64,000 bases of DNA. Source: Spirochaetia bacterium. GTDB taxonomy: Bacteria > Spirochaetota > Spirochaetia > WTKD01 > G963693115. Below the pieces are notes generated by a model. The model was not told the origin of the DNA and did no database searches. It worked only from the letters and a program-made list of their open reading frames with translations. This document shows, in pieces, positions 1 through 64,000 of the stretch. Every line of letters starts with the position of its first letter. Positions within the stretch are counted from its first letter, which is position 1. The DNA is taken from contig CBDAKK010000008.1 in assembly GCA_965196605.1 (NCBI GenBank), forward strand, positions 539,257 through 603,256, in the 5' to 3' direction. The translations under genes and the position numbers were made by a program.

Positions 1-6
1 GCGCCC

Positions 7-633
7 TTGTGTAATGTGTTTCTCGATACGGTGCCTTATTGGCTGGTGCTCCAAGCACCCGTGTCAATGGAAACATTGCTCGGTTACCCTGACTCTGGCT
101 ATGCGTGGTTTCCAAAACAGGACGACGGCTTTGGCAAGGACCCTACTATGTTGTGGTATGACTTAGAAGATTATGATCTCAATGACCTTGTCGAAGCAGC
201 ACTGTTAGTAGAAGCAACCTTACGTGATAGAGACGTGTTCTCAGAGCAGGTGGCGCTTGCGGGTTTTAGCCAAGGCGGCATGATAGCGACCGAAGTTGCC
301 CTACAGCGCGCGCGCGCATTGAGTGAAAATGACGGAACAACGCATAATTACGCTGCCTTGCTTTTGTTTTCCTCCGCGTTTCTTGCACGAAAGCGGCGTA
401 CTGAGTTGGTACAAGCAGCAGCTGCTTCAAACAAGGCTTCTTTTCCGCCGGTTATGACTGCGCATGGAAAAAACGACGAGGTGCTACTTTACAAGCAGGG
501 CTTAGCACTCCATGAATTTTGGAAGACCTACGCGCCGCATGCTGAATTTTGCTCATTTGACGGCGGACATGAAGTAAGCGATAAAGTATGCGAACAGGCA
601 GCGGCGTTTTTAGATACATCTCTTAATACGTAA
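7..633 (+). CDS. alpha/beta hydrolase, phospholipase/carboxylesterase family; the N-terminus may be cut off by the window edge
   Basis: GxSxG nucleophile motif GFSQGG, followed by HGxxDxxV and a C-terminal GGHEV, as expected for this serine hydrolase family. Confidence 0.6.
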   Translation: MCNVFLDTVPYWLVLQAPVSMETLLGYPDSGYAWFPKQDDGFGKDPTMLWYDLEDYDLNDLVEAALLVEATLRDRDVFSEQVALAGFSQGGMIATEVALQRARALSENDGTTHNYAALLLFSSAFLARKRRTELVQAAAASNKASFPPVMTAHGKNDEVLLYKQGLALHEFWKTYAPHAEFCSFDGGHEVSDKVCEQAAAFLDTSLNT

Positions 634-1735
634 GGCGTGCACTACATGTGTGGGAACCTAACGCTGCATCAATGCGCGTGAGTTTTTCTTGTAAGCCATT
701 GGGAAATTGCACCTCATTCCACAGTGTTTCGCAAATGCTTGCAGTATCATGCCAATTTCCTTTAACAAGCCAATCTACTAAAGGCGTGGGGTCATGAGGA
801 AACACTATGGGCCGAGCATTGGGTGATTCAAGCCATTCTTCAATTTTTTCAGTGTTCAAAGTATTCATACTGTGGCATAGTTCAAACTGCGATAGGATAA
901 ACGCATTTGTCAATTGCTCCCATTGTCCGAGCAGCGGCTTTATGAGCATTTTTTTTCCTAATTGCAAGCATTCACTCGCCAAATAAAAGCCGCCATTAGC
1001 AATTACACCTACACATTTTTGTAAACTTTGTTTAAACTTGGTTCTTGAGACTTCATGCCATTGTATATGACCATCTTCTCTTTCTTCTCTAATATCTGGA
1101 TGATAACAGAGAAAATTTACACCCTTGAGCGGCTTCAAGGTTGCCTCAATATCCTCAAGATTCTCAAATGGCAAATATACAAGATAGCACTCATGCGCAT
1201 TATTGTTTTGTGTTTCAGGGCGTTCTTCGACAAAAGGAGGCAAGATGTTTTTTGCGCCAAAATGATGCCAAAATACTCCAAGCTGTACATTGGCGGGGGC
1301 AAGGTGCTTAGTTATCAACTTATCTATAAACGGGTATCCTTTTCCAGTCTTTGGTACTTCATCATGAAAGTATGACAAAAGGTGGCTCATAGAAATTGAC
1401 GGCTTTTTTTGCAATTTTGCAGACCACGCTGAAATAGGCTCGCCATCACTAATAACCACATCGTAACGCGACACATCAATAGTCCGTATGTCTTTGTAAA
1501 ATGTTAAGGGCTTCAGGGCCATTATGGTTTTCCAGTGGCATTTGCATCCTTTATGATAAATAAAACTGATTCCATCTTTCGTTTGATAATTACCAAAAAG
1601 GTCCATATCAAAATATTTATCTCTTTCACGACCGCTAAAAATGTAGTCAATTTCTATGTCGTCTCTCTTTGCAAGAGTACAAGCGCGACTAATATGACCA
1701 TTCCCCGTAGCGTGAGCACCATAGAGTATTCTCAT
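623..1735 (-). CDS. putative GT-B fold glycosyltransferase (MJ1255/UDP-glycosyltransferase-like)
   Basis: 370-aa ORF with the N-terminal glycine-rich motif YGAHATGNGHISRA typical of GT-B nucleotide-sugar transferases. No closer assignment is possible. Confidence 0.4.
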   Translation of the reverse strand: MRILYGAHATGNGHISRACTLAKRDDIEIDYIFSGRERDKYFDMDLFGNYQTKDGISFIYHKGCKCHWKTIMALKPLTFYKDIRTIDVSRYDVVISDGEPISAWSAKLQKKPSISMSHLLSYFHDEVPKTGKGYPFIDKLITKHLAPANVQLGVFWHHFGAKNILPPFVEERPETQNNNAHECYLVYLPFENLEDIEATLKPLKGVNFLCYHPDIREEREDGHIQWHEVSRTKFKQSLQKCVGVIANGGFYLASECLQLGKKMLIKPLLGQWEQLTNAFILSQFELCHSMNTLNTEKIEEWLESPNARPIVFPHDPTPLVDWLVKGNWHDTASICETLWNEVQFPNGLQEKLTRIDAALGSHTCSARLTY

Positions 1736-2061
1736 AATAATTCCTTAGTGAGACCTTAGGAAATACCTTATAAGAATTCAATATTAAAACAAACATACTT
1801 ACATAAACATCATGGTACATACATAGAAATGCCAAAATGTCATAAAAAGAGTCGCATATATTATGAGTGCTAAATGCTCATAGCTCTTACATTCGATGAA
1901 AATCTATTTTCAATTTCAGTTTTCTTAAGCACTGTGCCTCATATAATAATAATTAAGGAGGCAATACTGTTAATGATAATAATGTATTATAGTATTACTG
2001 TTACAAATTATATCTAACATTTTATAGTTCATTGTCATAAATATAATGAACACTAATTTCT

Positions 2062-3471
2062 TTGGAGGAAAGCATGGAACTACTCAATTCTTTGGTAAAT
2101 ACCATGAACACGGTATTGTGGTCATATATTCTCATTTTTATGCTTATTGGATTAGGGCTTTATTTTACACTTAAGTCTAAGTTCGTTCAATTTAGGCTTT
2201 CAGGCGAGATGCTGCGATTGCTGGGCGAGAACACAACTCGTAGTGCTGCAAAAAATCAGATATCGCCATTTCAAGCATTCTGCATTAGCGCAGCATCTCG
2301 CATTGGGACTGGCAACCTTGCGGGTGTAGCAATTGCAATTGCCGTAGGCGGGCCAGGCGCTGTTTTTTGGATGTGGCTCATTGCCCTTATCGGCGCGGCT
2401 TCCGCATTTATAGAAAGCACGCTAGCTCAGGTATATAAGGTAAAAGACCCCGAGGGTTTTAGAGGCGGACCCGCGTATTACATGGAGAAGGCATTGAATG
2501 CGCGATGGATGGGCATAATCTTTGCCATACTCATTACGCTCTGCTTTGGCCTCGCTTTTAATTCCATTCAATCAAACACCATCAGCTTTGCATTTGAAGA
2601 AGCCTTTAACATTAACAGGCTAACCATAGGTATTATTATAGCGGTGCTTACCGCACTTATCATTTTTGGTGGCGTAAAGCGCATCGCCTATGTGTCATCG
2701 ATTATTGTGCCCATCATGGCACTCATATACATACTCGTAGCACTTGTCATCATCATCATAAACATAGCAGCAGTACCATCGGTTATTGCACTCATTTTCA
2801 AAAGCGCCTTTGGAATAGAACAAGCCATAGGCGGTGGCATTGGCGTTGCCATGCTACAAGGCATGAAGCGCGGCTTGTTTTCAAACGAAGCAGGTATGGG
2901 TAGTGCTCCTAATGCCGCAGCAATCGCTACCACGTCGCACCCCGTCAAGCAAGGTCTTATTCAAGCGCTTGGCGTATTTGTTGACACCCTGCTCATTTGT
3001 AGTGCGACGGCATTTGTAATTCTCATTAGTGGTGTGTACACCAATGCTGATTTAAGCGGCATACAACTTACCCAAAACGCGATAAGCTCATACGTGGGCT
3101 CATGGGGGACCATGTTTGTCGCAGTGTGTATCTTCCTCTTTGCCTTTAGCTCGATTATCGGTAACTACTACTATGGAGAAACAAACATCGAGTTTATCAA
3201 AAAAAGCGCGATAGGACTCTTTATTTACAGAATTGCCGTAATTGCAATGGTGCTCTTTGGCTCAGTACAAAGCTTGAGTACGGTGTGGAACTTAGGTGAC
3301 TTGTTTATGGGACTTATGGCAATTGTCAACCTCATTGCTATTACCCTACTTGCAGATGTAGCATTTTCAGCATTGAAGAATTACCTACAACAAAAGCGCG
3401 AAGGTAAAGAACCCACTTTTAGGAGTAGCAGTATTGACACTCCACAAGGCATTGAATGTTGGGACGAATGA
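2062..3471 (+). CDS. agcS: sodium:alanine (or glycine) symporter, AGCS family
   Basis: 469-aa polytopic membrane protein carrying the AGCS signature GTGNLAGVAIAIAVGGPGAVFWMW. A GGAGG RBS lies 8 nt upstream. Confidence 0.85.
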   Translation: MEESMELLNSLVNTMNTVLWSYILIFMLIGLGLYFTLKSKFVQFRLSGEMLRLLGENTTRSAAKNQISPFQAFCISAASRIGTGNLAGVAIAIAVGGPGAVFWMWLIALIGAASAFIESTLAQVYKVKDPEGFRGGPAYYMEKALNARWMGIIFAILITLCFGLAFNSIQSNTISFAFEEAFNINRLTIGIIIAVLTALIIFGGVKRIAYVSSIIVPIMALIYILVALVIIIINIAAVPSVIALIFKSAFGIEQAIGGGIGVAMLQGMKRGLFSNEAGMGSAPNAAAIATTSHPVKQGLIQALGVFVDTLLICSATAFVILISGVYTNADLSGIQLTQNAISSYVGSWGTMFVAVCIFLFAFSSIIGNYYYGETNIEFIKKSAIGLFIYRIAVIAMVLFGSVQSLSTVWNLGDLFMGLMAIVNLIAITLLADVAFSALKNYLQQKREGKEPTFRSSSIDTPQGIECWDE

Positions 3472-3749
3472 TGGAAGATAGCATGAATAAAGAATTAAAT
3501 ACTATAAGCGTTGAAAATATTTCAGCGAAAAGTAGATTGGTAGCCTTATTATTATGTATATTTTTTTCTTGGCTCGGTGTGCATAGATTTTATGTCGGCA
3601 AAATAGGTTCTGGTATTGCAATGATACTCATAGGATGGCTTACTTTTGGCATTTGGCATCTCATTCATTTGGTTGTTCTCCTTACGGGCAATTTTAAAGA
3701 CAATGAAGGCAAGGTAGTAAGAAAATGGATAGACGACTCTAGTCTATAA
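3456..3749 (+). CDS. TM2 domain-containing small membrane protein
   Basis: 97 aa with two TM helices and the TM2-like motif FFSWLGVHRFYVGKIGSGI. It overlaps the stop of agcS. Confidence 0.55.
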   Translation: MLGRMMEDSMNKELNTISVENISAKSRLVALLLCIFFSWLGVHRFYVGKIGSGIAMILIGWLTFGIWHLIHLVVLLTGNFKDNEGKVVRKWIDDSSL

Positions 3750-3821
3750 ATAAAATTTCTATGCAAGTGTTATGAAAAAATTCATCATTGCCCATCATTA
3801 CCTTAGACGAATAAAAACGTG

Positions 3822-3858
3822 CTCTTCAAAGCCTCATGTATTACGCACATGGGGCTTT
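3822..3858 (+). terminator. rho-independent terminator-like hairpin followed by a T-run
   Basis: Imperfect inverted repeat gcctcatgt-N7-acatggggc followed by ttttatt, downstream of the TM2 gene. Confidence 0.45.
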
Positions 3859-4053
3859 TTATTACTTACTCTCCACGCTTCTTTTTTTTGCGTAGCGTGG
3901 CAGTATGCGCGTCTATCGTGTACTGATGTGTGTCACCCTAAGCCCACATGAGCCTTCGCTAACTTCTACATGCATTTTCCCAAAAAGTACAGGGCTATAC
4001 ATTACCTGCGAATGTGTGTTTTGCGTTTGTGTGTTTTTTGCAAGGGCTGAGAT

Positions 4054-4896
4054 TCAGCGCACAGTCTGTGCCGAACACCCCAAGACTTTTTTATATATAT
4101 GATTCGCATGTCCCGAACTCTGCCTATAATCACACAACTCCTGAGGCACTTCATCAAAAGTAAGATTCAAGGGCCTCATGCCACTATCTATAAGCACCCT
4201 ATCATCAAAGACAAAGCATGCGCCTTGCCACAAACTTTCGCCTTCGGGCATGCGGTTAAAATACTCCAATATACCCCCACGCAGTTGGTAGACCTTGGCA
4301 AAATTTTGAGCCATTAAAAATGCGGAAGCCTTTTCGCATCTAATGCCACCCGTGCAATACATGGCTATGGCTTTGTAACCAACGTGCTTGTCAGCAAAAT
4401 GCTGTGCTACAAAGTTTGGAAATTCTTTGAATACCTTTGTCTCGGGGTTTACTGCATTGCGGAAATGTCCGAGGCAATACTCATACGTATTGCGTGTGTC
4501 TATGACAAGCGTAGCCTCATCGCGTAGCAGTTCGTTCCATTCCCACGGGTCTACATGGTCACCTATGGCACACGAAGCATCACCGGGGTTAAGGTCGGGC
4601 ATGCCTAAGGCAACTACTTCATCCTTTACGCGCACCTTAAACTTGCGGAAAGGCAATTTCTCATTTTCGGTAAAACGCGTAACAAAAGGGTTAAAAGAAC
4701 TCTTGAGTTCGCTTTGCAAAAAGTCCATAAAAGCTGTGACTACTTCATCACTTCCACAAATGGAAACATTGACCCCCTCAGGTGCAATGAGCACCGTGCC
4801 CCGCACCCCCAGCGCTGCACCCACAAGGCGCACTTTATTGCATAAAGCCTCACAATTTGTAATAGGAAGAAAGGCGTAAAAATTTTGTAACTGCAT
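4054..4896 (-). CDS. trhO: rhodanese-domain tRNA U34 hydroxylase TrhO (YceA/UPF0176 family)
   Basis: Conserved MYCTGGIRCEKASAFL and GGILEYF motifs, with the family's N-terminal domain organisation. Confidence 0.75.
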   Translation of the reverse strand: MQLQNFYAFLPITNCEALCNKVRLVGAALGVRGTVLIAPEGVNVSICGSDEVVTAFMDFLQSELKSSFNPFVTRFTENEKLPFRKFKVRVKDEVVALGMPDLNPGDASCAIGDHVDPWEWNELLRDEATLVIDTRNTYEYCLGHFRNAVNPETKVFKEFPNFVAQHFADKHVGYKAIAMYCTGGIRCEKASAFLMAQNFAKVYQLRGGILEYFNRMPEGESLWQGACFVFDDRVLIDSGMRPLNLTFDEVPQELCDYRQSSGHANHIYKKVLGCSAQTVR

Positions 4897-4929
4897 ATTT
4901 TATACTATAAAATAAAAAGAAATTTTCTT

Positions 4930-6234
4930 ATGTATAAATACCGTAATTTTATAATTATAAGCCTTCTCTCTTGTGTGCTTGCTCTGCAGCCTCAGCGTGC
5001 ACATGCGCAGCCTCATGCCAACGGCGTGCTTGTCATAGACATGCCCGCTACCGTCAACACACAAGACAGCTACGTGTTAGAGCTACGCTACACATACAAA
5101 ACGCCCTTAGAAGCTATTCCCACGCTTCGCTTTGCCCAGTACAGTGCCACGCAGCTTCACATGCTACCAAATCTATTTTCACTTGATGTAAAAACCACAA
5201 GGCGTGAATATTCATACACGGTGCTTATGCAGAAGGGCACGCATTCACTCTACCTCTACCCACATATGCTCGAAGGAGATGTTGTGTCGCTGACGCTGGA
5301 AGTACCACAAGCCTTGCTCGACATTTTTGGTAGTATACAAAACACTATAGAAGTGCAAATATACGCGCGCGGTGTTGAAACCATGCGCAAGCTGTGGTCA
5401 CACGCCTTGCCGCTTTCTGTAGAAGACATGCTTTTTTGGAAGAGCTCTCTGCATACCGACATAGGCAATGGAGACGGTGACGTGTTTCGGTGGAGCGCGT
5501 ACCCGTCTGCAGTAGTGCTTGTCTTTAAGTCAAATGCCGTGCAAGCACAGTACTTAAAAAGACTTGCCTTTTTTGTAGAAAAAAAAGGCACAAGAGGTAG
5601 CTTGCTCACCCAAGCGGCATTACAAGCGCGCAAGGGCTGGGGTGCGCATGACTACAAGGCGGATGACCTCGCGCGGTTTTTTGAAGCAGCACGTTTGCAA
5701 AACGTAACACTTACCCTTAAGGAATATGCGCTCAAAAAACTCTTGCTCGACCTCGGCATTTTGCAATATAAAGAGCCGCGCTCGGCAGAAACTGATATTG
5801 CACGCAGCGCCGTGACCCACGCAGTAGGCACCATATCTACCATATCGCGTAGTTATTCTCAGGCATTGCAAAAAACCTTGCTCACACATGAGTTGCTACA
5901 CGCGTGGTTTTTCACAGACGCGCGCCTACGCGATGTGGTGAACGAGCAGTGGGTGCAAAGCTCCCCCGCGCTGAAAAAAGCTTGGAAAGCTTTTCTTGCG
6001 CGTAAGGGGTATGACTCCAACTTTGAGTATTTAGTACAAAATGAGTTTTTTGCCTACTTGCTACAAAACTCTAAAGACAGCTTAGCGCGCTCTGTAAACT
6101 CATGGTTTGCCTATGCAAAAGTAGAAACACGGCGTGCTTTTTTGCAAGAAATGACAAGTGTTGCGGAAAAATTGGAAGCATACGTGCGCCAAGTATATAA
6201 TGCACAAGCGGGCTTTCTACAGTACCGCTTTTAG
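4930..6234 (+). CDS. hypothetical secreted protein
   Basis: 434-aa ORF with an N-terminal signal peptide (LLSCVLALQPQRAHA). I recognise no domain. Confidence 0.5.
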   Translation: MYKYRNFIIISLLSCVLALQPQRAHAQPHANGVLVIDMPATVNTQDSYVLELRYTYKTPLEAIPTLRFAQYSATQLHMLPNLFSLDVKTTRREYSYTVLMQKGTHSLYLYPHMLEGDVVSLTLEVPQALLDIFGSIQNTIEVQIYARGVETMRKLWSHALPLSVEDMLFWKSSLHTDIGNGDGDVFRWSAYPSAVVLVFKSNAVQAQYLKRLAFFVEKKGTRGSLLTQAALQARKGWGAHDYKADDLARFFEAARLQNVTLTLKEYALKKLLLDLGILQYKEPRSAETDIARSAVTHAVGTISTISRSYSQALQKTLLTHELLHAWFFTDARLRDVVNEQWVQSSPALKKAWKAFLARKGYDSNFEYLVQNEFFAYLLQNSKDSLARSVNSWFAYAKVETRRAFLQEMTSVAEKLEAYVRQVYNAQAGFLQYRF

Positions 6235-6441
6235 CGTGAATTGGAGTCTAGGTACGTGGAACTCCTAAATTTATGTGTTAGCAGATGGTGTGATTCTATA
6301 AAATTATAAAAATAATTAAACACTTTTTATAGACCTGCCGATACAAATATATACTTAGGTACATTAGAATGTATGTTGATGACATTATGTGCTTATTTGT
6401 TTACGCTAATAAATAAGTAGACATACAGAGTTAGGGATAAC

Positions 6442-7380
6442 GTGAATATAGAGAAGTCAGAAAAAAATAAATTATTCACTCTTATGGTCGTGCCTCACAA
6501 TGGTAAAAAAATACTTTCTTTGGAAGTTAGTATTTTTTTTATGGCTATGATTGGGTTTTTGCTCTGCCTCACGCTATTTTCCGCATTGTTTTTTTCGTAT
6601 AAGCACATAACAAACCAAGCAAGCGTCTTGCAAAGCACTGCGCAACTCAGCAGTGAAAAAGAAAAAAGTAAGAAACTTGCAAGTGATATTCAGAAGGTTT
6701 CTCAATTAAATAATACGTTTAGCGCTGAATTAGAAAAGACCAATGGCATTTTGAATAACCCTCCCAGTAACACAAGCATATCATCAGAACAAGCTGGCGA
6801 TTTTTCACAGGCATTGTACCTAGACGTAGCAGAGCAAGAAGACGATGCTATTAAAACCATTGCGAGCCTTACAGAAACGCTTAATAAAAACATTCCCTTG
6901 CTAGCAAATGTAAACAAGGCTTTGGAAACGCACACAAGTCTTATGAAGGAACTCCCTGTATATTGGCCTGTCCCTAATTCTGTAATTAGCGCAGAATGGG
7001 GGGCCAACATACACCCTGTTTACGGGAGTTGGTACATTCACAAAGGGCTTGACTTTGCAGCGGTAACAGGCACCCCCGTGTATGCCGCCGCCGAGGGCGT
7101 TGTTACTGAGACGGGCTACGACAGAGGGCATGGGCTTAATGTATATGTTTCGCACAAATACGGGTTTAAAACCCACTATTCACACTTAAGCGTCATAAAG
7201 GTTACTAAAGGTCAAGAAGTAAAACAAGGCCAACGTCTTGGCAATGTTGGGGCTACCGGCTTGGTTACTGGTCCACATCTCCACCTTGAGGTATATCTTG
7301 GTGAAGAAATCATAGACCCCGGTGTGTACATGAAGCTTTTACATTCTAAAAGATATGCGCAAGTAATGCGCATTCGTTAA
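6442..7380 (+). CDS. M23 family (LytM-type) metallopeptidase with an N-terminal membrane anchor and coiled coil
   Basis: HKGLDFAAVTGTPVYAAAEGVV, NVYVSHKYGFKTHYSHL and GATGLVTGPHLHLEV match the HxxxD/HxH M23 motifs. Confidence 0.8.
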   Translation: MNIEKSEKNKLFTLMVVPHNGKKILSLEVSIFFMAMIGFLLCLTLFSALFFSYKHITNQASVLQSTAQLSSEKEKSKKLASDIQKVSQLNNTFSAELEKTNGILNNPPSNTSISSEQAGDFSQALYLDVAEQEDDAIKTIASLTETLNKNIPLLANVNKALETHTSLMKELPVYWPVPNSVISAEWGANIHPVYGSWYIHKGLDFAAVTGTPVYAAAEGVVTETGYDRGHGLNVYVSHKYGFKTHYSHLSVIKVTKGQEVKQGQRLGNVGATGLVTGPHLHLEVYLGEEIIDPGVYMKLLHSKRYAQVMRIR

Positions 7381-7424
7381 AATGCTCAATTCACTTCATT
7401 TACCACAAGGCTTACAATAAGAGT

Positions 7425-7880
7425 ATGGCAAAAACAACTATTATAAACTCTGTCATTGGGGAAGGAACCTTTTATAACGGAAGTATAGATGCGGTAGATA
7501 TTCTGCGCATCGATGGAAATTTTGCAGGCACTGCGCATAGCAGAGACGTTATAGTCATAGGCATACACGGAAAAGTCAAAGGGACATTATCAGCACCTCG
7601 AATAATAGTAACAGGGGTCATAGATGGCGTTGTGCAAAATACATCCTTGGTTATCTTGCAAGCTACAAGCATCGTATTAGGTCGCATAGAAGCATCAAAC
7701 ATCATAATAGAATCAAGTGCACTCATAAGTGCCAACCTCCAGTCTGCGCATGTGAGCTACGTTGAAACCGATGCTCTGGAAAATGAAGAGACTCATAACG
7801 CTGCCGCATTTCAAAAACCCTTGATAAGAATAGTAGAGCGTTTTTCAGGCAAGACACTTGCAAACATGTTCTCTGAATAA
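7425..7880 (+). CDS. bactofilin (CcmA-like polymer-forming cytoskeletal protein)
   Basis: 151 aa with a beta-helical repeat pattern (IIVIGIHGKVKGTLSAPRIIVTGVIDGVV) typical of the bactofilin DUF583 domain. Confidence 0.75.
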   Translation: MAKTTIINSVIGEGTFYNGSIDAVDILRIDGNFAGTAHSRDVIVIGIHGKVKGTLSAPRIIVTGVIDGVVQNTSLVILQATSIVLGRIEASNIIIESSALISANLQSAHVSYVETDALENEETHNAAAFQKPLIRIVERFSGKTLANMFSE

Positions 7881-7894
7881 GTAAATACGCACCA

Positions 7895-8440
7895 ATGGAC
7901 CGCATACGAGATAAGCGTTCTTCGAGCTTGTGGAGTAAGAGTACGGGCTCAAACGCAAAAAAGGCGCAGCATGCCGAAACCACTCAAGGCGGCACGGCTA
8001 CAAAAAAAACCTCATCGTTTTCAGAACGCTTACAAGTAGAGTTACAGCCCCAACAAGCAGAAGGCGTTTCTATACTCCTTGCAGATGGCAGTTTTGACAC
8101 CGCAGCCCTACAAGAGTTGCAGGACACCATACATCAAGTTGGTGATAAACTAGTACAAAACCCGCGCATAGACACGGCTATGGAATACAAAAAAGCGGTG
8201 CAACAACTGCTACAGTCAATAGTACCGCATCTCCACAACAAACAGACACACACCATAAAAAAGGGGACCATGACTGCCAATGGACCCGACTTTACGGAAT
8301 ATAAATTTACCATTGTTACCAAAATAAACAAGAAGCTAGACGACGTGCTTAAGCTCATACTCGGAACGCAAACTGACCAAATGAAACTTATGGAGTCCTT
8401 AGACGAAATAAAAGGCCTTGTCGTAGATTTACTTCAATAG
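7895..8440 (+). CDS. hypothetical protein, possibly DUF327/YaaR-like. It sits in the same operon as the M23 peptidase and bactofilin
   Basis: 181-aa hydrophilic ORF following bactofilin with a 14-nt gap. No firm domain call. Confidence 0.45.
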   Translation: MDRIRDKRSSSLWSKSTGSNAKKAQHAETTQGGTATKKTSSFSERLQVELQPQQAEGVSILLADGSFDTAALQELQDTIHQVGDKLVQNPRIDTAMEYKKAVQQLLQSIVPHLHNKQTHTIKKGTMTANGPDFTEYKFTIVTKINKKLDDVLKLILGTQTDQMKLMESLDEIKGLVVDLLQ

Positions 8441-8454
8441 GCTTTGGTGCATGC

Positions 8455-9330
8455 TTGCCTTTGTGGGGGGTGTATACCCCCACGCCCCCCGTGGGTAAGA
8501 TGCGCATTTGCGCTACGCGCGCGAGGCTGCACGCCGTGTGTGTTCTGCTTGCGCCGTTTTTTATGAACGCTTCTGCGGCTAAGACGCTAGCGTGCTACCA
8601 GCGGTATTGTATGAACGTCTCTTGTTGCCACGACGTAGGATGCACTATGAAAACATTTCGGACGGCTGTACTTTCTTTTTTCTTTTTTCAAAATAACGCG
8701 AGCAGAGCGAGCGGGCGCCACTGCTAGATAGTGGAGCGTTAGCGAAACATGAAATAGAGCAAGCGACAACAAGAAAGGTACCAAAGAAAAAAAGAAAAAG
8801 GAGCCTGCGGCTACAGCCGCAGGAACAGTGTTACGCTGCACGCAACATATGAAAACTATACACAAATAAGTTTGTGTGAATGGCCTTCCCCCCGGCGCTC
8901 AATGCGTCCCATCCATGGGGCGGCTGTGATGACGCTCACAAGCGTAGCGAGGGGATGCAAACTATTGCATAAGCGCCGCTGTGCGGTGCAAAGATGGAAC
9001 TTGCATCAAAAGAGTCGAGAGCCGAAGGCGACAGCCGTAGCAGGGATGCTACGTATTGGCTGCCATGGATGGTACGGGTGCAAACTACTGCATAAGTGCC
9101 GCGATGCGGCACAAACATGGAACTTGCACCAAAGTCGGGAGCGCTGACAAGCGCGATCGGCTAGAAACAATTAAAATAAGTGTCGCGCAGCGACACAGAC
9201 ATGGAGCTTATAGCAAACTCGCTAGTCTTATGAGATATGACACGGACAACGCGCTTACGCGCGATTATTTTATTTATATCCGTAAGTACCTTGAGGTGCT
9301 ACACACAAGTGGCGCAGATTTGCTTCAGAT
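8455..9330. repeat. composite intergenic repeat cluster 1. Contains the G-rich palindrome module, the 'cacgccgtgtgtgt...cgcgcgtagcgc' module and about three reverse-orientation copies of the ~98-bp 'gcaaactattgcataagcgccgc' unit
   Basis: These modules recur at 17270-17840, 40064-41230, 43300-44110 and 46460-47300 (see findings). The ORFs within are artefacts of the repeats. Confidence 0.8.
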
Positions 9331-9334
9331 GTGG

Positions 9335-9465
9335 GGCTACGCCATAGGGAGCAAGACACGAGTATAGGAAGCTACGCGGGTGAGGCTACGCCATAGGAAC
9401 TAAGATACTGAGTTTAGGAAGCTATGCGGGCGAGGCTACCGCCATAGGGGGTAAGAGACAAGCGC
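9335..9465. repeat. tandem repeat, about 2.7 copies of a ~49-bp unit (ggctacgccataggga.caagacacgagtataggaagctacgcgggtga)
   Basis: Direct reading: copy 1 at 9335-9383, copy 2 at 9384-9433 and a partial copy 3. Confidence 0.8.
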
Positions 9466-9640
9466 AAATTGTAAAAAAGACACCAATGACGAGCGCGCGG
9501 TGCTGGGAAGCTGGCGTGTAGGCACACAAGCTTATATACATGCGTGTTTCTGCACGGGTGGCTTTGCGCTGTGTGCTTTGGTACTCATGGGTGAGGTGTT
9601 GGTGTATGGTGTGTTTGAGTTTGCAGAGCAAAAACGAGAA
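9445..9640. repeat. left copy of a ~190-bp direct repeat flanking the two-lipoprotein cassette (partner at 12525..12740)
   Basis: Shared blocks acaagcgcaaattgt..caccaatgacgag...ggctttgcgctgtgtgctt..., about 70-75% identity with the partner. Confidence 0.7.
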
Positions 9641-9660
9641 AGGTAAAAAATGATTTTTTC

Positions 9661-9689
9661 TTGCAAACTTCCTTTTAGTGAGGTATAAT
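9661..9689 (+). promoter_or_regulatory. consensus sigma70-type promoter, TTGCAA-N17-TATAAT
   Basis: ttgcaa at 9661-9666, an exact 17-nt spacer and tataat at 9684-9689, upstream of a small ORF and the lipoprotein gene at 9981. Confidence 0.6.
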
Positions 9690-9980
9690 TTAATTGCATA
9701 ATTGTTTCATAAATCTTTCATTTTTGGCATAGAGGTAGATATGAATGCTCATAAAAGAAGGGTATTGTTCATTTTCTTTTTTACTCTTACACTCGCTGCA
9801 ACTACATTCTTGTACACAAAAGAGGGCGCGTGCCTACAAGGCCGCGTAGAAGCGCGTACACATGTGCGCATAACCATAACAAATACAGGAGGTGTGGCGT
9901 AGATAAGTCTTGCATATTTTTTCTCAGGTCTGCGTTTTTATGGCGCATAAAACAAAGCGTGAGTTTTATAAGGAGTTATC

Positions 9981-19129: not shown

Positions 19130-19960
19130 ATGGTGTTTGTACATACATGTGTATATAAAATAGTATGTGGAATAGGGTGTAATGGTGTAACGATGATGGT
19201 GTATCAAGTTTTGCTTGTAGCGCAGTATGTAATGGCTGCAATTGTTTTTGTGGCTCTTTTTAAGTATGTAGCAGCCTATGGCCGCTATGTTGATGATAAG
19301 AAGGGGGCTGCAACGCGCTTTATTTCCTATAGGCGGGGCTGGCTTATTATGGAAGTGCCTGCGGTTTTTACGATACTTATTATGTATGGTGCGGCACTTG
19401 CTCTTGGTAAAAAGCTCAGCATCTTTGCGCTTGCCTTTCTCATTGTGTGGGAAATACATTATGTATATAGAACCTTTATATTCCCTTTTTTAAACCGAAA
19501 CAAGGCGCATGAGTTTACGCTACCCGTAGTCATTGGTGGGCTTGTTTTCAATATCATCAATGGGTTTATCAATGGTTGGGCCTTGTTTTTTACGCCACTC
19601 TTAGAAACGGTGTTGAGTAGAATGATGTATGTGTACATTGGGGTAGCGGTGTTTTTTGTGGGATTTGTTGTTCACGTTACCAGTGATAAAATATTACGGG
19701 ATGTGAAGCGTGCCAATAAGGGGGGCTACGGGGTGCCTCATGGCTTTTTGCATAGTTATGTGGCTGCTCCTAATTATTTTGGGGAAATCCTCCAGTGGTT
19801 TGGATTTTATATTGCAACTGCGTCTCCGGCAGCCTTGGCCTTTGCCTTATTTACGTGTGGAAATCTCATTCCTCGTGCGTATAGGCACAGAAAGTGGTAC
19901 AGGAGTAATTTTACAGAATATCCGCAAAGTCGGAAAATAATTATTCCCTTTGTGTGGTAG
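19130..19960 (+). CDS. 3-oxo-5-alpha-steroid 4-dehydrogenase (SRD5A/DUF1295) family membrane protein
   Basis: C-terminal motif KGGYGVPHGFLHSYVAAPNYFGEILQWFGFY matches the steroid 5-alpha-reductase family signature (GG..EYVS.ANFLGEI.EW). The true start may be the Met at about 19192. Confidence 0.65.
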   Translation: MVFVHTCVYKIVCGIGCNGVTMMVYQVLLVAQYVMAAIVFVALFKYVAAYGRYVDDKKGAATRFISYRRGWLIMEVPAVFTILIMYGAALALGKKLSIFALAFLIVWEIHYVYRTFIFPFLNRNKAHEFTLPVVIGGLVFNIINGFINGWALFFTPLLETVLSRMMYVYIGVAVFFVGFVVHVTSDKILRDVKRANKGGYGVPHGFLHSYVAAPNYFGEILQWFGFYIATASPAALAFALFTCGNLIPRAYRHRKWYRSNFTEYPQSRKIIIPFVW

Positions 19961-19987
19961 AGACACGGGGGAGATAGGGATTGATGT

Positions 19988-20971
19988 ATGGATAGTATAG
20001 CAGTTACAGGTGCTTCGGGGCATTTGGGAAATGTGATAGTCCGAAAGTTGCTGGAGAAGGGGCTCTCGGTTCGAGTTTTGGTGCACAAGGATGCTCGTGC
20101 CTTGGAAGGCTTGGATATTGTGCGAATACATGGGGATATACAGGACATTAATGCATTGCGTACTTTGTGCAAGGGGTGTAAGACGCTGTATCACTGTGCT
20201 GCGCATATTTCTATAGTGTCGTATGAAAAGAAGAAGCTGCACAACGTGAATGTGGAGGGAACCCTCAACGCCATGAAGGTTGCGCGTGAGCAGGGAATGC
20301 GACTGGTGTACATAAGCTCCATAGAGGCTATAGGAAAACAGCATGAGGGCGTGCACAGTGAGAGTGATGGCTTTAGTCCTGAAGATACGCCTATAGATTA
20401 TGGGAAAAGCAAGGCTGAAGCAACTTTGAGCATTATTAAGGCGGCGCAGTCTGATGAACTGGATGCCGTGGTGATATGCCCCGGCGGAATAACGGGGCCT
20501 TTTGAGTTTGGTACGTCTAAAATAGGCAAGATGGTGCGCGACTTTGTTGGCAAGAAATTACCCTCCGGTATTAAAGAGGGGGGCTTTTGCTTTGTGGATG
20601 TGCGCGATGTTGCAAATGCAGCTATAGCTGCTGCGGACAAGGGGAGGCGTGGAGCACATTATATTGCTTCATCTCAATACATAGAGCATAAGGCAATGTT
20701 GGGTATGATTGCAGAACATAGCGGCACGCCCATGCCTAAGTATTATATTTCCACGGGGTTTCTTAAGCTTATTGCACCGCTTGTGGAGTTGTGGGGTTTG
20801 CTCAGTATGAAGGAGCCTTTGTTTTCTTCTGGTGCAGCGCGCGTCTTAGAAAGCAAGTTTAAAGTGCATTCCGCTTGTTTGGAGCAAGACTTGGGGGTGG
20901 TTCCACGCCCATTGGTGGAGTCGCTTATAGACCAAGTTGCGTGGTATGAGGGCAAGAGCGTTCCATTATAA
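19988..20971 (+). CDS. NAD(P)-dependent epimerase/dehydratase (extended SDR; 3beta-HSD/cinnamoyl-CoA-reductase-like)
   Basis: N-terminal Rossmann motif VTGASGHLGNVIVRKLL and the extended SDR length (327 aa). Confidence 0.7.
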   Translation: MDSIAVTGASGHLGNVIVRKLLEKGLSVRVLVHKDARALEGLDIVRIHGDIQDINALRTLCKGCKTLYHCAAHISIVSYEKKKLHNVNVEGTLNAMKVAREQGMRLVYISSIEAIGKQHEGVHSESDGFSPEDTPIDYGKSKAEATLSIIKAAQSDELDAVVICPGGITGPFEFGTSKIGKMVRDFVGKKLPSGIKEGGFCFVDVRDVANAAIAAADKGRRGAHYIASSQYIEHKAMLGMIAEHSGTPMPKYYISTGFLKLIAPLVELWGLLSMKEPLFSSGAARVLESKFKVHSACLEQDLGVVPRPLVESLIDQVAWYEGKSVPL

Positions 20972-21058
20972 AAAAGCAACAGGCGCCATGCTTGTAAAGG
21001 CTTAGTACATCGTCTACGCCCAGCCGTAATGCAAGCTTTGCACATGCATAAAAATGCC

Positions 21059-21964
21059 TTAGTGTTCCGTGGGCTTGTCTAAAAATAGTACTTCTACCGT
21101 TTCTGTTTTTTTTCCTTTAGCGCGCCTTGCGTATGCTTTTTGTAGGTGCGCGCCAAGTGCCAAGGGTCCCCATATTTCAGTAAAGTAATGCCCCGCGCTC
21201 AGCACATGCATGCCGAGTTCTTCAGCGCGCAAGGCGGCTATGTGAGAGGCGTCTCCCGTTATCAACATGTCTGCGCCTTGTGCATGAACCTCGTCTAAAA
21301 AGGCATGTCCCGAGCCTGAGACCACGGCGACCTTTTGCACCATGGGCGCGCCGTGGAGGGCAAGAGACAGGGGACGTGGAAGCGTTGATGCTTGGGTGTT
21401 CTCAGATGTAGATGCTACCGCATGGCTGATAAGTCCATAGGGCGTGGCGTATGGGATGCATGCGTTTTGGTTTGTGGTGGGGCTGTTGGGGTAGGCAAAG
21501 AGCTTTTTTATTATGGCATGAGGGCTGAGCGCGCGTGTAAGCTGCCCGCACACGCCTATGGGGGTGCCTTTGTGCATGGCGCAGGGCTTGCAGTTTTTAA
21601 GCCCTATTTTGCGCGCGAGTTGGGCGTTGTTGCCAAGTGGTATGTGTGCGTCTAGTGGTAAGTGTACGGCGTAGAGCGCAATGTCATGAGCAATGAGCGC
21701 CTGTAGCTTTGTGTGCATGGCCTGCGTTATGGGCGCTGTGTGTCCCCAAAACAAGCCGTGGTGTACCACAAGCAGGTCTACGTTGTGCGTTGCCGCCGCG
21801 TTTATAATGGGCACTGAGGCGTCCACGGCAACGGCAATGCGCGCTATGTTTTTTTTTGACGGCGATGCATTGGCAACCTGTATGCCGTTTATTGTGTCTA
21901 TGTCTTTAAAGGCTTGAAAGTCCAGGGTTTTGCTGAGCAGTGCATGTATTTCTTCTAAGGTCAT
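21059..21964 (-). CDS. Nif3-like dinuclear metal centre protein (YqfO/YbgI family)
   Basis: N-terminal VVHHGLFW and a C-terminal metal-binding region (ITGDASHIA...SAGHY). The length suggests the PII-like insert typical of the family. Confidence 0.7.
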   Translation of the reverse strand: MTLEEIHALLSKTLDFQAFKDIDTINGIQVANASPSKKNIARIAVAVDASVPIINAAATHNVDLLVVHHGLFWGHTAPITQAMHTKLQALIAHDIALYAVHLPLDAHIPLGNNAQLARKIGLKNCKPCAMHKGTPIGVCGQLTRALSPHAIIKKLFAYPNSPTTNQNACIPYATPYGLISHAVASTSENTQASTLPRPLSLALHGAPMVQKVAVVSGSGHAFLDEVHAQGADMLITGDASHIAALRAEELGMHVLSAGHYFTEIWGPLALGAHLQKAYARRAKGKKTETVEVLFLDKPTEH

Positions 21965-22012
21965 ATTTGTATTGTAGAAAAAACAGGCATGGTAAGAATG
22001 AGCACAAGGTGC

Positions 22013-22513
22013 TTATGAAAAGAAAAGAATATTTAGTGCTACGAAAGAGGGTTTAAAGAACTTTATTATTTTTTTCTGTACCTTGTTGCCTGCAGAGTCT
22101 ACTACAACCTTGCCATTGTCCTGCATGGTGAGCGTGTCTTTTATGATTCTGCCTCGCACATTTGCAGAGAGCTGTATGGTGCTTGCAGAACCTGTGCTTT
22201 TTTGCGTCCCTGCAAGGTCAAAGCCTTTTTCAAAGCTGCGGCTTGTTTTGTTGCCAAACCACAGAGAACCACGCACGCTGTTGTTTTTTCCGCGTGTAAG
22301 TCGGTATTGCACAATGAGGTTTTTTGTGCCAAGTGCTAGAGAAAAAGAAAGTCGTTTTGCAAAAGGAAGGCTGCGTCCCCCACGAGCTGCCATAGATTTT
22401 GTTTCCATAGGGTCTATGGTTCCTTCATAGGTGCCAAGTGTGTGTTGTGGCGTGTTCTCACAGCTGGTGAAAACAAAGCTTACAGTTAATAAAAAGCATA
22501 AAAGTTTTTTCAT
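22013..22513 (-). CDS. small lipoprotein, tandem paralog family member 1
   Basis: Signal peptide plus lipobox FVFTSC. Shares the G(T)YEGT motif and the C-terminal DNG..L.D..GNK..KK with the two neighbours. Confidence 0.55.
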   Translation of the reverse strand: MKKLLCFLLTVSFVFTSCENTPQHTLGTYEGTIDPMETKSMAARGGRSLPFAKRLSFSLALGTKNLIVQYRLTRGKNNSVRGSLWFGNKTSRSFEKGFDLAGTQKSTGSASTIQLSANVRGRIIKDTLTMQDNGKVVVDSAGNKVQKKIIKFFKPSFVALNILFFS

Positions 22514-22551
22514 ATGTAATTACCTGCCTGCAATAAAGGTGCATAAAAAAA

Positions 22552-22589
22552 CTCCCAAGGCGTAGAGTACGCCCGACGGGAGTTTTTTT
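22552..22589. terminator. bidirectional rho-independent terminator
   Basis: ctcccaaggcgtagagtacgcccgacgggag hairpin flanked by an A-run (22545-22550) and a T-run (22583-22589). Confidence 0.7.
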
Positions 22590-22616
22590 ATATATCAAGG
22601 TTAAACGAGCAATGTG

Positions 22617-23195
22617 CTACTTCTTTTTGAGTTTGTTGCCCATAGAGTCTTCTAATACCGCGCCATTGTCCTTTACCTTCAATTCTCCAGGGACTTTTTT
22701 TCCAAAAGCAGATTTTGGATTTACAACTATTTCTTCCAATTGCTTTTTTACTTTTTTGCGTTGCTCAGGAGATAAAGGTAGGGAGTTTAAAGAAGAAAGT
22801 TGTGTTGTTGCAGTTTTTTTTGTTTCTTCTAGTACTATTTTTTGATCTTCTGTACTTAAGCCTTCCAATGTAGTTTCTAGTGTGTACGCCAATATAACCA
22901 TCCCAGCTCTATCTTCTAAATTTCCTGTTATCTTACCAATCTTGATAAACTTACTATCAAATTTTCTTAAAACAGTTCCAGTAACTTTATTGTTGCTTTC
23001 TCGTTTGAGTTTGAACTGACTAGTTACGTTGTTAGCAGTTCCTTCATACGTGCCGTCTATGTTGACAGACGATGCATTATTGCAGCCCTCCGCTGACATG
23101 GAAATAAGTAGCATGAGACCAAACAAAGCGGCCATTGATGTGATTATTCTTTTCATAGAATACTCCTTTTTATTATTAAAATAATAAGTTGTCAA
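22617..23195 (-). CDS. small lipoprotein, tandem paralog family member 2
   Basis: 192 aa with signal peptide. VNIDGTYEGT and C-terminal KDNGAVLEDSMGNKLKKK, paralogous to 23432..23977. Confidence 0.55.
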   Translation of the reverse strand: MTTYYFNNKKEYSMKRIITSMAALFGLMLLISMSAEGCNNASSVNIDGTYEGTANNVTSQFKLKRESNNKVTGTVLRKFDSKFIKIGKITGNLEDRAGMVILAYTLETTLEGLSTEDQKIVLEETKKTATTQLSSLNSLPLSPEQRKKVKKQLEEIVVNPKSAFGKKVPGELKVKDNGAVLEDSMGNKLKKK

Positions 23196-23373
23196 TACAA
23201 CTTATTATTTATTAATAGTAGGATGCTATGATTTTTTTTCAAGTCTGCGAAGAGAAAAATTATGAAATATTTTCTTGATGAAAGCAACGTGAAAGTGTGC
23301 CTTTATGTAAATAAGGCATTTTATTATTGTGGTGTTTCTTGTGTGTTTTTTTATTACACATGCAATAAAAAAA

Positions 23374-23405
23374 CTCCCACGCGTAGGGTACGCGGGGAGT
23401 TTTAT
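23374..23405. terminator. rho-independent terminator, a duplicate of the 22552 module
   Basis: ctcccacgcgtagggtacgcggggag hairpin with flanking A/T runs, followed by the same 'tatatatcaaggt.aaa..agcaatgtgctacttcttttt' context. Confidence 0.7.
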
Positions 23406-23431
23406 ATATCAAGGTGAAAAAAAGCAATGTG

Positions 23432-23977
23432 CTACTTCTTTTTGTACTTCTTGCCGGCAGGGTCTTCTAAGCTAGCGCCGTTATCAAGTACTTTGAACTT
23501 GGCCGCCTTGTTGTCCTTAAACGTGTACAAAGTTTTGAATTGAGCGAGAACTTTTCCAACTAATGTTGTATCTGCTGTAGCCGCTGCGCTAAACGCCTGC
23601 TTTAATTTTTGATTAATTTTATCGGGAACTTGTTTCCCAAGTTCTTTGTCTTGCACTGGTGTTACGGATGTGTTGAGTGTAATGCCACCTCCTTCATCTT
23701 TTAGGTCTCCCTTTATATCGGCAACTTTAATAAAGCCAAGAAACCCATTGGCGTTCATTTCTATGGTTCCGCTGACCTTTTTATTATTATCGCGTTTCAT
23801 GGTAATCTTAAGGGTGCCTTGGAATTTTTCTTTTCCAATTAGTGTTTTAAAATTCCCAGCTGGTAGTTCATCGGTTCGTTCGTAGGTGCCGTCTACGTTG
23901 ACGTTTGAGGCGCACTGCGCTGAAATAAGTAAAACAAGCCCCAGTAACGAAGCCATTGGTATGATAATTCTCTTCAT
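23432..23977 (-). CDS. small lipoprotein, tandem paralog family member 3
   Basis: 181 aa with signal peptide. VNVDGTYERT and C-terminal LDNGASLEDPAGKKYKKK. Confidence 0.55.
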   Translation of the reverse strand: MKRIIIPMASLLGLVLLISAQCASNVNVDGTYERTDELPAGNFKTLIGKEKFQGTLKITMKRDNNKKVSGTIEMNANGFLGFIKVADIKGDLKDEGGGITLNTSVTPVQDKELGKQVPDKINQKLKQAFSAAATADTTLVGKVLAQFKTLYTFKDNKAAKFKVLDNGASLEDPAGKKYKKK

Positions 23978-24321
23978 AAGAATTTCTCCTTTATATGTGT
24001 GTATTTTTTGAGTTTTTTTTGTAACTACTCTTTAAACAATAATAAGTTTACTTAATGTTTTTAGTCAATAATATTAATGAAAATAAATAAATATTTTTGT
24101 TTTTGTGTAAATAAAAATTTTAATTATGCTATAATAAACCTTTCGTTTTAAGGGTGGTTAGAAAGACTGCTGCATGCATGCTGTTGTCGTGGTACTCATG
24201 CATGTCTTTTTTCAAGGCTGTGCTAGGTTGCAATAATCTTGTTTAGGCGTTTCCTACTGCGCTTAATGGCTTGAGTGTAACTTAAGGCTAACACGTTAGC
24301 ATTGTGAGTAAAAGCTGCATA

Positions 24322-24915
24322 TCAATAATATTTGCTTTCGCGATATGTTTGTTCTCTCATTATTTGCGGGGAAATGAGTCTTAAAAATAAGTCAACATCC
24401 GACTTGTCAAGGTAAATTGGCTCTAAGGTTAACGCCACATTAGAGGTGGAAGTCAAGGAGCCAAACATTATAACCAGCTGGTGTCGCTGCGCGCTTTGAG
24501 AGAAAAAAACAAATACAAGTTCTGCCGAACGCTCTAGTATTGGATAAAAGGTTTTTTCAGGAAAAACCTTTGAAATATGAATGCTTGCATTGAGGTTGTT
24601 TATACTCGTTATTTTCTTTTCTAGGGCTTCTTTGTTGTTCGTTGCTATTCTAGCCCACACGTAGTACTTTTCAAGTGCATCCCGCATCGCTTGTACACTG
24701 GCGGGGTCAAAGTAATAGTAGGCGCTACTGCCTATGGAGTTATAAAATTTTACGTATAAGGCATTATCTTGATAATAAATAGCGCTCTCTTGTTCTACAA
24801 ATTGCTGTGAAGCGCTGTCGTATAATTTATATGTAAATGCTTGGTTCGTAACATCTGTAGCAAAAACCAAAGACACGTGTACGAGTATAAATAACACACT
24901 ACATATTTTTTTCAT
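24322..24915 (-). CDS. hypothetical secreted protein in an AT-rich island
   Basis: 197 aa with signal peptide (VLFILVHVSLVFA). Flanked by intergenic DNA of about 25% GC (24000-24320; 24916-25100). Confidence 0.5.
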   Translation of the reverse strand: MKKICSVLFILVHVSLVFATDVTNQAFTYKLYDSASQQFVEQESAIYYQDNALYVKFYNSIGSSAYYYFDPASVQAMRDALEKYYVWARIATNNKEALEKKITSINNLNASIHISKVFPEKTFYPILERSAELVFVFFSQSAQRHQLVIMFGSLTSTSNVALTLEPIYLDKSDVDLFLRLISPQIMREQTYRESKYY

Positions 24916-25228
24916 TTGTAAACACCTTTATTTTATTATTGTTATTTTAAATATTTTACCCTATATAATTTATTATAATGAATTTATTTAATAATTCAAT
25001 CATTTATAGTTATAATTAAATATCTGTAATGTAATTATAACGTAAAATACGTTTGCACTTTTACTATGTGCATTTTATGTGAATTGCAAGGTCACAGGTT
25101 TTTTACACCCGTTCAAGTTTTAAAATTTACAGTTGCTTGCATGCAAGGTGCGTAACTGTAGGTTGGCTCGCAAGTAAACGCTACGGCGCACTCAGGCAGG
25201 CTACAAGCTAACTGCGCATAATTTTAGG

Positions 25229-27376
25229 TTAGAAAACACCGCCATGTTTCTTGACTTTGGCGACAGTGGCGCTGCCATTAATACGCTTATGTAGCATGTC
25301 AAAAACATCGACTCCAAGTTGTTCCAGTACGTCTATAATGTCTATCATCACCCAGTTTTCCTTCAACAAGTTGCCTTCGCGCCTCCAAAAGTCCATAACT
25401 CGCATGGTGCAGGCAATGCCCGTAGCCTTGAGGCCGAGCCAACCATCACCCGTGTGTGTTGCGTACATGGAGGGGAAACCAAAGTCGCACGCGTAGTTTC
25501 CTTCAGCGTATGAGGCAAAGTAATTCTCTGTGTTCTTGGTCATAATACCCCTGTTGGGGAATGCCGTGAGGTAGGGAAACTGGTGATAATTTTGAAACCC
25601 TGCGAGTCCTCGCGTGGTGCCAATGCCTGCGGGGCTGTACCACATCATTTCCTTTGCATTCCAGTATTGAGACAAGTCTCCCATAGAAGTGGGGTCTTTT
25701 CCATCATAACGGCAGAGGGCATCAAGCATGGCTAAGGTGATATTCAGCGTTTTCTTGCTCTCCGTTTTTTCTACGGGGTATGTAATGATGCCGTCACAAG
25801 TCATGGGGGTGCCTACCATGTATGCCGCACCCCTGCTGGGGAAAATATCAAAGCCCGCTTGGTGTATGAGGTCTAATACATCAAGGAGGTACCAAGCGCG
25901 TGTAATTTTTCCATGTTCTAGAACAAAGTGTGCTTGGTATCGTATGGACGCAAGCTGATAGCTGGGTGGAATGCCAAGCCATGAATGCTCAAAGCTTCCT
26001 AGAAAATTCCCGGCAATACTTACGCATTGCTTTTCTTTATACGTGCCGCCCATGACTATGTACGGGGTATCCTCAATGTCGGGGAAGGCATGGTACAGGG
26101 GCTGCAGAAACTGCGTGCAATAGGCCTGTACTCCGTGTATTTCATGAAAGGGCTTTGAGGCATGAAGTACTACATCATCCGACATATGCGCAGCGACTAT
26201 GCCCATGGGCACGGCATCTGTGCGCGCAATGTCGCGATTAAATGCGTTGATATAGGAGAGTACCGTTTTTTTATTTCGTGTGTTAGCATCCGCTGTGTGA
26301 AGTAATGTATGCCTAGTTTTGGGGTGTGCGGGCAGTGCGTATATTTGGCAGAGTACATCGAACATATCGAACACTGACCATTCTTCTTGAATTTTGCCAT
26401 CTACAACTTGAAAGTGCGTTATGCCAACGACGTGTATTATTTTTTCTGAGGGAGCGCCAAAAACTCCATAATTGCAATGAACTCCTGTGATAGTCCAACG
26501 CACTGCAACCTTGTCTCCCGTCTTTCCCGTGTTGCACGTTATTCGTTCTATAAAAATATCCGCATTGGGAATGGAAGAAAAAAACGCGACAAAGTAGTCC
26601 CGGATTTGTCCGGTGCCACAATATTGCTTTTCGCGAATAGAATGTAAGACGGCATTCTCAGCGTAATATTGTTCCACGCGGTTAAAATAGTGCTTGTGCC
26701 ACAGCTCTGTAAAAAGATCCACGACAAGGTCTATAGAACTACCTCTCGTGTTGTTTGTAAACTCGCAACTCGCAATATTGCATGGGGTAATGGCGTTTTC
26801 TTCTCGTACCACGCGTTGGTCTTCTACTTCAAAGTTGAAATTGTAATGATGAGACTCTTTTGCCAACTCAAGCGGGTCACAGCCCAGTTGTTCAAGTATG
26901 TAATAATTATCGCGCACAAGCCATTCCTCTTCTATAATGTTGTTTGCAATAATGCAGTCCGCTATGCCCCGAAGGAAGATTTTTCTCCCCGTAGGCGCGC
27001 CATAGGCTACGCTGTGTCCCAAATGGGTGGCGGTGCTGCCCAAACGGTGCGAAGAGAAAAACTTGTCCCCCTTGGCTTCAGACCAAATGACCTCTTCGCC
27101 ATAAGGTACACGGTCGGGAAAGGTTTGCAAGGTCTTAAGCGTACCGCTGATAACCGCATCCCTACCACTATGAGTGAACAAGCCCATGTGCAAGGTTATG
27201 TCTTCAGCATAGGTGTTGTACAACTCCCCAATACCTTTGTTTTCCCAAATATCATGCGTAATGGAAAGAATGTAATCGACAATGTTTACGTACTTCTTAT
27301 CAAAATTTGTTAGCGTTTGTTTTTCTCCCTTTTTAAGCTGCTTTGCGCTGTAGACAAGTGCATCTATGCCATTCAT
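25229..27376 (-). CDS. protein with four tandem SnoaL/ester-cyclase-like (NTF2-fold) domains
   Basis: Four ~175-aa repeats, each ending in a G(I/A)P.TG(K/R)...EEW.V.D....L.QLG motif (for example GAPTGRKIFLRGIADCIIANNIIEEEWLVRDNYYILEQLG and WLGIPPSYQLASIRYQAHFVLEHGKITRAWYLLDVLDLIHQAG). This resembles the single-domain COG5485 ester cyclases. Confidence 0.45.
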   Translation of the reverse strand: MNGIDALVYSAKQLKKGEKQTLTNFDKKYVNIVDYILSITHDIWENKGIGELYNTYAEDITLHMGLFTHSGRDAVISGTLKTLQTFPDRVPYGEEVIWSEAKGDKFFSSHRLGSTATHLGHSVAYGAPTGRKIFLRGIADCIIANNIIEEEWLVRDNYYILEQLGCDPLELAKESHHYNFNFEVEDQRVVREENAITPCNIASCEFTNNTRGSSIDLVVDLFTELWHKHYFNRVEQYYAENAVLHSIREKQYCGTGQIRDYFVAFFSSIPNADIFIERITCNTGKTGDKVAVRWTITGVHCNYGVFGAPSEKIIHVVGITHFQVVDGKIQEEWSVFDMFDVLCQIYALPAHPKTRHTLLHTADANTRNKKTVLSYINAFNRDIARTDAVPMGIVAAHMSDDVVLHASKPFHEIHGVQAYCTQFLQPLYHAFPDIEDTPYIVMGGTYKEKQCVSIAGNFLGSFEHSWLGIPPSYQLASIRYQAHFVLEHGKITRAWYLLDVLDLIHQAGFDIFPSRGAAYMVGTPMTCDGIITYPVEKTESKKTLNITLAMLDALCRYDGKDPTSMGDLSQYWNAKEMMWYSPAGIGTTRGLAGFQNYHQFPYLTAFPNRGIMTKNTENYFASYAEGNYACDFGFPSMYATHTGDGWLGLKATGIACTMRVMDFWRREGNLLKENWVMIDIIDVLEQLGVDVFDMLHKRINGSATVAKVKKHGGVF

Positions 27377-27420
27377 AGTCTCTCCTCGTTTTAAAATTGC
27401 ATGGGCATATTTACCCCGTG

Positions 27421-28449
27421 TTATTCTTTATTGCTTCTCTTATTTATCTCACTCATTCTGCCCAGCACATCGAGTCCTTGTTTATAAAGATAGTGGAGCA
27501 AGTCTATAAATACCCAGTTCTCAGCTATTTTGTCTTTGTGTCTGCGGTAGACGTCCACAACGCGCATAGGTGCATGTACCTCACTCGCGGGCAGTCCTAA
27601 AAACCCGCCTACGTTTTTGTTGTTTAAGTTAGGCCAACCAAAAAAGGCGCAATACGCACCTTCGGCAATGCGCGCGACGTGTCCATTAAAAACTTTATCG
27701 CGCAAGTTTTGTCTAAACGGCAGTTGATGATGCTCTTGATATCGCTCTATGGTATATGATGAACCAATTCCAACGGGCCCATGCCATATCATGTCTTCAT
27801 GCCACGTTTGTTCCAAAACCGACTTGGGGCATGTGTTGCTCTTAGACTTGTTCAAGGCATCCAAGTCACCAATCATGCGGTTAATAAGCGCTAAGGTAAG
27901 TGCGCCTTCGCGTTCATCTTGCACGCTTATAAGCAAGCCGTCATGCGTGCGCGGCGCGCTTTTGTAGGCGCAAGGCGTACCAGTCATGGGAGGCAAGGGG
28001 TACACACCTGCTTGGTACATAAGGCTCAAAATGTCAATAAAAAGCGCCGTCTCTACAATGACCCCGTTCTCTACAGCGTGAAACTCCGCATAGGGTAAAA
28101 AAGCCATCTTCCCGTTTGAGGGTATGCCGAGCCAATTGTGGTCAAAGAGTCCTAAAAAATTCCCAATGCTCGCCACCCATGTGGTTTTACCACCATCGCA
28201 GTCATTTGCTCCTGCAAGGAATATGTCCTCACGCCTTTGCAAGGACAAGAGCGCGCGCCGAAGCGGCAGCCAAAATGCATGCGCAACTTCCGCCGCTCCA
28301 TGTTTTTCGTCAAAGGGATGCATGCCCCGCCAGTAATATGAAGTGCTTGTATAGCGTTCTAAAATCCTCAGCAGGTCTTCATCGCGCGCATCCTCTAAGG
28401 CTTGGTGGTACTCTCGCACCACACGCTTGTCTTGAGCAAAATTATTCAT
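27421..28449 (-). CDS. protein with two tandem SnoaL/ester-cyclase-like (NTF2-fold) domains
   Basis: Two repeats with NWLGIPSNGKMAFLPYAEFHAVENGVIVETALFIDILSLMYQAG and GFLGLPASEVHAPMRVVDVYRRHKDKIAENWVFIDLLHYLYKQG, paralogous to the 715-aa protein. Confidence 0.45.
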   Translation of the reverse strand: MNNFAQDKRVVREYHQALEDARDEDLLRILERYTSTSYYWRGMHPFDEKHGAAEVAHAFWLPLRRALLSLQRREDIFLAGANDCDGGKTTWVASIGNFLGLFDHNWLGIPSNGKMAFLPYAEFHAVENGVIVETALFIDILSLMYQAGVYPLPPMTGTPCAYKSAPRTHDGLLISVQDEREGALTLALINRMIGDLDALNKSKSNTCPKSVLEQTWHEDMIWHGPVGIGSSYTIERYQEHHQLPFRQNLRDKVFNGHVARIAEGAYCAFFGWPNLNNKNVGGFLGLPASEVHAPMRVVDVYRRHKDKIAENWVFIDLLHYLYKQGLDVLGRMSEINKRSNKE

Positions 28450-28458
28450 TGCAGGTGT

Positions 28459-30066
28459 TTAGACAAGACTTTGGAACACAAGCAAGAACACAAAGGTGAT
28501 AACAAAAAACGCTAGTAAGTAATAACTGTATTTTTCAAGCTTCCCGGGAACAACAAACCAACCATTATCTGTTTCGACTTTTCCCTGTTCCTTAAAAAGC
28601 AGCTGCTGCCCCTTAATGGAGTAGGGCGACCATGCCTGTTGCCTTCCATCCAGGGCAAGGCTCATGGGCAGTAAAACGGCAATGTTGACTGCAGCCCCAA
28701 TTACGGCGTACCACGGCCACGCTATGCTTGTGTAGGTTGAAACGAGAATAAGCACCACCATGCCCGCGGCAACACCTACAAGTAGCCCTTTTTCTGTTGT
28801 GTGCTTTGAGAAAAAACCCAAGCCATACATGCTAAGTCGTGCCCCCACAAAGTACGAACCGACCTTACTTAATATTTCCAGAATAGAACCCGTAGACTTT
28901 GTGTACATGAGCGCAGGAATGATAATAAGCACTGCCCAAATAATGGTAAAGTAGCGCGTGGCTTTTAAGTAGTGTTGGGGCGACTGCCCCTTTTTAAAGT
29001 AGCGCTCGTAAAAGTCGACTGTCGTACACGTTGCCAATGAATTAAACGCGGAGTCTAAACTCGACATGCTTGCTGCCATGACGGACGCCACAATGAGTCC
29101 CATAAGTCCGGGAATCTTCAATTCATCTATAAATTCAAGAATGATGGTGTTTGCATTATCAAAGCTTTTTCCGCCGTAATAGCTGTAAAACAAGGTGCCC
29201 ATGAGAATGAACAAAAAGTAAATAAAAAACGCAGCAAAGCCCATGAGCAAAAAGGACTTTTTCGCATCACCGATGTTTTTTGCGGCAAGCGTGCGTTGCA
29301 CCATCATTTGGTTAGCGCCGTACACCGTAGTGTGATAGAGCGACATTGCTATGACCCCCGCCCATATGGTAGTACTTTTAGTAAGATCAGCTGACCAGTC
29401 TATGGCGTTCATCTTGCCTGCGCTTTTTAACTCGCTCAGTGTTTCGCTTAATGGTATGGGCATTTTATGCATGAGTTGGTAAATTACAATAATGCCGCCG
29501 CCAAGCAACATGAGCGCTTGTAGCACATCCGTCCATATAACCGCGGTAATACCGCCCATCACCGTGTACAGCAAGGCAACAAGGGTTACAATGATGATGC
29601 AATAGACTACGGATATGCCGGTGATGTAGGCTATGACCAAGGCCGTGCCGTAGAGTATGGCCGCGGAAGACATTGCTTGACTTATGAAAAAGACAATGGA
29701 CATGATGATTCTCGATGTAGGGCCAAATCGCTTTTCTTGGTACTCATAAATAGAGGCAACATCGCTATTAAAAAAGAAGGGAAGGAAAAACGACATGACA
29801 ATTACCACGACAATGGGGTAGTTCATGTGTATTGCAATAACCGACAGGACTGTAGAGTATGACCATGCGGGAGCACCCAAAAAAGTCATTGCGCTTACGT
29901 AAGTGGCAAGCACTGACAGCCCTATAGCCCACCATGGCGTGGTTTTTCTTCCTACGTAAAAATCGCTTGCAGTTTCTACTTTTTTACTCAACAGAGCACC
30001 AAGCACTAAGGTAAGCACCATGTACAACAGCAATACTGCAAAGTTAAATGAACCAAATTCTGCCAT
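28459..30066 (-). CDS. sodium:solute symporter (SSS family)
   Basis: 535 aa with about 13 TM segments and the SSS-family organisation (conserved GG..V.YT.MGG region). First gene of the operon with the two SnoaL-like proteins. Confidence 0.7.
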   Translation of the reverse strand: MAEFGSFNFAVLLLYMVLTLVLGALLSKKVETASDFYVGRKTTPWWAIGLSVLATYVSAMTFLGAPAWSYSTVLSVIAIHMNYPIVVVIVMSFFLPFFFNSDVASIYEYQEKRFGPTSRIIMSIVFFISQAMSSAAILYGTALVIAYITGISVVYCIIIVTLVALLYTVMGGITAVIWTDVLQALMLLGGGIIVIYQLMHKMPIPLSETLSELKSAGKMNAIDWSADLTKSTTIWAGVIAMSLYHTTVYGANQMMVQRTLAAKNIGDAKKSFLLMGFAAFFIYFLFILMGTLFYSYYGGKSFDNANTIILEFIDELKIPGLMGLIVASVMAASMSSLDSAFNSLATCTTVDFYERYFKKGQSPQHYLKATRYFTIIWAVLIIIPALMYTKSTGSILEILSKVGSYFVGARLSMYGLGFFSKHTTEKGLLVGVAAGMVVLILVSTYTSIAWPWYAVIGAAVNIAVLLPMSLALDGRQQAWSPYSIKGQQLLFKEQGKVETDNGWFVVPGKLEKYSYYLLAFFVITFVFLLVFQSLV

Positions 30067-30315
30067 AATTCCCCCTTAAATTTTTTTGTGTCTTTGTACG
30101 CTTTCAAGTTAAGAACTTTAATATTATTGTATCAAGAATGCTCGAAAGAAATATGATGTATGCAAGGTGGTTTATAAAAGCTATAACACAATTGAAGGGG
30201 TGTTATTTGTAAGTGAGTAGTAGTAAAAACCAATCATGCCGGAGAATTCTGTTTCGTTCGTAGAAATTTGTGTACAAGCCCATTATGATGTCATGTGGTA
30301 TAATTTGAACGTAGT

Positions 30316-32034
30316 ATGGAAGAACCACAGAAAAATTCAGGCGATGCTTTACATTCTGCTCTTGCAGAAGTTGAGGCTGAAGGTGTAAAAGATTTTTCCG
30401 AGTACATGGAGGTTTCTCGGGACTTTGGTACTGTGTCTGAGGCGGAACAAAAAGAGCTTTCTAATACCGAGAAGGCACTGCAAAAAATACAAGAAGGAGA
30501 AAAAGAGTACTTACAGGAGTTTGAAAAATTTTATTCGGCTATACCTTTGCACCCGCCTAAGTCACAAGAGACGTATGACTTGCTGATTAACCCCAGTGCT
30601 TTTTATAAAACACTTATGGATTGGGGAGGCGAAGCTGCCAACAAGTTGCATGGCAACATACAGATGTTTTTATCAAACACAGATTCAAAGACACAACAGG
30701 TTGCCCGGCAGAGAATTATAACCTCTTATTGGAATTTTTATGAAGCTGTCATAGAAAATATAACGGGAGCGATGCCCGATGCCCTGTTATTCATGATGCG
30801 GTATGGTATTCTCATTAGTTCTTTGGTTTCAAAAGAGGTCTTGAGTGTTATTGCAAACATTGATATAAAGGCAGCCAATGAAACGACGTTTTATTATGTA
30901 GATGAATGGCTGAGCGCGGTTTCGTCTGGGGTGCTTACGCCTACCGTGCTTAATGAGCAAGGGCCGCAGAATGTGGGTGCAAACTTGGTTGCCATGAAGC
31001 AAAAAAAGGACAACATACAGAGGCAACAGGAACAAAAAATAAGCGCATGCCAAGGCCTAAACTCAGAGATGGGGCAGGTTTTTGACCAAGCAAAGGCTAT
31101 ATTAGACAAGCTTGAACATATGCGTAAGAATTCTGATTTTGATTTTGCTGCTCCCTACACCTCTACAGAGCTACAAGAGTTCAAAAATATTCACGAAGTA
31201 TTAAGATCGATTGTCGGTAAGAACTCTCAATTAGAAGTAGAGTATAATAGCGTTCTCTACAATAAAAAAAACTTGGATAGTTTAAGCGAAGAAGTTGCTG
31301 CATTGGAAGCAAAGGCGGATTCCTCTCAATCCAATGAACCGCAAATACATAAGAGTTTGATTGTCGATGAGCTTACCGTTGTAAGGCAGATGTGTAAGCT
31401 TTGCGTTGGTGCTCGTGGAAATCATTTTCCCCTTTTGTATAAAAGCTATTTTAGTAGTCCCTTTAAGAACATGGGGTATAGAGAACAAGCCGTGCAAGTC
31501 TTTAAAGAAATAGAGTCGATTGATTTTACGCTGTTTCAGAGAATTGTAAAAAGTAACGTCATGCGTAACGCACCCATTGTCTTGCTTGTGCCTTGTTATG
31601 GAAGCCGTGGTTTTTGCTGGGAGCCTTTTGAAAGAGGGCAGCGCAATACCAGTTCTTCAAAATTAGTTGTGCCAATGTATTCACGTGATTTATACACCGC
31701 GGTTGTCTATGCCGTAGGTGATTATCGCTGGCAAATAGCAAAAGAGCTAGCAGGACAATTTTGGATGAAAGAAGGACTTACGGGCTGGTACTTTCAATGG
31801 TTTGACTCAAATATCAAGAAGGGTGACATTAAGGAAAAATTCATAGAAGACTACATATTGTGGATGAAATGGGAACAAAAAGGCGTGCAAAAACTTTCCA
31901 AAGAAGTAAGAGAGATATTTTGGCGTTTTATTCCCTTTACGAGAAAGGTTAAGAAAACCCTTGTTAAAATGGGCCCCGTATATCGCGAACTTAGTAAGAA
32001 AGAGCAGAATCGCGCTGTTTCGGAGATGATGTAA
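30316..32034 (+). CDS. hypothetical cytoplasmic protein
   Basis: 572-aa ORF with coiled-coil-rich composition and no signal peptide. No recognisable domain. Confidence 0.5.
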   Translation: MEEPQKNSGDALHSALAEVEAEGVKDFSEYMEVSRDFGTVSEAEQKELSNTEKALQKIQEGEKEYLQEFEKFYSAIPLHPPKSQETYDLLINPSAFYKTLMDWGGEAANKLHGNIQMFLSNTDSKTQQVARQRIITSYWNFYEAVIENITGAMPDALLFMMRYGILISSLVSKEVLSVIANIDIKAANETTFYYVDEWLSAVSSGVLTPTVLNEQGPQNVGANLVAMKQKKDNIQRQQEQKISACQGLNSEMGQVFDQAKAILDKLEHMRKNSDFDFAAPYTSTELQEFKNIHEVLRSIVGKNSQLEVEYNSVLYNKKNLDSLSEEVAALEAKADSSQSNEPQIHKSLIVDELTVVRQMCKLCVGARGNHFPLLYKSYFSSPFKNMGYREQAVQVFKEIESIDFTLFQRIVKSNVMRNAPIVLLVPCYGSRGFCWEPFERGQRNTSSSKLVVPMYSRDLYTAVVYAVGDYRWQIAKELAGQFWMKEGLTGWYFQWFDSNIKKGDIKEKFIEDYILWMKWEQKGVQKLSKEVREIFWRFIPFTRKVKKTLVKMGPVYRELSKKEQNRAVSEMM

Positions 32035-32058
32035 ATTGCGCTTGCGATTGGAGGTATT

Positions 32059-32766
32059 ATGAAACGCTTATTATTTATACTTATTTTACTTGTTGTGACT
32101 TGGGCACTCTGCGCGCAGTCATCAAACACAAGTGAGCAAACCAACAAAGGAAACTGGCTTTTGAGCCGTGTTTCTTCAGATAAACAAGCAATGAATGCGA
32201 GTATAGAAACTGCCATTCGTTCGGGGCTCATGCCGCAGGCAATGGAGCGCAATGAAGACGGTGTGTTTTTAATGCTTTCTCAAACAACTCCACCTGCGCG
32301 TTTTAGCAAGAGTTGGCAGCTTTTGCGTTACGCTTCTGAACGGAAGCTGATGGAAGAAATGCGCGCGCTTGCACAAGAGGACTGGACGCCAATAGCCATG
32401 GACGTACAAGATGATGGCGCATTTGTGCAATACGTAAAAAACGGATTACGCATTACCAATGCGCGCATGATAAGAATTTCACAGAGCAGTGAAATTCAAG
32501 ACACCGTGCAAGTCTATCGCGACTTAGGATTTTTCCCCGCTGCCCTAAGCACGTATAAGGACGAACTGTGGTTTTTGTTTGCACAGTATGAAAACATGGC
32601 AGTCGAGGACTTTGAAATTTCTATCAAAAGTGGCGATGCTGTAAGCATAGAAGACATTATTGAACAGGGGCTGGCAAGTGAAAAAACACAGTTTATTGAT
32701 ATGGCAATAACCGTGGATAATCAAGTCATCATAGCCTTTATAGAGCCAATTACGCAAAGTCAATAA
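32059..32766 (+). CDS. hypothetical secreted protein
   Basis: 235 aa with signal peptide LLVVTWALCAQS. Confidence 0.5.
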   Translation: MKRLLFILILLVVTWALCAQSSNTSEQTNKGNWLLSRVSSDKQAMNASIETAIRSGLMPQAMERNEDGVFLMLSQTTPPARFSKSWQLLRYASERKLMEEMRALAQEDWTPIAMDVQDDGAFVQYVKNGLRITNARMIRISQSSEIQDTVQVYRDLGFFPAALSTYKDELWFLFAQYENMAVEDFEISIKSGDAVSIEDIIEQGLASEKTQFIDMAITVDNQVIIAFIEPITQSQ

Positions 32767-32839
32767 TGCATAAGCGCGCAAGGCGTGTGGAAAAATTTAA
32801 GGTTTTAGGAAGTTTTGTTGCTCTCAAAAAGCGCTAGAA

Positions 32840-33268
32840 CTACCCCTTGAAGTCCATGTTATGCTTGTTGAAAAATTGCGGGAGGAGTTCTTCCATGCTC
32901 CACGTTTTGTACGCATTTCCCTTAAGGTTTGTGCATATGATGATGGTGTGCTCACTAGCAAACTCTGCCGTAACTTGCCGACACGCGCCGCACATGCTCA
33001 CAGGTTCTTGAGTGTCCGCTATAACTAGCAAGGTGTGTAACTGCCGCATGCCATGCGCCGCAGCGGTAAACAAAGCCACGCGCTCTGCACAGCAAGAGAG
33101 TCCGTACGAGGCATTTTCTATGTTAGCCCCCGAATACAGTGCGCCGCTCTCAGTACACAAGGCTGCGCCAACCTTAAAGTGAGAATACGGCACATAGGCC
33201 TTTTCGCGTACTTCGCGCGCTTGCTCCAGTAGCTTCTCGCGCAACTTCTCGTTGTCTTCTTGCAGCAT
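32840..33268 (-). CDS. cdd: cytidine deaminase
   Basis: Zinc-binding motifs CAERVALFTAAAHG and SMCGACRQV. The ORF-track start (33298) overlaps deoC; an internal Met (about 33268) is more likely. Confidence 0.85.
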   Translation of the reverse strand: MLQEDNEKLREKLLEQAREVREKAYVPYSHFKVGAALCTESGALYSGANIENASYGLSCCAERVALFTAAAHGMRQLHTLLVIADTQEPVSMCGACRQVTAEFASEHTIIICTNLKGNAYKTWSMEELLPQFFNKHNMDFKG

Positions 33269-33269
33269 A

Positions 33270-33998
33270 TCAATACTTCCCCTTATTCTCATCTGCATTT
33301 TCAGCAGCGCGCATTTGCACTATGTCCACACCCGCGCTTGTACCAATTCTATCAGCGCCCGCTTCAATCATGGCACGGGCAGTCGCATAATTCCGTATGC
33401 CCCCCGCAGCCTTTACGCGCGCCTTTTTTCCAACTACACGCTTCATAAGACGTACATGCTCTACCGTAGCCCCAGCGTCCCCAAAGCCCGTGGAGGTTTT
33501 TACAAACTCAGCGCCCGCGCTTATGCACATTTCGCACAGCCGCACTATGTCCTCCTCTAAGAGGTAGCAGGTCTCAATAATAACCTTAAGCAGCGCATGC
33601 GTGTTTTTCACGGCATTGCTTGCTTTGCCAATTGCCTCACGCACCGCGCGTATTTCCTGCAAGACGTAGTCGTAGTCTTGGGAAAAATACGCGCCCAATG
33701 AAACCACCATGTCTATTTCCGTAACACCCTGTGTTACTAAATGCTGCGCCTCACGCGCCTTGCATGCGCTACTCTCATTGCCAAGCGGAAAGCCCACAAC
33801 TGAACAAACACGCGTTGCGCAGCCCTCAAGCTCATGCACACACAAGCTAGCCCACTGGCCGCTTACACACACACAAGCAAACTCATGCGTCCTCGCCTCT
33901 TTGCACAAGGCCACTATATCGCTGCGCTGCGCTGTGGCTTTGAGTACCGTTGCATCTATATATGACGCTATGTCTTTCTCCATCATCAACTCCTCCAA
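33270..33998 (-). CDS. deoC: deoxyribose-phosphate aldolase
   Basis: IDATVLKATA N-terminal motif and Schiff-base lysine region VKTSTGF. Confidence 0.85.
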   Translation of the reverse strand: MEELMMEKDIASYIDATVLKATAQRSDIVALCKEARTHEFACVCVSGQWASLCVHELEGCATRVCSVVGFPLGNESSACKAREAQHLVTQGVTEIDMVVSLGAYFSQDYDYVLQEIRAVREAIGKASNAVKNTHALLKVIIETCYLLEEDIVRLCEMCISAGAEFVKTSTGFGDAGATVEHVRLMKRVVGKKARVKAAGGIRNYATARAMIEAGADRIGTSAGVDIVQMRAAENADENKGKY

Positions 33999-34000
33999 AT

Positions 34001-35317
34001 TTATAACACTTCGTAAATAAGCGGCACAGAGGGTGCAGCATCTGAAGTAGTATACGCCGACTGTATAAGCGCACTCACTTCATCCCGCGTGTGCTCACTC
34101 ATCCCGCGTGCATAATATATACGTGCAAGCGCCTCTCCTTTTTCCAGTTTCTCCCCGGGCTTTTTATGCAGCACTATTCCAACCGCGTGATCTATATCGT
34201 CGCTCTTTGTCTTTCTTCCCGCGCCCAGCATCATGGCAGCCGTACCAATGCGCTGCGCATCAATGGCTTGCACCACCTGCGCGCCCCCGCTGTCCTCGTC
34301 ATAAACAACCTCCATATGCTGCGGCTTACCCATATATGACTTCTCTTCAAGCTCTCGCGGGTCTGCTCCACAGCACACAATAAAGCGCTCTAACATCGTC
34401 AAGGCCTTACCCGTTTTTATAACACCCTCTACCAGCACCTTGCCCGCTTCATATTTTTTTACATCTCCCCGTGCAAGCAACGCCATGCCTGCAAGCGCGC
34501 AGGTGAGTTCGTACACATCACTCGGAGTTTCTTCCCCGCGCAGCATGCTAACGGCCTCATGTACCTCTAGCGCATTCCCCACCGCGCTACCAAGCGGCTG
34601 TCCCATGTCCGAAAGTACGCAGCGCACGTCGCGCCCCGCGCCCTCTCCAATTTTTTTCATGGTCCTTGCCAAAGCGCTTGCGGACGCTACATCCTTCATA
34701 AACGCGCCTGAACCAACCTTCACATCAAGCACTATTGCATTAGACGAGACAGCAAGCTTCTTACTCATAATAGACGAGGCGATGAGCGGAATGCTCTGCA
34801 CGGTACCCGTAACATCGCGCAAGCTGTAGAGTTTTTTATCCAGCGGCACTATGCGCTCTGAATAACTCATGAGCGCCATGTTAGACTCCTTGAGCGTCCT
34901 TTCTATTGCACTGTCCTCCGAAGAAAAGTGGAAGTTCTGCAATGACTCAAGCTTGTCCACCGTGCCGCCCGTGTGCCCAAGCCCGCGCCCGCTAATCTTG
35001 AGCACGGCAAAATCAAGTGCCGCGAGTATGGGAAGGAGCGTAAGGCTTATTTTATCACCCACGCCCCCAGTCGAATGTTTATCTATAACGTACTTGTCAC
35101 TTGGCACGCTTATGGTCTGCCCTGAAGCACGCATGGCCTCGGTTAATGCAGAAAGCTCAGCATCATTCATGCCGTTAAAATACACCGCCATAAGCAGCGC
35201 GCTCATTTGATAGTCGGGAATATCACCCCTTTGATAGGCTTCGCACATCTCGCCTATGGCCTCAGGCCTAAGCGCCTGAGCATTGCGTTTTTCCACAATG
35301 CAATCAACCATTCTCAT
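34001..35317 (-). CDS. pdp: pyrimidine-nucleoside (thymidine) phosphorylase
   Basis: Conserved DKHSTGGVGDKISL phosphate-binding motif. 438 aa. Confidence 0.85.
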   Translation of the reverse strand: MRMVDCIVEKRNAQALRPEAIGEMCEAYQRGDIPDYQMSALLMAVYFNGMNDAELSALTEAMRASGQTISVPSDKYVIDKHSTGGVGDKISLTLLPILAALDFAVLKISGRGLGHTGGTVDKLESLQNFHFSSEDSAIERTLKESNMALMSYSERIVPLDKKLYSLRDVTGTVQSIPLIASSIMSKKLAVSSNAIVLDVKVGSGAFMKDVASASALARTMKKIGEGAGRDVRCVLSDMGQPLGSAVGNALEVHEAVSMLRGEETPSDVYELTCALAGMALLARGDVKKYEAGKVLVEGVIKTGKALTMLERFIVCCGADPRELEEKSYMGKPQHMEVVYDEDSGGAQVVQAIDAQRIGTAAMMLGAGRKTKSDDIDHAVGIVLHKKPGEKLEKGEALARIYYARGMSEHTRDEVSALIQSAYTTSDAAPSVPLIYEVL

Positions 35318-35320
35318 ACG

Positions 35321-36265
35321 TTACCGAGCTCCTTTTTCATATGGTATGCCGAGTGCTTTAGGAACCACTGTTTTACGACTAAAACCAACAAGCGCAAGCA
35401 CTGTCAAAACGTAGGGCAATGCCTTAAAGGCTTCGAGCGGGAGGAAGGCCAAAAACGCAATGTCGTTTGAATAAATGACAAGTATTTGCGAAAACCCAAA
35501 AAACAAGGAAGCAGCCATAACCCCCAGCGGCTTCCACTGCCCAAAAATGAGCGCGGCAAGGGCAATGAACCCCGTGCCATGTACGCTACTCACCGAATAT
35601 TGTGTGTCTTGTGTCAGCACCATGATGCCGCCTGCAAGTCCCGCACAAAGCCCCGAAATAATCACCCCCGCATAACGCATGTAGCTAACGTGTATACCCG
35701 CGCTGTCTACCGCTTGCGGGTGTTCACCTGTAGCGCGCAGGCGTAAGCCAAAGGTGGTTTTGCTAATAACAAACCACGCCACTACAATACACACAATCCC
35801 CAGATATACGGGAGCGTATATATTGGTGAAAAACATGTCCCCTACAATGGGAATGTCTTGCAAGAGTGGAACAGACACCTTTGAAAAGCCGCGTTGAAAG
35901 GCCTGCGTGCGCTGCTGTCCAAAGAATATCTCACAAAAGTATATGGTAGAACCAAGCGCAAAAAAGTTTAGCGCTGTTGCCGATATAATCTGATCTCCTT
36001 TCATGCTCACGCTTATGAATGCATGAATAGTAGCCACCGCCGCGCCTATAAGCGCTCCTACAAATATTGCGAGCCATGGTGCAAAAGCTGTAAGCGGCTC
36101 CAAGACCACGGTGATACTAGCTGCAACAAAGGCGCCAATCATCATAAGCCCCTCAAGCGCTATGTTGGTAACACCACTGCGTTCAGAAAAAAGCCCACCC
36201 AATCCTGCTATGACTATGGGCAAGGAATACGTGAGCGTTTGACTCATCACTGCTGAAAGATTCAC
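35321..36265 (-). CDS. nucleoside ABC transporter permease (BMP-family system, RnsD/NupQ-like)
   Basis: Polytopic membrane protein in an operon with the BMP lipoprotein and the tandem-NBD ATPase. Confidence 0.75.
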   Translation of the reverse strand: MNLSAVMSQTLTYSLPIVIAGLGGLFSERSGVTNIALEGLMMIGAFVAASITVVLEPLTAFAPWLAIFVGALIGAAVATIHAFISVSMKGDQIISATALNFFALGSTIYFCEIFFGQQRTQAFQRGFSKVSVPLLQDIPIVGDMFFTNIYAPVYLGIVCIVVAWFVISKTTFGLRLRATGEHPQAVDSAGIHVSYMRYAGVIISGLCAGLAGGIMVLTQDTQYSVSSVHGTGFIALAALIFGQWKPLGVMAASLFFGFSQILVIYSNDIAFLAFLPLEAFKALPYVLTVLALVGFSRKTVVPKALGIPYEKGAR

Positions 36266-37371
36266 TTTGAGCCTCCTGTACCCCTATGCATGCGCTTTAT
36301 GCGATGGTAGGCAAGCGCATCTTGTAAGCCACGCTTCATTGCTATAAAAAAGATGATGGAGGCAATTACTATGATGGTAATGTCCTTGGAAACTCGCTGC
36401 ACTTGCATGATGGGCTGTGCCGCCTGCAAGGAACCAAAGAGCAGTCCCGAGTACAAAACGCCCAGCGCGTTGTTGTTACCGAGCAGCGCAACCGCTATGC
36501 CATTAAACCCAAAGTTTTCAAAGGCAATAAGTATGCGTCCGTAGTTGTAGGTACCTATGGTTATAAAAACACCCGCCAAGCCCGCAAAGCCACCAGATAT
36601 TGCCATGGAAAGCACAATGTTGCGCTTGACATGCATGCCCGCGTGCCGCGCAGCAAAAGGGTTGCCACCCGTTGCCTTGAGCGTAAAGCCCAAAGTGGTG
36701 CGCTCTGCTATAACGTAAAACACAATAAACGCGACAACACTTACCCCTATGCCCCAGTGCAAGCGTGAATTGTTGGTAAGCGCGCTCAGAAACTCACTAT
36801 GCAAAAGCGCACTTTGCGGGAACAACGCCGTCTTGGTATTAACGCTATCCGGCAGTGAACGTATGATGAAGTTAGCTCCATAAAGCGCTATGTAGTTGAG
36901 CATAATGGTCACCACCACTTCATGCGCTTGAAACACCGCCTTGAGTACTCCCGGTATCAAGCCCCACAGCATGCCCATGAGCACCCCAGAAGCTATGACC
37001 ACCACAAAATGGAGTCCCGCGATGGGAGGAAAACACAGCGCTGCGACGCTACTTGCAGCCGAGGCAGCTATAATCTGCCCTTCCGCGCCTATGTTAAACA
37101 AACCCGCCCTAAATGCAAATGCAACGGCAAGCCCCGTCATCCACAGCGGCATCACCGATACAAAAAACTCGCCTACATAGCGCGCATTAAACAACCTGCC
37201 CCCGCGCGCTAGTGCAGCAAAATCTATACCCGTGGCACCGCGTATCATCGACTGTATGAGTATAAGCGGATTGTAACCACTGATGAGCATGAGCAAAAGC
37301 CCCAAAGCCATGCCGCTAAAAATGGAAATAAAAAACAATAGGTTTGCATCGTGCTTATGATTCATTGCCAC
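36262..37371 (-). CDS. nucleoside ABC transporter permease (RnsC/NupP-like)
   Basis: 369-aa polytopic membrane protein. Overlaps its neighbours by 4 and 10 nt. Confidence 0.75.
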   Translation of the reverse strand: MAMNHKHDANLLFFISIFSGMALGLLLMLISGYNPLILIQSMIRGATGIDFAALARGGRLFNARYVGEFFVSVMPLWMTGLAVAFAFRAGLFNIGAEGQIIAASAASSVAALCFPPIAGLHFVVVIASGVLMGMLWGLIPGVLKAVFQAHEVVVTIMLNYIALYGANFIIRSLPDSVNTKTALFPQSALLHSEFLSALTNNSRLHWGIGVSVVAFIVFYVIAERTTLGFTLKATGGNPFAARHAGMHVKRNIVLSMAISGGFAGLAGVFITIGTYNYGRILIAFENFGFNGIAVALLGNNNALGVLYSGLLFGSLQAAQPIMQVQRVSKDITIIVIASIIFFIAMKRGLQDALAYHRIKRMHRGTGGSK

Positions 37372-38942
37372 TCCTGCGTAAGCTTCATGGGGACAGAACT
37401 TGTCATTGCAAGCCCCAGCTGCCTTTCATTGGTTTCGCTCGTTGCCACGCGCTCGGTAATTTGCCCCTTGCTTAAAACCGCAATGCTGTCGGTAAGCTTT
37501 AAGAGCTCATCGAGATCATAAGAAATAAGCAGCACGGCAGCACCACGATCGCGCTCTACAAGCATGCGCTTATGCACGTACTCTATGGCTCCTATATCCA
37601 AACCCCGCGTAGGTTGAATGGCCAACAGCACCTTAGGAATACGAGCTATCTCCCGCGCTATGATGGCCTTTTGTTGGTTTCCACCCGACATACTCGCGGT
37701 ATCGGTAAGCCACCCTTCCCCGCAACGTATGTCAAAGTTCTGTATCAAAGTATCCGCATGCTCATGTATGGCCTCCGGCTGTAGGGTGCCATGCCGTGAA
37801 AAGGGCACTTTGTAATAGTCGCTGAGCACAATGTTTTCACCCAGCATAAAATGTGGCACCATACCAAACTTATGCCTATCCTCAGGTATGCACGCAAGCC
37901 CATGCGATATGCGATGCCGTATATCCATGCCCGTAATGTCTACCCCATCGAGTATTACGCTACCCTGTGTAGGCGCAAGCAAGCCCACAATAACATCACT
38001 TAACTCATGCTGTCCATTCCCCTCAATACCCGCTATACCCAGTATCTCTCCCGCATACAAAGTAACGTTACAATTGCGCAGTTTTTCAACACCCCTCTCG
38101 TTGGTAAAGCTAATATTAGCAAGCTCAAGCTGCACCTTCTCGCCATGCGTAGGACGCTTCTCCAAAGAAAAACTCACCGGACGCCCCACCATCATCTGAG
38201 CAAGCGCTTCCTTACTTGTGTCTTGCACATCAACAGTACCAATGCTCAAACCCTTACGCAACACCGTGCAACTGTCAGCAACCGCGAGTATCTCCTTAAG
38301 CTTATGCGTAATAAAAATAATCGACTTACCCTCTTGCACAAGCCTTTTCATAATGGCAAGCAAGTCCTCAATCTCCTGTGGCGTTAAGACTGCCGTTGGC
38401 TCATCAAATATCAAAATGTCGCTCTTGCGGTACAGCATCTTCAAAATTTCAACACGTTGCTGCATGCTCACAGGAATGCTGTCTATGCGTGCATCCAAGT
38501 CAACCTTAAGCCCCACGGCGTTTGACATGGCGCTAATATCTGCATACGACTGCTTCTTTTCAAACATGCCGAGCACATTGTTCTTCTCAACTCCCAGTAT
38601 GATGTTCTCAAACACACTGAAATTTTCCACAAGGTGAAAATGCTGATGCACCATGCCTATACCATATCTCGTAGCATCATTGGGGTTGCGGATGCGTGAC
38701 TTCTCCCCCCGTATGTAAATTTCGCCGCTATCGGGCTCATAAAGTCCAAAAAGCAAACTCATGAGCGTGGACTTCCCCGCGCCATTTTCTCCGAGTATTG
38801 CGTGAATCTCTCCCTGCCTTACACGCAAAGTCACGCTGTCATTGGCAACCACCCCCGGAAACTGCTTAGTAATGCCTTGCATTTCCACTACATACGGCGA
38901 TGCGACAGAGGACAATGCAGTATCTTGATCTTGTATTTCCAT
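37362..38942 (-). CDS. nucleoside ABC transporter ATP-binding protein with two NBDs (RnsA/NupO-like)
   Basis: Walker A GENGAGKST, signature motifs and a second NBD (GIAGIEGNGQHEL...MSGGNQQKAIIAREI). 526 aa. Confidence 0.85.
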   Translation of the reverse strand: MEIQDQDTALSSVASPYVVEMQGITKQFPGVVANDSVTLRVRQGEIHAILGENGAGKSTLMSLLFGLYEPDSGEIYIRGEKSRIRNPNDATRYGIGMVHQHFHLVENFSVFENIILGVEKNNVLGMFEKKQSYADISAMSNAVGLKVDLDARIDSIPVSMQQRVEILKMLYRKSDILIFDEPTAVLTPQEIEDLLAIMKRLVQEGKSIIFITHKLKEILAVADSCTVLRKGLSIGTVDVQDTSKEALAQMMVGRPVSFSLEKRPTHGEKVQLELANISFTNERGVEKLRNCNVTLYAGEILGIAGIEGNGQHELSDVIVGLLAPTQGSVILDGVDITGMDIRHRISHGLACIPEDRHKFGMVPHFMLGENIVLSDYYKVPFSRHGTLQPEAIHEHADTLIQNFDIRCGEGWLTDTASMSGGNQQKAIIAREIARIPKVLLAIQPTRGLDIGAIEYVHKRMLVERDRGAAVLLISYDLDELLKLTDSIAVLSKGQITERVATSETNERQLGLAMTSSVPMKLTQEWQ

Positions 38943-39002
38943 AAGTCAAAAAACAAAAAAAGCCGTAGACATATGCTGCGACTTTTATTGGTGCTCCTCC
39001 TA

Positions 39003-40058
39003 CTACTGAAGACGTGAAGGCTTCTTAGGCACGCTTATTTCACCAGCAAGCACCTTCGCCTTGTAGGCTTCAACGCTTTCCAAAAACTCTGCTTCTACGT
39101 TAGGGTTTTCTTCGGGAATAGCAACGCCATTATTTGCTAAGGAAAAAATCAAGATCTCCCCTCCGGGAAACTTTCCTTCATGCGAGAGCTGCGCAACATC
39201 ATGAGAAACTACATCCACGCGTTTTACCATGGAAGTGAGCATAACCGACTTTCCGTCAGCGTATACCCCATCTTGATACTGGTCGCGGTCTACCCCTATG
39301 ACCCAAACAGCCTCCCCTGCCAGTACACGATCTTTTGCTTCTTTAATAGCGCCATTACCCGTTGCTCCCGCTGCTGAAAACACCACACTCGCGCCCGCAT
39401 CATACATTTTTGCCGCAAGCGCCTGTCCAATTTGCGGCGCTGCAAAGTCCCCTGCATACTCGACAATAAGTTCAAGATCTGGAGCAACCGCTTTCACACC
39501 TGCCTCAAAGCCCGCTTCAAATCGGTGTATGAGTTCAAACTCCATACCACCTATGAACCCTACTTTTGTTCTACCTTCTGCCTTCGACTGCAAGCCCGCT
39601 ATAATTCCCACCAGAAAAGAACCCTCCTCTTCATTGAAGATTGCGCTTACCACATTGGGGCCTGGAGCTACTGTGTCTACAAGTAGAAACTGCGTGTCGG
39701 GAAAATTCTTTGAGACTTCTGTCATAGCATCTTGAAACAAAAAGCCCGCCGCAACAATAAGCGTAGCACCCTCATCCGCAAGCGTACTCAAGTTTGGAAT
39801 ATAATCCGCATCCGTACCCGACTGCAAATACTTATATTGGCTTTCGGAAAAGCCATGTTCATTTGCAAATCGCTCAATGCCTTCCCACGTACCTTGATTA
39901 AATGAGGCATCATCAATACCCCCTATATCTGTCACCAAAGCAACTGAGAATTGAGGCTCCTCAGCCTTTTTTTCCTTTGTGCACGCAACGGCAAAAAGGA
40001 CTGCTAGCGCTGTGAACACCGCCACATATATATTATGTTTCTTCATACATTCCTCCAA
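39003..40058 (-). CDS. BMP family (TmpC/PnrA-like) purine-nucleoside-binding lipoprotein
   Basis: Lipobox LFAVAC, then FSVALVTDIGGIDDASFNQGTWEGI, closely resembling Treponema TmpC/PnrA. Confidence 0.85.
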   Translation of the reverse strand: MEECMKKHNIYVAVFTALAVLFAVACTKEKKAEEPQFSVALVTDIGGIDDASFNQGTWEGIERFANEHGFSESQYKYLQSGTDADYIPNLSTLADEGATLIVAAGFLFQDAMTEVSKNFPDTQFLLVDTVAPGPNVVSAIFNEEEGSFLVGIIAGLQSKAEGRTKVGFIGGMEFELIHRFEAGFEAGVKAVAPDLELIVEYAGDFAAPQIGQALAAKMYDAGASVVFSAAGATGNGAIKEAKDRVLAGEAVWVIGVDRDQYQDGVYADGKSVMLTSMVKRVDVVSHDVAQLSHEGKFPGGEILIFSLANNGVAIPEENPNVEAEFLESVEAYKAKVLAGEISVPKKPSRLQ

Positions 40059-40063
40059 ATGTT

Positions 40064-41230
40064 TTAACTATTACCATGGTGATGCTTTTGGCTCGTTATG
40101 TAAAGAATGAACATGCCTAAGCCGAGAGTGGGGGAGCTGCCCCCACGCCCCCCTTGGGGTAAGACACGGTATTGCGCATGAGCGCTTTGTGGGTGAGCGC
40201 CCCCCCACCCCCCTTTGGGCAAGACGCCTCTTTGCGCTATGCGCGAGTGTTTGTGCCATGGCTCACGCGATGTGTTGCTCACGCTATTTGTTGCCAAGCA
40301 GCTATTCTAAATACGCTATTCATTCGGATGGCCGTTCTTTCTTTTCTTTTTTACCATCCATGGCAGCCAATGCGCCCCGTCCATGGGGCGGCTGTGATGA
40401 CGCAAAAAGAGTCGAGAGCCGAAGGCGAACGGGTGCAAACTATTGCATAAGTGCCGCAATGCGGCACAAACATGGAACTTGCACCAAAGAAAGAACCAAA
40501 GAAAAGAAAAAAACATCCTGTGTGCTAAAGCAGTAATGGCATAGATACTGTGCGTAAGTATTAAAAAGTACCCAAGAAAGTCACGAACGTAGTGAGGGGA
40601 TGCAAACTATTAAATGGCGGAGCGAAGCGGTCGCTCGCCCCATGGATGGGGCAAATAAGAGCGCCATGGACGGTGCAGAAATGGAGTACTCGCACCAAAG
40701 AAAGAAAGTAAGCTATCCGAAGATTTAGCATATCGCGCTAGCGCCTTAGTCGCAAAAGGCGTTCACGCAATGCTGCGCAAGCAGAACACATACGGCGTTA
40801 GCCCCCGCGCGTGTAGCTCAGTACAGCGTCTTACCGCAGTGGGGGTGTGGGGGCGTGCTGTCCCCACAAAGGCACGTATGGCACGCAGCGTGTTTCTTGT
40901 GTGGTTCGCTCGGTGTCCCTTAAGTGGTATGTGTATGCCTTGCAAGGACGAAAGACGAAAGCCATAGGCGAAATAAGCAACGCGCTAAGGAAACGCTAGG
41001 AAAACGGAAAACGCTTTGCGCAAAGCGTCATTGCGTAAAAAGGGGGCGGTGGGTGGAAAGCCACGCGGCTCGGGGGCTTGGGGCTCAAGTTGTCATGAGC
41101 CTACGCCTCATGTGTATATTCCGCGGCGCGGCTTAAAGCCTCAAGCAGTTGTCCGCTGTCGCTTGTGCTGCGTACTACACGGTAGCATGAGCCCGCCGCG
41201 CCTACATACGCGCCTTAGCTGCTACTTACA
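40064..41230. repeat. composite intergenic repeat cluster 3 (reverse orientation; includes a second sub-copy at 40740-40900)
   Basis: G-rich palindromes at 40130-40215 and 40838-40872, ~98-bp units at 40370-40500 and 40560-40700, and the 'gtgccatggctcacgcgatgtgttgctcacgctatttgttgcca' module. The ORFs within are spurious. Confidence 0.8.
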
Positions 41231-41615
41231 ACGCGCGGCAGTACTCGGCGTAGGCGTCTTCGTCCATAAGGGCTTGCAGTTCTTCTTCTAGTTTGAGCAA
41301 GTCTGAGACTTGCAGCTTAAGCACCCAACCCTCACCAAAGGGGTCTTTGTTTACACACTCGGGGTTGCGCTGCAAGGCCTTGTTTGCCTGTACCGCGGTG
41401 CCTGATATGGGGGTGTAAATGTCCAATGCCGCCTTTGAAGACTCAATTACTGCAACCACGTCCCCCGCCGCATAGTGTTTCTCGTCCTCTGGCACATCCA
41501 CATATACCACATCACCCACTACGGACTGCCCATAGTCTGAAATGCCCATAACGAGAACTGCCCCATCGCTCGTCTCTCTTTCAACCCATTCGTGCGTGCT
41601 TGTAAAATACCTCAT
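41226..41615 (-). CDS. gcvH: glycine cleavage system H protein (lipoyl carrier)
   Basis: Lipoyl-lysine motif ESSKAALDIYTPISG. 129 aa. Confidence 0.85.
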   Translation of the reverse strand: MRYFTSTHEWVERETSDGAVLVMGISDYGQSVVGDVVYVDVPEDEKHYAAGDVVAVIESSKAALDIYTPISGTAVQANKALQRNPECVNKDPFGEGWVLKLQVSDLLKLEEELQALMDEDAYAEYCRAL

Positions 41616-41689
41616 TCCTACCCATGTATTGTAGCACCTCTTTCCATTTTTGCGTTACGTCTGCGCGCGTGGACTACACTGAAGAGTAT

Positions 41690-43294
41690 ATGCCTTGCAC
41701 TCCTTCAAAAAACATGCCCCCCCTGTTGCGCGTGCACAACTTGTGTGTAAGCGCACCCCACCATTCACAGCGCATTGTACGTGACGTGTCGTTTTGCATG
41801 CACCGTGGAGAGCACATTGCGGTCATAGGTGACTCGGGCTCGGGGAAAACAACGCTGCTCAAGGCCATTGCGGGGGTTCTCCCTCATGCGTGGCATGCAT
41901 CGGGTTGTGTGCAGGTGCCGCACCATGAGCTTGCGTACATTATGCAAGAGCCCAAGGCAGCGCTTAACCCCATACGCAGCATTAAGGCCATGTTTGCAGC
42001 GCTGCGTCATAGCAGGCGCTTTGCCGGCATGAGCGCAAAGCAAACAAGCGAGCGCATTAGGCAGCGCATGCATGCAGCATTTAATGCAATGAAACTCATT
42101 GACAATGCTGAGGCAGACCTTGCAAAGAACGGGTCGGGCTTTTCGGACTTACACAACTTGCTTGCAAAGCGCCGTACGCAGGTCTCAGGAGGCATGGCGC
42201 AGCGCATTATGGTGGCCTTGGCCATTACTGCGGGTTCTACGGTGGCACTTGCTGATGAAGTGAGTTCCGCGCTCGATGAGAAGCACGAACGCAAAACCAT
42301 TGAGACCTTGCTTGCCGCTATGCAAGGCGTGCTGTTTGTAACGCATAGAATGAACCTTGTTAAGGACTACTGCCATAAAGTGCTGGTGCTTCAGAATGGT
42401 GCAGTGCATTTTTTTGGTGACGTGGCGCAGTGGTTGCGGGAGCACGGTGATGATGAACACAACGCGGCAGGTGTTATGACGGGGCATGCTAGCACGCAAG
42501 GGCGTAAAAAGAGCCATGCGCGCGCTCAAAACGGCAGCACTGCTAGGCATGGCGGGCTTGGTGGCGTTGTGTTGCGCTGTGAGCGCGTAGGCGTGTACTA
42601 TGACAAGCCGTCGTTTTTGCCACGCGCAACAAGCGGTGTGCGCAACTTTGTGCTGCAAGGCCTCAACTTTAGCGCGCGCGCGCGAGAGGTTGTCTTGGTG
42701 CGTGGCGAAACCGGCTGTGGCAAAAGCACCTTTGCGCATGTGTGCGCAGGGCAGCTTCAGCCTTGCACGGGGGCGGTGTGCATGCATAATACCCCCATGC
42801 CCTATGGTTCGGCGCGTGCCATGCGCATTTTTAGGCGGGACGTGCAGCTTATTTCGCAAGTGCCCTCCTTGAGTTTTAACCCGCTGCGCACGGTGCTCAG
42901 CAGCCTCATGGACGCGCACGCCACAATGTCGCGGGCAGAAAAACAGCGCAGTCAGGAGTACCTGCAGCAGCTGTGTAAGACCATGCACATTTCTCAGGCG
43001 CAGCTTGCGCGCTTCCCCCATGAGCTTTCTGGTGGGCAGCTCCAACGCATCGCCATTATACGCGCCTTGCTGCCGCACCCAAACATCCTCATCCTCGACG
43101 AACCGGTGAGTCACTTGGACCCACGCATACGCATACAAGTGTTGGAGCGCATAGCTGCATTGCACGCACAAACGCGCATAACGCTTATTGTTATTTCGCA
43201 CCTTGAGGAGGTATGCGCCTTTATAAAACGTAGCTATGCGCAATACACCGCCTATGCCCTAGAACATGGCGCGCTTGTGCCGCTTGAAACCTAA
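41690..43294 (+). CDS. ABC transporter ATP-binding protein with duplicated NBDs (DppD-DppF fusion, YejF/GsiA-like). No cognate permease is adjacent
   Basis: GDSGSGKTT/VSGGMAQRIMVALAI and GETGCGKST/LSGGQLQRIAIIRAL. The ORF-track start is 41624; the likely start is MPCTPSK or MPPLL. The gene is notably GC-rich (about 60%). Confidence 0.7.
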   Translation: MPCTPSKNMPPLLRVHNLCVSAPHHSQRIVRDVSFCMHRGEHIAVIGDSGSGKTTLLKAIAGVLPHAWHASGCVQVPHHELAYIMQEPKAALNPIRSIKAMFAALRHSRRFAGMSAKQTSERIRQRMHAAFNAMKLIDNAEADLAKNGSGFSDLHNLLAKRRTQVSGGMAQRIMVALAITAGSTVALADEVSSALDEKHERKTIETLLAAMQGVLFVTHRMNLVKDYCHKVLVLQNGAVHFFGDVAQWLREHGDDEHNAAGVMTGHASTQGRKKSHARAQNGSTARHGGLGGVVLRCERVGVYYDKPSFLPRATSGVRNFVLQGLNFSARAREVVLVRGETGCGKSTFAHVCAGQLQPCTGAVCMHNTPMPYGSARAMRIFRRDVQLISQVPSLSFNPLRTVLSSLMDAHATMSRAEKQRSQEYLQQLCKTMHISQAQLARFPHELSGGQLQRIAIIRALLPHPNILILDEPVSHLDPRIRIQVLERIAALHAQTRITLIVISHLEEVCAFIKRSYAQYTAYALEHGALVPLET

Positions 43295-43299
43295 GGCTT

Positions 43300-44058
43300 C
43301 ACATGTGAAAGGTTGCCTTGTGTGGCACGCCCCTGCAAAGGCAAGGCACAGGGTGCGGCGCTCCACCGTAGCGTAGTGCTAGGGAGTCTGACAGCACTAT
43401 GTCAGAGAGTCTGACAGCACTATGTCAGGGAGTCTGACGGCACTATGTCAGACACCACCGTAGCATAGTGCGGTACTCCACCGCAGCATAGTGCGCTGCC
43501 GCCTTGCCACATGTGCTAAGACACAGCCCCCCGCAGCACTGAGACGTGTAAGCTGCACGCCGTGTGTGTGATGGCTCACGCTATTTGTACCATTCATGGC
43601 ACACAATGTGTCCCATGAATGGTGAGCAGCGCACTCACACAAACTTACTTCCATACAATCTTCATACTTGCGCACAGTATCTATGTTATTATTGCTTTAG
43701 CACACAGGATGTTTTCTTTTCTTTCTTTGGTTCTTTTCTTTCTTTTCTTTTCCGTCCTGAAAAGAAAAGAAAGAAAGAACGGCCAACCGAAGTGTTTGCT
43801 TAGTGCGCTCACGTCATGGCAACAAGAGGCGTTCACGCAATACTGCGCAAGCAAAACACACACGGCGTGCAGCCTACCCGCGCGTAGCGCAATATAGCGT
43901 CTTACCCCAAGGGGGGTGTGGGGGCGCTCCCCCACAAAGCGCTTATGCACATATAGCGTCTTACCCCAAGGGGGGGGGTGGGGGCGCTCCCCCACAAAGG
44001 CAAGACACAACGCTATGTGGTATGAAGGGTAGTTGCTTTATATATCATGCTTACATTT
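43300..44058. repeat. composite intergenic repeat cluster 4, bounded by 38-bp perfect direct repeats (43241..43278 and 44061..44098)
   Basis: Contains the 23-bp array, the 'gtgatggctcacgctatttgt' module, the 20-bp-arm hairpin 'ttctttctttcttttcttttccgtcctgaaaagaaaagaaagaaagaa' and two G-rich palindromes (43915-43990). Confidence 0.8.
43381..43449. repeat. three tandem 23-bp units, each containing the palindrome CTGACAgcactaTGTCAG
   Basis: Units at 43381-43403, 43404-43426 and 43427-43449, flanked by 'ccaccgtagcatagtgc' motifs (43362, 43454, 43476) that are complementary to the unit core. Confidence 0.85.
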
Positions 44059-44129
44059 GTGCAGTACACCGCCTATGCCCTAGAACATGGCGCGCTTGTG
44101 CGTCTTGAGAATAAAAGTTTACTTTGTGC

Positions 44130-45173
44130 TTATTGTAAGCGCGTTGGTACTTTTGGTATGGTAAGTTTGCCCGATAATACCTGTTGTTTGTAGCGCGATA
44201 CGAGCTCTAAAAATTCCGCGCTTACGTTGGGGTTTTCTTGTGGTATACCCACACCTCCGTTTTCTAGCGAGAATGTAAGTACTTTTCCACCAGGAAAATT
44301 GCCTTGCTTTGCTAAGTTTGCAACATTGTGTGTGGCAACATCTACGCGTTTTACCATGGAGCTGAGAATTACAGATTTGTCTTTAGCGTAAATGCCTTCT
44401 TCATATTGGTCTCTATCAACCCCAATAATCCATACACGTTCTCCGTTTAGTGCACGATCCTTCGCTTCTTTAATAGCACCGTTTCCAGTAGTTGCAGCTG
44501 CGTGAAAAATCACGCCAACGCCAGCGTCGTACATTTTTGCAGCAAAGGCTTGTCCAAGGGACGGGGCAGAAAAGTCAGCGGCGTATTCCACAAGTATTTC
44601 TAAATCTGGTGCAACTGTTTTCACGCCTTTTTCAAACCCGGCTTCAAAACGATGTATCACATCAAATTCCATTCCACCGATAAAGCCTACTTTTTCTTTC
44701 CTTTCTGCTTGTGATTGAAGCCCCGCTATAACTCCAACGAGGAATGAGCCTTCTTCTTCTTTAAACACAGCGCTTACAACATTGGGCTTTGGGACGGCGG
44801 TGTCAATGATGAGAAACTGTTTGGTGGGGAAATTTTGAGCAACTTTTGTAATGGCTTCGGTAAATGTAAAGCCCGCCGCCACAATAAGTGTTGTATCGTT
44901 GTCGGCAAGTGCGCTCAAATTTGGAAGATAATCGGAATGAGTACTTGATTGCACATAGGTATACTGCGCCTTTGAGAGATTTTCTTGAGATGCAAATTTT
45001 GTAATACCTTCCCATGCGCTTTGATTAAACGCCTTGTCATCAATGCCACCTATGTCGGTTACGAGCCCCACAGAAAATGACGTAGATTGTTTTTTAGTAC
45101 AGGCGTTTAAACCGCCTCCCATGATCAATGCTATTGATAGTATGTAGAAAGTCGTCTTCATAAGTTCCCCCAT
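44130..45173 (-). CDS. BMP family lipoprotein, orphan paralog of 39003..40058
   Basis: Lipobox GLNAC, then FSVGLVTDIGGIDDKAFNQSAWEGI. About 60% identical to the first BMP protein, with no adjacent transporter genes. Confidence 0.85.
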   Translation of the reverse strand: MGELMKTTFYILSIALIMGGGLNACTKKQSTSFSVGLVTDIGGIDDKAFNQSAWEGITKFASQENLSKAQYTYVQSSTHSDYLPNLSALADNDTTLIVAAGFTFTEAITKVAQNFPTKQFLIIDTAVPKPNVVSAVFKEEEGSFLVGVIAGLQSQAERKEKVGFIGGMEFDVIHRFEAGFEKGVKTVAPDLEILVEYAADFSAPSLGQAFAAKMYDAGVGVIFHAAATTGNGAIKEAKDRALNGERVWIIGVDRDQYEEGIYAKDKSVILSSMVKRVDVATHNVANLAKQGNFPGGKVLTFSLENGGVGIPQENPNVSAEFLELVSRYKQQVLSGKLTIPKVPTRLQ

Positions 45174-45242
45174 GGTTTCTTATTCAGGGTATCAAATCTG
45201 TATCTTTTTAAAGATAGCAATATTGTATACTACAATAGTTGC

Positions 45243-46457
45243 TTGTTTATGTTTAGGATAATGACTTTTATGAAACTTCTGCTCCGCTTTTATTGCTTGG
45301 TATTCTTAGGGTTTTTTGTGGCTGTGGTTTGTGAGCCGCTCATGGCTCAAGAGATAGATGCACGGCTTGAGACCAAGCAGCAGGATGATGGCTCTGTTGT
45401 CTTTTCTGTTACAAACAATGAGGCTGTGCCTGTGTTTGTAGCGGTGCATTTTACTCAGTTGGATGGGCTTGTTGCAGATAGGGATGCTCCGATTGTTATT
45501 CCGCTTGAGGTGGGAGAGAATGAGGGGGTGCTTGCCTTGCGTCGCAAAGAGAACGCGAGGAGGCAGACCTACCGTGTTTCGTATCATTTTTTGTTTGTAA
45601 ACCCTGCTGAGGTACAGCCTGATGGTTTTTTGTATTATTTGCCTTTTGAGCATGGAGTGAAGCATGTAATAACGCAGGGGTGGCATGGGAGTTTTAGCCA
45701 TAGTGGGCAGAACACGTATGCTGTGGACTTTGACATGCTTGAGGGCGAAAAGGTCTATGCTGCTCGGGAGGGGGTAGTGGTTGCGGTGAAGCGGGACTCT
45801 CGTATAGGTGGGACTTCCCAAGCTTATGCAAAACACGCAAACTATGTGCTTATTCGGCATGCTGATAACACCATAGCGAGTTATGTACACTTGATGTTTA
45901 ATGGTGCGCTTGTAGACGTGGGGCAGCGCGTGGTGCTTGGGCAGCATATAGGCTATGCGGGCAAGACGGGCTTTGCAAGCGGGGCGCATTTGCACTTTGA
46001 TGTGCGCGCGTCTACCTTTGACCGCGGCATGCAGAGTGTTCGTTTTAGCTTTAGAGACAAGGACGGCGCGGCTGTAGAACCACAGGCTTACGCTACGTAT
46101 TATGGGCGCTTTCCCGGCGGTGCGGATTTTACTGAACTCCGTGGAAGCGACATTAGCGCGGCTACCTTTGAGGATCATAGTGTGGAGCTAGCTAGCACCA
46201 CTGCCTTTGATGGGCTGCACATACGTAAGGAGACCTACGACTCGGTGGTGGTGCTTTTTATAGCCAATGCATTTTCGTACGCGGTAGACGCGCGTGTTAC
46301 GCTTACGCTGGGTAATTTGCGCATGGAGCAATCCATGCCCATAGGCGTAGTAATACCCGCTCGTAGGGAAGTCTTTCTCGGTATTGCGCGTATACAAAAT
46401 GCGCGCAAGGGTATTGCCGTGCGTAGTAGCATTCGTTACAACCGCGCACAGGAGTAA
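45243..46457 (+). CDS. M23 family metallopeptidase (second copy) with an N-terminal membrane anchor
   Basis: YAVDFDM...VYAAREGVVVAV...HANYVLIRHADNTIASYVHL...GKTGFASGAHLHFDV. Confidence 0.8.
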   Translation: MFMFRIMTFMKLLLRFYCLVFLGFFVAVVCEPLMAQEIDARLETKQQDDGSVVFSVTNNEAVPVFVAVHFTQLDGLVADRDAPIVIPLEVGENEGVLALRRKENARRQTYRVSYHFLFVNPAEVQPDGFLYYLPFEHGVKHVITQGWHGSFSHSGQNTYAVDFDMLEGEKVYAAREGVVVAVKRDSRIGGTSQAYAKHANYVLIRHADNTIASYVHLMFNGALVDVGQRVVLGQHIGYAGKTGFASGAHLHFDVRASTFDRGMQSVRFSFRDKDGAAVEPQAYATYYGRFPGGADFTELRGSDISAATFEDHSVELASTTAFDGLHIRKETYDSVVVLFIANAFSYAVDARVTLTLGNLRMEQSMPIGVVIPARREVFLGIARIQNARKGIAVRSSIRYNRAQE

Positions 46458-46459
46458 GT

Positions 46460-47300
46460 GCCTTGTGGGGGCACGCCCCCACACCCCCGCGCGTCTTGAG
46501 TGCTAAGCACGGGTTACTTCGTGTTTGTTGCTTACGCTATTTGTGCCATCCATGGCACAGTTGTCGCCTTCGGCTCTCCACTCTTTTGATGCAAGCTCCA
46601 TGTTTGCACCGCACAGCGGCGCTTATGCAATAGTTTGCATCCCCTCGCTACGCTCGCGACTTTTTGGTTCTTTTTCTTTTCTTTTGATGCAAGTTCCATG
46701 TTTGTGCCGCATTGCGGCACTTATGCAACAGTTTGCATCCCCTCGCTACGCTCGCGACTTTTTGGTTCTTTTTCTTTTCTTTTGATGCAAGTTCCATGTT
46801 TGTGCCGCATTGCGGCACTTATGCAACAGTTTGCATCCCCTCGCTACGCTCGTGACTTTGGTACTTTCTTCTTTGGCGCGAGTATTCATACAAACTTACT
46901 TACATACAATCTTCATACTTGCGTAGAGTAGCTATGTTATTACTGCTTTAGCACACAGGAGGCTTTTTTCTCTTTTCTTTGGTACTTTCTTTTCTCTTTT
47001 TTGCATCCATAAAAAAGAGAAAAGAAAGTACAGCCGTCCGAGGCATCATCATATCGCGTCACGCGCCGTGGCAACACAGAGCGTGAGCAACATACCGCGT
47101 GAGCCATCACACACACGGCGTGTAGCTTACTCGCGCGTAAGCGCAGAACGACCAGCAGTAGGGGTGTGGGGGCGTGCTGCCCCCACAAAGGCACGCGTGG
47201 AGCGCAAACAAGGGGGGTGGGTGGGGTGTTATTGCTATAAAATGGGTATTGTCGTATTCTTTTAGGTAGTGATACTTGGGTATTGCGGGTGCTATGTTCC
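46460..47300. repeat. composite intergenic repeat cluster 5, including three tandem ~98-bp units at 46583..46876
   Basis: G-rich palindromes at 46465-46495 and 47160-47225. Units 2 and 3 (46681-46778, 46779-46876) are near-identical. Hairpin 'ctttcttttctcttttttgcatccataaaaaagagaaaagaaag' at about 46985-47030. Confidence 0.85.
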
Positions 47301-47328
47301 CTTGTTTGTGGATATAGTCCTAGTATGA

Positions 47329-48282
47329 GTGGGTCATAAATTAATGAGAACAACGCAGAAGAAACTAGTTATATCGCTTTTTATTGTATGTATTGCTATT
47401 GGTGGGTTTTTGTTCCATCGCCTTGTGCGCGATTCTTCGCGTCTTAAGAATCAGCGAGAGGCTGCGTTGCAGAGTATTGTGGCCTTGTGGAATGAGAGTG
47501 ATTATGAGGCGACTATTGAGGAGTCGGGGAAGTATTTATTGGATTACCCTGATGATAGTTATGTGCGGGTTTTGCGCGGTATTGCCTTGCTTAACAGTGC
47601 AGAGTTGGGGGTGGATAGCGTATATAAAAAGGATATAGAGAGTATTTGGCAGACTGTGTACGAAATACGGAAGGCGCTTGTTATTAATCCGAGCATTGCG
47701 TATAAGGACGAGGCTTTGTATGTGCTGGGTAAGGCGTATTACTTGCTTGGTGGTGCGCAGATACCTAAGGCTATACGCTACTTAGAGGGTGCGGTTAAAA
47801 ACAAGGTTGCTTCTGCGGACTTGTATGAGTTTCTGGTTGCCGCGTATAAAAGCGACAATCGTTATGACGAGGCTATAGCGCTTATTAACAAAATGCTCAA
47901 GAAGTCTAAGAGTAATGGCGCGCCATCGCGTATTAGCTTGCAGTTGAGCTTAATAGATTTGCTGCTTGATACGGAGGATATAGTGGCAGCTGAGGAGCAG
48001 ATACAAAGAGGGCTTGCGGATGCAAAGGTTTCTGAGCAGGAAAAGACTGCTTTTACTATACGCTCTGCGCAGGTGTTGTTGATACGAAAGGATGCAAATA
48101 AAGCAATGCAGATTTTATCTGCTATCATTAAGAAAGACCCTAATTCCTTTGAGGCGTTGTACTACATGGGTGTTGCGCATGATATTAGAGGGGAGTCGGG
48201 TAAGGCACGCTATTATTGGCGGAAGGCGCTGGCTATAAATCCGTATTGGGATAAAATACTTGAAAAGCTCAATACTACGTAG
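47329..48282 (+). CDS. TPR-repeat protein with an N-terminal transmembrane anchor
   Basis: N-terminal TM helix followed by several TPR-like helical repeats (for example ALYVLGKAYYLLGGAQ... and ALYYMGVAHDIRGESGKARYYWRKALAINP). Confidence 0.6.
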   Translation: MGHKLMRTTQKKLVISLFIVCIAIGGFLFHRLVRDSSRLKNQREAALQSIVALWNESDYEATIEESGKYLLDYPDDSYVRVLRGIALLNSAELGVDSVYKKDIESIWQTVYEIRKALVINPSIAYKDEALYVLGKAYYLLGGAQIPKAIRYLEGAVKNKVASADLYEFLVAAYKSDNRYDEAIALINKMLKKSKSNGAPSRISLQLSLIDLLLDTEDIVAAEEQIQRGLADAKVSEQEKTAFTIRSAQVLLIRKDANKAMQILSAIIKKDPNSFEALYYMGVAHDIRGESGKARYYWRKALAINPYWDKILEKLNTT

Positions 48283-48321
48283 TGGCGCAACTATTTTAGG
48301 AATAGGGTAAGGATAAGAAGT

Positions 48322-49335
48322 ATGTTTAATTTTTTACGTGCTGATATAGGCATAGATTTAGGAACGTGTAATACGCTTGTCGCAGTGAGGGGAAAGGGCA
48401 TAGTGCTTGATGAACCTTCTGTTGTTGTTGTAGATAACCAAACACAAAAGGTGCTTGCTGTTGGTAAGGAGGCGAATAGAATGCTCTACCGCGCGCCGGG
48501 CTATATTTCTGTTGTGCGTCCTTTGCGCGATGGGGTTATTGCGGACTTGGGCGTGACTGAGAAAATGATTCGCCATTTTATTAACCGAGTGCTTAATAGC
48601 AAGTGGTTTACTAAGCCGCGCATTGTTATAGGTGTGCCCTCGTGTATAACCGATGTTGAAGAGCGCGCGGTGCTGGAATGTGCAGAGCGCGCAGGTACGA
48701 GGGAGACGCGCGTTATTCCAGAGTCTTTGGCGGCGGCAATAGGCGCAAAGTTGCCTATTTACAATCCCGAGGGCAACATGATATGCGATATAGGTGGCGG
48801 CACTACGGAAATATCGGTTTTGTCGCTGGGTGGCATGGTTATATCAAACGCAATTCGCGTAGGTGGTGATGAGTTTGATGAGGCTATAATACGGCGCGTG
48901 CGGAATGCTCACAATCTTACTATACGGCAGCCCACCGCAGAGCGCATAAAAAAGCAAATTGGCACATTAAACCCTAATCCTAAAAATGTGCAGACTATGG
49001 AAATTCGCGGTCGAGATGCGGTTTCGGGCTTTCCGAGAAAGCTAACGGTGAACAGCAAGGAGATATCAGAAGCCTTGAATGAGCCTTTTTATCAAATAGT
49101 CGACTCGCTTAAAAGCACGCTTTCACAAACCGCGGACGAGCTTGTCGCGGACATTATGGAGCGAGGCATAGTGCTTGCAGGTGGTGGTGCCTTGCTTGAC
49201 GGCATAGACATTGTGCTTGCAAAGGAGTCGGGGGTTCCGGTTATTATTGCCGAAGATCCGCTTTTGTGTGTGGCAGAGGGCGCGGGTATGTACTTTGACC
49301 ATGAGAAAAAAGTGAAACAAATATTTGAACACTAA
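48322..49335 (+). CDS. mreB: rod shape-determining actin homolog MreB
   Basis: IGIDLGTCNTLVAV N-terminal phosphate-1 motif, DIGGGTTE and GIVLAGGGALL. Confidence 0.9.
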   Translation: MFNFLRADIGIDLGTCNTLVAVRGKGIVLDEPSVVVVDNQTQKVLAVGKEANRMLYRAPGYISVVRPLRDGVIADLGVTEKMIRHFINRVLNSKWFTKPRIVIGVPSCITDVEERAVLECAERAGTRETRVIPESLAAAIGAKLPIYNPEGNMICDIGGGTTEISVLSLGGMVISNAIRVGGDEFDEAIIRRVRNAHNLTIRQPTAERIKKQIGTLNPNPKNVQTMEIRGRDAVSGFPRKLTVNSKEISEALNEPFYQIVDSLKSTLSQTADELVADIMERGIVLAGGGALLDGIDIVLAKESGVPVIIAEDPLLCVAEGAGMYFDHEKKVKQIFEH

Positions 49336-49338
49336 TTA

Positions 49339-50271
49339 ATGGTGCTGCTACCATACATGGGTTCCTTCTTTCGGCTTAGAGTATTTTGGTTTCTTCTCTG
49401 TAGTGGGGCAAGCGTTTTTGCTATGTTCTCAGCTAATACGCAGGGTTCTTTTTTTCGGAGTCTTCTGTTCAGTGGTAGCAATGTCTTTCGTAATCTTACT
49501 GGGCGTAGCGCTGTTTGGTTTGAAAGTGTTTCTGGAAAGTTTATAGCTCGTAAAAAAACGCAGCTTGAGAATGAGCAATTGAAGCAAAAAATAGGGGAAT
49601 ACGAAGCGCGTATGCAGTCTATTAGTTCCTTGGAGTTTGAGAACGCGATGCTTCGTAAGATATTGGAATTTTCTCTAAGCATCGATTATAACTTGTTGCC
49701 TACGCAAGTTATTGCGGCTAATGGTGAGGCCGGAGAGGTGCAAGGTATTCTCATAGATAGGGGAAGTACCAGTGGCATTCGTGAAAACATGGCTGTTGTT
49801 GGAATACACAATAACGATATTGTCGTTGTTGGTTCTATATCGCAGGCTGCCTTATATACCGCGCAAGTTATTCCGCTAACCCATGTGAACTTTTCGGTGC
49901 CGGTACAGACTTCTCAATCTACACAGCGGGGTATACTTTCAGGGCATAGTGGACAGGATGGTTTATTGCTATTTATCAGTGATGTGATATATGATAGCGA
50001 TTCAAGCTTTGTTTTTGTTGGAGAACAAGTGGTTGTCAATGCGTATTCAAAGTTTCTCCCGCGCGGTATGCTCATAGGGTCTGTGGTTGAAATTTCTTCG
50101 GATATTGAAGATCGTATATCGCGTTCGTATGTAAAGCCATATTTGCTGCCCGCTAATCTTGATTATGTTTTTGTTATAATTCCTCAAGACAAGCAGGGTG
50201 AGAATAACGCTGTTTCTGTGGAGTCCGTAGAGAAAGCCATTACTTCACAAGCAAAGGTGGCCACGCCATGA
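49339..50271 (+). CDS. mreC: rod shape-determining protein MreC
   Basis: N-terminal TM segment and coiled coil, then a beta-rich domain. Position between mreB and mreD. Confidence 0.75.
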   Translation: MVLLPYMGSFFRLRVFWFLLCSGASVFAMFSANTQGSFFRSLLFSGSNVFRNLTGRSAVWFESVSGKFIARKKTQLENEQLKQKIGEYEARMQSISSLEFENAMLRKILEFSLSIDYNLLPTQVIAANGEAGEVQGILIDRGSTSGIRENMAVVGIHNNDIVVVGSISQAALYTAQVIPLTHVNFSVPVQTSQSTQRGILSGHSGQDGLLLFISDVIYDSDSSFVFVGEQVVVNAYSKFLPRGMLIGSVVEISSDIEDRISRSYVKPYLLPANLDYVFVIIPQDKQGENNAVSVESVEKAITSQAKVATP

Positions 50272-50768
50272 TGAGAATGTTCTTTGTGCAGCTCATCCCG
50301 GGCCTGCTTATTTTGACGTTGCAAAATGTGCTTGCCGCACGTATTCATAGCGTTGTGTTCTTTTGTGATGTGCTTATTATCTTCTTAGCACTTCAAATAT
50401 TTTTTGCACGCGATAATCAATGGTTGTTTATAAGTGCATTTATCCTTGGTTTTGTGGTAGGGGTGTGGTCAGGGCGTACTCTAGGATTTGATGCCTTGTT
50501 TTATGGGGGCTTGGCGTTTCTTCTGCATGACGTGAAAAAAGTTATACTTATGCATCTTCTTACTTTTCTTACTTTTGTTATTGTGCTTTTTGTCATAAAG
50601 TTTTTGTTTTATCTCACGCTTGGGGTCTTGCTGCATCAGGGTGCTTTGTATTCATTTGCAATGAATATTTCGTTTTTATATATGATGCTTGTAAGCCTTG
50701 GTATCTCCTTTATGTTGTATGTAGTTATGCAGATGATAAGGGGCTATATGAGGCGCTACCATGAATAA
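50268..50768 (+). CDS. mreD: rod shape-determining protein MreD
   Basis: 166-aa polytopic membrane protein that overlaps mreC and mrdA, in the conserved position. Confidence 0.65.
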   Translation: MMRMFFVQLIPGLLILTLQNVLAARIHSVVFFCDVLIIFLALQIFFARDNQWLFISAFILGFVVGVWSGRTLGFDALFYGGLAFLLHDVKKVILMHLLTFLTFVIVLFVIKFLFYLTLGVLLHQGALYSFAMNISFLYMMLVSLGISFMLYVVMQMIRGYMRRYHE

Positions 50769-52578
50769 ACGGTTTATTATTCTTGGGGTAATTGTCTCCT
50801 CTTTTGTGATACTCTTTGCGGGTATTTTGGTGAGGTTGCAAATATTAGAACAGGCCTTGTACAAAGAAAAAGTAGATACACTTGTTACGCAGGACAACAC
50901 GTTCTTGTCATTGCGAGGTAGAATTTTTGACACTCATGCTGATAAAGCGCTTGTTTACAACATAAGTAGGTATAGCATATACCTCATGCCCGAGCAGGTT
51001 CCAACGAAGGATAGGGAAGGGTATATAGCTGCTATTGCTGATATGTTGTCTATAAGCGAAGAGAAGGTACGTAATGCCTTGGCGAAGAACAAGCATGAGC
51101 AGATGAGAACTCTTTTGCGTGGATTGAGTTATGAAGAACTTACGCAATATTTGGAGTCGCTACGAGCGTTTGAGGGACTCACGTGGAGGCGTGATTTACA
51201 GCGTTATTATGAGCATAATGAGTCCATGTCTCACATACTCGGTCATGTTGGTGATATATCAGCTTCTGAGTTGCGGGAATTGCAATATAAAAACTACGGA
51301 AGTTCGGAAATAATTGGAAAGACTGGCGTAGAAAAACAGTATGAAGATGAGCTTAGGGGCAAAAAAGGCCGGGTGAGAGAGCGTGTTAACGTTTTTGGAC
51401 AAGGTGTTTCAGATACGCAGCGAATTTTGGAGGCTTCTGAACCGGGATACGATATTGTTTTAACTGTAGATAGAGATATACAGGAGCTGGTAGAAAAGGC
51501 ATTGGGAGAGAGAATTGGCGCAGCTGTTGTAATGAAACCGACGGGTGAGATACTTGCTATGGCTTCTTATCCAAACTTTAATCCTAATTTGCTTGTTTCA
51601 TCTGTAAATAAAAAGCATCTCGCTGCCATACAAAACAGTGTGCACTCACCATTTATAAATAGAACTATACAAGCACTTGCGCCACCTGCATCGACGTTTA
51701 AGATTGTGATGTCTTCTGCGTTTTTGCAAGAGTTTCCACATCAATGGAATTTTAGAGTGCGGTGTATTGGACATATATATGTAGGAAATCGTCGTTTTCA
51801 TTGTTGGGTGCTCACCGGACATGGATGGCTTGACCCTGCAGGTGCACTTGCCCATTCTTGTGATGTGTTTTTTTATACAGTAGGCATTAGAAGGCTTGGC
51901 GCACCAATGATTGCTCAATACGCGCGCTCATTCGGATTGGGGCGCTACACCGGTATTGATTTACCTTTTGAAGTAATGGGAACAGTGCCTTCACCAGCGT
52001 GGAAAAAGGATAGATTTCGTGAAGTGTGGCAGGACGGAGATACTGCGAACATGTCTATTGGGCAAGGGTTTTTGGAAGTAACTCCATTGCAGTTAGCGCA
52101 GGTTACGGCAGCCATTATGAACGATGGGGTTATTTATAAACCGCATGTCTTAAAAGAAGTGCGAGATCAAGTTACGGAACAGGTTGTTCGTTCTGTAAAG
52201 CCAGAGATTGTACATTCTATAAAAGGCGTAAGCCCAAAGGTATTTCGTGAAATGCGTAATAGTATGAGAGGGGTTGTAACACGTGGTTCTGCTCGTGCGG
52301 TTATTACTACAAAGCAAACAAAGGTGGCAGCCAAAACAGGCACCGGGCAGATAACAGGCTTACATCATAAGCAGTGGCATTCCTTGTTTGTCTCTTATGC
52401 ACCCTTTGGCGGTGATAGAAAAGACCAAGTTATTGTAGTGTTTTGGATTGATGCAGCAAACGAATGGGAGTGGTGGGCTCCTAAAGCGGCAAACATTGTG
52501 TACGAAGGCTTGTTTTCTGGGCTTTCATATGAAGAAGTTATAGCAAAATTTAAAAAGCAAGGGGTATGGTATTTGTAA
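50761..52578 (+). CDS. mrdA: penicillin-binding protein 2 (elongasome transpeptidase)
   Basis: N-terminal TM anchor, SxxK motif in PPASTFKIV, and SxN/KTG (AKTGTG) motifs. Confidence 0.85.
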   Translation: MNKRFIILGVIVSSFVILFAGILVRLQILEQALYKEKVDTLVTQDNTFLSLRGRIFDTHADKALVYNISRYSIYLMPEQVPTKDREGYIAAIADMLSISEEKVRNALAKNKHEQMRTLLRGLSYEELTQYLESLRAFEGLTWRRDLQRYYEHNESMSHILGHVGDISASELRELQYKNYGSSEIIGKTGVEKQYEDELRGKKGRVRERVNVFGQGVSDTQRILEASEPGYDIVLTVDRDIQELVEKALGERIGAAVVMKPTGEILAMASYPNFNPNLLVSSVNKKHLAAIQNSVHSPFINRTIQALAPPASTFKIVMSSAFLQEFPHQWNFRVRCIGHIYVGNRRFHCWVLTGHGWLDPAGALAHSCDVFFYTVGIRRLGAPMIAQYARSFGLGRYTGIDLPFEVMGTVPSPAWKKDRFREVWQDGDTANMSIGQGFLEVTPLQLAQVTAAIMNDGVIYKPHVLKEVRDQVTEQVVRSVKPEIVHSIKGVSPKVFREMRNSMRGVVTRGSARAVITTKQTKVAAKTGTGQITGLHHKQWHSLFVSYAPFGGDRKDQVIVVFWIDAANEWEWWAPKAANIVYEGLFSGLSYEEVIAKFKKQGVWYL

Positions 52579-52593
52579 ATGCCGTAGCGTAAT

Positions 52594-53922
52594 ATGAGGC
52601 GTATAGATTTTGTGCAATGTTTCGTCGTTTTAGGACTTGTGGTTTTTAGTTCTTTATTTGTCTACTCAAGTTCTCTCGACATAGAAGGCGTTATGCAGTC
52701 TGTTGAATTCTCGCGCCAACTCTTGTTTGTGATTATAGGCTTTATTTGCATGTTTATAACCATGCTCATACCCATAAGCAAGGTCAAAGAATTTATTCCC
52801 GTGATATATGCCCTTGCCCTTGCCTTGCTCGTTCTTACCTTGTTTATTGGTGAAGTGCGCAATGGCGCGCGCTCATGGTTACAAGCCTTTGGGTTTAGCC
52901 TTCAGGCATCTGAGTTTGCAAAACTTGCCACCATACTCATGTACGCGTTTCTCATAGAAAAATATACTCCTCATTTACAACGCTATCGCTATGTGTTGCT
53001 TTACGTCTTGGTAGGTTTTGCTCCTATGGCGCTCATTCTTCTGCAACCTGATATGGGAACTTCACTGGTCTATATTCCGCTTGTACTCGCTATTTTGTAC
53101 ATAGCGGGCATTCCTGCAGAGCGCGCCTTGTTTGTCATTGGCGCAGGAGTTATAAGCATTGTTACGCTTATAGTTTCCTATAGCTTGCAAAGTATCGTAG
53201 CATCAGACCCCACTGCCATTACCTTATTGCGTACGGAGCATTTTGTAACCTATGTAATAATATTGGTCATTGTGTTCATGTTGAGCGCCTTTGGAACGCT
53301 CATTGGTTTTTTGCCGCGAATTTTTGCTACGCTTCGTTATTGCTCATTTATGACCTTAAGTGGTGCAGCCATGGCCTTTGTCGCAACCATAGTACTAAAG
53401 CCATACCAACTTCAAAGACTCCTTGTGTTTGTGCGACCTGAAAGCGACCCGCTCGGTTCAGGTTGGCATATATTGCAGTCAGTCTCCGCCATAGGCTCTG
53501 GTGGGCTATTGGGTGCGGGGTTTTTGCAGGGTAAGCAGAGTAGTCTGCAGTTTTTACCACAAAAATCCACAGACTTTATTTTTTCCCTCATAGGTGAGGA
53601 GTTTGGCTTTGTAGGAAGTGCTTCTGTTATACTGCTCTACGGTATACTCATGTGGCGTATCATTTTGGTTGGAATGGCGAGTAAAACCATGTTTTCAAGG
53701 CTCTGCTGTGCGGGCATTCTCGCCGTGTTTTTCACACACTTTATGGTAAACATAGGCATGACGCTTGGCATAATGCCCATTACCGGCATTCCTTTGCTCC
53801 TCGTCTCCTACGGTGGCTCTTCTATGTTGAGCGCATTTCTTGCCCTTGGTGTGGTGCAAGGTATTTATAGACACGAGGTACGCAATAGCAGCCTCATGAC
53901 ATCGGCTGCGTTTTCTGAATAA
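52594..53922 (+). CDS. rodA: peptidoglycan glycosyltransferase RodA (SEDS family)
   Basis: 442 aa with about 10 TM segments. SEDS-family conserved C-terminal region; its position follows mrdA. Confidence 0.85.
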   Translation: MRRIDFVQCFVVLGLVVFSSLFVYSSSLDIEGVMQSVEFSRQLLFVIIGFICMFITMLIPISKVKEFIPVIYALALALLVLTLFIGEVRNGARSWLQAFGFSLQASEFAKLATILMYAFLIEKYTPHLQRYRYVLLYVLVGFAPMALILLQPDMGTSLVYIPLVLAILYIAGIPAERALFVIGAGVISIVTLIVSYSLQSIVASDPTAITLLRTEHFVTYVIILVIVFMLSAFGTLIGFLPRIFATLRYCSFMTLSGAAMAFVATIVLKPYQLQRLLVFVRPESDPLGSGWHILQSVSAIGSGGLLGAGFLQGKQSSLQFLPQKSTDFIFSLIGEEFGFVGSASVILLYGILMWRIILVGMASKTMFSRLCCAGILAVFFTHFMVNIGMTLGIMPITGIPLLLVSYGGSSMLSAFLALGVVQGIYRHEVRNSSLMTSAAFSE

Positions 53923-53923
53923 T

Positions 53924-55615
53924 TTGGCGTATACTAACATTATGGAAGATTTCATTCGTAAGAAAATACGTGAAGATGTGGAGCGGTGTGGCATGAGCAT
54001 ACACACGCGTTTTCCCCCAGAGCCCAATGGTTATTTGCACATAGGGCATGCCAAGGCTATAATATTGAACTTTGAAATTGCACGGGAATTTCATGGGCTT
54101 TGCAATGTGCGTTTTGATGACACCAACCCCGAAAAGGAGCGCGTGGAATATGTTCATGCAATACAAAACGACATACGTGCTCTTGGCTATGAATGGAATG
54201 ATAACGAATATTATGCTTCGCAGTATTTTGATAAGTTTTATGCCTACGCGAAGCAGCTCATAGAAAAAGGCCTTGCCTATGTCGATAATAGTAGCTTTGA
54301 AGAGATACGTAGCTTGCGAGGTACTCCCACTATGCCGGGGACAGACAGTCCGTATAGGACGCGAAGCGTAGAAGAGAATTTGAAGCTTTTTGGGGAAATG
54401 AAGGAGGGTGTCCATGAACAAGGCTCTTGTGTGCTTCGTGCGAAGATAGATATGAAGCATCCCAATATCATCATGCGTGACCCCACCATATATCGCATAC
54501 GCATGCAGCAGCACCACAAAACAGGCGATGCGTGGTGCATATACCCTATGTACGATTTTGCTCATTGCTTGTCTGATGCCATAGAGGGCATTACGCATTC
54601 CTTGTGTACGCTTGAGTTTGAAATACACCGTCCCTTGTACGACTGGTTTTTAGATGCGCTTGAAATAGCGAGTCCTCGTCCGCAGCAAATTGAATTTGCA
54701 CGGCTTAATATTACGCACACGGTGCTCAGTAAGCGCGTCTTGAAAACCTTGGTTGAGCGCAAGGTGGTAGACGGCTGGGATGATCCACGCATGCCCACTT
54801 TGTCGGGAATGCGTCGCCGTGGTTATACTGCGCCTGCGATAAAAGCGTTTTGTCAATCAGTGGGCATTACCAAAGCACAGGCTACGGTAGAAGTAGAACG
54901 CTTAGAAGAAGCGGTGCGTCAAAACCTCAATGTGCAGGCAACGCGCGCCATGGTTGTCATAGATCCTATAAAGTTGGTAATAACAAACTACCCCGAAGAG
55001 GCTAGCGAGGTGTTTCAAGCTGAAAACAACCCCGAGCAAGCGGAGTCTGGTACGCATGAGCTTGCCTTTAGTAGGACGCTCTACATAGAGCGCGATGATT
55101 TTATGGAGCAGCCGTCGAAAAAGTACTTTAGGCTTGCGGTGGGGCAAGAAGTACGGTTAAAGTACGCCTACTATGTTACATGTACGGGCTTTGTGAAAAA
55201 CGATGATGGAAGTATACGCGAAGTACACGCGGAATATGACCCTGCCTCTCGTGGTGGTTGGAGCGATGATGGGCGCAAGGTTCGTGGCACCATTCATTGG
55301 GTTTCGCTGCATGATGCAAGGGACATTGTAATACACCAGTATGAGCGGCTCTTTCTTGCGCCTCACCCTGATGAGTTTGTAGACGATGAAAAAGCCATGC
55401 TGGAGTCTGTAAATCCCCGCTCTTTTTCTTGTGTGGAGGGTGCAAAAGCAGAGCCGTATGTGCATGCTTGTTTGCATGCTCACAATGAAGAAGACGAGGT
55501 GCTGTGTATGCAGTTTTTGCGCAAAGGCTACTTTGCCTATGACAAAGCTGCTTCAAAAGCAAGGCAGCACCCGGTATTTAACAGCACCGTAGCGCTCAAG
55601 CAAACGTGGAAATAA
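53924..55615 (+). CDS. glnS: glutaminyl-tRNA synthetase
   Basis: HIGH motif in HTRFPPEPNGYLHIGHAKA, a KMSKS-like VLSKR, and a GlnRS-type anticodon-binding C-terminal half. Confidence 0.85.
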   Translation: MAYTNIMEDFIRKKIREDVERCGMSIHTRFPPEPNGYLHIGHAKAIILNFEIAREFHGLCNVRFDDTNPEKERVEYVHAIQNDIRALGYEWNDNEYYASQYFDKFYAYAKQLIEKGLAYVDNSSFEEIRSLRGTPTMPGTDSPYRTRSVEENLKLFGEMKEGVHEQGSCVLRAKIDMKHPNIIMRDPTIYRIRMQQHHKTGDAWCIYPMYDFAHCLSDAIEGITHSLCTLEFEIHRPLYDWFLDALEIASPRPQQIEFARLNITHTVLSKRVLKTLVERKVVDGWDDPRMPTLSGMRRRGYTAPAIKAFCQSVGITKAQATVEVERLEEAVRQNLNVQATRAMVVIDPIKLVITNYPEEASEVFQAENNPEQAESGTHELAFSRTLYIERDDFMEQPSKKYFRLAVGQEVRLKYAYYVTCTGFVKNDDGSIREVHAEYDPASRGGWSDDGRKVRGTIHWVSLHDARDIVIHQYERLFLAPHPDEFVDDEKAMLESVNPRSFSCVEGAKAEPYVHACLHAHNEEDEVLCMQFLRKGYFAYDKAASKARQHPVFNSTVALKQTWK

Positions 55616-55827
55616 TGCACAGCACGTTTATTTGTTGAGCATAGGTCTCAGAGAAACCCCGCCGCCATTGAGTGGGCTTTCAGAGTTTCTCTGTAGCACT
55701 TTATACCGGGGTGTAGTTTTTCCTTTCGATAGCTTTTATTATTGGCTTAGAGTATGTCTTGACTTCCAATCAGCTGCTCAGTGCTTGTCTGTTGCTCTTG
55801 CCCCTTGAATTCACCCACCTGTACGTA

Positions 55828-55857
55828 TTGACATTGGCACAAGAAGCATTCAATAAT
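55828..55857 (+). promoter_or_regulatory. candidate sigma70 promoter for the tRNA pair, TTGACA-N18-AATAAT
   Basis: ttgaca at 55828-55833 and aataat at 55852-55857, about 9 nt before the tRNA-Thr 5' end. Confidence 0.4.
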
Positions 55858-55866
55858 ATACATATT

Positions 55867-55939
55867 GCCATCTTAGCTCAGTTGGTAGAGCGCGTGACTT
55901 GTAATCTCGAAGTCGTCGGTTCGACTCCGACAGATGGCT
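55867..55939 (+). tRNA. tRNA-Thr (anticodon UGU)
   Basis: Hand-folded cloverleaf: 7-bp acceptor stem gccatct/agatggc, D arm gctc-agttggta-gagc, anticodon loop cuUGUaa, T arm gtcgg-ttcgact-ccgac. There is one U-U mismatch in the anticodon stem. Confidence 0.8.
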
Positions 55940-55942
55940 AAG

Positions 55943-56024
55943 GGGGAGTTTCCCGAGCGGTCAAAGGGGGCAGACTGTAAATCTGTTGACTTCGTCTTCG
56001 CAGGTTCGAATCCTGCACTCCCCA
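55943..56024 (+). tRNA. tRNA-Tyr (anticodon GUA), type II with a long variable arm
   Basis: Acceptor stem ggggagt/actcccc, anticodon loop cuGUAaa, long variable arm, T arm gcagg-ttcgaat-cctgc. Confidence 0.8.
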
Positions 56025-56093
56025 TAACGAGTACCCTATGATAGTACAGTATATAAGAAGTTTCGATAGTGTATAATACATGTAAGGTTTTGT

Positions 56094-57047
56094 ATGGATT
56101 TTTGTTGTTATGGCGTTCGAGGTTCGCGCCCTGTTTTATTATCTGTTGATACCGTATTATCGACTTTTTCCAAATTACAGGGTATGCTCTCAAAAAAGGC
56201 ACTTGGAGATTGTAAGAACAGCGAAGACTTCATGGCTTGTCTTACTAAGAAAATACCTACCGAAATGTTGCACACAATTTTTGGGGTAGGTGGAAATACT
56301 CCTTGTGTAGAAGTCTTTCCAAAGGTTCGCGATGATGCACATATCTTGTTTGACATGGGTACGGGTATTACGAATGTTCAAACCCATAAAAATTCACGTG
56401 TTTTTCATGTCTTCTTCAGCCATTTTCATTATGACCATATTCAAGGCTTTCCTTTTGCCCCGTGGCTCTACGATGAAGATGTGACGGTGCATTTTTATAG
56501 TCCATTTCAGGGTTTTGAGGGTATTCTTCGCAATATTATGAAGCCTCCGTATTTTCCTATTACTATGGCGAGCATGACGAAGAATATACATTTTCATGAG
56601 CTATGTAACAAGGACTGTGTTGAGCTACAAAGTATGCGCATAACGTGGAAAGAACTTAACCACCCTGGTAAAAGCTATGCGTATAAGGTTGAAGAGGACG
56701 GCAAAACATTTTGCTATTTTACAGACGTGAATATGCAGGGCGATTTGTTTGAGGATAGTGATGATAATAAGGCGTTTTTACAGGATATTGATTTTGTAGT
56801 ATTGGATGCGGCTATGGGCTTTGTTAATGCGGTCGAAAAACAAGACTGGGGACATACGAGTTTGTTCAAGGGTTTAAGCTTTTGTAAGAGGTGGAAGATA
56901 AAACATGCGCATCTCTTTCACTTTGAGCCTTCTGATACCATAGAACTTGGGTTATTGCACTATCAAGTAGCGTTATGGTATAACAAGGCAATTAAGTCTA
57001 AAACGCAGGTATCCTTTGCGCAGGAAAACATGCTTGTTTCAGTGTAG
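56094..57047 (+). CDS. MBL-fold metallo-hydrolase
   Basis: HxHxDH motif FFSHFHYDHIQG and downstream His/Asp ligands. The start may be an internal Met (about 56182). Confidence 0.65.
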   Translation: MDFCCYGVRGSRPVLLSVDTVLSTFSKLQGMLSKKALGDCKNSEDFMACLTKKIPTEMLHTIFGVGGNTPCVEVFPKVRDDAHILFDMGTGITNVQTHKNSRVFHVFFSHFHYDHIQGFPFAPWLYDEDVTVHFYSPFQGFEGILRNIMKPPYFPITMASMTKNIHFHELCNKDCVELQSMRITWKELNHPGKSYAYKVEEDGKTFCYFTDVNMQGDLFEDSDDNKAFLQDIDFVVLDAAMGFVNAVEKQDWGHTSLFKGLSFCKRWKIKHAHLFHFEPSDTIELGLLHYQVALWYNKAIKSKTQVSFAQENMLVSV

Positions 57048-57329
57048 TGACATTGCGCAGTATTTTTCACGGTATAGTTTCATGAGTACTTCAAATACAA
57101 TTTCTTTTTCTGATGAAGAGATACGGTGTTTGTACACGCTTTTGTGTATGCCCCCTCACTTGCCTTCTTCGTATTGGAGTATAAAAGAAAAAATTGAGCA
57201 GCATCTTAAAAATAAGCTTACCTTACGTGATCTCATGTCCATTCAGAATTCAGCGAAGGCCATGAGTTCCTCGCGCCATGTCCCATAAAGCATGTGGCAT
57301 TTGCGTTGGTAGCTTATAAAAGAGGAGCT

Positions 57330-59141
57330 ATGGCGCGTATTCCACAAGAAACAATACAAGAGATATTAGAACGCTGTGATATGGTTGCCGTGGTAGGACG
57401 CTATGTTGCGCTTGCTAAGAAAGGAGACCGATTCTGGGGCTTGAGCCCCTTTAAGAATGAAAAGACACCTTCTTTCAGTGTTGATGCAAGGAGTAAGTTA
57501 TTCTACTGTTTTAGCACAGGGCAGGGTGGAAGCATTTTCACTTTTTTGCAAAAAATGGAAAACATAAGCTTTGTGGAAGCCGTGAGAACACTTGCGCAAG
57601 AAGTTGGTGTTTCCCTTCCTCATCAATCACAGGGGATGCAGCAAGAACAAAAAAGCGAAAGCCTTTTGGCGCGTGATATGCTGCTGCGTATTACAAAAAC
57701 TTTTGAGCATTTTTTTTGGGGCGAGACGGGGCATGCTGCGCGTGAATATATGCACTCAAGGGGTTTTGAAGAGGACGCGTTGCGGGCGTTCCGAGTAGGG
57801 TATATTCCCTATGACAAATATTGGTTACATAAATTCCTTATAAGCAAGGGCTATAAAGCTACAGAGCTTGCAAACAGCGGGCTTTTCAGTGCGCGGTATC
57901 CCACCATTAGTCTTTTTTCTCATAGAATAATGTTTCCTATTATGGGAGTGGATTCCTCAGTGTTGGGATTTGGGGGGCGCCTGCTCATGGGTGACGGTCC
58001 AAAGTATATTAATTCGCCACAAACGGAAATTTTTTACAAGAAGCGCATTTTGTATGGACTTAACTACAGTATTAAGGGTATAAAGGAACATAAAAAAGTA
58101 TTTCTTGTGGAAGGGTATTTAGACGTTCTTGCGCTGCACCAAGCGGGGGTTTGCGCCGCGGTAGCACCGCTTGGCACTGCTTTTACTGACGAGCAGGCGC
58201 ATATATTGCGGACAATGACTAGTGAAGTTGTTATGTTGTTTGATGATGATGAAGCGGGGAAAAATGCTGCAATCAAGTCGGCAATAGCTTTTGAAAAGGC
58301 GGGCATGCCGTCCATTAAAATAGTGCATTTGTCCGCCGCTGACCCCGCAGAAACACTGCAGAAGCATGGAAAAGAGGCACTTCGTGAAGAATTACTTGAA
58401 CAGCAGGAATGGTTTGAATATTATATAAGTAACGTGCATTCTTTGTATAACTCAACCTATCAAGAACGTGAGCAAGTGTTGACAAATATAGTCAATTACA
58501 TTGTGAACGTTCGTTCTGACTATAGACGTTCTATGTATACTTCGCGTCTAGCAGAAGTTTTTATGATGGATGTCCATGTCATACGCAAGCGTGTTGAGAA
58601 TGCTGCATCTGGAGAGAGAGACAATCTTATCGGCGTGCCTTCTAGTAAGCATGAGCAACTAGAAGATGCGAAGGCTTTTATAGTGCCGGTGCATACCTGG
58701 GATTTTGTGGCGATGGTTGGTCTATGTAATTGCCCGAGTTTGTTTGACAAGGTGCATGTGGTGTGTAAAATTACGGATCTGATGGATGATAATGCTCGTA
58801 AGGTATATATCGCTCTTCAAGAGGCGCATCGAAGTGGTGCGCTTCATACGCAAGCAGTGCTCGCGTTATTAGAGAAGCCTTTGGCTCTGTATATTACAAA
58901 ATTGATTGCTCGTGGAGAAGTCCCCGAATATTCAGATGATATTGTTGAGTATTTTAAGTATCATGTCAAAGTGTCTCGGCTAGAGAAATGTAGTCGTGAT
59001 ATTGACATGAAAATACGTAAGGTGAGTAGCCGCAATGAGGATGCCAAAGTTTTGCGTGAACTGTTAGAAGAAAAAAAGTTTTATGTGCAGCGTATAAATG
59101 AACTTAAAAAGTCTCATGTACTTTATGATGCTCGTGCATAG
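57330..59141 (+). CDS. dnaG: DNA primase
   Basis: PFKNEKTPSFSV primase motif and TOPRIM EGYLDVLALHQAG...DDDEAG. The likely start is MARIPQE rather than the ORF-track 57294. Confidence 0.85.
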   Translation: MARIPQETIQEILERCDMVAVVGRYVALAKKGDRFWGLSPFKNEKTPSFSVDARSKLFYCFSTGQGGSIFTFLQKMENISFVEAVRTLAQEVGVSLPHQSQGMQQEQKSESLLARDMLLRITKTFEHFFWGETGHAAREYMHSRGFEEDALRAFRVGYIPYDKYWLHKFLISKGYKATELANSGLFSARYPTISLFSHRIMFPIMGVDSSVLGFGGRLLMGDGPKYINSPQTEIFYKKRILYGLNYSIKGIKEHKKVFLVEGYLDVLALHQAGVCAAVAPLGTAFTDEQAHILRTMTSEVVMLFDDDEAGKNAAIKSAIAFEKAGMPSIKIVHLSAADPAETLQKHGKEALREELLEQQEWFEYYISNVHSLYNSTYQEREQVLTNIVNYIVNVRSDYRRSMYTSRLAEVFMMDVHVIRKRVENAASGERDNLIGVPSSKHEQLEDAKAFIVPVHTWDFVAMVGLCNCPSLFDKVHVVCKITDLMDDNARKVYIALQEAHRSGALHTQAVLALLEKPLALYITKLIARGEVPEYSDDIVEYFKYHVKVSRLEKCSRDIDMKIRKVSSRNEDAKVLRELLEEKKFYVQRINELKKSHVLYDARA

Positions 59142-59165
59142 GCCTACGTTATAGGGAGAATTATC

Positions 59166-64000: not shown

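Follow-up and report, generated by a model that had tools for sequence, protein, structure and literature searches.

The six intergenic blocks described here are most plausibly copies of one lineage-specific, non-coding and non-autonomous composite repeat of the BOX/BIME/Correia/MITE-like class, a reading to which we assign a probability of about 0.6. On this best reading the repeat family is new, and its class, that of bacterial interspersed repeats, is ordinary. The window, i.e. the whole stretch of DNA that was analyzed, comprises 64,000 nucleotides of a 1,144,098-bp contig from a Spirochaetia bacterium.

A composite element in six blocks

A first-pass annotation had described six blocks built from six sequence modules and had proposed a self-comparison. 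Self-BLAST of the window recovered repeated DNA at these blocks (8446–9142, 9457–9578, 12484–12661, 17314–17846, 40128–40887, 43545–44002 and 46547–47206); the remaining repeats are two pairs of paralogous genes and nothing else. The six blocks and all six modules were located at the coordinates given for them, and the modules are shared far above chance according to self-BLAST, motif counts and a covariance model. Compared with dinucleotide shuffles, the G5/C5 hairpin TGGGGG-N2–9-CCCCCA was observed 8 times for 0.03 expected (8464, 17296, 17809, 40129, 43919, 43979, 46466 and 47167, with two degenerate copies at 40190 and 40845), GTGCCGC-NNN-GCGGCAC 5 times for 0.14 and CCATGGAYGG 8 times for 0.09, all eight within blocks. 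TRF detected the 98-bp unit (e) in tandem, 3.0 times at 46582–46874 (93% matches) and 1.9 times at 17421–17604. The covariance model identified 11–12 e-units, every one within blocks, and none in L002, the syntenic relative presented below. While the blocks as drawn amount to 4.8 kb (7.5%), in line with the earlier figure of ~7%, only ~3.2 kb (5% of the window) is verifiably repeated within the window by self-BLAST.

BLAST chains among all blocks and two alignments (A1 and A2) revealed one module order in either orientation: an inverted "a" hairpin, c, 0–3 tandem 98-bp e-units, d, a long polypyrimidine/polypurine (CT/AG) hairpin, b and "a". Judged from sequence, one composite element recurs colinearly in the blocks, which are not free permutations or random mosaics of modules; the shared modules and both orientations reported earlier stand, and the loose-module description is refined. 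A full copy measures ~0.5–0.8 kb, is GC-rich relative to the genome and carries a G5/C5 "a" hairpin module at each end in inverted orientation, the "a" hairpins facing outward in B3, B4 and B6. Identity among copies is now 70–98%, and the nearest relative copy changes from module to module.

B1 (8446–9229, minus strand; BLAST to B3, B4, B5 and B6, alignments A1 and A2, covariance model) is an inverted element that begins 6 nt past the DUF327 stop codon (8440). It consists of a (8446–8500), b (8503–8592), the AG arm (~8660–8690), a degenerate e-like insert (8681–8782), the CT arm with d (8771–8882), c (8898–8935) and e-units at 8925–9022, 9048–9145 and 9146–9229. Beyond it lie a block-specific tandem repeat with a period of ~50 bp (9331–9448, 2.4 copies; TRF, repeat family D18) and the first copy of a module X (9457–9578, plus strand; repeat family D20), which is 77% identical by BLAST to the second copy in B2 (12533–12661, plus strand). 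A pair of lineage-specific lipoprotein genes (9981–12492) is enclosed by the two X copies. B2 also contains a lone d fragment (12484–12523, minus strand; BLAST 85–87.5% identity to d of B3, B4 and B5) that overlaps the last codons and stop (...FVVKQ*) of gene 11638–12492.

B3 (17258–17846, plus strand; BLAST, covariance model) is located between the divergent acyltransferase and rpsU genes. Its a-like hairpin (17296–17311) is embedded in an e-unit (17258–17369) and is followed by d (17369–17427), e-units at 17413–17510 and 17513–17615, c (~17610–17650), the AG arm (17655–17680), b and a (17787–17828). Since ORF 16387–17388 starts within the B3 repeat (VARGCKLLHK), the true gene start is further downstream in this ORF. 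The left part of B4 (40128–40711, minus strand; TRF 60-bp doublet, covariance-model matches), 70 nt upstream of the pnrA start, is an inverted element that BLAST aligns colinearly with reverse-complemented B3 (77% over 335 nt); it contains an a-doublet (40128–40245), b/c (40247–40400), an e-unit (40397–40500), d (40507–40575) and a variant e-unit (40578–40711). The right part (40675–40887, plus strand; alignment A2), 78% identical to B5 over 177 nt by BLAST, is a second forward right arm (AG arm, b, a), so that an outward-facing "a" hairpin is found at both outer ends of B4.

B5 (43300–44010, plus strand; BLAST, TRF) is a composite element without e-unit. A degenerate inverted "a" (~43305–43345), a private 23-bp hairpin repeated three times in tandem (43384–43452) and b'/c (43545–43630) precede d (43635–43719), a 22-bp CT/AG hairpin (43730–43781), b (43782–43891) and an a-doublet (43892–43999). 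B6 (46458–47225, plus strand, 768 bp; BLAST, TRF, covariance model, alignment with L002) is the best-delimited copy, with an inverted "a" (46458–46490), c (46521–46559), three 98-bp e-units (46582–46874), d (46886–46970), a perfect 21-bp CT/AG hairpin (46982–47031), b (47040–47150), a (47155–47194) and a partial "a".

At least 12 further copies were seen outside the window on five contigs, as 12 distinct spurious annotated ORFs carrying modules. Four of the 12 are on the window's own contig, each at most 79% identical to the window, and the others on contigs of 485,402, 353,308, 299,798 and 79,419 bp. So far, at least 18 blocks are known. The outcomes that the first-pass annotation had named as contrary to a family did not occur: modules are present elsewhere in the genome, copies do not reduce to a tandem duplication of one locus and, as described below, stems covary.

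Insertion sites and junctions

L002 is a distant syntenic relative (53% amino acid and about 72% nucleotide identity) that has in common with the window the gene order pnrA operon, gcvH, ABC-F, M23, TPR and mreBCD. The spacers of B4, B5 and B6 measure 1167 bp, about 1950 bp (B5 together with a pnrA paralogue) and 871 bp in the window versus 129, 20 and 131 bp in L002. Given these gaps of 20–131 bp, B4, B5 and B6 are lineage-specific insertions, and the empty sites that had been suggested for related genomes were thus found. The earlier guess of Treponema as the related genus fits the best solved-structure match of PnrA, T. pallidum TmpC (E 1e-104).

Alignment of L002 12917–12955 with window positions 47226–47264 fixes B6 as an insert right after the M23-peptidase stop codon (46457), bounded by ~30-bp terminal inverted repeats. 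No target duplication >3 bp was detected at the B6 junction, the one precisely mapped, and no significant flanking repeats were found at B1, B3, B4 and B6 in alignments compared with shuffles. These data therefore do not support insertion as a classical DDE-type MITE. B5 is flanked by a 51-bp direct repeat, of which one copy (43237–43287, plus strand) forms the functional ABC-F 3' end and the other (44058–44108, plus strand; repeat family D13) is a displaced remnant of it, lying between B5 and the point where the adjoining additional pnrA paralogue ends. The two copies are 92% identical (local alignment score 41 versus 7.0 ± 1.1 in shuffles) and both encode QYTAYALEHGALV. At the sequence level, this host-gene duplication favours recombination, or an insertion based on replication, over transposition. 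Copies adjoin stop codons or sit upstream of promoters, the target being short intergenic spacers in this lineage; contexts are tandem, convergent or divergent, with both orientations relative to neighbouring genes, and two insertions reshaped gene 3' ends.

The duplication around B5 could be an indication that the blocks are non-mobile intergenic regions in which hairpins drive local duplication and template switching, which grow through replication errors and which exchange patches with one another by gene conversion or homologous recombination, a scenario that we consider improbable. Also in its favour, the 122-bp X modules lie on either side of a two-gene unit, and TRF found private tandem repeats in every block (50, 23, 60, 16–17 and 98 bp). 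Identities are mosaic as well: by BLAST, e-units are 92–98% identical between distant blocks versus 70–81% for the surrounding arms (B1e2–B4e1 97%, B3e0–B6e1 98%), module d is 93% identical between B3 and B5, and long stems are perfect or near-perfect despite divergence, as expected from arm-to-arm correction. However, recombination alone leaves unexplained the first arrival of a composite of this size at six or more unrelated sites. Five contigs carry such sites, which are occupied in both orientations and have clean junctions beside stop codons, and the terminal inverted "a" modules form consistent element ends.

Fold, transcription signals and coding potential

The e-unit folds as two nested stems in which 96.9% of cells pair and 4 pairs are changed on both sides; among these few, related copies, the covariation score was reached in 0 of 500 shuffles and slid controls gave 0–1 double-changed pairs. 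CT/AG hairpins are perfect or near-perfect over 21–22 bp, and the 5 stem differences between B5 and B6 are all compensated. The hairpins reported at first pass are thus corroborated by compensatory changes in both modules. The "a" hairpin stems are invariant in sequence and therefore uninformative about structure. Individual modules are more stably folded than shuffled sequences (z from −3 to −7), and in the whole-element fold of B6 the terminal inverted repeats pair (z = −13.7 on the plus strand, −7.3 on the minus strand).

Preserved stems and stable folds are also what would be seen if the blocks were functional structured RNAs kept by selection, either sRNAs or cis-acting 3'/5'-UTR elements (stabilizers, processing sites, attenuators). 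The higher identity of e-units than of arms could likewise mean selection on function and not junk status. We nevertheless judge this explanation unlikely, as copies differ in where their e-units lie and in how many they have (0–3, none in B5), and as they occur in both orientations and in all three intergenic contexts. Elements abutting stop codons are probably co-transcribed, and a terminator-like hairpin followed by a T-run is located at 9250–9263, just past the B1 copy; however, promoter-like sites within the elements are limited to one weak 9/12 match. Two e-units show an A.C mismatch on the element plus strand that would be G.U on the minus strand, a strand hint that stems from one shared event. 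The Rfam scan proposed earlier gave only sub-threshold generic hairpin noise and no family at threshold. The Rfam and promoter results, the variable architecture and the two orientations give no positive support to the structured sRNA alternative put forward at first pass.

Repeat-derived spurious ORFs do exist: ORFs of 90–137 aa are open in one common frame in four copies. Pairwise differences in the longest shared ORF frame are 0.36 at the first, 0.27 at the second and 0.30 at the third codon position, i.e. there is no codon-position signal and no excess at the third position. Among 5.8 billion proteins, the peptides match only other repeat ORFs, with no precomputed Pfam domain in the latter. 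No window ORF matched a Pfam transposase, integrase or phage family, and plasmid, phage and viral collections and species-representative genomes contained no match to the elements. The earlier description of a non-coding, intergenic family in both orientations, with no transposase in the window, is thus sustained. Despite the common frame, the duplicated ABC-F 3' end (which resembles att sites of integrative elements) and the neighbouring pnrA paralogue, these data make decayed protein-coding genes, prophage or integrative-element remnants a very remote explanation.

Proposed spread and known repeat systems

As copies of a non-autonomous composite repeat, the elements would have spread as selfish DNA, with new copies arising either through recombination or template switching or through mobilization in trans by the product of a gene at another genomic site; we infer both mobility and mechanism. 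Hairpins may be kept because the spreading or maintenance mechanism sees a single-stranded (DNA or RNA) fold, and effects on neighbour genes (long structured UTRs, displaced promoters, altered C-termini) would be by-products and not the reason for the existence of the elements. The non-autonomous MITE/REP-like reading made earlier is partly supported: the family is non-coding and dispersed, with no transposase match in the window, but transposition itself is presumptive, no target duplication >3 bp being seen at B6; "REP-like" is an analogy only, the elements being 10–20 times longer than REPs.

BIMEs/REP (PU) of enterobacteria are GC-rich imperfect palindromes of alternating orientation, arranged in intergenic mosaics with short motifs after stop codons, without target duplication and with conserved stem sequence and variable loop. 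REPs measure 20–40 nt and REPINs about 100 nt, the latter being mobilized by RAYT (Y1/HUH) transposases. The elements described here would share these BIME traits, from alternating palindromes in mosaics just past stop codons to conserved stems and variable loops. In contrast to REP/REPIN, inverted "a" hairpins are ~650 bp apart, and no conserved GTAG-type 5' tetranucleotide was seen, GCGTCTTACC being conserved instead. Like Correia elements and bacterial MITEs, they have terminal inverted repeats (~26–30 bp) and a non-coding, highly base-paired body, are intergenic and multicopy and can alter neighbouring gene ends. Unlike for these, no TA or other target-site duplication was found; the elements are also larger than most bacterial MITEs and, compared with the genome, GC-rich and not AT-rich. 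We know of no IS with ends matching the composite element.

BOX elements of Streptococcus pneumoniae and S. suis, boxA-(boxB)n-boxC, combine terminal modules that pair together with a variable tandem internal module that folds largely alone; they have no transposase and no obvious target duplication, give rise to new or altered ORFs and occur in clusters with other repeats (PMC3049150). The composite intergenic elements studied here resemble BOX in each of these respects, a likeness of architecture, with none expected in sequence. They differ in phylum, in being 3–5 times larger with more module types, in the length of the internal unit (98 versus 45 bp), in their G5/C5 hairpins and 21-bp polypyrimidine/polypurine hairpin, and in a far lower known copy number. 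With mycobacterial MIRU they share tandem units in the 40–100 bp range, operon intergenic spacers and a copy number that varies between loci; unlike in MIRU, the tandem unit is a single module within a larger composite bounded by inverted repeats, and it occurs in both orientations.

Anatomy and hairpin structure of the composite element

The six intergenic blocks of the window, B1 to B6 from left to right, belong to a genuine family of interspersed repeats, composite, non-coding and rich in hairpins, that has not been described before and comes from a Treponema-like lineage. They are best explained, with a probability of about 0.6, as non-autonomous, selfish repeats of the same kind as BOX, BIME and MITE elements. 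When the window was compared with itself, repeated DNA was found at 8446-9142 and 9457-9578 (B1), 12484-12661 (B2), 17314-17846 (B3), 40128-40887 (B4), 43545-44002 (B5) and 46547-47206 (B6); outside the blocks, the repeats were two paralogous gene pairs only. The first-pass annotation had described at least six clusters made of common modules. Blocks and modules were all recovered at their places, and motif counts were far above chance: TGGGGG-N2-9-CCCCCA, the G5/C5 hairpin of module a, matched 8 times in the window (0.03 expected) and GTGCCGC-NNN-GCGGCAC 5 times (0.14 expected). An additional motif, CCATGGAYGG, matched 8 times (0.09 expected), always within blocks. Runs of at least five G or C were also enriched, 33 of 90 lying in the blocks (7.9% of the window). 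Tandem Repeats Finder detected a 98-bp unit, repeated 3.0 times at 46582-46874 and 1.9 times at 17421-17604, and placed all tandem arrays except one inside the blocks. The coverage of about 7% that had been put forward holds for the blocks as originally drawn (7.5%), but the demonstrably repeated DNA amounts to about 3.2 kb, or 5% of the window. The idea of a G-quadruplex recombination motif was dropped because a regular-expression scan for four G3+ runs with loops of 1-7 nt found none in any block. Two arrays are private and absent from the other blocks: a 23-bp unit repeated three times at 43384-43452, each unit a hairpin with a 7-bp stem (TCTGACA...TGTCAGA), and a 50-bp unit repeated 2.4 times inside B1 (9331-9448).

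BLAST chains and alignments showed that the blocks represent one composite element with a constant module order, which rules out free permutation of the modules. Read in the direction of B3, B5 and B6, the modules follow one another as an inverted a, c, zero to three e-units, d, a CT-rich arm, a loop, an AG-rich arm, b and a. Module c carries the CCATGGAYGG hairpins, the e-units (about 98 bp) are separated by CT-rich spacers and the final a frequently comes twice. The element is inverted in B1 and in the left portion of B4, whose right portion adds another right arm, this one forward, so that a hairpins occupy both outer ends of B4. B2 consists of a fragment of d and a module X (12533-12661), of which B1 has the other copy (9457-9578), and nothing more; the gene pair 9981-12492 is flanked by these two 122-129-bp direct repeats of module X (77% identity). 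All six copies that can be aligned contain the right arm (AG arm, b and a; about 240 nt), with a mean column identity of 62%. A covariance model of the e-unit detected 11-12 units in the window, all in B1 (three and one degenerate), B3 (three), B4 (two) and B6 (three); B5 has none. Identity between copies is mosaic, with 92-98% for e-units, 84-93% for d and 70-81% for the arms.

At the ends of B6 (46458-46490 and 47155-47194) lie inverted repeats of about 30 bp, which pair with each other in the fold of the whole element (z = -13.7 for one strand and -7.3 for the other), and both B3 and B4 carry outward-facing a hairpins at either end. Module a itself is a 16-19-nt G5/C5 hairpin with the conserved flank GCGTCTTACC, the full layout being GCGTCTTACC-GGGGGGTGTGGGGG-loop-CCCCCACAAAGGCA. 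Copies of it form direct doublets in B4 and B5 and inverted pairs with a spacing of about 650 bp; they do not form REPINs of about 100 nt.

The e-unit is predicted, on both strands, to fold into an outer 7-bp stem (GATGCAA/TTGCATC) around an inner 7-bp hairpin (GTGCCGC/GCGGCAC). In an alignment of seven copies, 96.9% of the stem cells pair and at four pairs both partners are substituted (A-U, G-C or C-G at one position; G-C to A-U, U-A to C-G and C-G to U-A at the others). None of 500 shuffles reached this covariation score, and slid controls gave 0-1 such pairs. The CT/AG hairpins, perfect or near-perfect over 21-22 bp, differ between B5 and B6 at five stem positions, all compensated. Covariation upholds the conserved secondary structure on which the original description depended. 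A rival local e-unit hairpin, TGCAA/TTGCA, displayed no covariation. For the 240-nt right arm, the RNAalifold consensus was set aside because it had no covariation term (+0.23) and contained dubious long-range pairs, and an outer stem around module a (GTCTTACC/GGCAAGAC) was rejected as inconsistent across 11 copies. The stems of module a are invariant while their loops vary, indicating that the stem sequence matters; this pattern is uninformative on structure. Together, these data, taken from a small sample of related copies, show that the hairpins are maintained; the cause may be selection, acting on RNA or on single-stranded DNA, or correction of one arm by the other. The long perfect hairpins offer a natural test between selection and such arm-to-arm correction.

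A functional structured RNA, the sRNA family of the first description, would fit the compensated stems. None of the Rfam 15 families matched a block at gathering score, and a permissive scan of 40050-47330 gave microRNA-hairpin noise only, below threshold and confined to the CT/AG hairpin. We hold this explanation to be unlikely. The gathering-score matches in the window, all outside the blocks, were a bacterial class A RNase P RNA at 62293-62641 (+; 260 bits) and two adjacent tRNA genes, tRNA-Thr(TGT) at 55867-55939 (+) and tRNA-Tyr(GTA) at 55943-56024 (+).

Insertion sites and neighbouring genes

A database protein encoded on a contig of 1,144,098 bp is identical to the window's ABC-F protein, for which the next relative shows only 53% identity. 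The locus of this relative (L002) has the same gene order as the window: pnrA operon, gcvH, ABC-F, M23 peptidase, TPR, mreBCD, PBP2 and rodA. No repeat modules were found in L002, whose spacers measure 129, 20 and 131 bp where the window carries B4, B5 (with an extra pnrA paralogue) and B6. The family was inserted into otherwise compact intergenic spacers. Since positions 12917-12955 of L002 align with 47226-47264 of the window, B6 corresponds to a 768-bp insert directly after the M23 stop codon. At this junction, mapped against L002, a target duplication longer than 3 bp is absent and only a GTG of 3 bp is possibly common. The flanks of B1, B3, B4 and B6 contain no repeat above shuffle level. 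B5 is flanked by a 51-bp direct repeat (43237-43287 and 44058-44108; 92% identical) that repeats the final 17 ABC-F codons. This duplication does not resemble the short ones made at target sites, and it suggests that B5 was inserted by recombination or through a replication error. Products of recombination or template switching, formed without any transposition, could leave such a duplication. As an account of the whole family, with its terminal inverted repeats and dispersed copies, this origin seems to us improbable, and we retain selfish, non-autonomous repeat DNA as the preferred explanation.

The blocks lie in tandem, convergent and divergent contexts. Good sigma-70-like promoters were found just outside B1 (9661-9689) and B3 (18030-18059), not within the elements. 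Two real genes are affected at their borders. The d fragment of B2 provides the final codons and the stop of the lipoprotein gene 11638-12492, and the longest ORF of an acyltransferase (16387-17388, minus strand) starts inside B3, its first 35 or so residues including the repeat peptide VARGCKLLHK; translation of the real gene probably begins at the Met near position 17253. A resemblance of 18 nt between 9310-9327 and the 3' end of the DUF327 gene was not significant.

The genes 9981-11567 and 11638-12492 (both plus strand) encode lipoprotein-type signal peptides and match no Pfam or NCBIfam family; the product of the former has eight consecutive serines. Two PnrA/TmpC-like (Bmp family) lipoprotein genes, 39003-40058 and 44130-45173 (both minus strand), share 67% protein identity. 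L002 has only the first, and the extra copy of the window lies between the ABC-F and M23 peptidase genes, adjoining B5. The best solved-structure match of PnrA was TmpC of T. pallidum (E 1e-104), and the organism is Treponema-like.

Likeness to known repeats, coding status and dispersal

Comparable repeat families are known in many bacteria. REPs are imperfect palindromes of 20-40 nt with a conserved 5' tetranucleotide, found as singlets or close inverted doublets; MITEs are miniature inverted-repeat elements mobilised by DDE transposases, and RAYTs are Y1 HUH transposases. We found no description of MITE, REP or intergenic repeats of this kind from Treponema in the literature.

The closest analogue by architecture is the pneumococcal BOX element, in which boxA and boxC form a pair and the intervening boxB is a variable tandem array that folds alone (PMC3049150); the comparison covered architecture. 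Here, terminal a/a' modules surround tandem e-units of variable number. Further traits are common with BIME/REP mosaics, Correia and other MITE elements. Of the "MITE/REP-like" label given at first, the inverted ends, the dispersed copies and the absence of coding capacity stand, but a short target-site duplication is lacking and B5 has a 51-bp duplication instead, so that classical MITE membership fails.

B6 had no match in plasmid and phage collections (BLAST), and the IMG/VR viral contigs gave nothing but one hairpin-only match: a 28-nt hairpin, GGGGTGTGGGGGCGTGCCCCCAC, is identical at 10205-10232 of the unrelated UViG 2657245503_000001 (56% GC), with different flanks, probably through chance or convergence. 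An exact-pattern scan for the e-unit core in 185,579 species-representative genomes and JGI metagenomes yielded only single matches judged to be due to chance, one in an archaeon (L001) and one in a further locus, L003.

The e-unit could itself be an active entity, either as a new structured RNA or as the hairpin substrate of a Y1/HUH-type single-strand transposase. Its two nested stems are kept by compensatory change, and its identity of 92-98% between distant loci exceeds the 70-80% of its surroundings. In the window, no ORF matched a Pfam transposase or integrase family, in agreement with the first-pass annotation. We regard an active e-unit as rather improbable. If it were such a transposase substrate, this would be the first REPIN-like system described in spirochaetes, and the older a/b/d scaffolds would be landing pads.

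The same frame is open over 90-137 aa in four copies. Differences between copies at codon positions 1, 2 and 3 are 0.36, 0.27 and 0.30, and on these counts we rejected a coding reading. Among 5.8 billion proteins, the peptides matched only other repeat copies, without any precomputed Pfam domain. Having no codon-position bias and no other matches, these ORFs are spurious, as had been proposed. Decayed genes would agree with the common frame, but given the same counts and matches we consider them highly improbable.

Selfish, non-autonomous repeat DNA remains the preferred reading. The family extends well outside the window. Protein searches recovered 12 distinct annotated "proteins" built of repeat modules, four of them, each at most 79% identical to the window, on the same contig as the window, confirming that modules exist elsewhere in the genome. 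The others lie on contigs of 485,402, 353,308, 299,798 and 79,419 bp. The family therefore comprises, besides the six blocks, 12 or more copies spread over five contigs, a lower bound since copies were counted from spurious ORFs only. These four contigs and the source contig may belong to one assembly; as they total 2.36 Mb, the notion of a reduced 1.14-Mb genome was dropped. A 993-aa protein with eight stretches (P0016), retrieved in the search of representatives, was dismissed as an unrelated repetitive protein.

At least 12 spurious "hypothetical proteins" in public gene calls are thus read from these elements, which occupy about 5-7% of the window. The family does not amount to a new class of system; for a sparsely sampled, Treponema-like lineage, it provides a dated marker of the expansion of intergenic DNA. 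The arrays are candidate strain-typing loci, since copies differ in their number of 98-bp units.

Other genes of the window

Two tandem paralogous genes for small secreted or lipoprotein-like products, 22617-23195 and 23432-23977 (both minus strand; 33% amino acid identity), have a common signal peptide and a C-terminal KKK and match no known family. Their 3' ends and downstream DNA (22603-22682 and 23418-23497) are about 74-80% identical, and 22013-22513 and 24322-24915 are perhaps further members of the set. Adjacent genes at 25229-27376 and 27421-28449 (minus strand) encode large proteins with SnoaL-like (ketosteroid-isomerase-like) domains. About 4-5 kb away lie a steroid 5-alpha-reductase-like gene (19130-19960) and a 3-beta-HSD/epimerase-like gene (19988-20971), an unusual combination for a spirochaete.

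Follow-up and report, generated by a model that had tools for sequence, protein, structure and literature searches.

What would a bacterium gain from placing a sodium:solute symporter gene ahead of two genes for proteins built from tandem NTF2-fold, "ester cyclase"-like domains, and what might those proteins do to the imported solute? The locus that raises this question lies within a window of 64,000 nucleotides (the whole stretch of DNA analyzed here) from the genome of a deep, uncultured Spirochaetota-like lineage. Its three genes, like all their parts given below, are on the minus strand: an SSS-family Na+:solute symporter of 535 amino acids (aa), which comes first (positions 28459–30066), a 342-aa protein (B342; 27421–28449), and a 715-aa protein (C715; 25229–27376). 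The gaps between them are 9 nt (SSS/B342) and 44 nt (B342/C715), a scan of both gaps found no terminator-like site, and comparison of related loci showed that the SSS/NTF2 gene order is kept in other genomes. The layout given by the first-pass annotation, a symporter followed by two co-directional NTF2 proteins, was thus confirmed, and the spacing suggests that the three genes form a single operon. Upstream of the SSS gene is a divergent intergenic region of 249 nt (30067–30315, unstranded), presumed to hold the promoter and regulatory sites, with weak sigma-70-like matches on the minus strand at 30309–30282 and 30107–30080; no Rfam element was found in it, and no regulator gene was found adjacent to the operon.

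Pfam SnoaL matches fell in two stretches of B342 (44.1 bits) and four of C715 (145.2 bits), above the cutoff of 28.4, in agreement with the domain counts proposed earlier, and the domains have the alpha+beta cone fold (three helices on a curved antiparallel sheet). The proposal that one motif block is repeated two and four times did not hold, however: C715 consists of an N-type didomain plus a paralogue of B342, and the six domains pair into rigid bodies, each of which belongs to one of three orthogroups (N, Ca, and Cb), with N and Ca fused in C715 and Cb represented by B342. The C-terminal half of C715 is 31% identical to B342 (BLASTP, E = 1e-43), its N-terminal half is 44% identical to 412-aa proteins of Bacillota, and the N and Ca halves are separate genes in Gillisia, Polaribacter, and other genomes. 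AlphaFold modeled B342 as a rigid two-domain body (pLDDT, 93.4; pTM, 0.92). For C715 (pLDDT, 89) the pTM of 0.54, together with a disordered linker that joins the N module to the Ca module (aa 351–360, pLDDT <50; 26297–26326), suggests two rigid bodies on a flexible tether.

Alignment of the six domains with the verified sequence of SnoaL (1SJW) showed that the residues on which an "ester cyclase" identity would depend have been replaced in every domain: Asp121 by L/S/Y/V/L/V, His119 by E/E/A/N/T/N, His107 by A/T/A/D/E/D, and Gln105 by G/G/Y/V/Y/V, the last three being positions that we take to be catalytic alongside Asp121. Because of these replacements, "ester cyclase" is here merely a fold label, and the identity assigned at first pass was not upheld. 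Asp121 is functionally crucial in SnoaL (PMC9828297), and its loss along with the other three residues weighs against genuine SnoaL-type polyketide or ester cyclases of a secondary-metabolite pathway, a reading for which the Pfam family name and database annotations as "ester cyclase" speak. Polyketide synthase (PKS) and tailoring genes were found neither in the window nor among the recurrent gene families of 90 related loci, where the context is one of transporters, sugar-type regulators, and catabolic enzymes, and we consider such a role extremely improbable. SnoaL/AknH aldol cyclases and the SnoaL2/AclR/KstA15 group (PF07366) also differ in being single-domain homo-oligomers of ∼140 aa that act on aromatic polyketides in a biosynthetic context. 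The SnoaL-like proteins solved by structural genomics from Jannaschia (3KKG), Xanthomonas (3I0Y), and Chromobacterium (4LGQ) are uncharacterized too, but have one domain and a gene context not common to this module. TIGR02096 ("ketosteroid isomerase-related") gave weak, sub-threshold matches (76 and 29 bits; cutoff, 97), and neither B342 nor C715 matched any cofactor-binding domain in Pfam or NCBIfam or carried an evident signal peptide.

As to whether each repeat retains its pocket, the SnoaL catalytic residues are gone, but diverse relatives keep a dense set of conserved polar residues in about one domain per didomain. Among 78 C-type sequences (26 to 63% identity), only P45, G96, F102, D139, and Q146 reach ≥95% conservation in the less conserved domain 1 of B342 (aa ∼3–152; 27994–28443, bounds from model and alignment), whereas the strongly conserved domain 2 (aa ∼177–335; 27445–27921) has W222, H241, Q242, D299, E310, N311, W312, and D316 at ≥95%, and R303 and W216 at 85 to 95%. 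Their counterparts in C715 are domain 3 (aa ∼362–512; 25841–26293, from BLASTP and the six-domain alignment) and domain 4 (aa ∼535–695; 25292–25774); the latter keeps W579, H598, Q599, D662, R666, E673, N674, W675, and D679, which align with conserved B342 residues. In the N-type module it is domain 1 of C715 (aa ∼28–172; 26861–27295) that is strongly conserved, with W44, Y56, W98, S109, H110, C141, N146, E151, W152, D156, and Q163 at ≥95% among 59 sequences (17 to 47% identity), while domain 2 (aa ∼210–350; 26327–26749), which holds the best Pfam SnoaL stretch (aa 218–345), has R293, W294, E332, W333, D337, and Q344 as its conserved residues. This pattern suggests that one conserved pocket is probably used per didomain: Ser109-His110/Cys141/Glu151 would form that of N, and His-Gln/Asp-x-Tyr(Trp)-x-Arg/Glu-Asn-Trp that of Ca and Cb.

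The transporter matched Pfam SSF (PF00474) over its full length (E = 4.8e-46, 157.9 bits; cutoff, 22.8) and TIGR00813 at 218.1 bits (cutoff, 184), and its nearest solved structure is the Na+/sialic acid symporter SiaT of Proteus mirabilis (5NV9; E = 2.6e-56, against 1e-40 for the runner-up). S335 and S336 align with Ser342/Ser343 of the SiaT Na2 site, and D180 and S339 with Asp182/Ser346 of the Na3 site, while SiaT Ser345 is replaced by Asp338. With its sodium-site residues intact, the protein is a SiaT/SGLT-type importer coupled to Na+, and the shared Na2-site serines and Na3-site Asp suggest a similar mode of sodium coupling. The resemblance might be taken to mean that the symporter is a SiaT orthologue for sialic, nonulosonic, or ulosonic acids, with the NTF2 proteins as anomerases or ring-openers and, in other genomes, HpcH as the pyruvate lyase. 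The four transporter families found around the module (SSS, MFS, TRAP, and ABC) are all known for sialic acid, ROK proteins occur among the loci, HpcH releases pyruvate from 4-hydroxy-2-oxo acids, and the best match of the MFS protein is the sialate:H+ family, though at 88 bits against a family cutoff of 553. However, Arg135 and Gln82 of SiaT, which bind the substrate and are each essential for Neu5Ac transport by mutagenesis (PMC5931594), are S133 and H80 in the window's symporter and are conserved as such in its ≥50%-identity subgroup. NanA, NanE, NanK, and sialidase are absent from the gene families that recur in the 90 loci, so that sialic acid catabolic genes are not associated with this module, and we regard this alternative as very unlikely. 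The window's SSS is 60 to 64% identical to those of clusters in Bacteroidota and Gammaproteobacteria; SSS proteins fall into two subgroups, one ∼60% and the other ∼30% identical to it, that differ in pocket residues, and substrates may therefore differ among lineages.

A scan of one genome per species found at least 586 relatives, and the N + Cb + SSS core occurs in at least eight phyla, with the module found in Bacteroidota, Spirochaetota, Pseudomonadota, Fusobacteriota, Clostridia, Bacilli, Chloroflexota, and haloarchaea. Among the matches listed, the commonest carriers were marine, freshwater, and soil Bacteroidota, Bacilli, fermentative anaerobes, and haloarchaea; this, with the lineage of the source genome, lends no support to the earlier suggestion of a host-derived substrate. 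Database searches returned 4,745 relatives of B342, the best 120 of which are 58 to 65% identical to it. Cb-type orthologues are 51 to 65% identical in the non-haloarchaeal related loci inspected, minimal modules of anaerobes included, and only 34 to 39% in haloarchaea. In some genomes the core stands by itself; in fermenters it is accompanied by an additional MFS transporter; elsewhere it belongs to a larger cluster that also encodes an HpcH-type pyruvate aldolase, an α/β-hydrolase, a cupin, an SDR, and a HisD-like dehydrogenase. Clustering of open reading frames from the 90 loci gave counts of 72 for C-type and 55 for N-type proteins, 51 for the same SSS orthogroup, 47 for HpcH, 40 for α/β-hydrolase, 37 for (bi)cupin, 33 for SDR, 31 for HisD-like dehydrogenase, and, for the sugar-type regulators, 26 for LacI and 18 for ROK. 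The proposal of a dedicated uptake-plus-transformation unit is supported by the loci that span ≥15 kb, where a transporter adjoins the NTF2 genes in 62 of 65 and belongs to the window's SSS orthogroup in 45; SSS, MFS, TRAP, and CUT1-type ABC transporters are swapped around the same NTF2 genes. One MFS family (c12, 18 loci) and HpcH (47 loci) share no locus (Fisher P = 1.6e-7), and aldehyde-handling enzymes follow HpcH. Fusions comprise N-Ca (∼690 aa, about 60 clusters), N-Ca-Ca (1,039 aa), and hydrolase-N (P0390), and a cluster may hold up to four paralogous didomain genes. Signs of methyl removal were also seen (12 loci carry a short MetE-like gene, and URO-D together with a B12-binding protein also occurs), as were amide or ester hydrolases (lipoprotein-type S9 hydrolase, M19, M20, and creatininase-family proteins). 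In three phyla the cluster has a PF03458 "glycine transporter" as its neighbor, and Halobellus has glycine-cleavage genes.

With moderate confidence we interpret the three genes as one catabolic unit, an importer with NTF2 didomain enzymes for the imported solute, and the module probably starts the breakdown of a small polar compound. The didomains would be cofactor-free acid/base enzymes, a chemistry suggested by fold precedent and residue conservation. A polar, sugar- or cyclitol-like solute, in some cases with a methyl group and often imported in ester, amide, or amino-acid-conjugated form, would enter through the SSS protein with Na+, and the N, Ca, and Cb didomains would carry out substrate-specific first steps by the acid/base chemistry typical of the fold; candidate reactions are proton-shift isomerization, hydration or dehydration, beta-elimination, and addition of water to an electrophilic carbon. 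Where a lineage has the full cluster, the product may pass to the SDR, the metal-binding cupin, the PcaD-like serine hydrolase, and the HpcH/HpaI class II aldolase, ending in pyruvate and an aldehyde to be handled by Fe-ADH, aldehyde dehydrogenase, or AOR; fermenters lacking this lower pathway have the second MFS transporter instead, which possibly exports the unused remainder. None of the accessory genes of larger clusters was found within the 64-kb window, so that the link to an aldolase pathway rests on orthologues elsewhere and, the window having the bare form (SSS + Cb + N-Ca), the downstream fate of the product would lie outside it. In the non-phosphorylative route for L-rhamnose, a dehydrogenase, a lactonase, and a dehydratase precede a YfaU/RhmA-type KDR aldolase. 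The SDR, hydrolase, and HpcH aldolase of the extended clusters follow the logic of such sugar-acid routes, as do their lactaldehyde-type aldehyde dehydrogenase and Fe-ADH, but NTF2 didomains, a cupin, and often a HisD-like four-electron alcohol dehydrogenase stand in the dehydratase's place (enolase-superfamily or IlvD-type dehydratases were in none of the loci), and the lower-pathway genes are absent from the window.

The didomains might instead be non-catalytic, serving as cytoplasmic binders or sequesterers or as regulators that sense the imported solute. NTF2-like domains do serve as small-molecule binders and as sensor domains attached to sigma factors, Mycobacterium tuberculosis sigma-J having a fused SnoaL_2 domain; the missing SnoaL residues would fit such a role, as would minimal modules of only transporters, NTF2 proteins, and a regulator. 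The superfamily contains many non-enzymatic binders, yet its intracellular members are mostly enzymatic (PMC3924330). Clusters of His, Cys, Asp, Glu, and Arg stay invariant at 17 to 63% identity, the genes sit among catabolic enzymes with one member fused to a serine hydrolase, and consecutive steps would fit up to four paralogous genes per cluster better than binding does. We thus judge a non-catalytic role unlikely.

If the didomains are enzymes, each domain could open an epoxide or strained ether by acid/base-activated water, in the manner of Lsd19 (lasalocid), MonBI-MonBII (monensin), or limonene-epoxide hydrolase (LEH). Lsd19 and MonBI-MonBII, the only NTF2 enzymes of tandem or hetero type known to us with solved structures, were the top Foldseek matches of both models (E = 1.7e-10 and 3e-10). 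They too join two NTF2 domains in one body, fused or as a heterodimer, as in the B342 didomain, and either domain can host a step of its own. In the predicted model, the Cb/Ca strand pair has Asp299-x-Tyr-x-Arg303 opposite Glu310 on the adjacent strand, a group that may resemble the LEH Asp-Arg-Asp arrangement, and MetE-like proteins are related to epoxyalkane:CoM transferase. However, global TM-scores of 0.31 to 0.40 and identities of 10 to 13% (12 to 13% for Lsd19) indicate that domain packing differs and that the resemblance is one of two NTF2 domains in one chain. Pfam gave SnoaL/SnoaL_2 with no LEH-family model among the reported matches, no polyether- or epoxide-forming genes lie nearby, and we know of no widespread epoxide nutrient that fits LacI/ROK regulation. 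Lsd19 and MonB, moreover, are biosynthetic proteins of the LEH branch from PKS clusters, whereas the window's proteins are of the SnoaL branch; no transporter or catabolic aldolase pathway is known to accompany Lsd19 or MonB, and neither reaches four or six domains. Epoxide opening is accordingly a distinctly unlikely reading.

A doubtful, more far-reaching reading is that N, Cb, and the symporter represent a new cofactor-independent C-N bond cleavage of amino-acid conjugates. The substrates would have a keto-sugar or cyclitol core (mycosporine-like amino acids, gadusol-type compounds, or Amadori-type fructosyl-amino acids, for example), and the NTF2 pockets would hydrate the enaminone or ketoamine or eliminate the amine from it. 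Fermenters would retain the amino acid while the MFS transporter exported the core; in aerobes the core would be demethylated, its hydroxymethyl group oxidized (HisD-like), and its ring opened (cupin and enol-lactonase-like hydrolase) before HpcH would split the product into pyruvate and a second fragment. Hints in this direction, none of them decisive, are the amidohydrolases beside the cluster, the methyl-transfer proteins, PF03458, the Halobellus glycine-cleavage genes, the MFS/HpcH exclusivity, and an enrichment of the listed carriers for organisms of the sea and of mats, haloarchaea, and amino-acid fermenters.

Multi-domain NTF2 proteins, which occur in at least several hundred species under the labels "ester cyclase" or "nuclear transport factor 2 family protein," are the constant core of this transporter-linked module. 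The Cb protein and the symporter are 50 to 65% identical across most carrier phyla (lower for haloarchaeal Cb), which suggests an environmental compound that is common and probably abundant. The papers searched describe no breakdown route for it; none combines the cluster's annotation terms or describes these proteins, and no solved structure has this multi-NTF2 architecture, in keeping with the earlier remark that it fits no known pathway. Once identified, the compound would reveal a new reaction type for a fold known mostly from natural-product biosynthesis and give meaning to thousands of gene annotations. Carriers in culture include Peribacillus, Priestia, Gillisia, Propionigenium maris, Acidaminobacter hydrogenoformans, Brachyspira pilosicoli, and Haloarcula, which makes the function of the module directly testable.

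The first-pass annotation described a sodium:solute symporter operon encoding one two-domain and one four-domain protein, and ORF calling and Pfam searches bear this out, with all three ORFs lying where it had placed them. The transporter gene (SSS; 28459-30066, minus strand, 535 aa; Pfam SSF, E = 4.8e-46) is followed by those of B342 (27421-28449, minus strand, 342 aa) and C715 (25229-27376, minus strand, 715 aa), in which Pfam SnoaL (PF07366) matches two stretches (44 bits) and four stretches (145 bits), respectively, confirming real domains and not chance motifs. The Pfam SnoaL_2 model scored C715 above its cutoff and B342 slightly below. In NCBIfam, the 535-aa protein was above cutoff as an SSS-superfamily transporter; B342 and C715 gave only sub-threshold "ketosteroid isomerase-related" matches. 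Gene spacing in the operon is 9 nt and 44 nt; neither gap contains a terminator-like site, and the 44-nt gap carries a GAGGAG ribosome-binding site. In the window and 13 related loci, Rfam detected no riboswitch close to the module.

The six NTF2-fold domains had been read as a single motif block repeated twice and four times, but paralogy and orthogroup analyses contradict this, the domains not being repeats of a single unit. The entire B342 is paralogous to aa ~362-700 of C715, its C-terminal half (31% identity, E = 1e-43), and the N-terminal half of C715 (aa ~17-350) shares 44% identity with stand-alone Bacillota proteins of ~410 aa. The AlphaFold model of B342 is a single rigid two-domain body (pLDDT 93, pTM 0.92), and that of C715 comprises two such bodies (pLDDT 89, pTM 0.54), with aa 351-360 forming a disordered linker between them. 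Best-match classification of all related sequences yielded three didomain orthogroups, here named N (the N-terminal half of C715), Ca (its C-terminal half) and Cb (B342), the latter two together forming the C-type. N and Cb co-occur in most inspected lineages outside the haloarchaea, while Ca is an additional paralogue that either adjoins N or is fused to it. The four-domain architecture is found in about 60 sequence clusters (closest relative of C715 carrying a name: a Spirochaetota MAG, 59%), and a 1,039-aa N-Ca-Ca form is also present. C715 itself has an identical database entry.

To establish residue conservation, 78 C-type (26-63% identity) and 59 N-type (17-47% identity) sequences from diverse relatives in the related loci were compared. 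In Cb and Ca, strongly conserved polar residues fall in the second domain, the conserved set (B342 numbering) being W222, H241, Q242, D299, R303, E310, N311, W312 and D316, and every counterpart of this set is kept in domain 4 of C715. In N, the conserved set lies mainly in the first domain (W44, Y56, W98, S109, H110, C141, N146, E151, W152 and D156). The other domain of each didomain retains little except a structural C-terminal Asp/Gln motif. By this pattern there would be three main pockets, for catalysis or binding, and not six. In the model of B342, strand register would put D299, Y301 and R303 on one side together with E310 and W312.

The sequence of the polyketide cyclase SnoaL was confirmed against 1SJW and aligned with the six domains. 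Asp121 is crucial for SnoaL function (PMC9828297). At the corresponding position the six domains have Leu, Ser, Tyr, Val, Leu and Val. The positions of His119, His107 and Gln105, which we take to be further catalytic positions of SnoaL, are likewise occupied by other residues. B342 and C715 are thus not SnoaL-type cyclases, and a polyketide cyclase reading was dropped, with both the catalytic residues and a biosynthetic gene context missing.

The closest solved structure to SSS is the Na+/sialic acid symporter SiaT (5NV9; E = 2.6e-56), and its sodium sites align with S335 and S336 (Na2) and D180 and S339 (Na3) of SSS. In SiaT, Arg135 and Gln82 are both needed for Neu5Ac transport (PMC5931594). 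SSS has Ser133 and His80 in their place, and the subgroup sharing at least 50% identity with it keeps both. Retention of the sodium sites with replacement of Arg135 and Gln82 indicates that SSS shares the working mode of SiaT without carrying sialic acid, and orthology to the sialic acid transporter was ruled out on these two substitutions. The SSS proteins of minimal anaerobe modules (described below) share only ~30% identity with that of the window and have different residues at the Arg135 and Gln82 positions; substrates may therefore differ among SSS subgroups.

Relatives of the module are widespread. The Cb family has 4,745 database relatives (the top 120 being 58-65% identical to B342), and the N family comprises 127 clusters of 50%-identity representatives at E values up to 1e-30. 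A one-genome-per-species scan gave at least 586 confirmed matches, the best 79 loci of which belong to Bacteroidota, Spirochaetota (including Brachyspira pilosicoli), Fusobacteriota, Clostridia, Bacilli, Chloroflexota, Alpha-, Beta- and Gammaproteobacteria, and Haloarchaea. To count partner genes, ORFs were called in 90 related loci and clustered, and representatives were annotated. The SSS orthogroup of the window was present in 51 of the 90 loci, followed by an HpcH/HpaI class II aldolase (HpcH; 47), a PcaD-like alpha/beta hydrolase with an intact G-x-S-x-G motif (40), a (bi)cupin with an H-x-H...E motif (37), an SDR (33), a HisD-like dehydrogenase (31), a LacI regulator (26), SusD (22) and SusC (19), a ROK regulator (18), an organic-anion-type MFS protein (18), a lipoprotein-type S9 hydrolase (17) and a short MetE-like protein (12). 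Several other recurrent neighbor families in these loci had no Pfam or NCBIfam match. A transporter was encoded in 62 of 65 loci of at least 15 kb, and some loci carry a TRAP or CUT1-type ABC system in place of SSS.

Two forms of the cluster recur. Fermentative anaerobes (L048-L088) carry a minimal module ordered N didomain, MFS, C-type didomain, SSS and LacI, whereas Bacteroidota, Bacilli and others (L001-L047) carry an extended module of hydrolase, HpcH, N (with or without Ca), cupin, S9, HisD, SSS, SDR and Cb, to which Fe-ADH and aldehyde dehydrogenase are added in Bacilli and AOR in Anaerolineae. Cultured organisms are among the carriers of both: Propionigenium maris DSM 9537, Acidaminobacter hydrogenoformans DSM 2784 and Brachyspira pilosicoli have the minimal module, and Peribacillus frigoritolerans, P. 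muralis, Priestia megaterium and Gillisia sp. Q332 the full cluster. MFS and HpcH never shared a locus (18 versus 47 loci, none in common; Fisher P = 1.6e-7). Each NTF2 type tends to adjoin its own transporter: MFS comes after N in 15 adjacencies, and a C-type gene stands beside SSS in 25. A 634-aa protein of the representative library (P0390), in which the alpha/beta hydrolase of the cluster (PGTLCD and GFSLGG motifs) is fused to an N-type didomain, is independent evidence that hydrolase and N didomain act together. The window itself holds the bare form of SSS, B342 and C715; tblastn with all accessory families turned up none of them in its 64 kb. Beside the NTF2 cluster, a PF03458 "glycine transporter" membrane protein was seen in three phyla (a gammaproteobacterium, a Bacteroidota member and a haloarchaeon; loci L037 9148-9768, L044 816-1418 and L064 17222-17860), and glycine-cleavage genes GcvT and GcvH adjoin the cluster in two Halobellus species (locus L071 17963-19486). 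A 1,177-aa library protein (P0434), with six generic SnoaL-like repeats and, by eye, a secretion-tail-like C-terminus, is an unrelated case, showing long tandem SnoaL arrays in probably extracellular proteins too.

The NTF2 didomains would act as substrate-specific enzymes directly after uptake, by cofactor-free acid/base chemistry (isomerization, hydration/dehydration, beta-elimination or hydrolytic addition of water). Where a lower pathway is present, it may end in a retro-aldol split to pyruvate and an aldehyde; in minimal modules, the MFS protein may export an unused fragment. LacI and ROK regulators and CUT1 ABC systems suggest that the solute is polar and resembles a sugar or a cyclitol. 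Periplasmic S9 lipoprotein, M19, M20 and creatininase-family enzymes suggest that the form taken up is often an ester or amide conjugate; MetE-like proteins, or URO-D with a B12-binding protein, that the solute is sometimes methylated; and the HisD-like dehydrogenase that it sometimes bears a primary alcohol. Together with the glycine-related neighbors, these hints would fit conjugates of amino acids, for example mycosporine-like amino acids or Amadori compounds, a speculation we consider improbable; the literature searched contained no work on mycosporine catabolism. Sulfoquinovose, 6-deoxyhexoses, pantothenate, creatinine, methyl-inositol and folate fragments each fit the accessory genes in part only and were not adopted. 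Several genes stay unaccounted for with each of 6-deoxyhexose-like sugars, pantothenate, creatinine, methyl-inositols, ulosonic acids and sulfonates. Nothing found points to the host-derived substrate that had been suggested for the operon. The literature searched contained no paper on these proteins or the cluster, and no solved structure was found. The fold, transporter-linked catabolic operons and the idea of tandem NTF2 enzymes (for which Lsd19 is the precedent) are already known; novelty lies in the system of three didomain types, in the residue sets of these and in a catabolic context that is both wide and conserved. The module is a solid, testable lead to a pathway not yet known and not a new principle.

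The pyrimidine-nucleoside phosphorylase of the window has relatives at 69-72% identity, but named ones (Spirochaetes MAG, Thiospirochaeta, Haliovirga) reach only about 50%, which places the genome only as a deep Spirochaetota-like lineage. Cb and SSS are 60-65% identical to homologues from Bacteroidota and Gammaproteobacteria, and G+C content is 0.46 in the operon (26001-30000) versus 0.39-0.40 in its flanks (22001-26000 and 30001-32000). Higher G+C, together with identities above the roughly 50% that the phosphorylase, a housekeeping-type enzyme, reaches with any named organism, hints at horizontal acquisition of the operon, with which these values are compatible without amounting to proof.

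A nucleoside salvage and catabolism operon (32840-40058, minus strand) encodes three enzymes, namely cytidine deaminase, DeoC aldolase and pyrimidine-nucleoside phosphorylase, alongside an ABC ATPase, two permeases and a binding protein of the Bmp/PnrA type; further on, at 44130-45173 (minus strand), is another binding protein of the Bmp family. On the strand opposite the NTF2 operon and 4 kb from it, a 3-oxo-5-alpha-steroid 4-dehydrogenase-family membrane protein (Steroid_dh, E = 3e-42) precedes an NAD-dependent epimerase/3-beta-HSD-like gene (19130-20971, plus strand), a pair unusual in a spirochaete-like genome. A tie between the module and either set was dropped: they are separate transcription units, and both are absent from the recurrent families of the 90 related loci. 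Three tandem small ORFs with lipoprotein-like signal sequences (166, 192 and 181 aa; 22013-23977, minus strand) are followed by a fourth, secreted-looking ORF (197 aa; 24322-24915, minus strand), all four being without match in Pfam and NCBIfam. Two of the three are clearly paralogous to each other (33% identity, E = 1e-19) and have common N-terminal (MKRII..MA.L.GL.LLIS) and C-terminal (..DNGA.LED..G.K.KKK) ends. Divergent from the operon are ORFs of 572 and 235 aa (30316-32766, plus strand), the latter with a signal-peptide-like start, and neither matched Pfam or NCBIfam. Rfam also identified two adjacent tRNA genes (55867-56024, plus strand) and a bacterial class A RNase P RNA (62293-62641, plus strand; 260 bits).

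Follow-up and report, generated by a model that had tools for sequence, protein, structure and literature searches.

The window, the whole 64-kb stretch of DNA that we analysed, carries a predicted nucleoside-uptake and breakdown operon, a second, orphan gene for a PnrA-like lipoprotein, and several copies of one non-coding repeat element. Gene identities were assigned from Pfam and NCBIfam profile calls. The operon genes are as follows.

32840..33298, minus strand: cdd, cytidine deaminase (tetrameric type); PF00383; TIGR01354 143 bits, above cutoff
33270..33998, minus strand: deoC, deoxyribose-phosphate aldolase; TIGR00126 237 bits, above cutoff
34001..35317, minus strand: pdp, pyrimidine-nucleoside phosphorylase; TIGR02644 481 bits, above cutoff; three Pfam domains
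35321..36265, minus strand: ABC permease no. 2 of 2 (BPD_transp_2); PF02653 E 1.6e-47; L029 ortholog 86% identical
36262..37371, minus strand: ABC permease no. 1 of 2 (BPD_transp_2); PF02653 E 2.6e-34
37362..38942, minus strand: CUT2-type tandem-NBD ABC ATPase of the predicted nucleoside importer; two ABC_tran domains; top NCBIfam matches are sugar/CUT2 ATPases
39003..40058, minus strand: BMP1, predicted PnrA-like nucleoside-binding lipoprotein of the operon; PF02608 260.3 bits; PDB 2FQW E 1e-104

The operon and the two BMP lipoproteins

The profile calls recovered the operon described in the first-pass annotation (BMP lipoprotein, ATPase, two permeases, pdp, deoC and cdd), with the seven gene types side by side on a single strand and junctions of -10 to +60 nt, and the genes are presumably co-transcribed. 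The overlapping stops and starts reported for it hold between the two permease genes (4 nt) and, if the GTG start is correct, between the ATPase and permease genes (10 nt), whereas the remaining junctions are gaps of 1–60 nt. The likelier start of cdd is the ATG at 33268, as judged by comparison of the N-terminus with that of L029, and BMP1 probably starts at 40046, preceded by GGAGGA. The order of the operon genes was identical in the relatives L029, L032 and L033.

The seven genes would join a PnrA-type nucleoside importer to enzymes for the salvage and breakdown of pyrimidine (deoxy)nucleosides. BMP1 would capture nucleosides and the CUT2 ABC transporter would bring them in, after which Cdd would deaminate (deoxy)cytidine, Pdp remove the base and DeoC cleave deoxyribose-5-P. 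A complete route from import to catabolism had been claimed, but neither phosphopentomutase (deoB) nor purine nucleoside phosphorylase was found in the operon or elsewhere in the 64-kb window, and the mutase step between Pdp and DeoC would be either encoded elsewhere or missing. Upstream of the operon lie the following genes.

41226..41615, minus strand: gcvH, on the same strand as the operon; ancestral neighbour by synteny; PF01597 and NF002270 above cutoff
41624..43294, plus strand: orphan Dpp/Nik/YejF-like tandem-NBD ATPase; fast-evolving ancestral neighbour by synteny; GC 0.556
44130..45173, minus strand: BMP2, orphan PnrA-like lipoprotein paralog; PF02608 260.2 bits; 2FQW E 3e-102; annotated start 45161
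45243..46457, plus strand: M23 peptidase, divergent from BMP2; ancestral neighbour by synteny; PF01551

Both BMP proteins far exceeded the PF02608 gathering cutoff (24.1 bits), and a lipobox cysteine was read by eye in each sequence (BMP1: ...LFAVAC|TKE, lipobox FAVAC; BMP2: ...GGGLNAC|TKK, lipobox GLNAC). Alignment gave 67% local and 64% global protein identity between them, somewhat above the ~60% first estimated. BMP1 adjoins the CUT2 ABC ATPase and two permeases, whereas the neighbours of BMP2 are the Dpp-like ATPase (convergent) and the M23 gene (divergent), which bears out its description as an orphan paralog with no adjoining transporter genes.

We assessed the ligand pocket at the 12 PnrA ligand-contacting residues reported previously (PMC4331430). 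Identical residues were found at 9 of the 12 positions in BMP1 and at 8 in BMP2, and both proteins kept the Phe pair that stacks on the base and the Asp/Asp/Lys that bind ribose. The BMP2 pocket showed a clade-fixed contact change (G232A) and flanking changes (L107T, A233T and A207S, of which L107T is clade-fixed and near the ligand pocket), with the other contacts conserved. BMP2 gave a Ka/Ks of 0.12 against L030, a distance at which synonymous sites are saturated, and it appears to be under purifying selection. BMP2 could differ from BMP1 in nucleoside specificity; most likely it would dock on the same transporter as BMP1, as an additional receptor whose nucleoside preference has shifted. 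Both ligand specificities and the shared transporter are predictions of this kind. Additional or orphan BMP genes were common among the retrieved loci.

A modular repeat element in the intergenic spacers

A single modular element, non-coding and rich in hairpins, occurs five times in the window. Its copies are ~550–760 nt long, with the module order GH'-Z-U(n)-X-Y-GH. Two of them, E3 and E4, correspond to repeat clusters 3 and 4 of the first-pass annotation; the other three occupy further spacers.

8446..9142, minus strand: E1, reverse orientation, one GH end only
17290..17840, plus strand: E2, ends degenerate
40128..40887, unstranded: E3, GH'-GH'-Y'-U'-X'-U'-W-Y-GH, inverted G-hairpin ends; L029 spacer 129 nt, repeat-free
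43309..43999, plus strand: E4, degenerate GH', 23-nt x3 array, V, X, Y, GH, GH; absent from the L030 spacer
46455..47206, plus strand: E5, GH'-Z-U-U-U-X-Y-GH, clearest of the full copies, immediately past the M23 stop codon; L029 spacer 131 nt
43222..43287, plus strand: ATPase 3' coding end, copy 1 of a 66-nt duplication
44043..44108, plus strand: relic copy of the ATPase 3' end, translating as QYTAYALEHGALVRLE without an in-frame stop; 92% over 51 nt

Repetition was far above chance (one 23-mer occurred six times against zero expected), and self-BLAST of the window gave repeat matches of 70–98% identity over 36–335 nt. Wherever a spacer in the window exceeds 800 nt, elements fill it. Terminal inverted repeats were clear in E3 (~50 nt) and E5 (~31 nt) and degenerate in E2 and E4, with a single end in E1. 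No Pfam family matched the open reading frames of the elements. A 66-nt relic of the ATPase 3' end lies beyond E4, so that E4 is flanked by a 51–66-nt duplication; simple insertion of E4 does not explain this duplicated tail.

The clusters had been placed exactly at the outer boundaries of the two BMP genes. They lie instead on the mutually facing sides, 69 nt upstream of BMP1 and 21–130 nt downstream of BMP2. Since about 10 of the 50 genes abut an element, the probability, reckoned post hoc, of both BMP genes being among them is ~0.04 by our own arithmetic.

We then compared the window with the loci of three relatives, none of which is close to it (two ~1.8-Mb relatives, with L029, L032 and L033, and a third with L030). 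The results revealed 18 collinear genes shared with L029, L032 and L033, and spacer lengths in the window and L029 were near-identical except at three junctions: Bmp|gcvH (129 nt in L029 vs 1167 nt in the window), ATPase|M23 (20 nt vs 1948 nt) and M23|TPR (131 nt vs 871 nt). Element sequence was found neither in these three homologous spacers of L029 (20–131 nt) nor in the 53-nt spacer of L030, and gene order was unchanged across E3, E4 and E5. This presence and absence relative to distant relatives suggests that the element is mobile. It would have entered the intergenic spacers only in the lineage of the window, after BMP2 and its neighbours were in place, invading three spacers of this neighbourhood without moving or duplicating a gene.

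Alternatively, the elements could be sequences recruited by the host rather than selfish insertions, serving as small-RNA genes or as terminators or insulators that separate transcription units. Stable hairpins are abundant in them (z-scores down to -7.2 and -4.4), E5, E1 and E4 start 0–18 nt past a stop codon, and E5 left intact a conserved piece of the native promoter ahead of the TPR gene. However, the G-hairpins are not followed by a T-run, the Rfam search returned no family and only sub-threshold hairpin matches, the same junctions in the relatives need only the short spacers given above, and the variable mosaic make-up is typical of decaying mobile DNA. We therefore consider a host function unlikely.

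Ancestry of BMP2 and its neighbours

The first-pass annotation had proposed that gcvH and a GC-rich ATPase were wedged in between the BMP genes by repeat-mediated rearrangement. The orphan ATPase, which is 23% identical to the operon ATPase, is indeed the GC-richest of the window's 50 genes (0.556; mean 0.449, sd 0.047; z +2.3). Its codon usage is nevertheless ordinary (KL 0.096), and its ortholog in L029 has a GC of 0.384, ordinary beside neighbours at 0.34–0.41; the window lineage is GC-richer than L029 in every shared gene. L029, L032, L033 and L030 all carry the ATPase at this site, oriented as in the window, and gcvH kept its position and orientation in L029, L032 and L033. Being syntenic and of ordinary GC in relatives, the ATPase is not foreign, and a horizontally acquired ATPase island was rejected on its presence at the syntenic site. 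By synteny, neither gcvH nor the tandem ATPase is an insertion: both belong to the ancestral neighbourhood, which the comparison indicates has been inherited vertically in a spirochaete-like lineage that is poorly sampled.

A replacement in place is a separate matter: the gcvH–ATPase segment, or the ATPase alone, could have been swapped for a GC-richer allele of another strain by homology-facilitated illegitimate recombination, with a donor already carrying E4 and the old ATPase 3' tail of the recipient left at 44043-44108. The position of the relic tail beyond E4 would fit, as would the GC of the ATPase, the highest in the window, and the comparison with L029, in which gcvH and the ATPase have gained most in GC (+0.17 to +0.18) and are the least conserved (61% and 56.5% identity, respectively). 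Against such a swap, the ATPase/M23 divergence ratio is not disproportionate (~1.05 vs L029 and 1.2 vs L030, compared with 1.0 between L030 and L029), the high GC forms a plateau that includes cdd, deoC, pdp and M23 (0.50–0.52), and codon usage, position and orientation are as described above. A swap is accordingly quite improbable.

The protein tree placed BMP2 in a clade with a bootstrap of 0.98, sister to the operon BMP clade (0.83). In L030, BMP2 occupies the same slot as in the window, convergent with the ATPase and divergent from M23, and the 53-nt spacer is free of repeats. L030 is closer to L029 (73% identity) than to the window (59–66%), indicating that BMP2 stood at this site in the ancestor and that the L029 lineage lost it. 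The tree and this placement identify BMP2 as an old paralog, the sister clade of the operon BMP, which would have been set between the Dpp-like ATPase and M23 before these lineages split and then lost by one sublineage. Because the operon clade has a bootstrap of 0.83, a small probability remains that BMP2 arose by duplication after the split with accelerated evolution.

At the DNA level, BMP1 and BMP2 were 69% identical, compared with 70–98% (mostly 73–95%) among element copies, and their homology was limited to 39079-39935 and 44206-45062, within the coding sequences, with ends that do not fall at repeats. That recombination between the repeat clusters duplicated BMP, rearranged the neighbourhood and brought in gcvH and a foreign ATPase is thus highly improbable: an element abuts each BMP gene, and E3, E4 and E5 share direct-orientation modules at spacings of ~3.07 and 3.25 kb that bracket gcvH–ATPase and BMP2–M23, but repeat-free relatives have the identical gene order, L030 carries BMP2 at the same site without repeats, the BMP2 clade is older than the split of these lineages, and the codon usage of the ATPase is ordinary. 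Synteny and codon usage, which contradict this model, are checks that the first-pass annotation had itself suggested. Repeat-mediated segmental duplication was rejected as the origin of BMP2 on the L030 gene and on the homology ends inside the coding sequence. The joint explanation that we regard as likely is that the operon for nucleoside uptake and breakdown is an ordinary one, inherited vertically, that BMP2 is old and that the repeats came later.

Comparison with known systems

Pneumococcal BOX, Neisseria Correia elements and enterobacterial BIMEs/REPs are short (<1 kb), non-coding, hairpin-rich repeats dispersed between genes, often just past gene ends, and such modular repeats have a variable number of an internal unit (boxB) and inverted terminal modules. 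Compared by general description, E1–E5, which we considered as MITE-like modular repeats, resemble them in their modules, in a U unit present one to three times like boxB, and in the inverted ends that are clear in E3 and E5. Unlike BOX, Correia and REP sequences, they are longer than typical units and related to no Rfam family, no short target-site duplication was seen by eye at E3 or E5, and no transposase was identified in the 64-kb window.

The best solved-structure match of both BMP1 (E 1e-104) and BMP2 (3e-102) was Treponema pallidum PnrA (TmpC, Tp0319; PDB 2FQW/2FQX/2FQY). Like PnrA, both are lipoproteins of the PF02608 fold, and both conserve the aromatic sandwich F56/F206 together with D47, N57, D128, D258 and K280; by sequence comparison, BMP1 differs at S48I, M178I and V230A, and BMP2 additionally at G232A. 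A tandem-NBD ATPase and two permeases follow the lipoprotein gene, as in the T. pallidum pnrA operon, whereas the window appends pdp-deoC-cdd to the transporter genes.

The same seven gene types form one unit in Streptococcus pneumoniae, where sp0842-sp0848 (pdp, deoC, cdd, pnrA, ATPase and two permeases) were reported to be co-transcribed (PMC4331430) and deoB also lies outside the unit. In that different phylum, the catabolic genes are upstream of the transporter genes, whereas in the window they are downstream, and BMP is much less similar to the pneumococcal protein, with a match of 224 bits compared with 353 for PnrA.

Borrelia burgdorferi, a spirochaete with a reduced genome, has retained the BMP paralogs BmpA-D; their pockets are distinguished by a few positions, and the family is believed to widen nucleoside uptake, BmpA preferring thymidine and BmpD binding purine nucleosides (PMC7093131, PMC13325309). 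Unlike the tandem Borrelia paralogs, the two copies in the window are separated, with BMP2 4 kb from BMP1, past two unrelated genes and convergent with the ATPase gene.

Gene order around the BMP genes in related lineages

Genes of the window were called from the ORF list together with Pfam and NCBIfam scans, which gave the following features.

32840-33298, minus strand: cdd (TIGR01354, 143 bits)
33270-33998, minus strand: deoC (TIGR00126, 237 bits)
34001-35317, minus strand: pdp (TIGR02644, 481 bits)
35321-36265, minus strand: BPD_transp_2 permease
36262-37371, minus strand: BPD_transp_2 permease
37362-38942, minus strand: tandem-NBD ATPase of the operon, best matches CUT2 sugar-type ATPases
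39003-40058, minus strand: BMP1, the PnrA-like lipoprotein gene of the operon (PF02608, 260 bits)
41226-41615, minus strand: gcvH
41624-43294, plus strand: orphan tandem-NBD ATPase, a fused Dpp/Nik/YejF-type protein
44130-45173, minus strand: BMP2, a second BMP gene without its own transporter, convergent with the orphan ATPase and divergent from the M23 peptidase gene
45243-46457, plus strand: M23 peptidase gene, divergent from BMP2

The first-pass annotation had proposed repeat-mediated rearrangement or duplication here, with gcvH and the ATPase wedged between the two BMP genes. Three related lineages were compared. Loci L029, L032 and L033, on two contigs of 1.80 and 1.85 Mb (GC 0.37), matched window 32059-55615 in the order and orientation of 18 genes (hypothetical gene, cdd, deoC, pdp, permease, permease, ATPase, Bmp, gcvH, orphan ATPase, M23, TPR, mreB, mreC, mreD, pbp2, rodA and glnS), with amino-acid identities of 56-97%. 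In all three loci the orphan ATPase is divergent from gcvH and is followed by the M23 peptidase gene, with no BMP2 between ATPase and M23. Because this 18-gene order is shared, gcvH and the orphan ATPase are ancestral neighbours, not a wedge. The gcvH gene lies on the same strand as the nucleoside operon and directly upstream of it; neither gcvT nor gcvP accompanies it, whether in the window or in the 21-kb loci of the relatives.

Spacer lengths were near-identical between the window and its relatives in 15 of 18 cases. The Bmp|gcvH spacer measured 129 nt in the relative, the distance of gcvH from the operon there, versus 1167 nt in the window; the corresponding lengths were 20 versus 1948 nt for ATPase|M23 and 131 versus 871 nt for M23|TPR. 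None of the window's repeat sequences was found in the L029, L032 and L033 spacers. The sole piece common to the compared spacers was a native 39-nt stretch upstream of TPR-mreBCD-pbp2-rodA (window 47226-47264, L029 12917-12955; 87% conserved), presumably a promoter or leader spared by the insertion of repeat element E5.

A 2.8-kb contig of another relative (L030, GC 0.41) carries the 3' half of the ATPase, a convergent BMP2-like gene and, divergent from the latter, M23. Its BMP protein shared 78% identity with BMP2 and 68% with BMP1, and the stop-to-stop spacer between ATPase and BMP2-like gene was 53 nt and repeat-free. M23 and ATPase identities were about 73% between L030 and L029, and 59-66% between either and the window. 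Since L030 is thus nearer to L029 than to the window, the ATPase-M23 position of BMP2 is ancestral to the three lineages, with later loss of the gene in the L029 lineage. A neighbour-joining tree agreed, placing BMP2 in one clade with the L030 protein and a third metagenomic protein (bootstrap 0.98). The sister group of this clade was the operon clade, comprising BMP1, L029 Bmp and the Bmp of a TARA contig (bootstrap 0.83). The Ka/Ks of BMP2 against L030 was 0.12, indicating purifying selection, and a scan of genome contigs with BMP2 gave a best match no closer than 56% identity. Collinear relatives free of the repeats, a BMP2 gene in the same slot of L030 at a repeat-free site, and the old age of the paralog clade all contradict rearrangement or duplication by repeats; the first-pass annotation had itself named such an outcome as one that would refute its idea.

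The exact orphan ATPase, BMP2 and GlnS proteins are all recorded on a single 1,144,098-bp contig. The placement of the window lineage stays deep, poorly sampled and spirochaete-like, because named GlnS matches reach only 55-59% identity and are spread over several phyla.

Base composition and conservation of the orphan ATPase

The orphan ATPase had been described as unusually GC-rich, and its GC of 0.556 and GC3 of 0.616 were indeed the highest among the 50 window genes (window means 0.449 and 0.453, respectively; z-score about +2.2). A check of the gene for foreign origin gave a different picture. Codon usage was ordinary relative to the rest of the window (KL 0.096), and the L029 ortholog had a GC of 0.384 among neighbours of 0.34-0.41. 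The gene lies in a GC plateau (gcvH 0.523, pdp 0.523, deoC 0.521, cdd 0.510, M23 0.503), and all 18 shared genes were GC-richer in the window than in the 1.8-Mb relatives, by +0.06 to +0.18. The rise over L029 was greatest from cdd to the orphan ATPase (window 32750-43750). The ATPase, syntenic in the relatives, is GC-rich yet apparently not foreign. It was the least conserved of the 18 shared genes (56.5%), with a divergence not out of proportion to that of M23.

Only two or three homologues exceeded 50% identity among 5.8 billion proteins; the next best, ordinary peptide/nickel ATPases, were at about 29%. By alignment, Walker A and B, the signature motif and the H-loop are kept in both NBDs; oligo_HPY C-terminal domains are absent from the protein, and its neighbourhood contains no partner permease or binding protein. 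Paralogy with the operon ATPase was rejected, as the two proteins share only 23% identity and belong to different ABC subfamilies.

The low GC3 of BMP2 (0.362) was also considered as a mark of recent transfer and rejected: in all three lineages the BMP genes have the lowest GC3 of their neighbourhood (0.289 in L030, 0.219 in L029), and the low value belongs to the gene itself. Fourfold sites were saturated in all compared pairs. The first-pass observation was largely right, and the explanation offered for it, rearrangement by repeats together with a foreign ATPase, is not supported.

Repeat elements in the long spacers

Window self-BLAST followed by module mapping resolved the repeats into five copies of one element, E3 and E4 being those noticed earlier beside the BMP genes.

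8446-9142: E1, single GH end
17290-17840: E2, degenerate inverted GH ends
40128-40887: E3, clear inverted terminal GH modules
43309-43999: E4, degenerate inverted GH ends
46455-47206: E5, clear inverted terminal GH modules

The copies total about 3.4 kb, roughly 5% of the window, and occupy, one each, all five window spacers longer than 800 nt (8441-9980, 17389-18358, 40059-41225, 43295-44129 and 46458-47328). Copy-to-copy identity in self-BLAST was 70-98%, mostly 73-95%, and the shared module order was GH'-Z-U(n)-X-Y-GH. GH is a module of roughly 46 nt with an 8-9-bp G/C hairpin (GTCTTACCCCAAGGGGGGTGTGGGGG-loop-CCCCCACAAAGG), the 98-nt unit U occurs in triplicate in E5 and in about two copies each in E2 and E1, and X contains a 21-bp CT/AG hairpin (z = -7.2). 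E5 begins at the base right after the M23 stop codon, while E1 and E4 start 11 and 18 nt after a stop codon, respectively.

Open reading frames of the elements matched no Pfam family, and no transposase was found within the 64-kb window. Rfam yielded no family at the gathering threshold and, at E<=1, only sub-threshold miRNA-like matches to the long CT/AG hairpin. A JGI metagenome scan with a 23-mer of the 98-nt unit gave 0 matches; a viral-contig scan with the G-hairpin pattern gave 29 single generic matches, judged to be chance. The repeat clusters beside the BMP genes are present but not special, as the same sequences fill three other spacers; about 10 of the 50 genes adjoin an element, and the post-hoc probability that both BMP genes do so (~0.04) is not compelling.

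The module architecture, together with the three homologous spacers that are empty in the nearest sampled relatives, suggests as the simplest reading that a modular family of MITE- or BOX-like type, specific to this lineage, entered the spacers once the gene order, including BMP2, was fixed. One arrival may have left a further trace. The final 66 coding nt of the ATPase (43222-43287) are directly repeated at 44043-44108, bracketing E4, with 83% identity overall and 92% across the last 51 nt. The distal copy, beyond E4 and 21 nt from the BMP2 stop, is decaying and lacks an in-frame stop; translated in the ATPase frame it reads QYTAYALEHGALVRLE, versus AQYTAYALEHGALVPLET followed by the stop in the live gene. 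It is a relic of the original ATPase end, which lay almost next to BMP2, an arrangement still seen in L030. The duplication possibly arose via a template switch; possibly, too, gcvH-ATPase was replaced by an allele already bearing E4, leaving the relic behind. A transposase target duplication was rejected, since 66 nt is too long and none of the other four elements shows such a duplication.

Of everything in this region the repeats are of most interest, possibly as an undescribed modular element family. We tentatively consider it a real possibility, short of the probable, that they are copies of a non-autonomous mobile element, bounded by inverted G-hairpins, which spread recently through the intergenic spacers of a reduced genome of ~1.14 Mb, often landing within 0-18 nt of stop codons, one arrival being accompanied by a frame-keeping 66-nt duplication. 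A small genome tolerating about 5% modular intergenic repeats would be a useful case for element spread without operon breakage.

Other repeats in the window are a 50-nt tandem repeat (9331-9448, 2.4 copies) and an unrelated small family at 9457-9578 and 12533-12661 (77% identity, different spacers). The adjacent hypothetical genes 22617-23195 and 23432-23977 (both minus strand, without Pfam matches) are probably tandem paralogs; stretches 22543-22655 and 23365-23470, covering their 5' and upstream parts, are 80% identical. Two large SnoaL-like-domain proteins (25229-27376 and 27421-28449) adjoin a sodium:solute symporter (28459-30066), an uncommon combination in a small genome.

The nucleoside operon and its BMP paralogs

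The ORF list, Pfam and NCBIfam upheld the gene identities of the seven-gene minus-strand operon. N-terminal comparison with a relative and the ribosome-binding sites suggest that the true starts of BMP1 and cdd are at 40046 and 33268. The overlapping stops and starts claimed for the operon exist at permease/permease (4 nt) and, provided the GTG start is correct, at ATPase/first permease (10 nt), whereas the remaining junctions are gaps of 1-3 nt, except for 60 nt downstream of BMP1. The catabolic route had been called complete, but phosphopentomutase and purine nucleoside phosphorylase are absent from the scanned genes of the 64-kb window. In a scan for sigma-70 and terminator consensus, promoter-like sites were rarer than in shuffles.

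BMP2 is a paralog of BMP1, at 67% local and 64% global identity rather than the estimated 60%; DNA identity (69%, self-BLAST) is limited to the coding region and compares with 70-98%, mostly 73-95%, between copies of the repeat element. For both, T. pallidum PnrA was the best solved-structure match (E 1e-104 for BMP1, 3e-102 for BMP2), and both carry a lipobox. Among 12 ligand-contacting residues of PnrA (PMC4331430), BMP1 keeps 9 and BMP2 keeps 8; the pair of stacking phenylalanines and the Asp/Asp/Lys that bind ribose are retained in both. The contact change G232A is fixed in the BMP2 clade, as are A233T, A207S and L107T, beside the pocket or in pocket loop 1.

Tandem or transporter-less extra BMP genes were common among the fetched loci. 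Three tandem BMP genes precede one transporter in Brachyspira hampsonii (L028, 7799-11005) and two do so in L002 (366-2639), while several further loci have a BMP gene without a transporter inside 10 kb. A marine relative (TARA scaffold L031, 3368-9929) carries Bmp-ATPase-permease-permease-pdp-cdd, deoC missing, with a DDE_3 transposase fragment directly downstream (10631-10876).

Both the operon and the BMP paralog belong to known kinds and are ordinary examples of them. In S. pneumoniae the co-transcribed unit sp0842-0848 consists of the same seven gene types (PMC4331430). The Borrelia paralogs, which differ at a few positions in the manner of BMP2, have distinct ligand preferences: purine nucleosides are bound by BmpD, and thymidine is preferred by BmpA (PMC7093131, PMC13325309). 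From this precedent and the clade-fixed pocket changes, we infer that BMP2 may be a second receptor with a shifted nucleoside preference, feeding the single transporter. The pocket changes G232A and L107T offer a concrete pair on which the tuning of nucleoside preference in PnrA-type receptors could be tested. Nucleoside biology itself changes very little, as streptococci, Treponema and Borrelia already provide documented cases of the operon type and of additional BMP receptors.

Follow-up and report, generated by a model that had tools for sequence, protein, structure and literature searches.

The locus examined here raises the question of how the 3′ end of an ABC-transporter ATPase gene, itself intact, came to stand on both sides of ~0.78 kb of non-coding DNA, beside the convergent gene for a BMP-family lipoprotein (BMP2). 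A first-pass annotation of the window, meaning the whole 64,000-nucleotide stretch that was analysed, had read the arrangement as the footprint of a composite repeat element that inserted, or recombined, into the gene end and duplicated a long target segment. The duplication is real, and the insertion reading is partly supported. The features concerned are listed in Table 1.

Table 1. Positions of the features discussed, in window coordinates
Feature	Position	Strand	Remarks
8-kb block, element copy	8446-9142	-	No flanking duplication
17-kb block, element copy	17314-17846	+	No flanking duplication
BMP1, heading a complete BMP ABC-transporter operon	39003-40058	-	Old paralog of BMP2
Block A, inverted element copy between BMP1 and gcvH	40128-40887	-	No flanking duplication
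Tandem-NBD ABC ATPase gene, 556 aa, intact	41624-43294	+	ORF, ends ...YTAYALEHGALVPLET*
Copy 1 of gene end	43237-43287	+	Core 43244-43280; weak homology ~43211 to stop 43292-43294
Left part of block B, hairpin-rich, internally repetitive	43295-43544		No other copy in window
Composite non-coding element, one copy	43545-44004	+	Window BLAST, five-copy alignment
Unique junction, 27 bases	44005-44031		No significant match in window or related loci
Copy 2 of gene end	44058-44108	+	Core 44065-44101; weak homology 44032-44115
BMP2, BMP-family (PnrA/TmpC-like) lipoprotein gene	44130-45173	-	Convergent with ABC
M23 peptidase gene	45243-46457	+	Right-hand synteny anchor
Block C, element copy with 98-bp x 3 array	46458-47225	+	Directly past M23 stop; no flanking duplication

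Extent and condition of the two gene ends

The duplication is confirmed, with a perfect core of 37 bp (37/37) in place of the 38 bp first claimed, at coordinates that had been set 2-3 bases too low; the exact 38-mer occurs only once, at 43243-43280, and its second copy at 44064-44101 carries one mismatch, at the first base (A versus G). Local alignment of both flanks of the block extends the match to 47/51 bases, with a score of 82 against 16 ± 2.1 in shuffles (z = 31), and dinucleotide shuffles of the window gave zero matches. Beyond the 51-mers, weaker homology continues 5′ at 14/24 positions and 3′ at 15/27 (P ~0.001 in either case), and in a tblastn search ABC residues 530-555 align in frame with 44032-44109 (26 codons, E = 1.4e-6), the weak in-frame homology reaching the stop codon on the copy-1 side. 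The TAA of copy 1 stands in register with an AAA at 44113-44115 in copy 2, and in the 13 nt that follow the match (7/13) is too weak to claim as homology, so that the duplication is taken to end, on the right, at or near the stop. The duplication is thus ~50-85 bp long overall, with its copies 821 bp apart and 777 bp between the cores. Identity between the copies is graded, from the perfect core to roughly 55-70% in the flanks, and a uniform spread of mismatches is rejected (P = 5e-6); the mismatches also avoid the first codon position of ABC (1/16 there, ~0.002, post hoc).

Copy 1 is the native, working gene end. It is continuous with the upstream coding sequence shared with orthologs, aligns through their C-termini (F[IL]Kx[SA]Yx[HQ][FY]TxYxLxxGxL) and ends in ...ALVPLET*, with its stop two codons past theirs. 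The encoded ATPase is of the peptide/nickel NikD/NikE-like type, with NCBIfam best matches to NikE/NikD/YejF-type models, all under curated cutoffs, and it aligns with the ortholog P0002 at 98% coverage; no permease gene adjoins it, and the GC content of the gene is 0.556 (GC3 0.616). The closing strands of the second nucleotide-binding domain, which are conserved, are encoded by copy 1. The intact stop that had been noted in the first copy is borne out by the 556-aa ORF, inside which copy 1 lies, and since this copy has its own stop and stays joined to ABC, the gene was never interrupted.

Copy 2 is a decayed, non-coding relic that has lost its stop codon (AAA in place of TAA) and has an AT-rich, diverged 5′ flank. 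The end of its core lies 28 bp from the stop of the convergent BMP2, and upstream of 44032 no further ABC-like remnant was found beyond noise (tblastn, E <= 10). The 5′ flank resembles none of the orthologs more closely than it does the ABC gene of the window, and a 14-nt exact match of 44030-44043 to the M23-TPR spacer of the related locus L001 was put down to chance (E = 0.46). The ending in ..ALVRLENKS.. that copy 2 would encode had been suggested as the ancestral one, for which the orthologs, stopping two codons before copy 1, give no support; the AAA is a lost stop. A role of the core as a terminator or structured RNA was ruled out by fold scores (z = -1.05 for the core, with copy 2 on either strand no better than shuffles), by a terminator scan in which no terminator-like site was found at either copy, and by Rfam searches at gathering and permissive thresholds, which returned no family and only generic hairpin noise at 43704-43803. 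A metagenome scan with 33 nt of the core gave no match.

The intervening DNA and its relatives in the window

The DNA between the tails, termed block B, begins directly past the ABC stop and is compound, consisting of three parts. The first-pass statement that all of it is repeat-family DNA holds for the composite element; the left part is repetitive only internally and 44005-44057 is unique, which leaves 257 bases of non-family DNA on the left and 53 on the right between the 51-mers and the element. The left part contains three 23-bp units at 43384-43452, each forming a CTGACA-N6-TGTCAG hairpin, and three occurrences of CCACCGYAGCRTAGTGC. Its interpretation as a MITE was rejected, since the only match suggestive of terminal inverted repeats is one of 13-14 nt around the CACATGTG palindrome (z = 1.9), and it belongs to no Rfam family. 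The element in block B comprises a conserved ~60-nt module, GC-rich modules, an 18-bp polypyrimidine/polypurine hairpin (43735-43776) and two REP-like hairpins GTGGGGGCGCTCCCCCAC at 43918-43935 and 43978-43995. The longest ORF between the copies (109 aa) is derived from repeat sequence, and tblastn of the interval found nothing coding apart from the tail. A sigma-70 promoter scan of 43100-45400 gave no site at threshold, and a promoter in the most conserved module of the element, which was included in the scan, is not called.

The element is present in five ordered copies in the 64 kb, 70-95% identical in parts and all confined to five intergenic blocks, and the best match to block B elsewhere in the window reaches 75%. 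The mosaic REP-like family that it represents is undescribed. Its REP-like palindromes are 18-21 nt long, GC-rich and imperfect, with a GTGG head; the motif GTGGGGG-N4-7-CCCCCAC has seven exact matches in the window against zero expected, all within blocks, with degenerate copies besides. The REP stem is nearly self-complementary, and its orientation is read from the flanking modules: the pairs in block A and in block B (43918, 43978) are tandem direct repeats, and in block C the pair, with one member at either end, is inverted. Tandem arrays also occur in the blocks (23-bp x 3, 60-bp x 2 and 98-bp x 3, with 92-96% identity). The five-copy alignment contains no terminal inverted repeats, the 30 window ORFs scanned include no transposase, integrase or recombinase (Pfam) and no RAYT, and a comparison of the commonest repeat 17-mer with genome contigs produced only 28 single matches in unrelated taxa, put down to chance.

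A search of other repeat clusters for similar flanking duplications had been proposed, and the other four blocks of the window have none. Flank-against-flank alignment of blocks A and C and of the 8-kb and 17-kb blocks gave z < 1.5 throughout; the junctions of block C were moreover mapped by homology to L001, the native spacer resuming at ~47226. Because all four of these blocks lack a flanking duplication, the long duplication at block B is a one-off and not a regular footprint of the element family.

Empty sites and the origin of the duplication

The comparison with orthologous loci that the first-pass annotation had called for yielded empty sites. In the related locus L002, the ABC stop is followed by 53 bp, a convergent BMP2 ortholog (77%) and then the M23 gene, with one tail and no block; in L001 and L034, M23 begins 20 bp past ABC and BMP2 is absent. 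The repeat blocks of the window have no counterpart in the L001, L002 and L034 loci, and intergenic DNA in the syntenic region amounts to 3170 bp in the window versus 647 bp in L001. The empty sites indicate that DNA was inserted behind ABC on the window's branch, with the gene end now on both sides of it. The comparison genomes are distant, with 57-59% amino acid identity in ABC, and the event is therefore dated only to somewhere on that branch.

The BMP2 protein is 77.5% identical to its L002 counterpart, whereas its identity to BMP1, the paralog in the same genome, is only 67% (66-69% at the DNA level), and L001 and L002 (~73% identity) are each closer to the other than to the window; to judge from these sequence relationships, BMP2 is the ancestral neighbour of the ABC tail. 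No conversion tract was found between BMP1 and BMP2 (longest identical run 17 against a null of 14 ± 2.7), which gives no support either way, as none is expected at 66% identity. The BMP2 ortholog in L002 carries an 11-codon C-terminal extension, which, together with the avoidance of mismatches at codon position 1, prompted the idea that BMP2 formerly read through copy 2. This is unsupported, given that BMP1, the BMP protein of L001 and BMP2 all end in ...RLQ*, and this shared ending makes the L002 extension the derived state.

On balance, we regard as probable, with some reserve, an insertion into a tight convergent junction by which the gene end was copied to the far side of the incoming DNA, followed by homogenisation of the core. 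In the ancestor, the end of ABC would have lain a few tens of bases from the stop of BMP2 (14 bp in the geometry of copy 2, 53 bp in L002). Non-coding repeat DNA would have entered at or just past the ABC stop on the window's branch, and the same event, if it was indeed a single one, would have placed a second copy of the terminal ~50-85 bp of ABC, with the stop, beyond the insert, either through widely staggered breaks and fill-in or through a template switch in replication by which the gene end was copied anew. Copy 2, an untranslated relic beside BMP2, has lost its stop and become divergent on both sides of the core. Graded identity is not what a simple, recent duplication of the target would predict, and since a perfect core lies between diverged flanks, a single clean duplication needs an extra process: gene conversion, an att-like core or constraint are possible sources of the core identity, which would most simply reflect later homogenisation by short-tract gene conversion between the two copies. 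As the insert is compound, several events, and not the insertion of one composite element, may be involved; as the other blocks lack a duplication, nothing about the element family would lead one to expect the outcome at block B.

Alternatively, a tandem duplication of the ABC 3′ end by slippage or unequal exchange may have come first, with repeat DNA inserted or expanded between the tails later, so that the bracketing would be incidental and not an insertion footprint, the first tail keeping its working stop. This order of events is unlikely, although it would suit an interval made of at least two unrelated parts, local tandem duplication has been active in the blocks (the 23-, 60- and 98-bp arrays), and the element family inserts elsewhere without long duplications; a non-coding second tail would also have offered a permissive landing site in a very tight convergent junction. 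It needs, however, at least two independent events at the same few bases, and adjacent duplicated tails occur in no relative. Nor does the two-step origin alone account for a perfect core between diverged flanks, a pattern that is predicted by an integration of the type known for e14 at icd, as it is equally by an old duplication with conversion. In such an integration, the element would have brought a diverged ABC end, a crossover in the core would have produced a hybrid copy 1 and a displaced copy 2, and the element would then have decayed to < 0.8 kb and been colonised by repeats. The in-frame, coding-like similarity of the copy-2 5′ flank and the presence of a gene 3′ end at both borders, with the working ABC end intact, fit this reading, and in the precedent the icd 3′ end was supplied by e14 and a 163-bp pseudo-icd′ duplicate was left behind (PMC6379469). 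It is nevertheless distinctly improbable, since the 777 bp between the cores contain no ORF > 109 aa, no integrase and no phage gene, tblastn detects no coding remnant there except the tail, no integrase occurs among the 30 window ORFs scanned, and the copy-2 5′ flank is no closer to the orthologs than to the window's ABC; moreover, the recognisable insert belongs to a repeat family whose four other intergenic copies lack duplications.

It is very doubtful that the 37-nt core has been kept identical by selection on an antisense match between the BMP2 transcript and the 3′ end of the ABC mRNA. The copy-2 core is situated 28-65 nt past the BMP2 stop, and BMP2 read-through that far would carry a perfect 37-nt antisense match. 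If true, the insertion would have split convergent genes whose 3′ ends lay near enough for overlapping transcripts, the duplication would have preserved their antisense coupling in trans, and RNA pairing would keep the two transporter-related genes under mutual regulation. That copy 2 is what remains of another ABC paralog, since decayed, or of a more extensive segmental duplication once located between ABC and BMP2, is highly improbable and largely refuted: the gene-end fragment is in frame with ABC residues 530-555 and BMP1 and BMP2 attest old duplications in the neighbourhood, but the absence of ABC-like remnants upstream of 44032 in the tblastn search and the single ABC directly beside BMP2 in L002 speak against it, and the 37/37 core clashes with the age implied by the flanks. 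An assembly artefact, with the gene end duplicated spuriously in a contig of metagenomic origin, is barely conceivable even though the single 1.14-Mb contig seems to derive from an uncultured organism, because the copies, 821 bp apart and deep in a long contig, have different unique flanks and defined differences, copy 1 fits the ABC body and copy 2 the BMP2 end as in L002, and graded homology is not a product of assembly errors.

Wider context and comparison with known systems

Taken alone, the locus is a minor item of genome natural history, offering a clean filled-site/empty-site case of non-coding repeats entering a near-spacerless convergent junction with neither gene damaged, owing to the duplication of the gene end, and a non-autonomous addition to the few bacterial cases of very long insertion-associated duplications. 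Its setting may be of greater consequence, in that intergenic DNA in the region is five times that of the 1.8-Mb relatives, an expansion attributed to the spread of the undescribed element family. In reduced genomes, the usual expectation is the loss of such elements and not their gain. The lineage has a small genome (1.14-Mb contig) with a marked GC shift.

REP sequences are imperfect palindromes of 20-40 nt, often with a GT[A/G]G head, extragenic and typically situated at gene 3′ ends, and present in > 100 copies per genome (PMC2817692). Like REP, BIME and REPIN sequences, the elements of the window, which end in palindromes with a GTGG head, are strictly intergenic, located just past stop codons and mosaic with other motifs. 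They differ in forming much larger blocks of 0.45-0.8 kb, in which several long modules, not palindromic, keep a fixed order, in what appears to be a mostly uniform orientation of REPs within a block, where those of BIMEs are regularly spaced and alternate, and in the lack of a cognate RAYT among the 30 window ORFs, with copy number assessed from 64 kb only. Long target duplications such as the tails described here are not known from REP/RAYT mobility, and IS200/IS605-type elements generate no larger target duplications (PMC2817692). Classical IS and MITE insertions leave fixed repeats of ~2-14 bp that abut the element ends, whereas the repeat here is perfect over 37 bp, 92% identical over 51 bp and at most ~85 bp long; neither terminal inverted repeats nor the same footprint at other copies, both of which would be expected of such elements, is found.

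The integration of e14 or phage 21 in E. coli icd likewise leaves a gene 3′ end on both sides, with the gene intact and the far copy dead, and the copies are homologous and non-identical outside the core, as they are here. The element e14 is a prophage of the 15-kb class with an integrase; the interval considered here differs in comprising 0.78 kb of non-coding repeats with no integrase, and neither of its flanks is evidently foreign. In FoSTeS/MMBIR, microhomology-mediated template switching leads to the copying of DNA from elsewhere, after which the pre-switch sequence is re-copied. This would predict the topology seen here as a one-off outcome that is not element-specific, although the window holds no near donor of block B (best 75%) and divergence precludes the definition of junction microhomologies. 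The elements IS1549 of Mycobacterium smegmatis and IS1634 of Mycoplasma mycoides are associated with long, variable direct repeats of 8-514 bp, for which no mechanistic model is available (PMC2266710). These members of the IS1634 family are autonomous and encode a large IS4-related transposase, whereas block B has no ORF > 109 aa and no transposase, its sister element copies lack a duplication and its tails are not uniformly identical. The 51-85 bp duplicated here nevertheless fall within the range of that family, and with such long repeats documented, the length is unusual but precedented. The insertion scar is genuine and fairly ordinary, and is unusual only in the length of its duplication and in its identical 37-base centre.

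The Duplicated End of the ABC Gene

The 3' end of the tandem-NBD ABC ATPase gene (ABC) is repeated in direct orientation at an offset of 821 bp, on the far side of inserted repeat DNA (block B), so that copy 1 lies to its left and copy 2 to its right. The perfect repeat measures 37 bp (43244-43280 = 44065-44101), and shuffles of the window yielded no such match. The first-pass annotation had reported a perfect duplication of 38 bp, which is real, but the 38-mer (43243-43280 vs. 44064-44101) is mismatched at its first base and both copies had been placed 2–3 bases too low. Local alignment of one flank with the other extends the similarity to 47 of 51 positions (43237-43287 vs. 44058-44108), with a score of 82 vs. 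16 ± 2 in shuffles (z = 31). Outside the 51-mer, the copies still resemble each other without gaps, both 5' (14/24) and 3' (15/27), with P ∼0.001 for either stretch relative to random window positions; the limits of both stretches were picked post hoc with the data already in view. In tblastn, ABC residues 530–555 align in frame with 44032-44109 (VCAFIKRSYAQYTAYALEHGALVPLE vs. VALYIMLTFVQYTAYALEHGALVRLE, E = 1.4e-6). The duplicated segment reaches the stop codon, because the TAA of copy 1 (43292-43294) is in register with AAA in copy 2 (44113-44115); it starts at ∼43237 at the latest, probably at ∼43211, and is ∼58–85 bp long, the 13 bases 3' of the stop (7/13 identical) being left out.

Copy 1 ends an intact gene with its own stop, as the first-pass annotation had stated, and is continuous with the orthologous coding sequence, its stop lying two codons past those of the orthologs. 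The tail segment encodes a C-terminal motif of the second nucleotide-binding domain that is conserved in three lineages, F[IL]Kx[SA]Yx[HQ][FY]TxYxLxxGxL. Copy 2 is a relic, because AAA occupies its stop position, from which the frame runs for 26 more codons into the convergent lipoprotein gene BMP2, and because the conserved residues are gone from its 5' flank. An ancestral gene ending in the copy 2 tail (..ALVRLENKS..), as proposed earlier, is not supported.

Identity between the copies is graded outward from 37/37 to 5/7 on each side, then ∼50–58%, and then noise. With 22 of 88 positions mismatched, an uninterrupted match of 37 bases would arise with P = 5e-6, and the four mismatches of the 51-mer cluster at its ends (P = 0.02). 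The GC content of the core (0.59) is like that of the ABC gene, and the flanks of copy 2 are AT-rich (0.30–0.33). Sorted by ABC codon position, the mismatches between 43211-43294 and 44032-44115 number 1/16, 8/16, and 7/16 at positions 1, 2, and 3 (∼0.002, post hoc), an avoidance of position 1 that is unlike neutral decay and unlike ordinary coding constraint. Secondary structure was not significant in the core (z = -1.05) or in copy 2 on either strand, and neither tail copy holds a terminator-like site. With this one genome, the perfect core may reflect homogenisation that followed an older duplication, an att-like core of crossover, or constraint.

Features of the ABC-BMP2 junction, the repeat family, and the structural RNA genes in the window
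Feature	Position	Strand	Remarks
ABC ATPase gene	41624-43294	+	tandem-NBD, 556 aa, intact; NikD/NikE/YejF-like by NCBIfam, below curated cutoffs
Hairpin-rich, internally repetitive segment	43295-43544		directly 3' of ABC stop; three tandem 23-bp units, each a CTGACA-N6-TGTCAG hairpin
Block B element	43545-44004	+	one copy of the dispersed composite element; ordered modules
Unique DNA	44005-44031		
BMP2, BMP-family lipoprotein gene	44130-45173	-	convergent; stop codon 28 bp past end of copy 2
8k block	8446-9142	-	ordered modules
17k block	17314-17846	+	ordered modules
Block A	40128-40887	-	ordered modules
Block C element	46547-47225	+	ordered modules
tRNA genes (two, adjacent)	55867-55939; 55943-56024		Rfam, gathering score reached
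RNase P RNA, bacterial class A	62293-62641		260 bits (Rfam)

Related Loci and Gene Neighbourhood

ABC is flanked on the left by gcvH and by a complete BMP transporter operon whose first gene is the paralog BMP1, and to the right of BMP2 follow genes for an M23 peptidase and a TPR protein, mreBCD, PBP2, rodA, and glnS. Two related loci, L001 (1.80-Mb contig) and L034 (1.85-Mb contig), are syntenic with the window over >20 kb and carry the P0002/P0241 cluster, the only close relatives of ABC (53–57% identity) among 5.8 billion database proteins. In both, M23 lies 20 bp after ABC, with no repeat block, second tail, or BMP2. The closest relative of BMP2 (P0122, 77%) is encoded on a third locus, L002 (2.8-kb Logan contig), which in window orientation holds the C-terminal half of ABC (...FIKSAYPHFTDYKLEQGILFEQ, then stop), a 53-bp spacer, the convergent BMP2 ortholog, ∼100 bp, and M23; copy 2 is placed relative to BMP2 as this single tail is. 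Between BMP2 and the L002 protein identity is 77.5%, against only 67% between BMP2 and BMP1; BMP1 and the L001 BMP share 75%. For ABC and M23, L001 and L002 share ∼73% vs. 57–66% between either and the window. These identities and the closeness of L001 to L002 indicate that BMP2 beside the ABC tail is older than the window lineage and was lost from, or never present in, L001 and L034; block B and the second tail arose on the window's branch. The empty site that the first-pass annotation had suggested seeking in related strains is present in these relatives, at genus-or-deeper rather than strain-level distance.

The BMP2 ortholog of L002 has an 11-codon C-terminal extension (1929-1964, …TRLLHKSSKNSP, then stop), and loss of the stop codon trimmed the ABC-BMP spacer there. 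A former reading of BMP2 through copy 2 was considered and is unsupported, since BMP1, L001 BMP, and BMP2, three of the four proteins compared, end in …RLQ. Positions 1-22 of L002 are Illumina adapter at the contig end (AGATCGGAAGAGCACACGTCTG, read as reverse complement), so that the last residues of the called M23 fragment (...RSEEHTS) are artefactual.

ABC has no adjoining permease or binding-protein gene in any genome where the whole locus is visible (window 41624-43294; L001 10001-11656; L034 6001-7659), and the position of this peptide/nickel-type gene between gcvH and M23 is nonetheless conserved. It lacks the C-terminal oligopeptide-transporter domain PF08352 present in its distant matches. 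GC3 of every syntenic gene is well above that in L001 (0.36–0.62 vs. 0.21–0.34; window 30316-55615), a shift in base composition across the lineage, whose genome is small, with a large spread among neighbours (ABC highest, 0.616; BMP2 lowest, 0.362). The closest named relatives of GlnRS are only 57–58% identical and of mixed phyla (including Spirochaetes, Spirochaetaceae MAGs, and Desulfobacterota), and named BMP matches are mostly from spirochaetes. The lineage branches deeply, and its placement among the spirochaetes is tentative. The only Rfam families at gathering score in the window are RNase P RNA and two tRNA genes.

The Inserted DNA and Its Repeat Family

The interval between the tail copies is compound, with three parts (see table) and no ORF >109 aa. 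The hairpin-rich segment also holds three copies of CCACCGYAGCRTAGTGC and folds modestly better than shuffles (z ∼ -1.9, both strands); it occurs only once in the window and has no Rfam match. The composite element occurs in five intergenic copies in 64 kb (70–95% identity) with one common module order: an optional 98-bp-family module, a highly conserved module of ∼60 nt (...CTTCATACTTGCGCACAGTATCTATGTTATTACTGCTTTAGCACACAGGATGTTTT), a long polypyrimidine/polypurine hairpin whose loop carries an insert that varies, several GC-rich modules, and one or two REP-like hairpins (GTGGGGG-N4-7-CCCCCAC). The last motif has seven exact occurrences vs. none expected, every one within the blocks, and three of the five copies have the REP end directed at the start of the following gene. 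The family is absent from the relatives' syntenic loci, where blocks A, B, and C have no counterpart in L001, L002, or L034 except for native spacer; over 25 syntenic kb, the window has 3170 bp of intergenic DNA and L001 has 647 bp. No Rfam family matches the element, and none of the 30 window ORFs scanned encodes a transposase, integrase, or recombinase. This non-coding family is apparently undescribed. Young tandem arrays within the blocks (98-bp × 3, 93%, 46582-46874; 60-bp × 1.9, 77%, 40128-40245; 60-bp × 2, 96%, 43892-43999) show growth by local tandem duplication together with dispersal.

Flank-versus-flank alignment of blocks A, C, 8k, and 17k and of two ordinary spacers detected no duplication (z < 1.5), so flanking duplications of the kind that the first-pass annotation had suggested looking for at other repeat clusters do not occur at these four. 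The block C insert could be mapped from 46458, directly after the M23 stop codon, to ∼47225, because 47226-47264 is again homologous to the native spacer that separates M23 and TPR in L001 and L034 (87% identical, E = 1.5e-7), and its borders likewise show no duplication. The ABC-tail duplication is therefore peculiar to its site and is not the footprint of the element family.

Two further direct repeats were seen. One pair (9457-9578/12533-12661; 122–129 bp, 77% identity) surrounds a 3-kb segment with two ORFs without Pfam match (9981-11567, GC ∼0.52; 11638-12492, GC ∼0.37) and may be a further scar of insertion or duplication, or else a regulatory region present twice. The other (22543-22655/23365-23470; ∼110 bp, 80%) takes in the start, with the upstream region, of each of two neighbouring small minus-strand ORFs without Pfam match (22617-23195 and 23432-23977), probably a local tandem gene duplication.

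Origin of the Duplication and Known Counterparts

The account we favour, with some reserve, is that repeat DNA entered a convergent junction with very little room, at the ABC stop codon or immediately after it, and that the last ∼50–85 bp of ABC were duplicated once alongside, perhaps in a single event. The duplication may have come from widely staggered breaks with fill-in or from a template switch re-copying the gene end, and copy 2 would then have decayed except for a centre homogenised by conversion. No conversion tracts were found between BMP1 and BMP2, and none are expected at 66% identity. Of the first-pass reading, insertion is upheld by the empty sites, and a long target duplication made by the element is not.

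The compound insert and the local activity of tandem duplication would also suit a tandem duplication of the tail that preceded the insertions, which we regard as unlikely. Slightly less likely still is a decayed integrative element of the e14/icd type, which would fit the graded identity but has left no integrase and no coding remnant here. That copy 2 is the stump of a second ABC gene is largely refuted by the L002 locus and the tblastn result, and misassembly is the least credible explanation.

IS1549 and IS1634 produce long, variable insertion-associated direct repeats (8–514 bp) without a mechanistic model (PMC2266710), but they carry a large transposase, which the interval between the ABC tails lacks. 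In e14/icd, the gene 3' end is duplicated at both borders with the gene intact and a 163-bp pseudo-icd' (PMC6379469), the same arrangement as for ABC, although the integrase-bearing element is absent here. Like REP/BIME sequences (PMC2817692), the composite element family has GC-rich, imperfectly palindromic sequences headed by GTGG, lies outside genes, and forms mosaic blocks, but it differs in its long, ordered, non-palindromic modules. The remaining interest lies in the perfect core and in an apparently undescribed repeat family that is spreading through a small genome; the feature as such adds a fresh case to kinds of events already known and does not represent a new kind of system.

Follow-up and report, generated by a model that had tools for sequence, protein, structure and literature searches.

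In Proteobacteria, REP and BIME elements are extragenic palindromes of ~20–40 bp that occur in tens to hundreds of copies per genome, together with a RAYT (Y1 transposase) and a conserved adjacent GTAG. The iterons of plasmids and origins, such as those of RK2, R6K and pSC101, are 17–22-bp repeats with a period of ~22–23 bp; they are asymmetric sites for monomeric Rep and lie beside a rep gene, DnaA boxes and an AT-rich region. Here we compare with these systems an array located in a 64-kb stretch of spirochaetal DNA (the window), composed of three palindromic units, termed B, flanked by three units termed A. By analogy, the array would work most like REP/BIME hairpins, which it resembles in its short extragenic palindromes (20 bp, able to form hairpins), its mosaic arrangement with other motifs, its lineage specificity, its site at gene 3′ ends between convergent genes and the possibility of stem-loops in mRNA. 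It differs in that its A and B units show no dispersal within the 64 kb, whereas the neighbouring repeat elements R and S do; in the direct tandem orientation of its units, where REPs alternate in orientation; in that the scanned ORFs of the window include no RAYT/Y1 transposase; and in its host, a spirochaete. GTAG occurs in units A1 and A2 and is missing from A3 and from every B unit.

The direct repeats and their ~23-bp period, roughly two helical turns, recall iterons, but the array units are perfect palindromes in a GC-rich region that lacks a rep gene and shows no enrichment of DnaA boxes. The likeness to VNTR minisatellites generated by slipped-strand mispairing extends to near-identical head-to-tail copies in non-coding DNA (three, 92–96% identical) and to older, diverged neighbouring units; the palindromes are perfect, as after quasipalindrome correction by template switching, and many other tandem duplications surround them. 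Nothing essential sets the array apart from VNTR minisatellites, and it is known from one assembly. Our preferred reading, to which we assign a probability of roughly 0.6, is that the array is a hairpin minisatellite, specific to this lineage, within a non-coding spacer prone to repeats. Its anatomy, its uniqueness within 64 kb, its absence from relatives, its repeat-cluster context and its folding potential are direct observations, set out below.

Tandem Repeats Finder reports 3.0 copies of a 23-bp period at 43384–43452 (matches 93%, score 124), which bears out the three-copy palindromic array of the initial annotation. The 6-6-6 inverted repeat proposed there (CTGACA-N6-TGTCAG) is better read as 7-6-7: each B unit is the perfect palindrome TCTGACA-GCACTA-TGTCAGA followed by a GAG linker. 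The three B units (43384–43452, + strand) thus contain 20-bp palindromes at 43387–43406, 43410–43429 and 43433–43452 with GAG linkers between them. The palindrome is truly 7-6-7 in units B1 and B3, and B3 carries a single stem change, A>G at 43439. Allowing at most one mismatch, CTGACA-N6-TGTCAG has three matches in the 64-kb window, all within the array (43388, 43411 and 43434), against 0.13 expected from dinucleotide shuffles, none of 100 of which reached three.

The flanking motif CCACCGYAGCRTAGTGC likewise has three matches in the window (43363, 43455 and 43478), against 0.03 expected. These starts differ by one or two bases from the 43362, 43454 and 43476 given initially, and the flank string ccaccgtagcatagtgc is exact only at 43455, the other two copies each differing by one base. 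Start-to-start spacings of the A units are 92 bp, i.e. 4 × 23, and 23 bp. Because the A flanks share the 23-bp register of B, the whole array can be described as six units, A-B-B-B-A-A, spanning 43358–43495: unit A1 (GCGCTCCACCGTAGCGTAGTGCT) at 43358–43380, then the B units, then A2 and A3 at 43450–43495, all on the + strand, with a degenerate additional A-like piece at 43528. A2 and A3 each contain CATAGTGC, complementary to the B loop and right stem. The 8-mer 'catagtgc', said to occur three times in the flanks, is exact at 43464 and 43487, but the first flank reads 'cgtagtgc'. The claimed complementarity between flanks and units stands for 8 nt (GCACTATG/CATAGTGC; exact in A2 and A3, one mismatch in A1) and does not span the whole 17-mer; in RNA, the A:B duplex reaches 9–10 pairs if G-U pairs are counted. 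Counting the one-mismatch A1 copy, CATAGTGC occurs six times at 22–24-bp spacing in the orientation + − − − + +. It is unlikely that the 8-nt complementarity between A and B arose by chance.

Copy identities among the B units (92–96%) exceed those among the A units (70–85%), so that B appears to be a younger amplification within an older A-type array. For the B unit, a better alignment is obtained with A in reverse complement (GCACTATG, a 4–7-nt gap, GGAGT) than with A itself; its score is 12, shuffles average 6.4, and 73 of 2000 of them score as high (p about 0.04). The comparison is modest evidence, suggestive of homology between B units and inverted A units. As the simplest history we infer one in which an A-type unit inside the array would have been inverted, the inverted unit would then have been converted into a perfect palindrome by template switching, and replication slippage would finally have amplified this B palindrome to three copies. 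Inversion of an A unit would account for both the common 23-bp register and the complementarity of flanks and units.

The array sits in an 835-bp non-coding spacer (43295–44129) between the 3′ ends of two converging genes, a two-domain ABC ATPase on the + strand (41624–43294) and a Bmp/PnrA-type substrate-binding protein, Bmp2, on the − strand (44130–45173). It had been placed directly 3′ of the ABC ATPase gene and inside repeat cluster 4, and rightly so: the ABC stop codon ends at 43294, and the window has five mosaic repeat clusters, of which this spacer is the fourth. No sigma-70-like promoter was found in 43000–44400 on either strand. The same interval contains three terminator-like sites, none of them within the array (the nearest to 43355–43500 lies at 43566–43581), and no U-tract follows any array hairpin. 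The small ORFs of the spacer have no Pfam match, and the array-bearing stretch 43295–43545 has no match elsewhere in the 64-kb window.

The array is held within a self-complementary block of ~216 bp (43300–43515, no strand assigned) that is bounded by two CACATGTG palindromes; CACATGTG has three copies in the window, two of them flanking the array, and 8 of 100 shuffles give at least three. To the left of the array, the hairpin TGCCTTGT...GCAAGGCA (43314–43348, +), which forms the helix 43314–43321/43341–43348 in the RNA fold, appears by eye to resemble a degenerate 3′ tail of element R ('CACAAAGGCAAG'). On its right lies an inverted partial copy of an internal R segment (43519–43581, −), which forms a 25-nt inverted repeat with 43856–43880 and of which 43545–43581 matches 47133–47097 at 95%. 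Then comes a full R copy (43635–44000, +) with a tandemly duplicated tail (43892–43939 and 43951–43999), matching 46886–47190 over its stretch 43635–43939 (75% over 313 bp).

Two direct copies of a 58-bp piece of the ABC 3′ end enclose the entire 835-bp cluster. The left copy (43238–43295, +) is the functional end of the gene, and the right, non-functional copy (44059–44116, +) occupies the ancestral position beside the Bmp2 stop codon, its translated remnant reading QYTAYALEHGALV. Self-BLAST aligns 43237–43287 with 44058–44108 at 92% identity, including 37 identical nucleotides (43244–43280 and 44065–44101). The duplication has the look of an att-like scar, or else of a long target duplication, left by the insertion that created the cluster. 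The ABC ATPase gene itself has a GC content of 0.53–0.61 and encodes a protein only 53–58% identical to its orthologues, while its neighbours are better conserved (MreB, 97% to the closest entry of the protein collection; Bmp, 64–77%); the ABC gene may evolve rapidly or be influenced by the repeats that flank it.

The five intergenic repeat clusters (8441–9980, 17389–18358, 40059–41225, 43295–44129 and 46458–47328) measure 0.8–1.5 kb each. Although together they occupy just 8.4% of the window, nine of its ten tandem repeats with a score of at least 50 fall within them, with periods of 16, 17, 23, 50, 60 and 98 bp. Their GC content is 0.43–0.53, compared with 0.446 in the rest of the window. 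Two dispersed modules, R and S, are shared among them. Element R is non-coding, ~330–470 bp long and present in five copies in 64 kb at 70–80% identity, at about 8446–8890 (−), 17363–17835 (+), 40128–40887 (−), 43635–44000 (+) and 46886–47206 (+). It retains a polypyrimidine/polypurine stem, the loop of which takes inserts of 0–150 nt, and a GTGGGGG...CCCCCAC hairpin with variable loops; it has no Rfam match and is absent from the syntenic loci of relatives. Module S is 98 bp long and contains a GTGCCGC-ATT-GCGGCAC hairpin; it occurs in tandem (3× and 1.9×) and dispersed among the clusters (46582–46874, 17421–17604, 8936–9133 and 40406–40611). Hairpins are thus found in other tandem units of the clusters as well, for example in the 98-bp × 3 array at 46582–46874. 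Elsewhere in the window, 22013–24915 holds four successive small − strand ORFs (166–197 aa) with no Pfam match, and a 114-bp repeat lies at 22543–22655 and 23365–23470.

The ABC protein has a single occurrence in the protein collection, on a contig of 1,144,098 bp, the next relatives being 53% identical; the collections include only one assembly of the window's lineage. The nearest named MreB homologues (~62–65% identity) belong to Spirochaetales and Alkalispirochaetaceae, and the host is accordingly an uncultured spirochaete of small genome size. Two relatives, L004 and L005 (contigs of 1.80 and 1.85 Mb), share the gene order of the window (Bmp, GcvH, ABC ATPase, M23 peptidase, TPR protein, MreB), with ~20 bp between the ABC and M23 genes and no second Bmp gene. 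This second Bmp/PnrA paralogue (44130–45173), which lies between ABC and M23 in the window and is 67% identical in protein to the first (39003–40058), is also present in a third relative, the 2.8-kb Logan contig L054. The latter encodes proteins with 77% (Bmp2), 58% (C-terminal half of ABC) and 66% (M23) identity to those of the window, and its ABC and Bmp2 genes converge as in the window, with a 53-bp AT-rich spacer between the stops. The array is absent from all three relatives sharing the gene order (spacers of 20–53 bp), and the repeat-cluster sequence of the window has no match in their loci except for 39 bp that precede the TPR gene, so that the array and the whole spacer are specific to the window's lineage. 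A search of genome contigs for the orthologous locus returned only relatives at 23–31% identity. At three comparable spacers the 1.8-Mb relatives have 20–130 bp, which indicates that intergenic spacers have expanded in the smaller (1.14-Mb) genome. At ~40–45 kb of the window, GC skew changes sign and cumulative skew has a local minimum, and ~19 kb of − strand genes give way to ~17 kb of + strand genes; the relatives share this strand switch.

Beyond the window, the metagenome collection contains 47 single matches to an 18-mer of the B unit and the viral collection just one, never more than one per locus. The metagenome matches that were inspected have flanks unrelated to the array, and by a rough estimate of ours 47 is close to the chance number for a collection near 10^12 bases. 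The scattered single matches led us to reject the B unit as a widespread element. A phage or plasmid origin of the spacer was rejected as well, BLAST of the spacer against plasmid and phage records having returned no match.

The suggestion that the region could fold extensively is borne out computationally. As + strand RNA, 43295–43530 has a minimum free energy of −101.3 kcal/mol against −86.5 ± 4.9 for shuffles (z = −3.0), compared with z = −2.15 for the − strand. The minimum-free-energy structure is one nested rod, in which 43300–43307 pairs with 43508–43515 (CACAUGUG at 43300 with CACAUGUG at 43508) and 43309–43313 with 43501–43505; the partners of A1 lie within and beyond A2 and A3, B1 and B3 are joined through their arms (left B1 with right B3) and B2 folds back on itself as a hairpin. 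A structure with three separate B hairpins lies only 3.5 kcal/mol above this one. For single B hairpins the predicted energies are −8.5 to −11.9 kcal/mol in RNA but no stronger than −4.2 to −6.0 kcal/mol in DNA, and A:B RNA duplexes reach −14.3 to −14.9 kcal/mol. Two variants, at 43439 in B3 and the G at 43373 in A1, keep their pairing as G-U on the + strand only, as expected from selection on ABC-sense RNA, but two such cases would arise by chance about one time in four. Folding of this strength is largely what tandem palindromes beside inverted copies should show, and taken alone it is no sign of function.

Several other classes were considered and set aside. A CRISPR array was rejected (no spacers, units abutting with a 3-bp linker), as was a coding repeat: a 23-bp period is not divisible by 3 and could give no repeated peptide, and the spacer ORFs lack a Pfam match. 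An intrinsic terminator does not fit, as 43355–43500 contains no terminator-like site and no U-tract. Neither the array nor the spacer matches Rfam at the gathering score, and a known RNA family was rejected after a permissive Rfam search in which the sole overlapping match scored 16.5 bits (E = 4.4). CIRCE/HrcA was considered for a likeness by eye to AGCACT/AGTGCT, and rejected for its wrong arrangement and spacing and the lack of a chaperone gene.

In the initial annotation, the favoured reading was an array of operators or iterons bound by a dimeric protein, with a Crp/Fnr protein among the candidates. Crp-family proteins recognize TGTGA-N6-TCACA and CooA recognizes TGTCA-N6-TGACA (PMC5371261). 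The array shares a 5-6-5 dyad with such operators, and its letters TGTCA and TGACA are those of the CooA half-sites, but within the B unit the half-sites are swapped (TGACA-N6-TGTCA), and across unit junctions the CooA-like orientation is correct with an N7 spacer (TGTCA-N7-TGACA). In our own alignment, the G that we take to be conserved in both CRP and FNR consensus sites is a C in the array. Relaxing the search to TGACA-N6-TGTCA with one mismatch still recovers only the three array units in 64 kb, against 1.86 expected. Two adjacent genes of the window, 62654–63310 (−) and 63300–63830 (−), encode proteins with a cNMP-binding domain, and one of these proteins has a weak Crp-type helix-turn-helix match (24.6 bits, under the Pfam cut-off of 27). 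The Crp-like gene, 62654–63310 (−), lies 19 kb from the array, and in its putative recognition helix the product has A, K and D at the positions that we align by eye with R180, E181 and R185 of CRP; by this alignment the canonical base-contacting residues of CRP are missing. A Crp/Fnr or CooA operator was rejected for the misfit in orientation and spacing, the lack of a promoter and of any other site in 64 kb. The motif search that had been proposed for defining a regulon finds, within the 64-kb window, the three array units and nothing else. The operator/iteron reading is not supported, there being no promoter, no further site in 64 kb and no counterpart in relatives, and the evidence favours the fallback offered with it, namely that a motif occurring only here is a local tandem duplication.

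Among the rival explanations, the array could be a functional REP/BIME-like 3′-UTR element, its stem-loops and A pairing selected to stabilize or terminate the ABC transcript or to insulate the two genes. It begins ~65–90 nt past the ABC stop codon, between convergent genes, a typical REP/BIME setting, and the hairpin and block energies, the stronger z-score of the + strand and the G-U-compatible variants point the same way; against this, the hairpins lack a U-tract and the array a terminator-like site, the orthologous genes of three relatives manage with spacers of 20–53 bp, the unit is not dispersed within 64 kb and any tandem palindrome is expected to fold strongly, so that we regard selection for such a role as rather unlikely. 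Very doubtful is a foldback, MITE-like and non-autonomous insertion spanning 43300–43515, with terminal inverted repeats containing CACATGTG, that landed past the ABC stop codon. The terminal CACATGTGAAAGG and CCTTGCCACATGTG do pair together in the fold, two of the three CACATGTG copies of the window flank the array and the block begins 6 nt past the stop, but the 64 kb holds no second copy of the block, the inspected metagenome matches and the viral scan yielded no B unit with related flanks, no clear target-site duplication is present, and shuffles reach three CACATGTG copies often enough (8 of 100) to weaken that argument.

Cooperative binding of a protein, whether to the six CATAGTGC motifs or to the three TGACA-N6-TGTCA dyads, is in our judgement improbable. 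A dimeric regulator, a partition or centromere-binding protein or a recombinase could be imagined, the last with arm-type sites beside the att-like 58-bp duplication, and the perfect dyads, the 23-bp period, the regular recurrence of the 8-mer and the bracketing of the cluster by a duplicated gene 3′ end, as with the att sites of integrated elements, would suit such binding. Yet no promoter is nearby, no other site occurs in 64 kb, the ORFs scanned in the window include no integrase, transposase, Rep or Par gene and no regulator besides the distant Crp-like protein, and the array is absent from relatives; the half-site misfit and, by eye, the residues of the Crp-like protein count against the Crp/Fnr and CooA version. 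Further-reaching is the idea of a functional module in which six phased CATAGTGC copies, three in hairpin loops and three single-stranded and complementary, would serve as a protein platform or form a triple loop-to-strand pseudoknotted RNA, as part of a small non-autonomous element integrated at the ABC 3′ end with the 58-bp duplication as its att-like scar; we consider it a long shot. Least credible, with a next to negligible probability, are replication-origin iterons. The idea came from the local cumulative GC-skew minimum near 40–45 kb, where long gene blocks diverge, and was dropped because DnaA boxes are at chance (15 in the window against 16.1 expected, unclustered) and the array region is GC-rich (0.51–0.54), with no AT-rich unwinding element; moreover, the window contains neither dnaA nor a rep gene, and the relatives with the same strand switch have spacers of 20–130 bp, too small for an origin.

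Under the minisatellite reading, the array would form the core of the ~216-bp self-complementary block inside an 835-bp, lineage-specific non-coding cluster and would have no sequence-specific regulatory role. The only likely effect would be structural, a stable stem-loop block on the 3′ end of the ABC mRNA if transcription reads into it, which could act like REP/BIME hairpins as a barrier to exonucleases or to convergent read-through. Against the minisatellite reading stand the near-perfect state of all three palindromes, the G-U-compatible variants, a + strand that folds better than its shuffles and the 8-nt match between A and B, which chance would seldom give.

The array should neither receive an operator annotation nor serve as the starting point of a regulon search, and in itself it matters little, being one more hairpin-forming tandem duplication in non-coding DNA. 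Its context is mildly informative for symbiont genome evolution, as a 1.14-Mb spirochaete genome carries mosaic repeat spacers of ~0.8–1.5 kb that are GC-richer. Genome reduction is usually pictured as accompanied by compaction, and expanded spacers in the smaller genome run counter to that picture. Should the array prove functional, it would exemplify a REP-like system beyond the Proteobacteria, and if the functional-module reading were true, reduced spirochaete genomes would have a REP-like or integrative element of a new kind.
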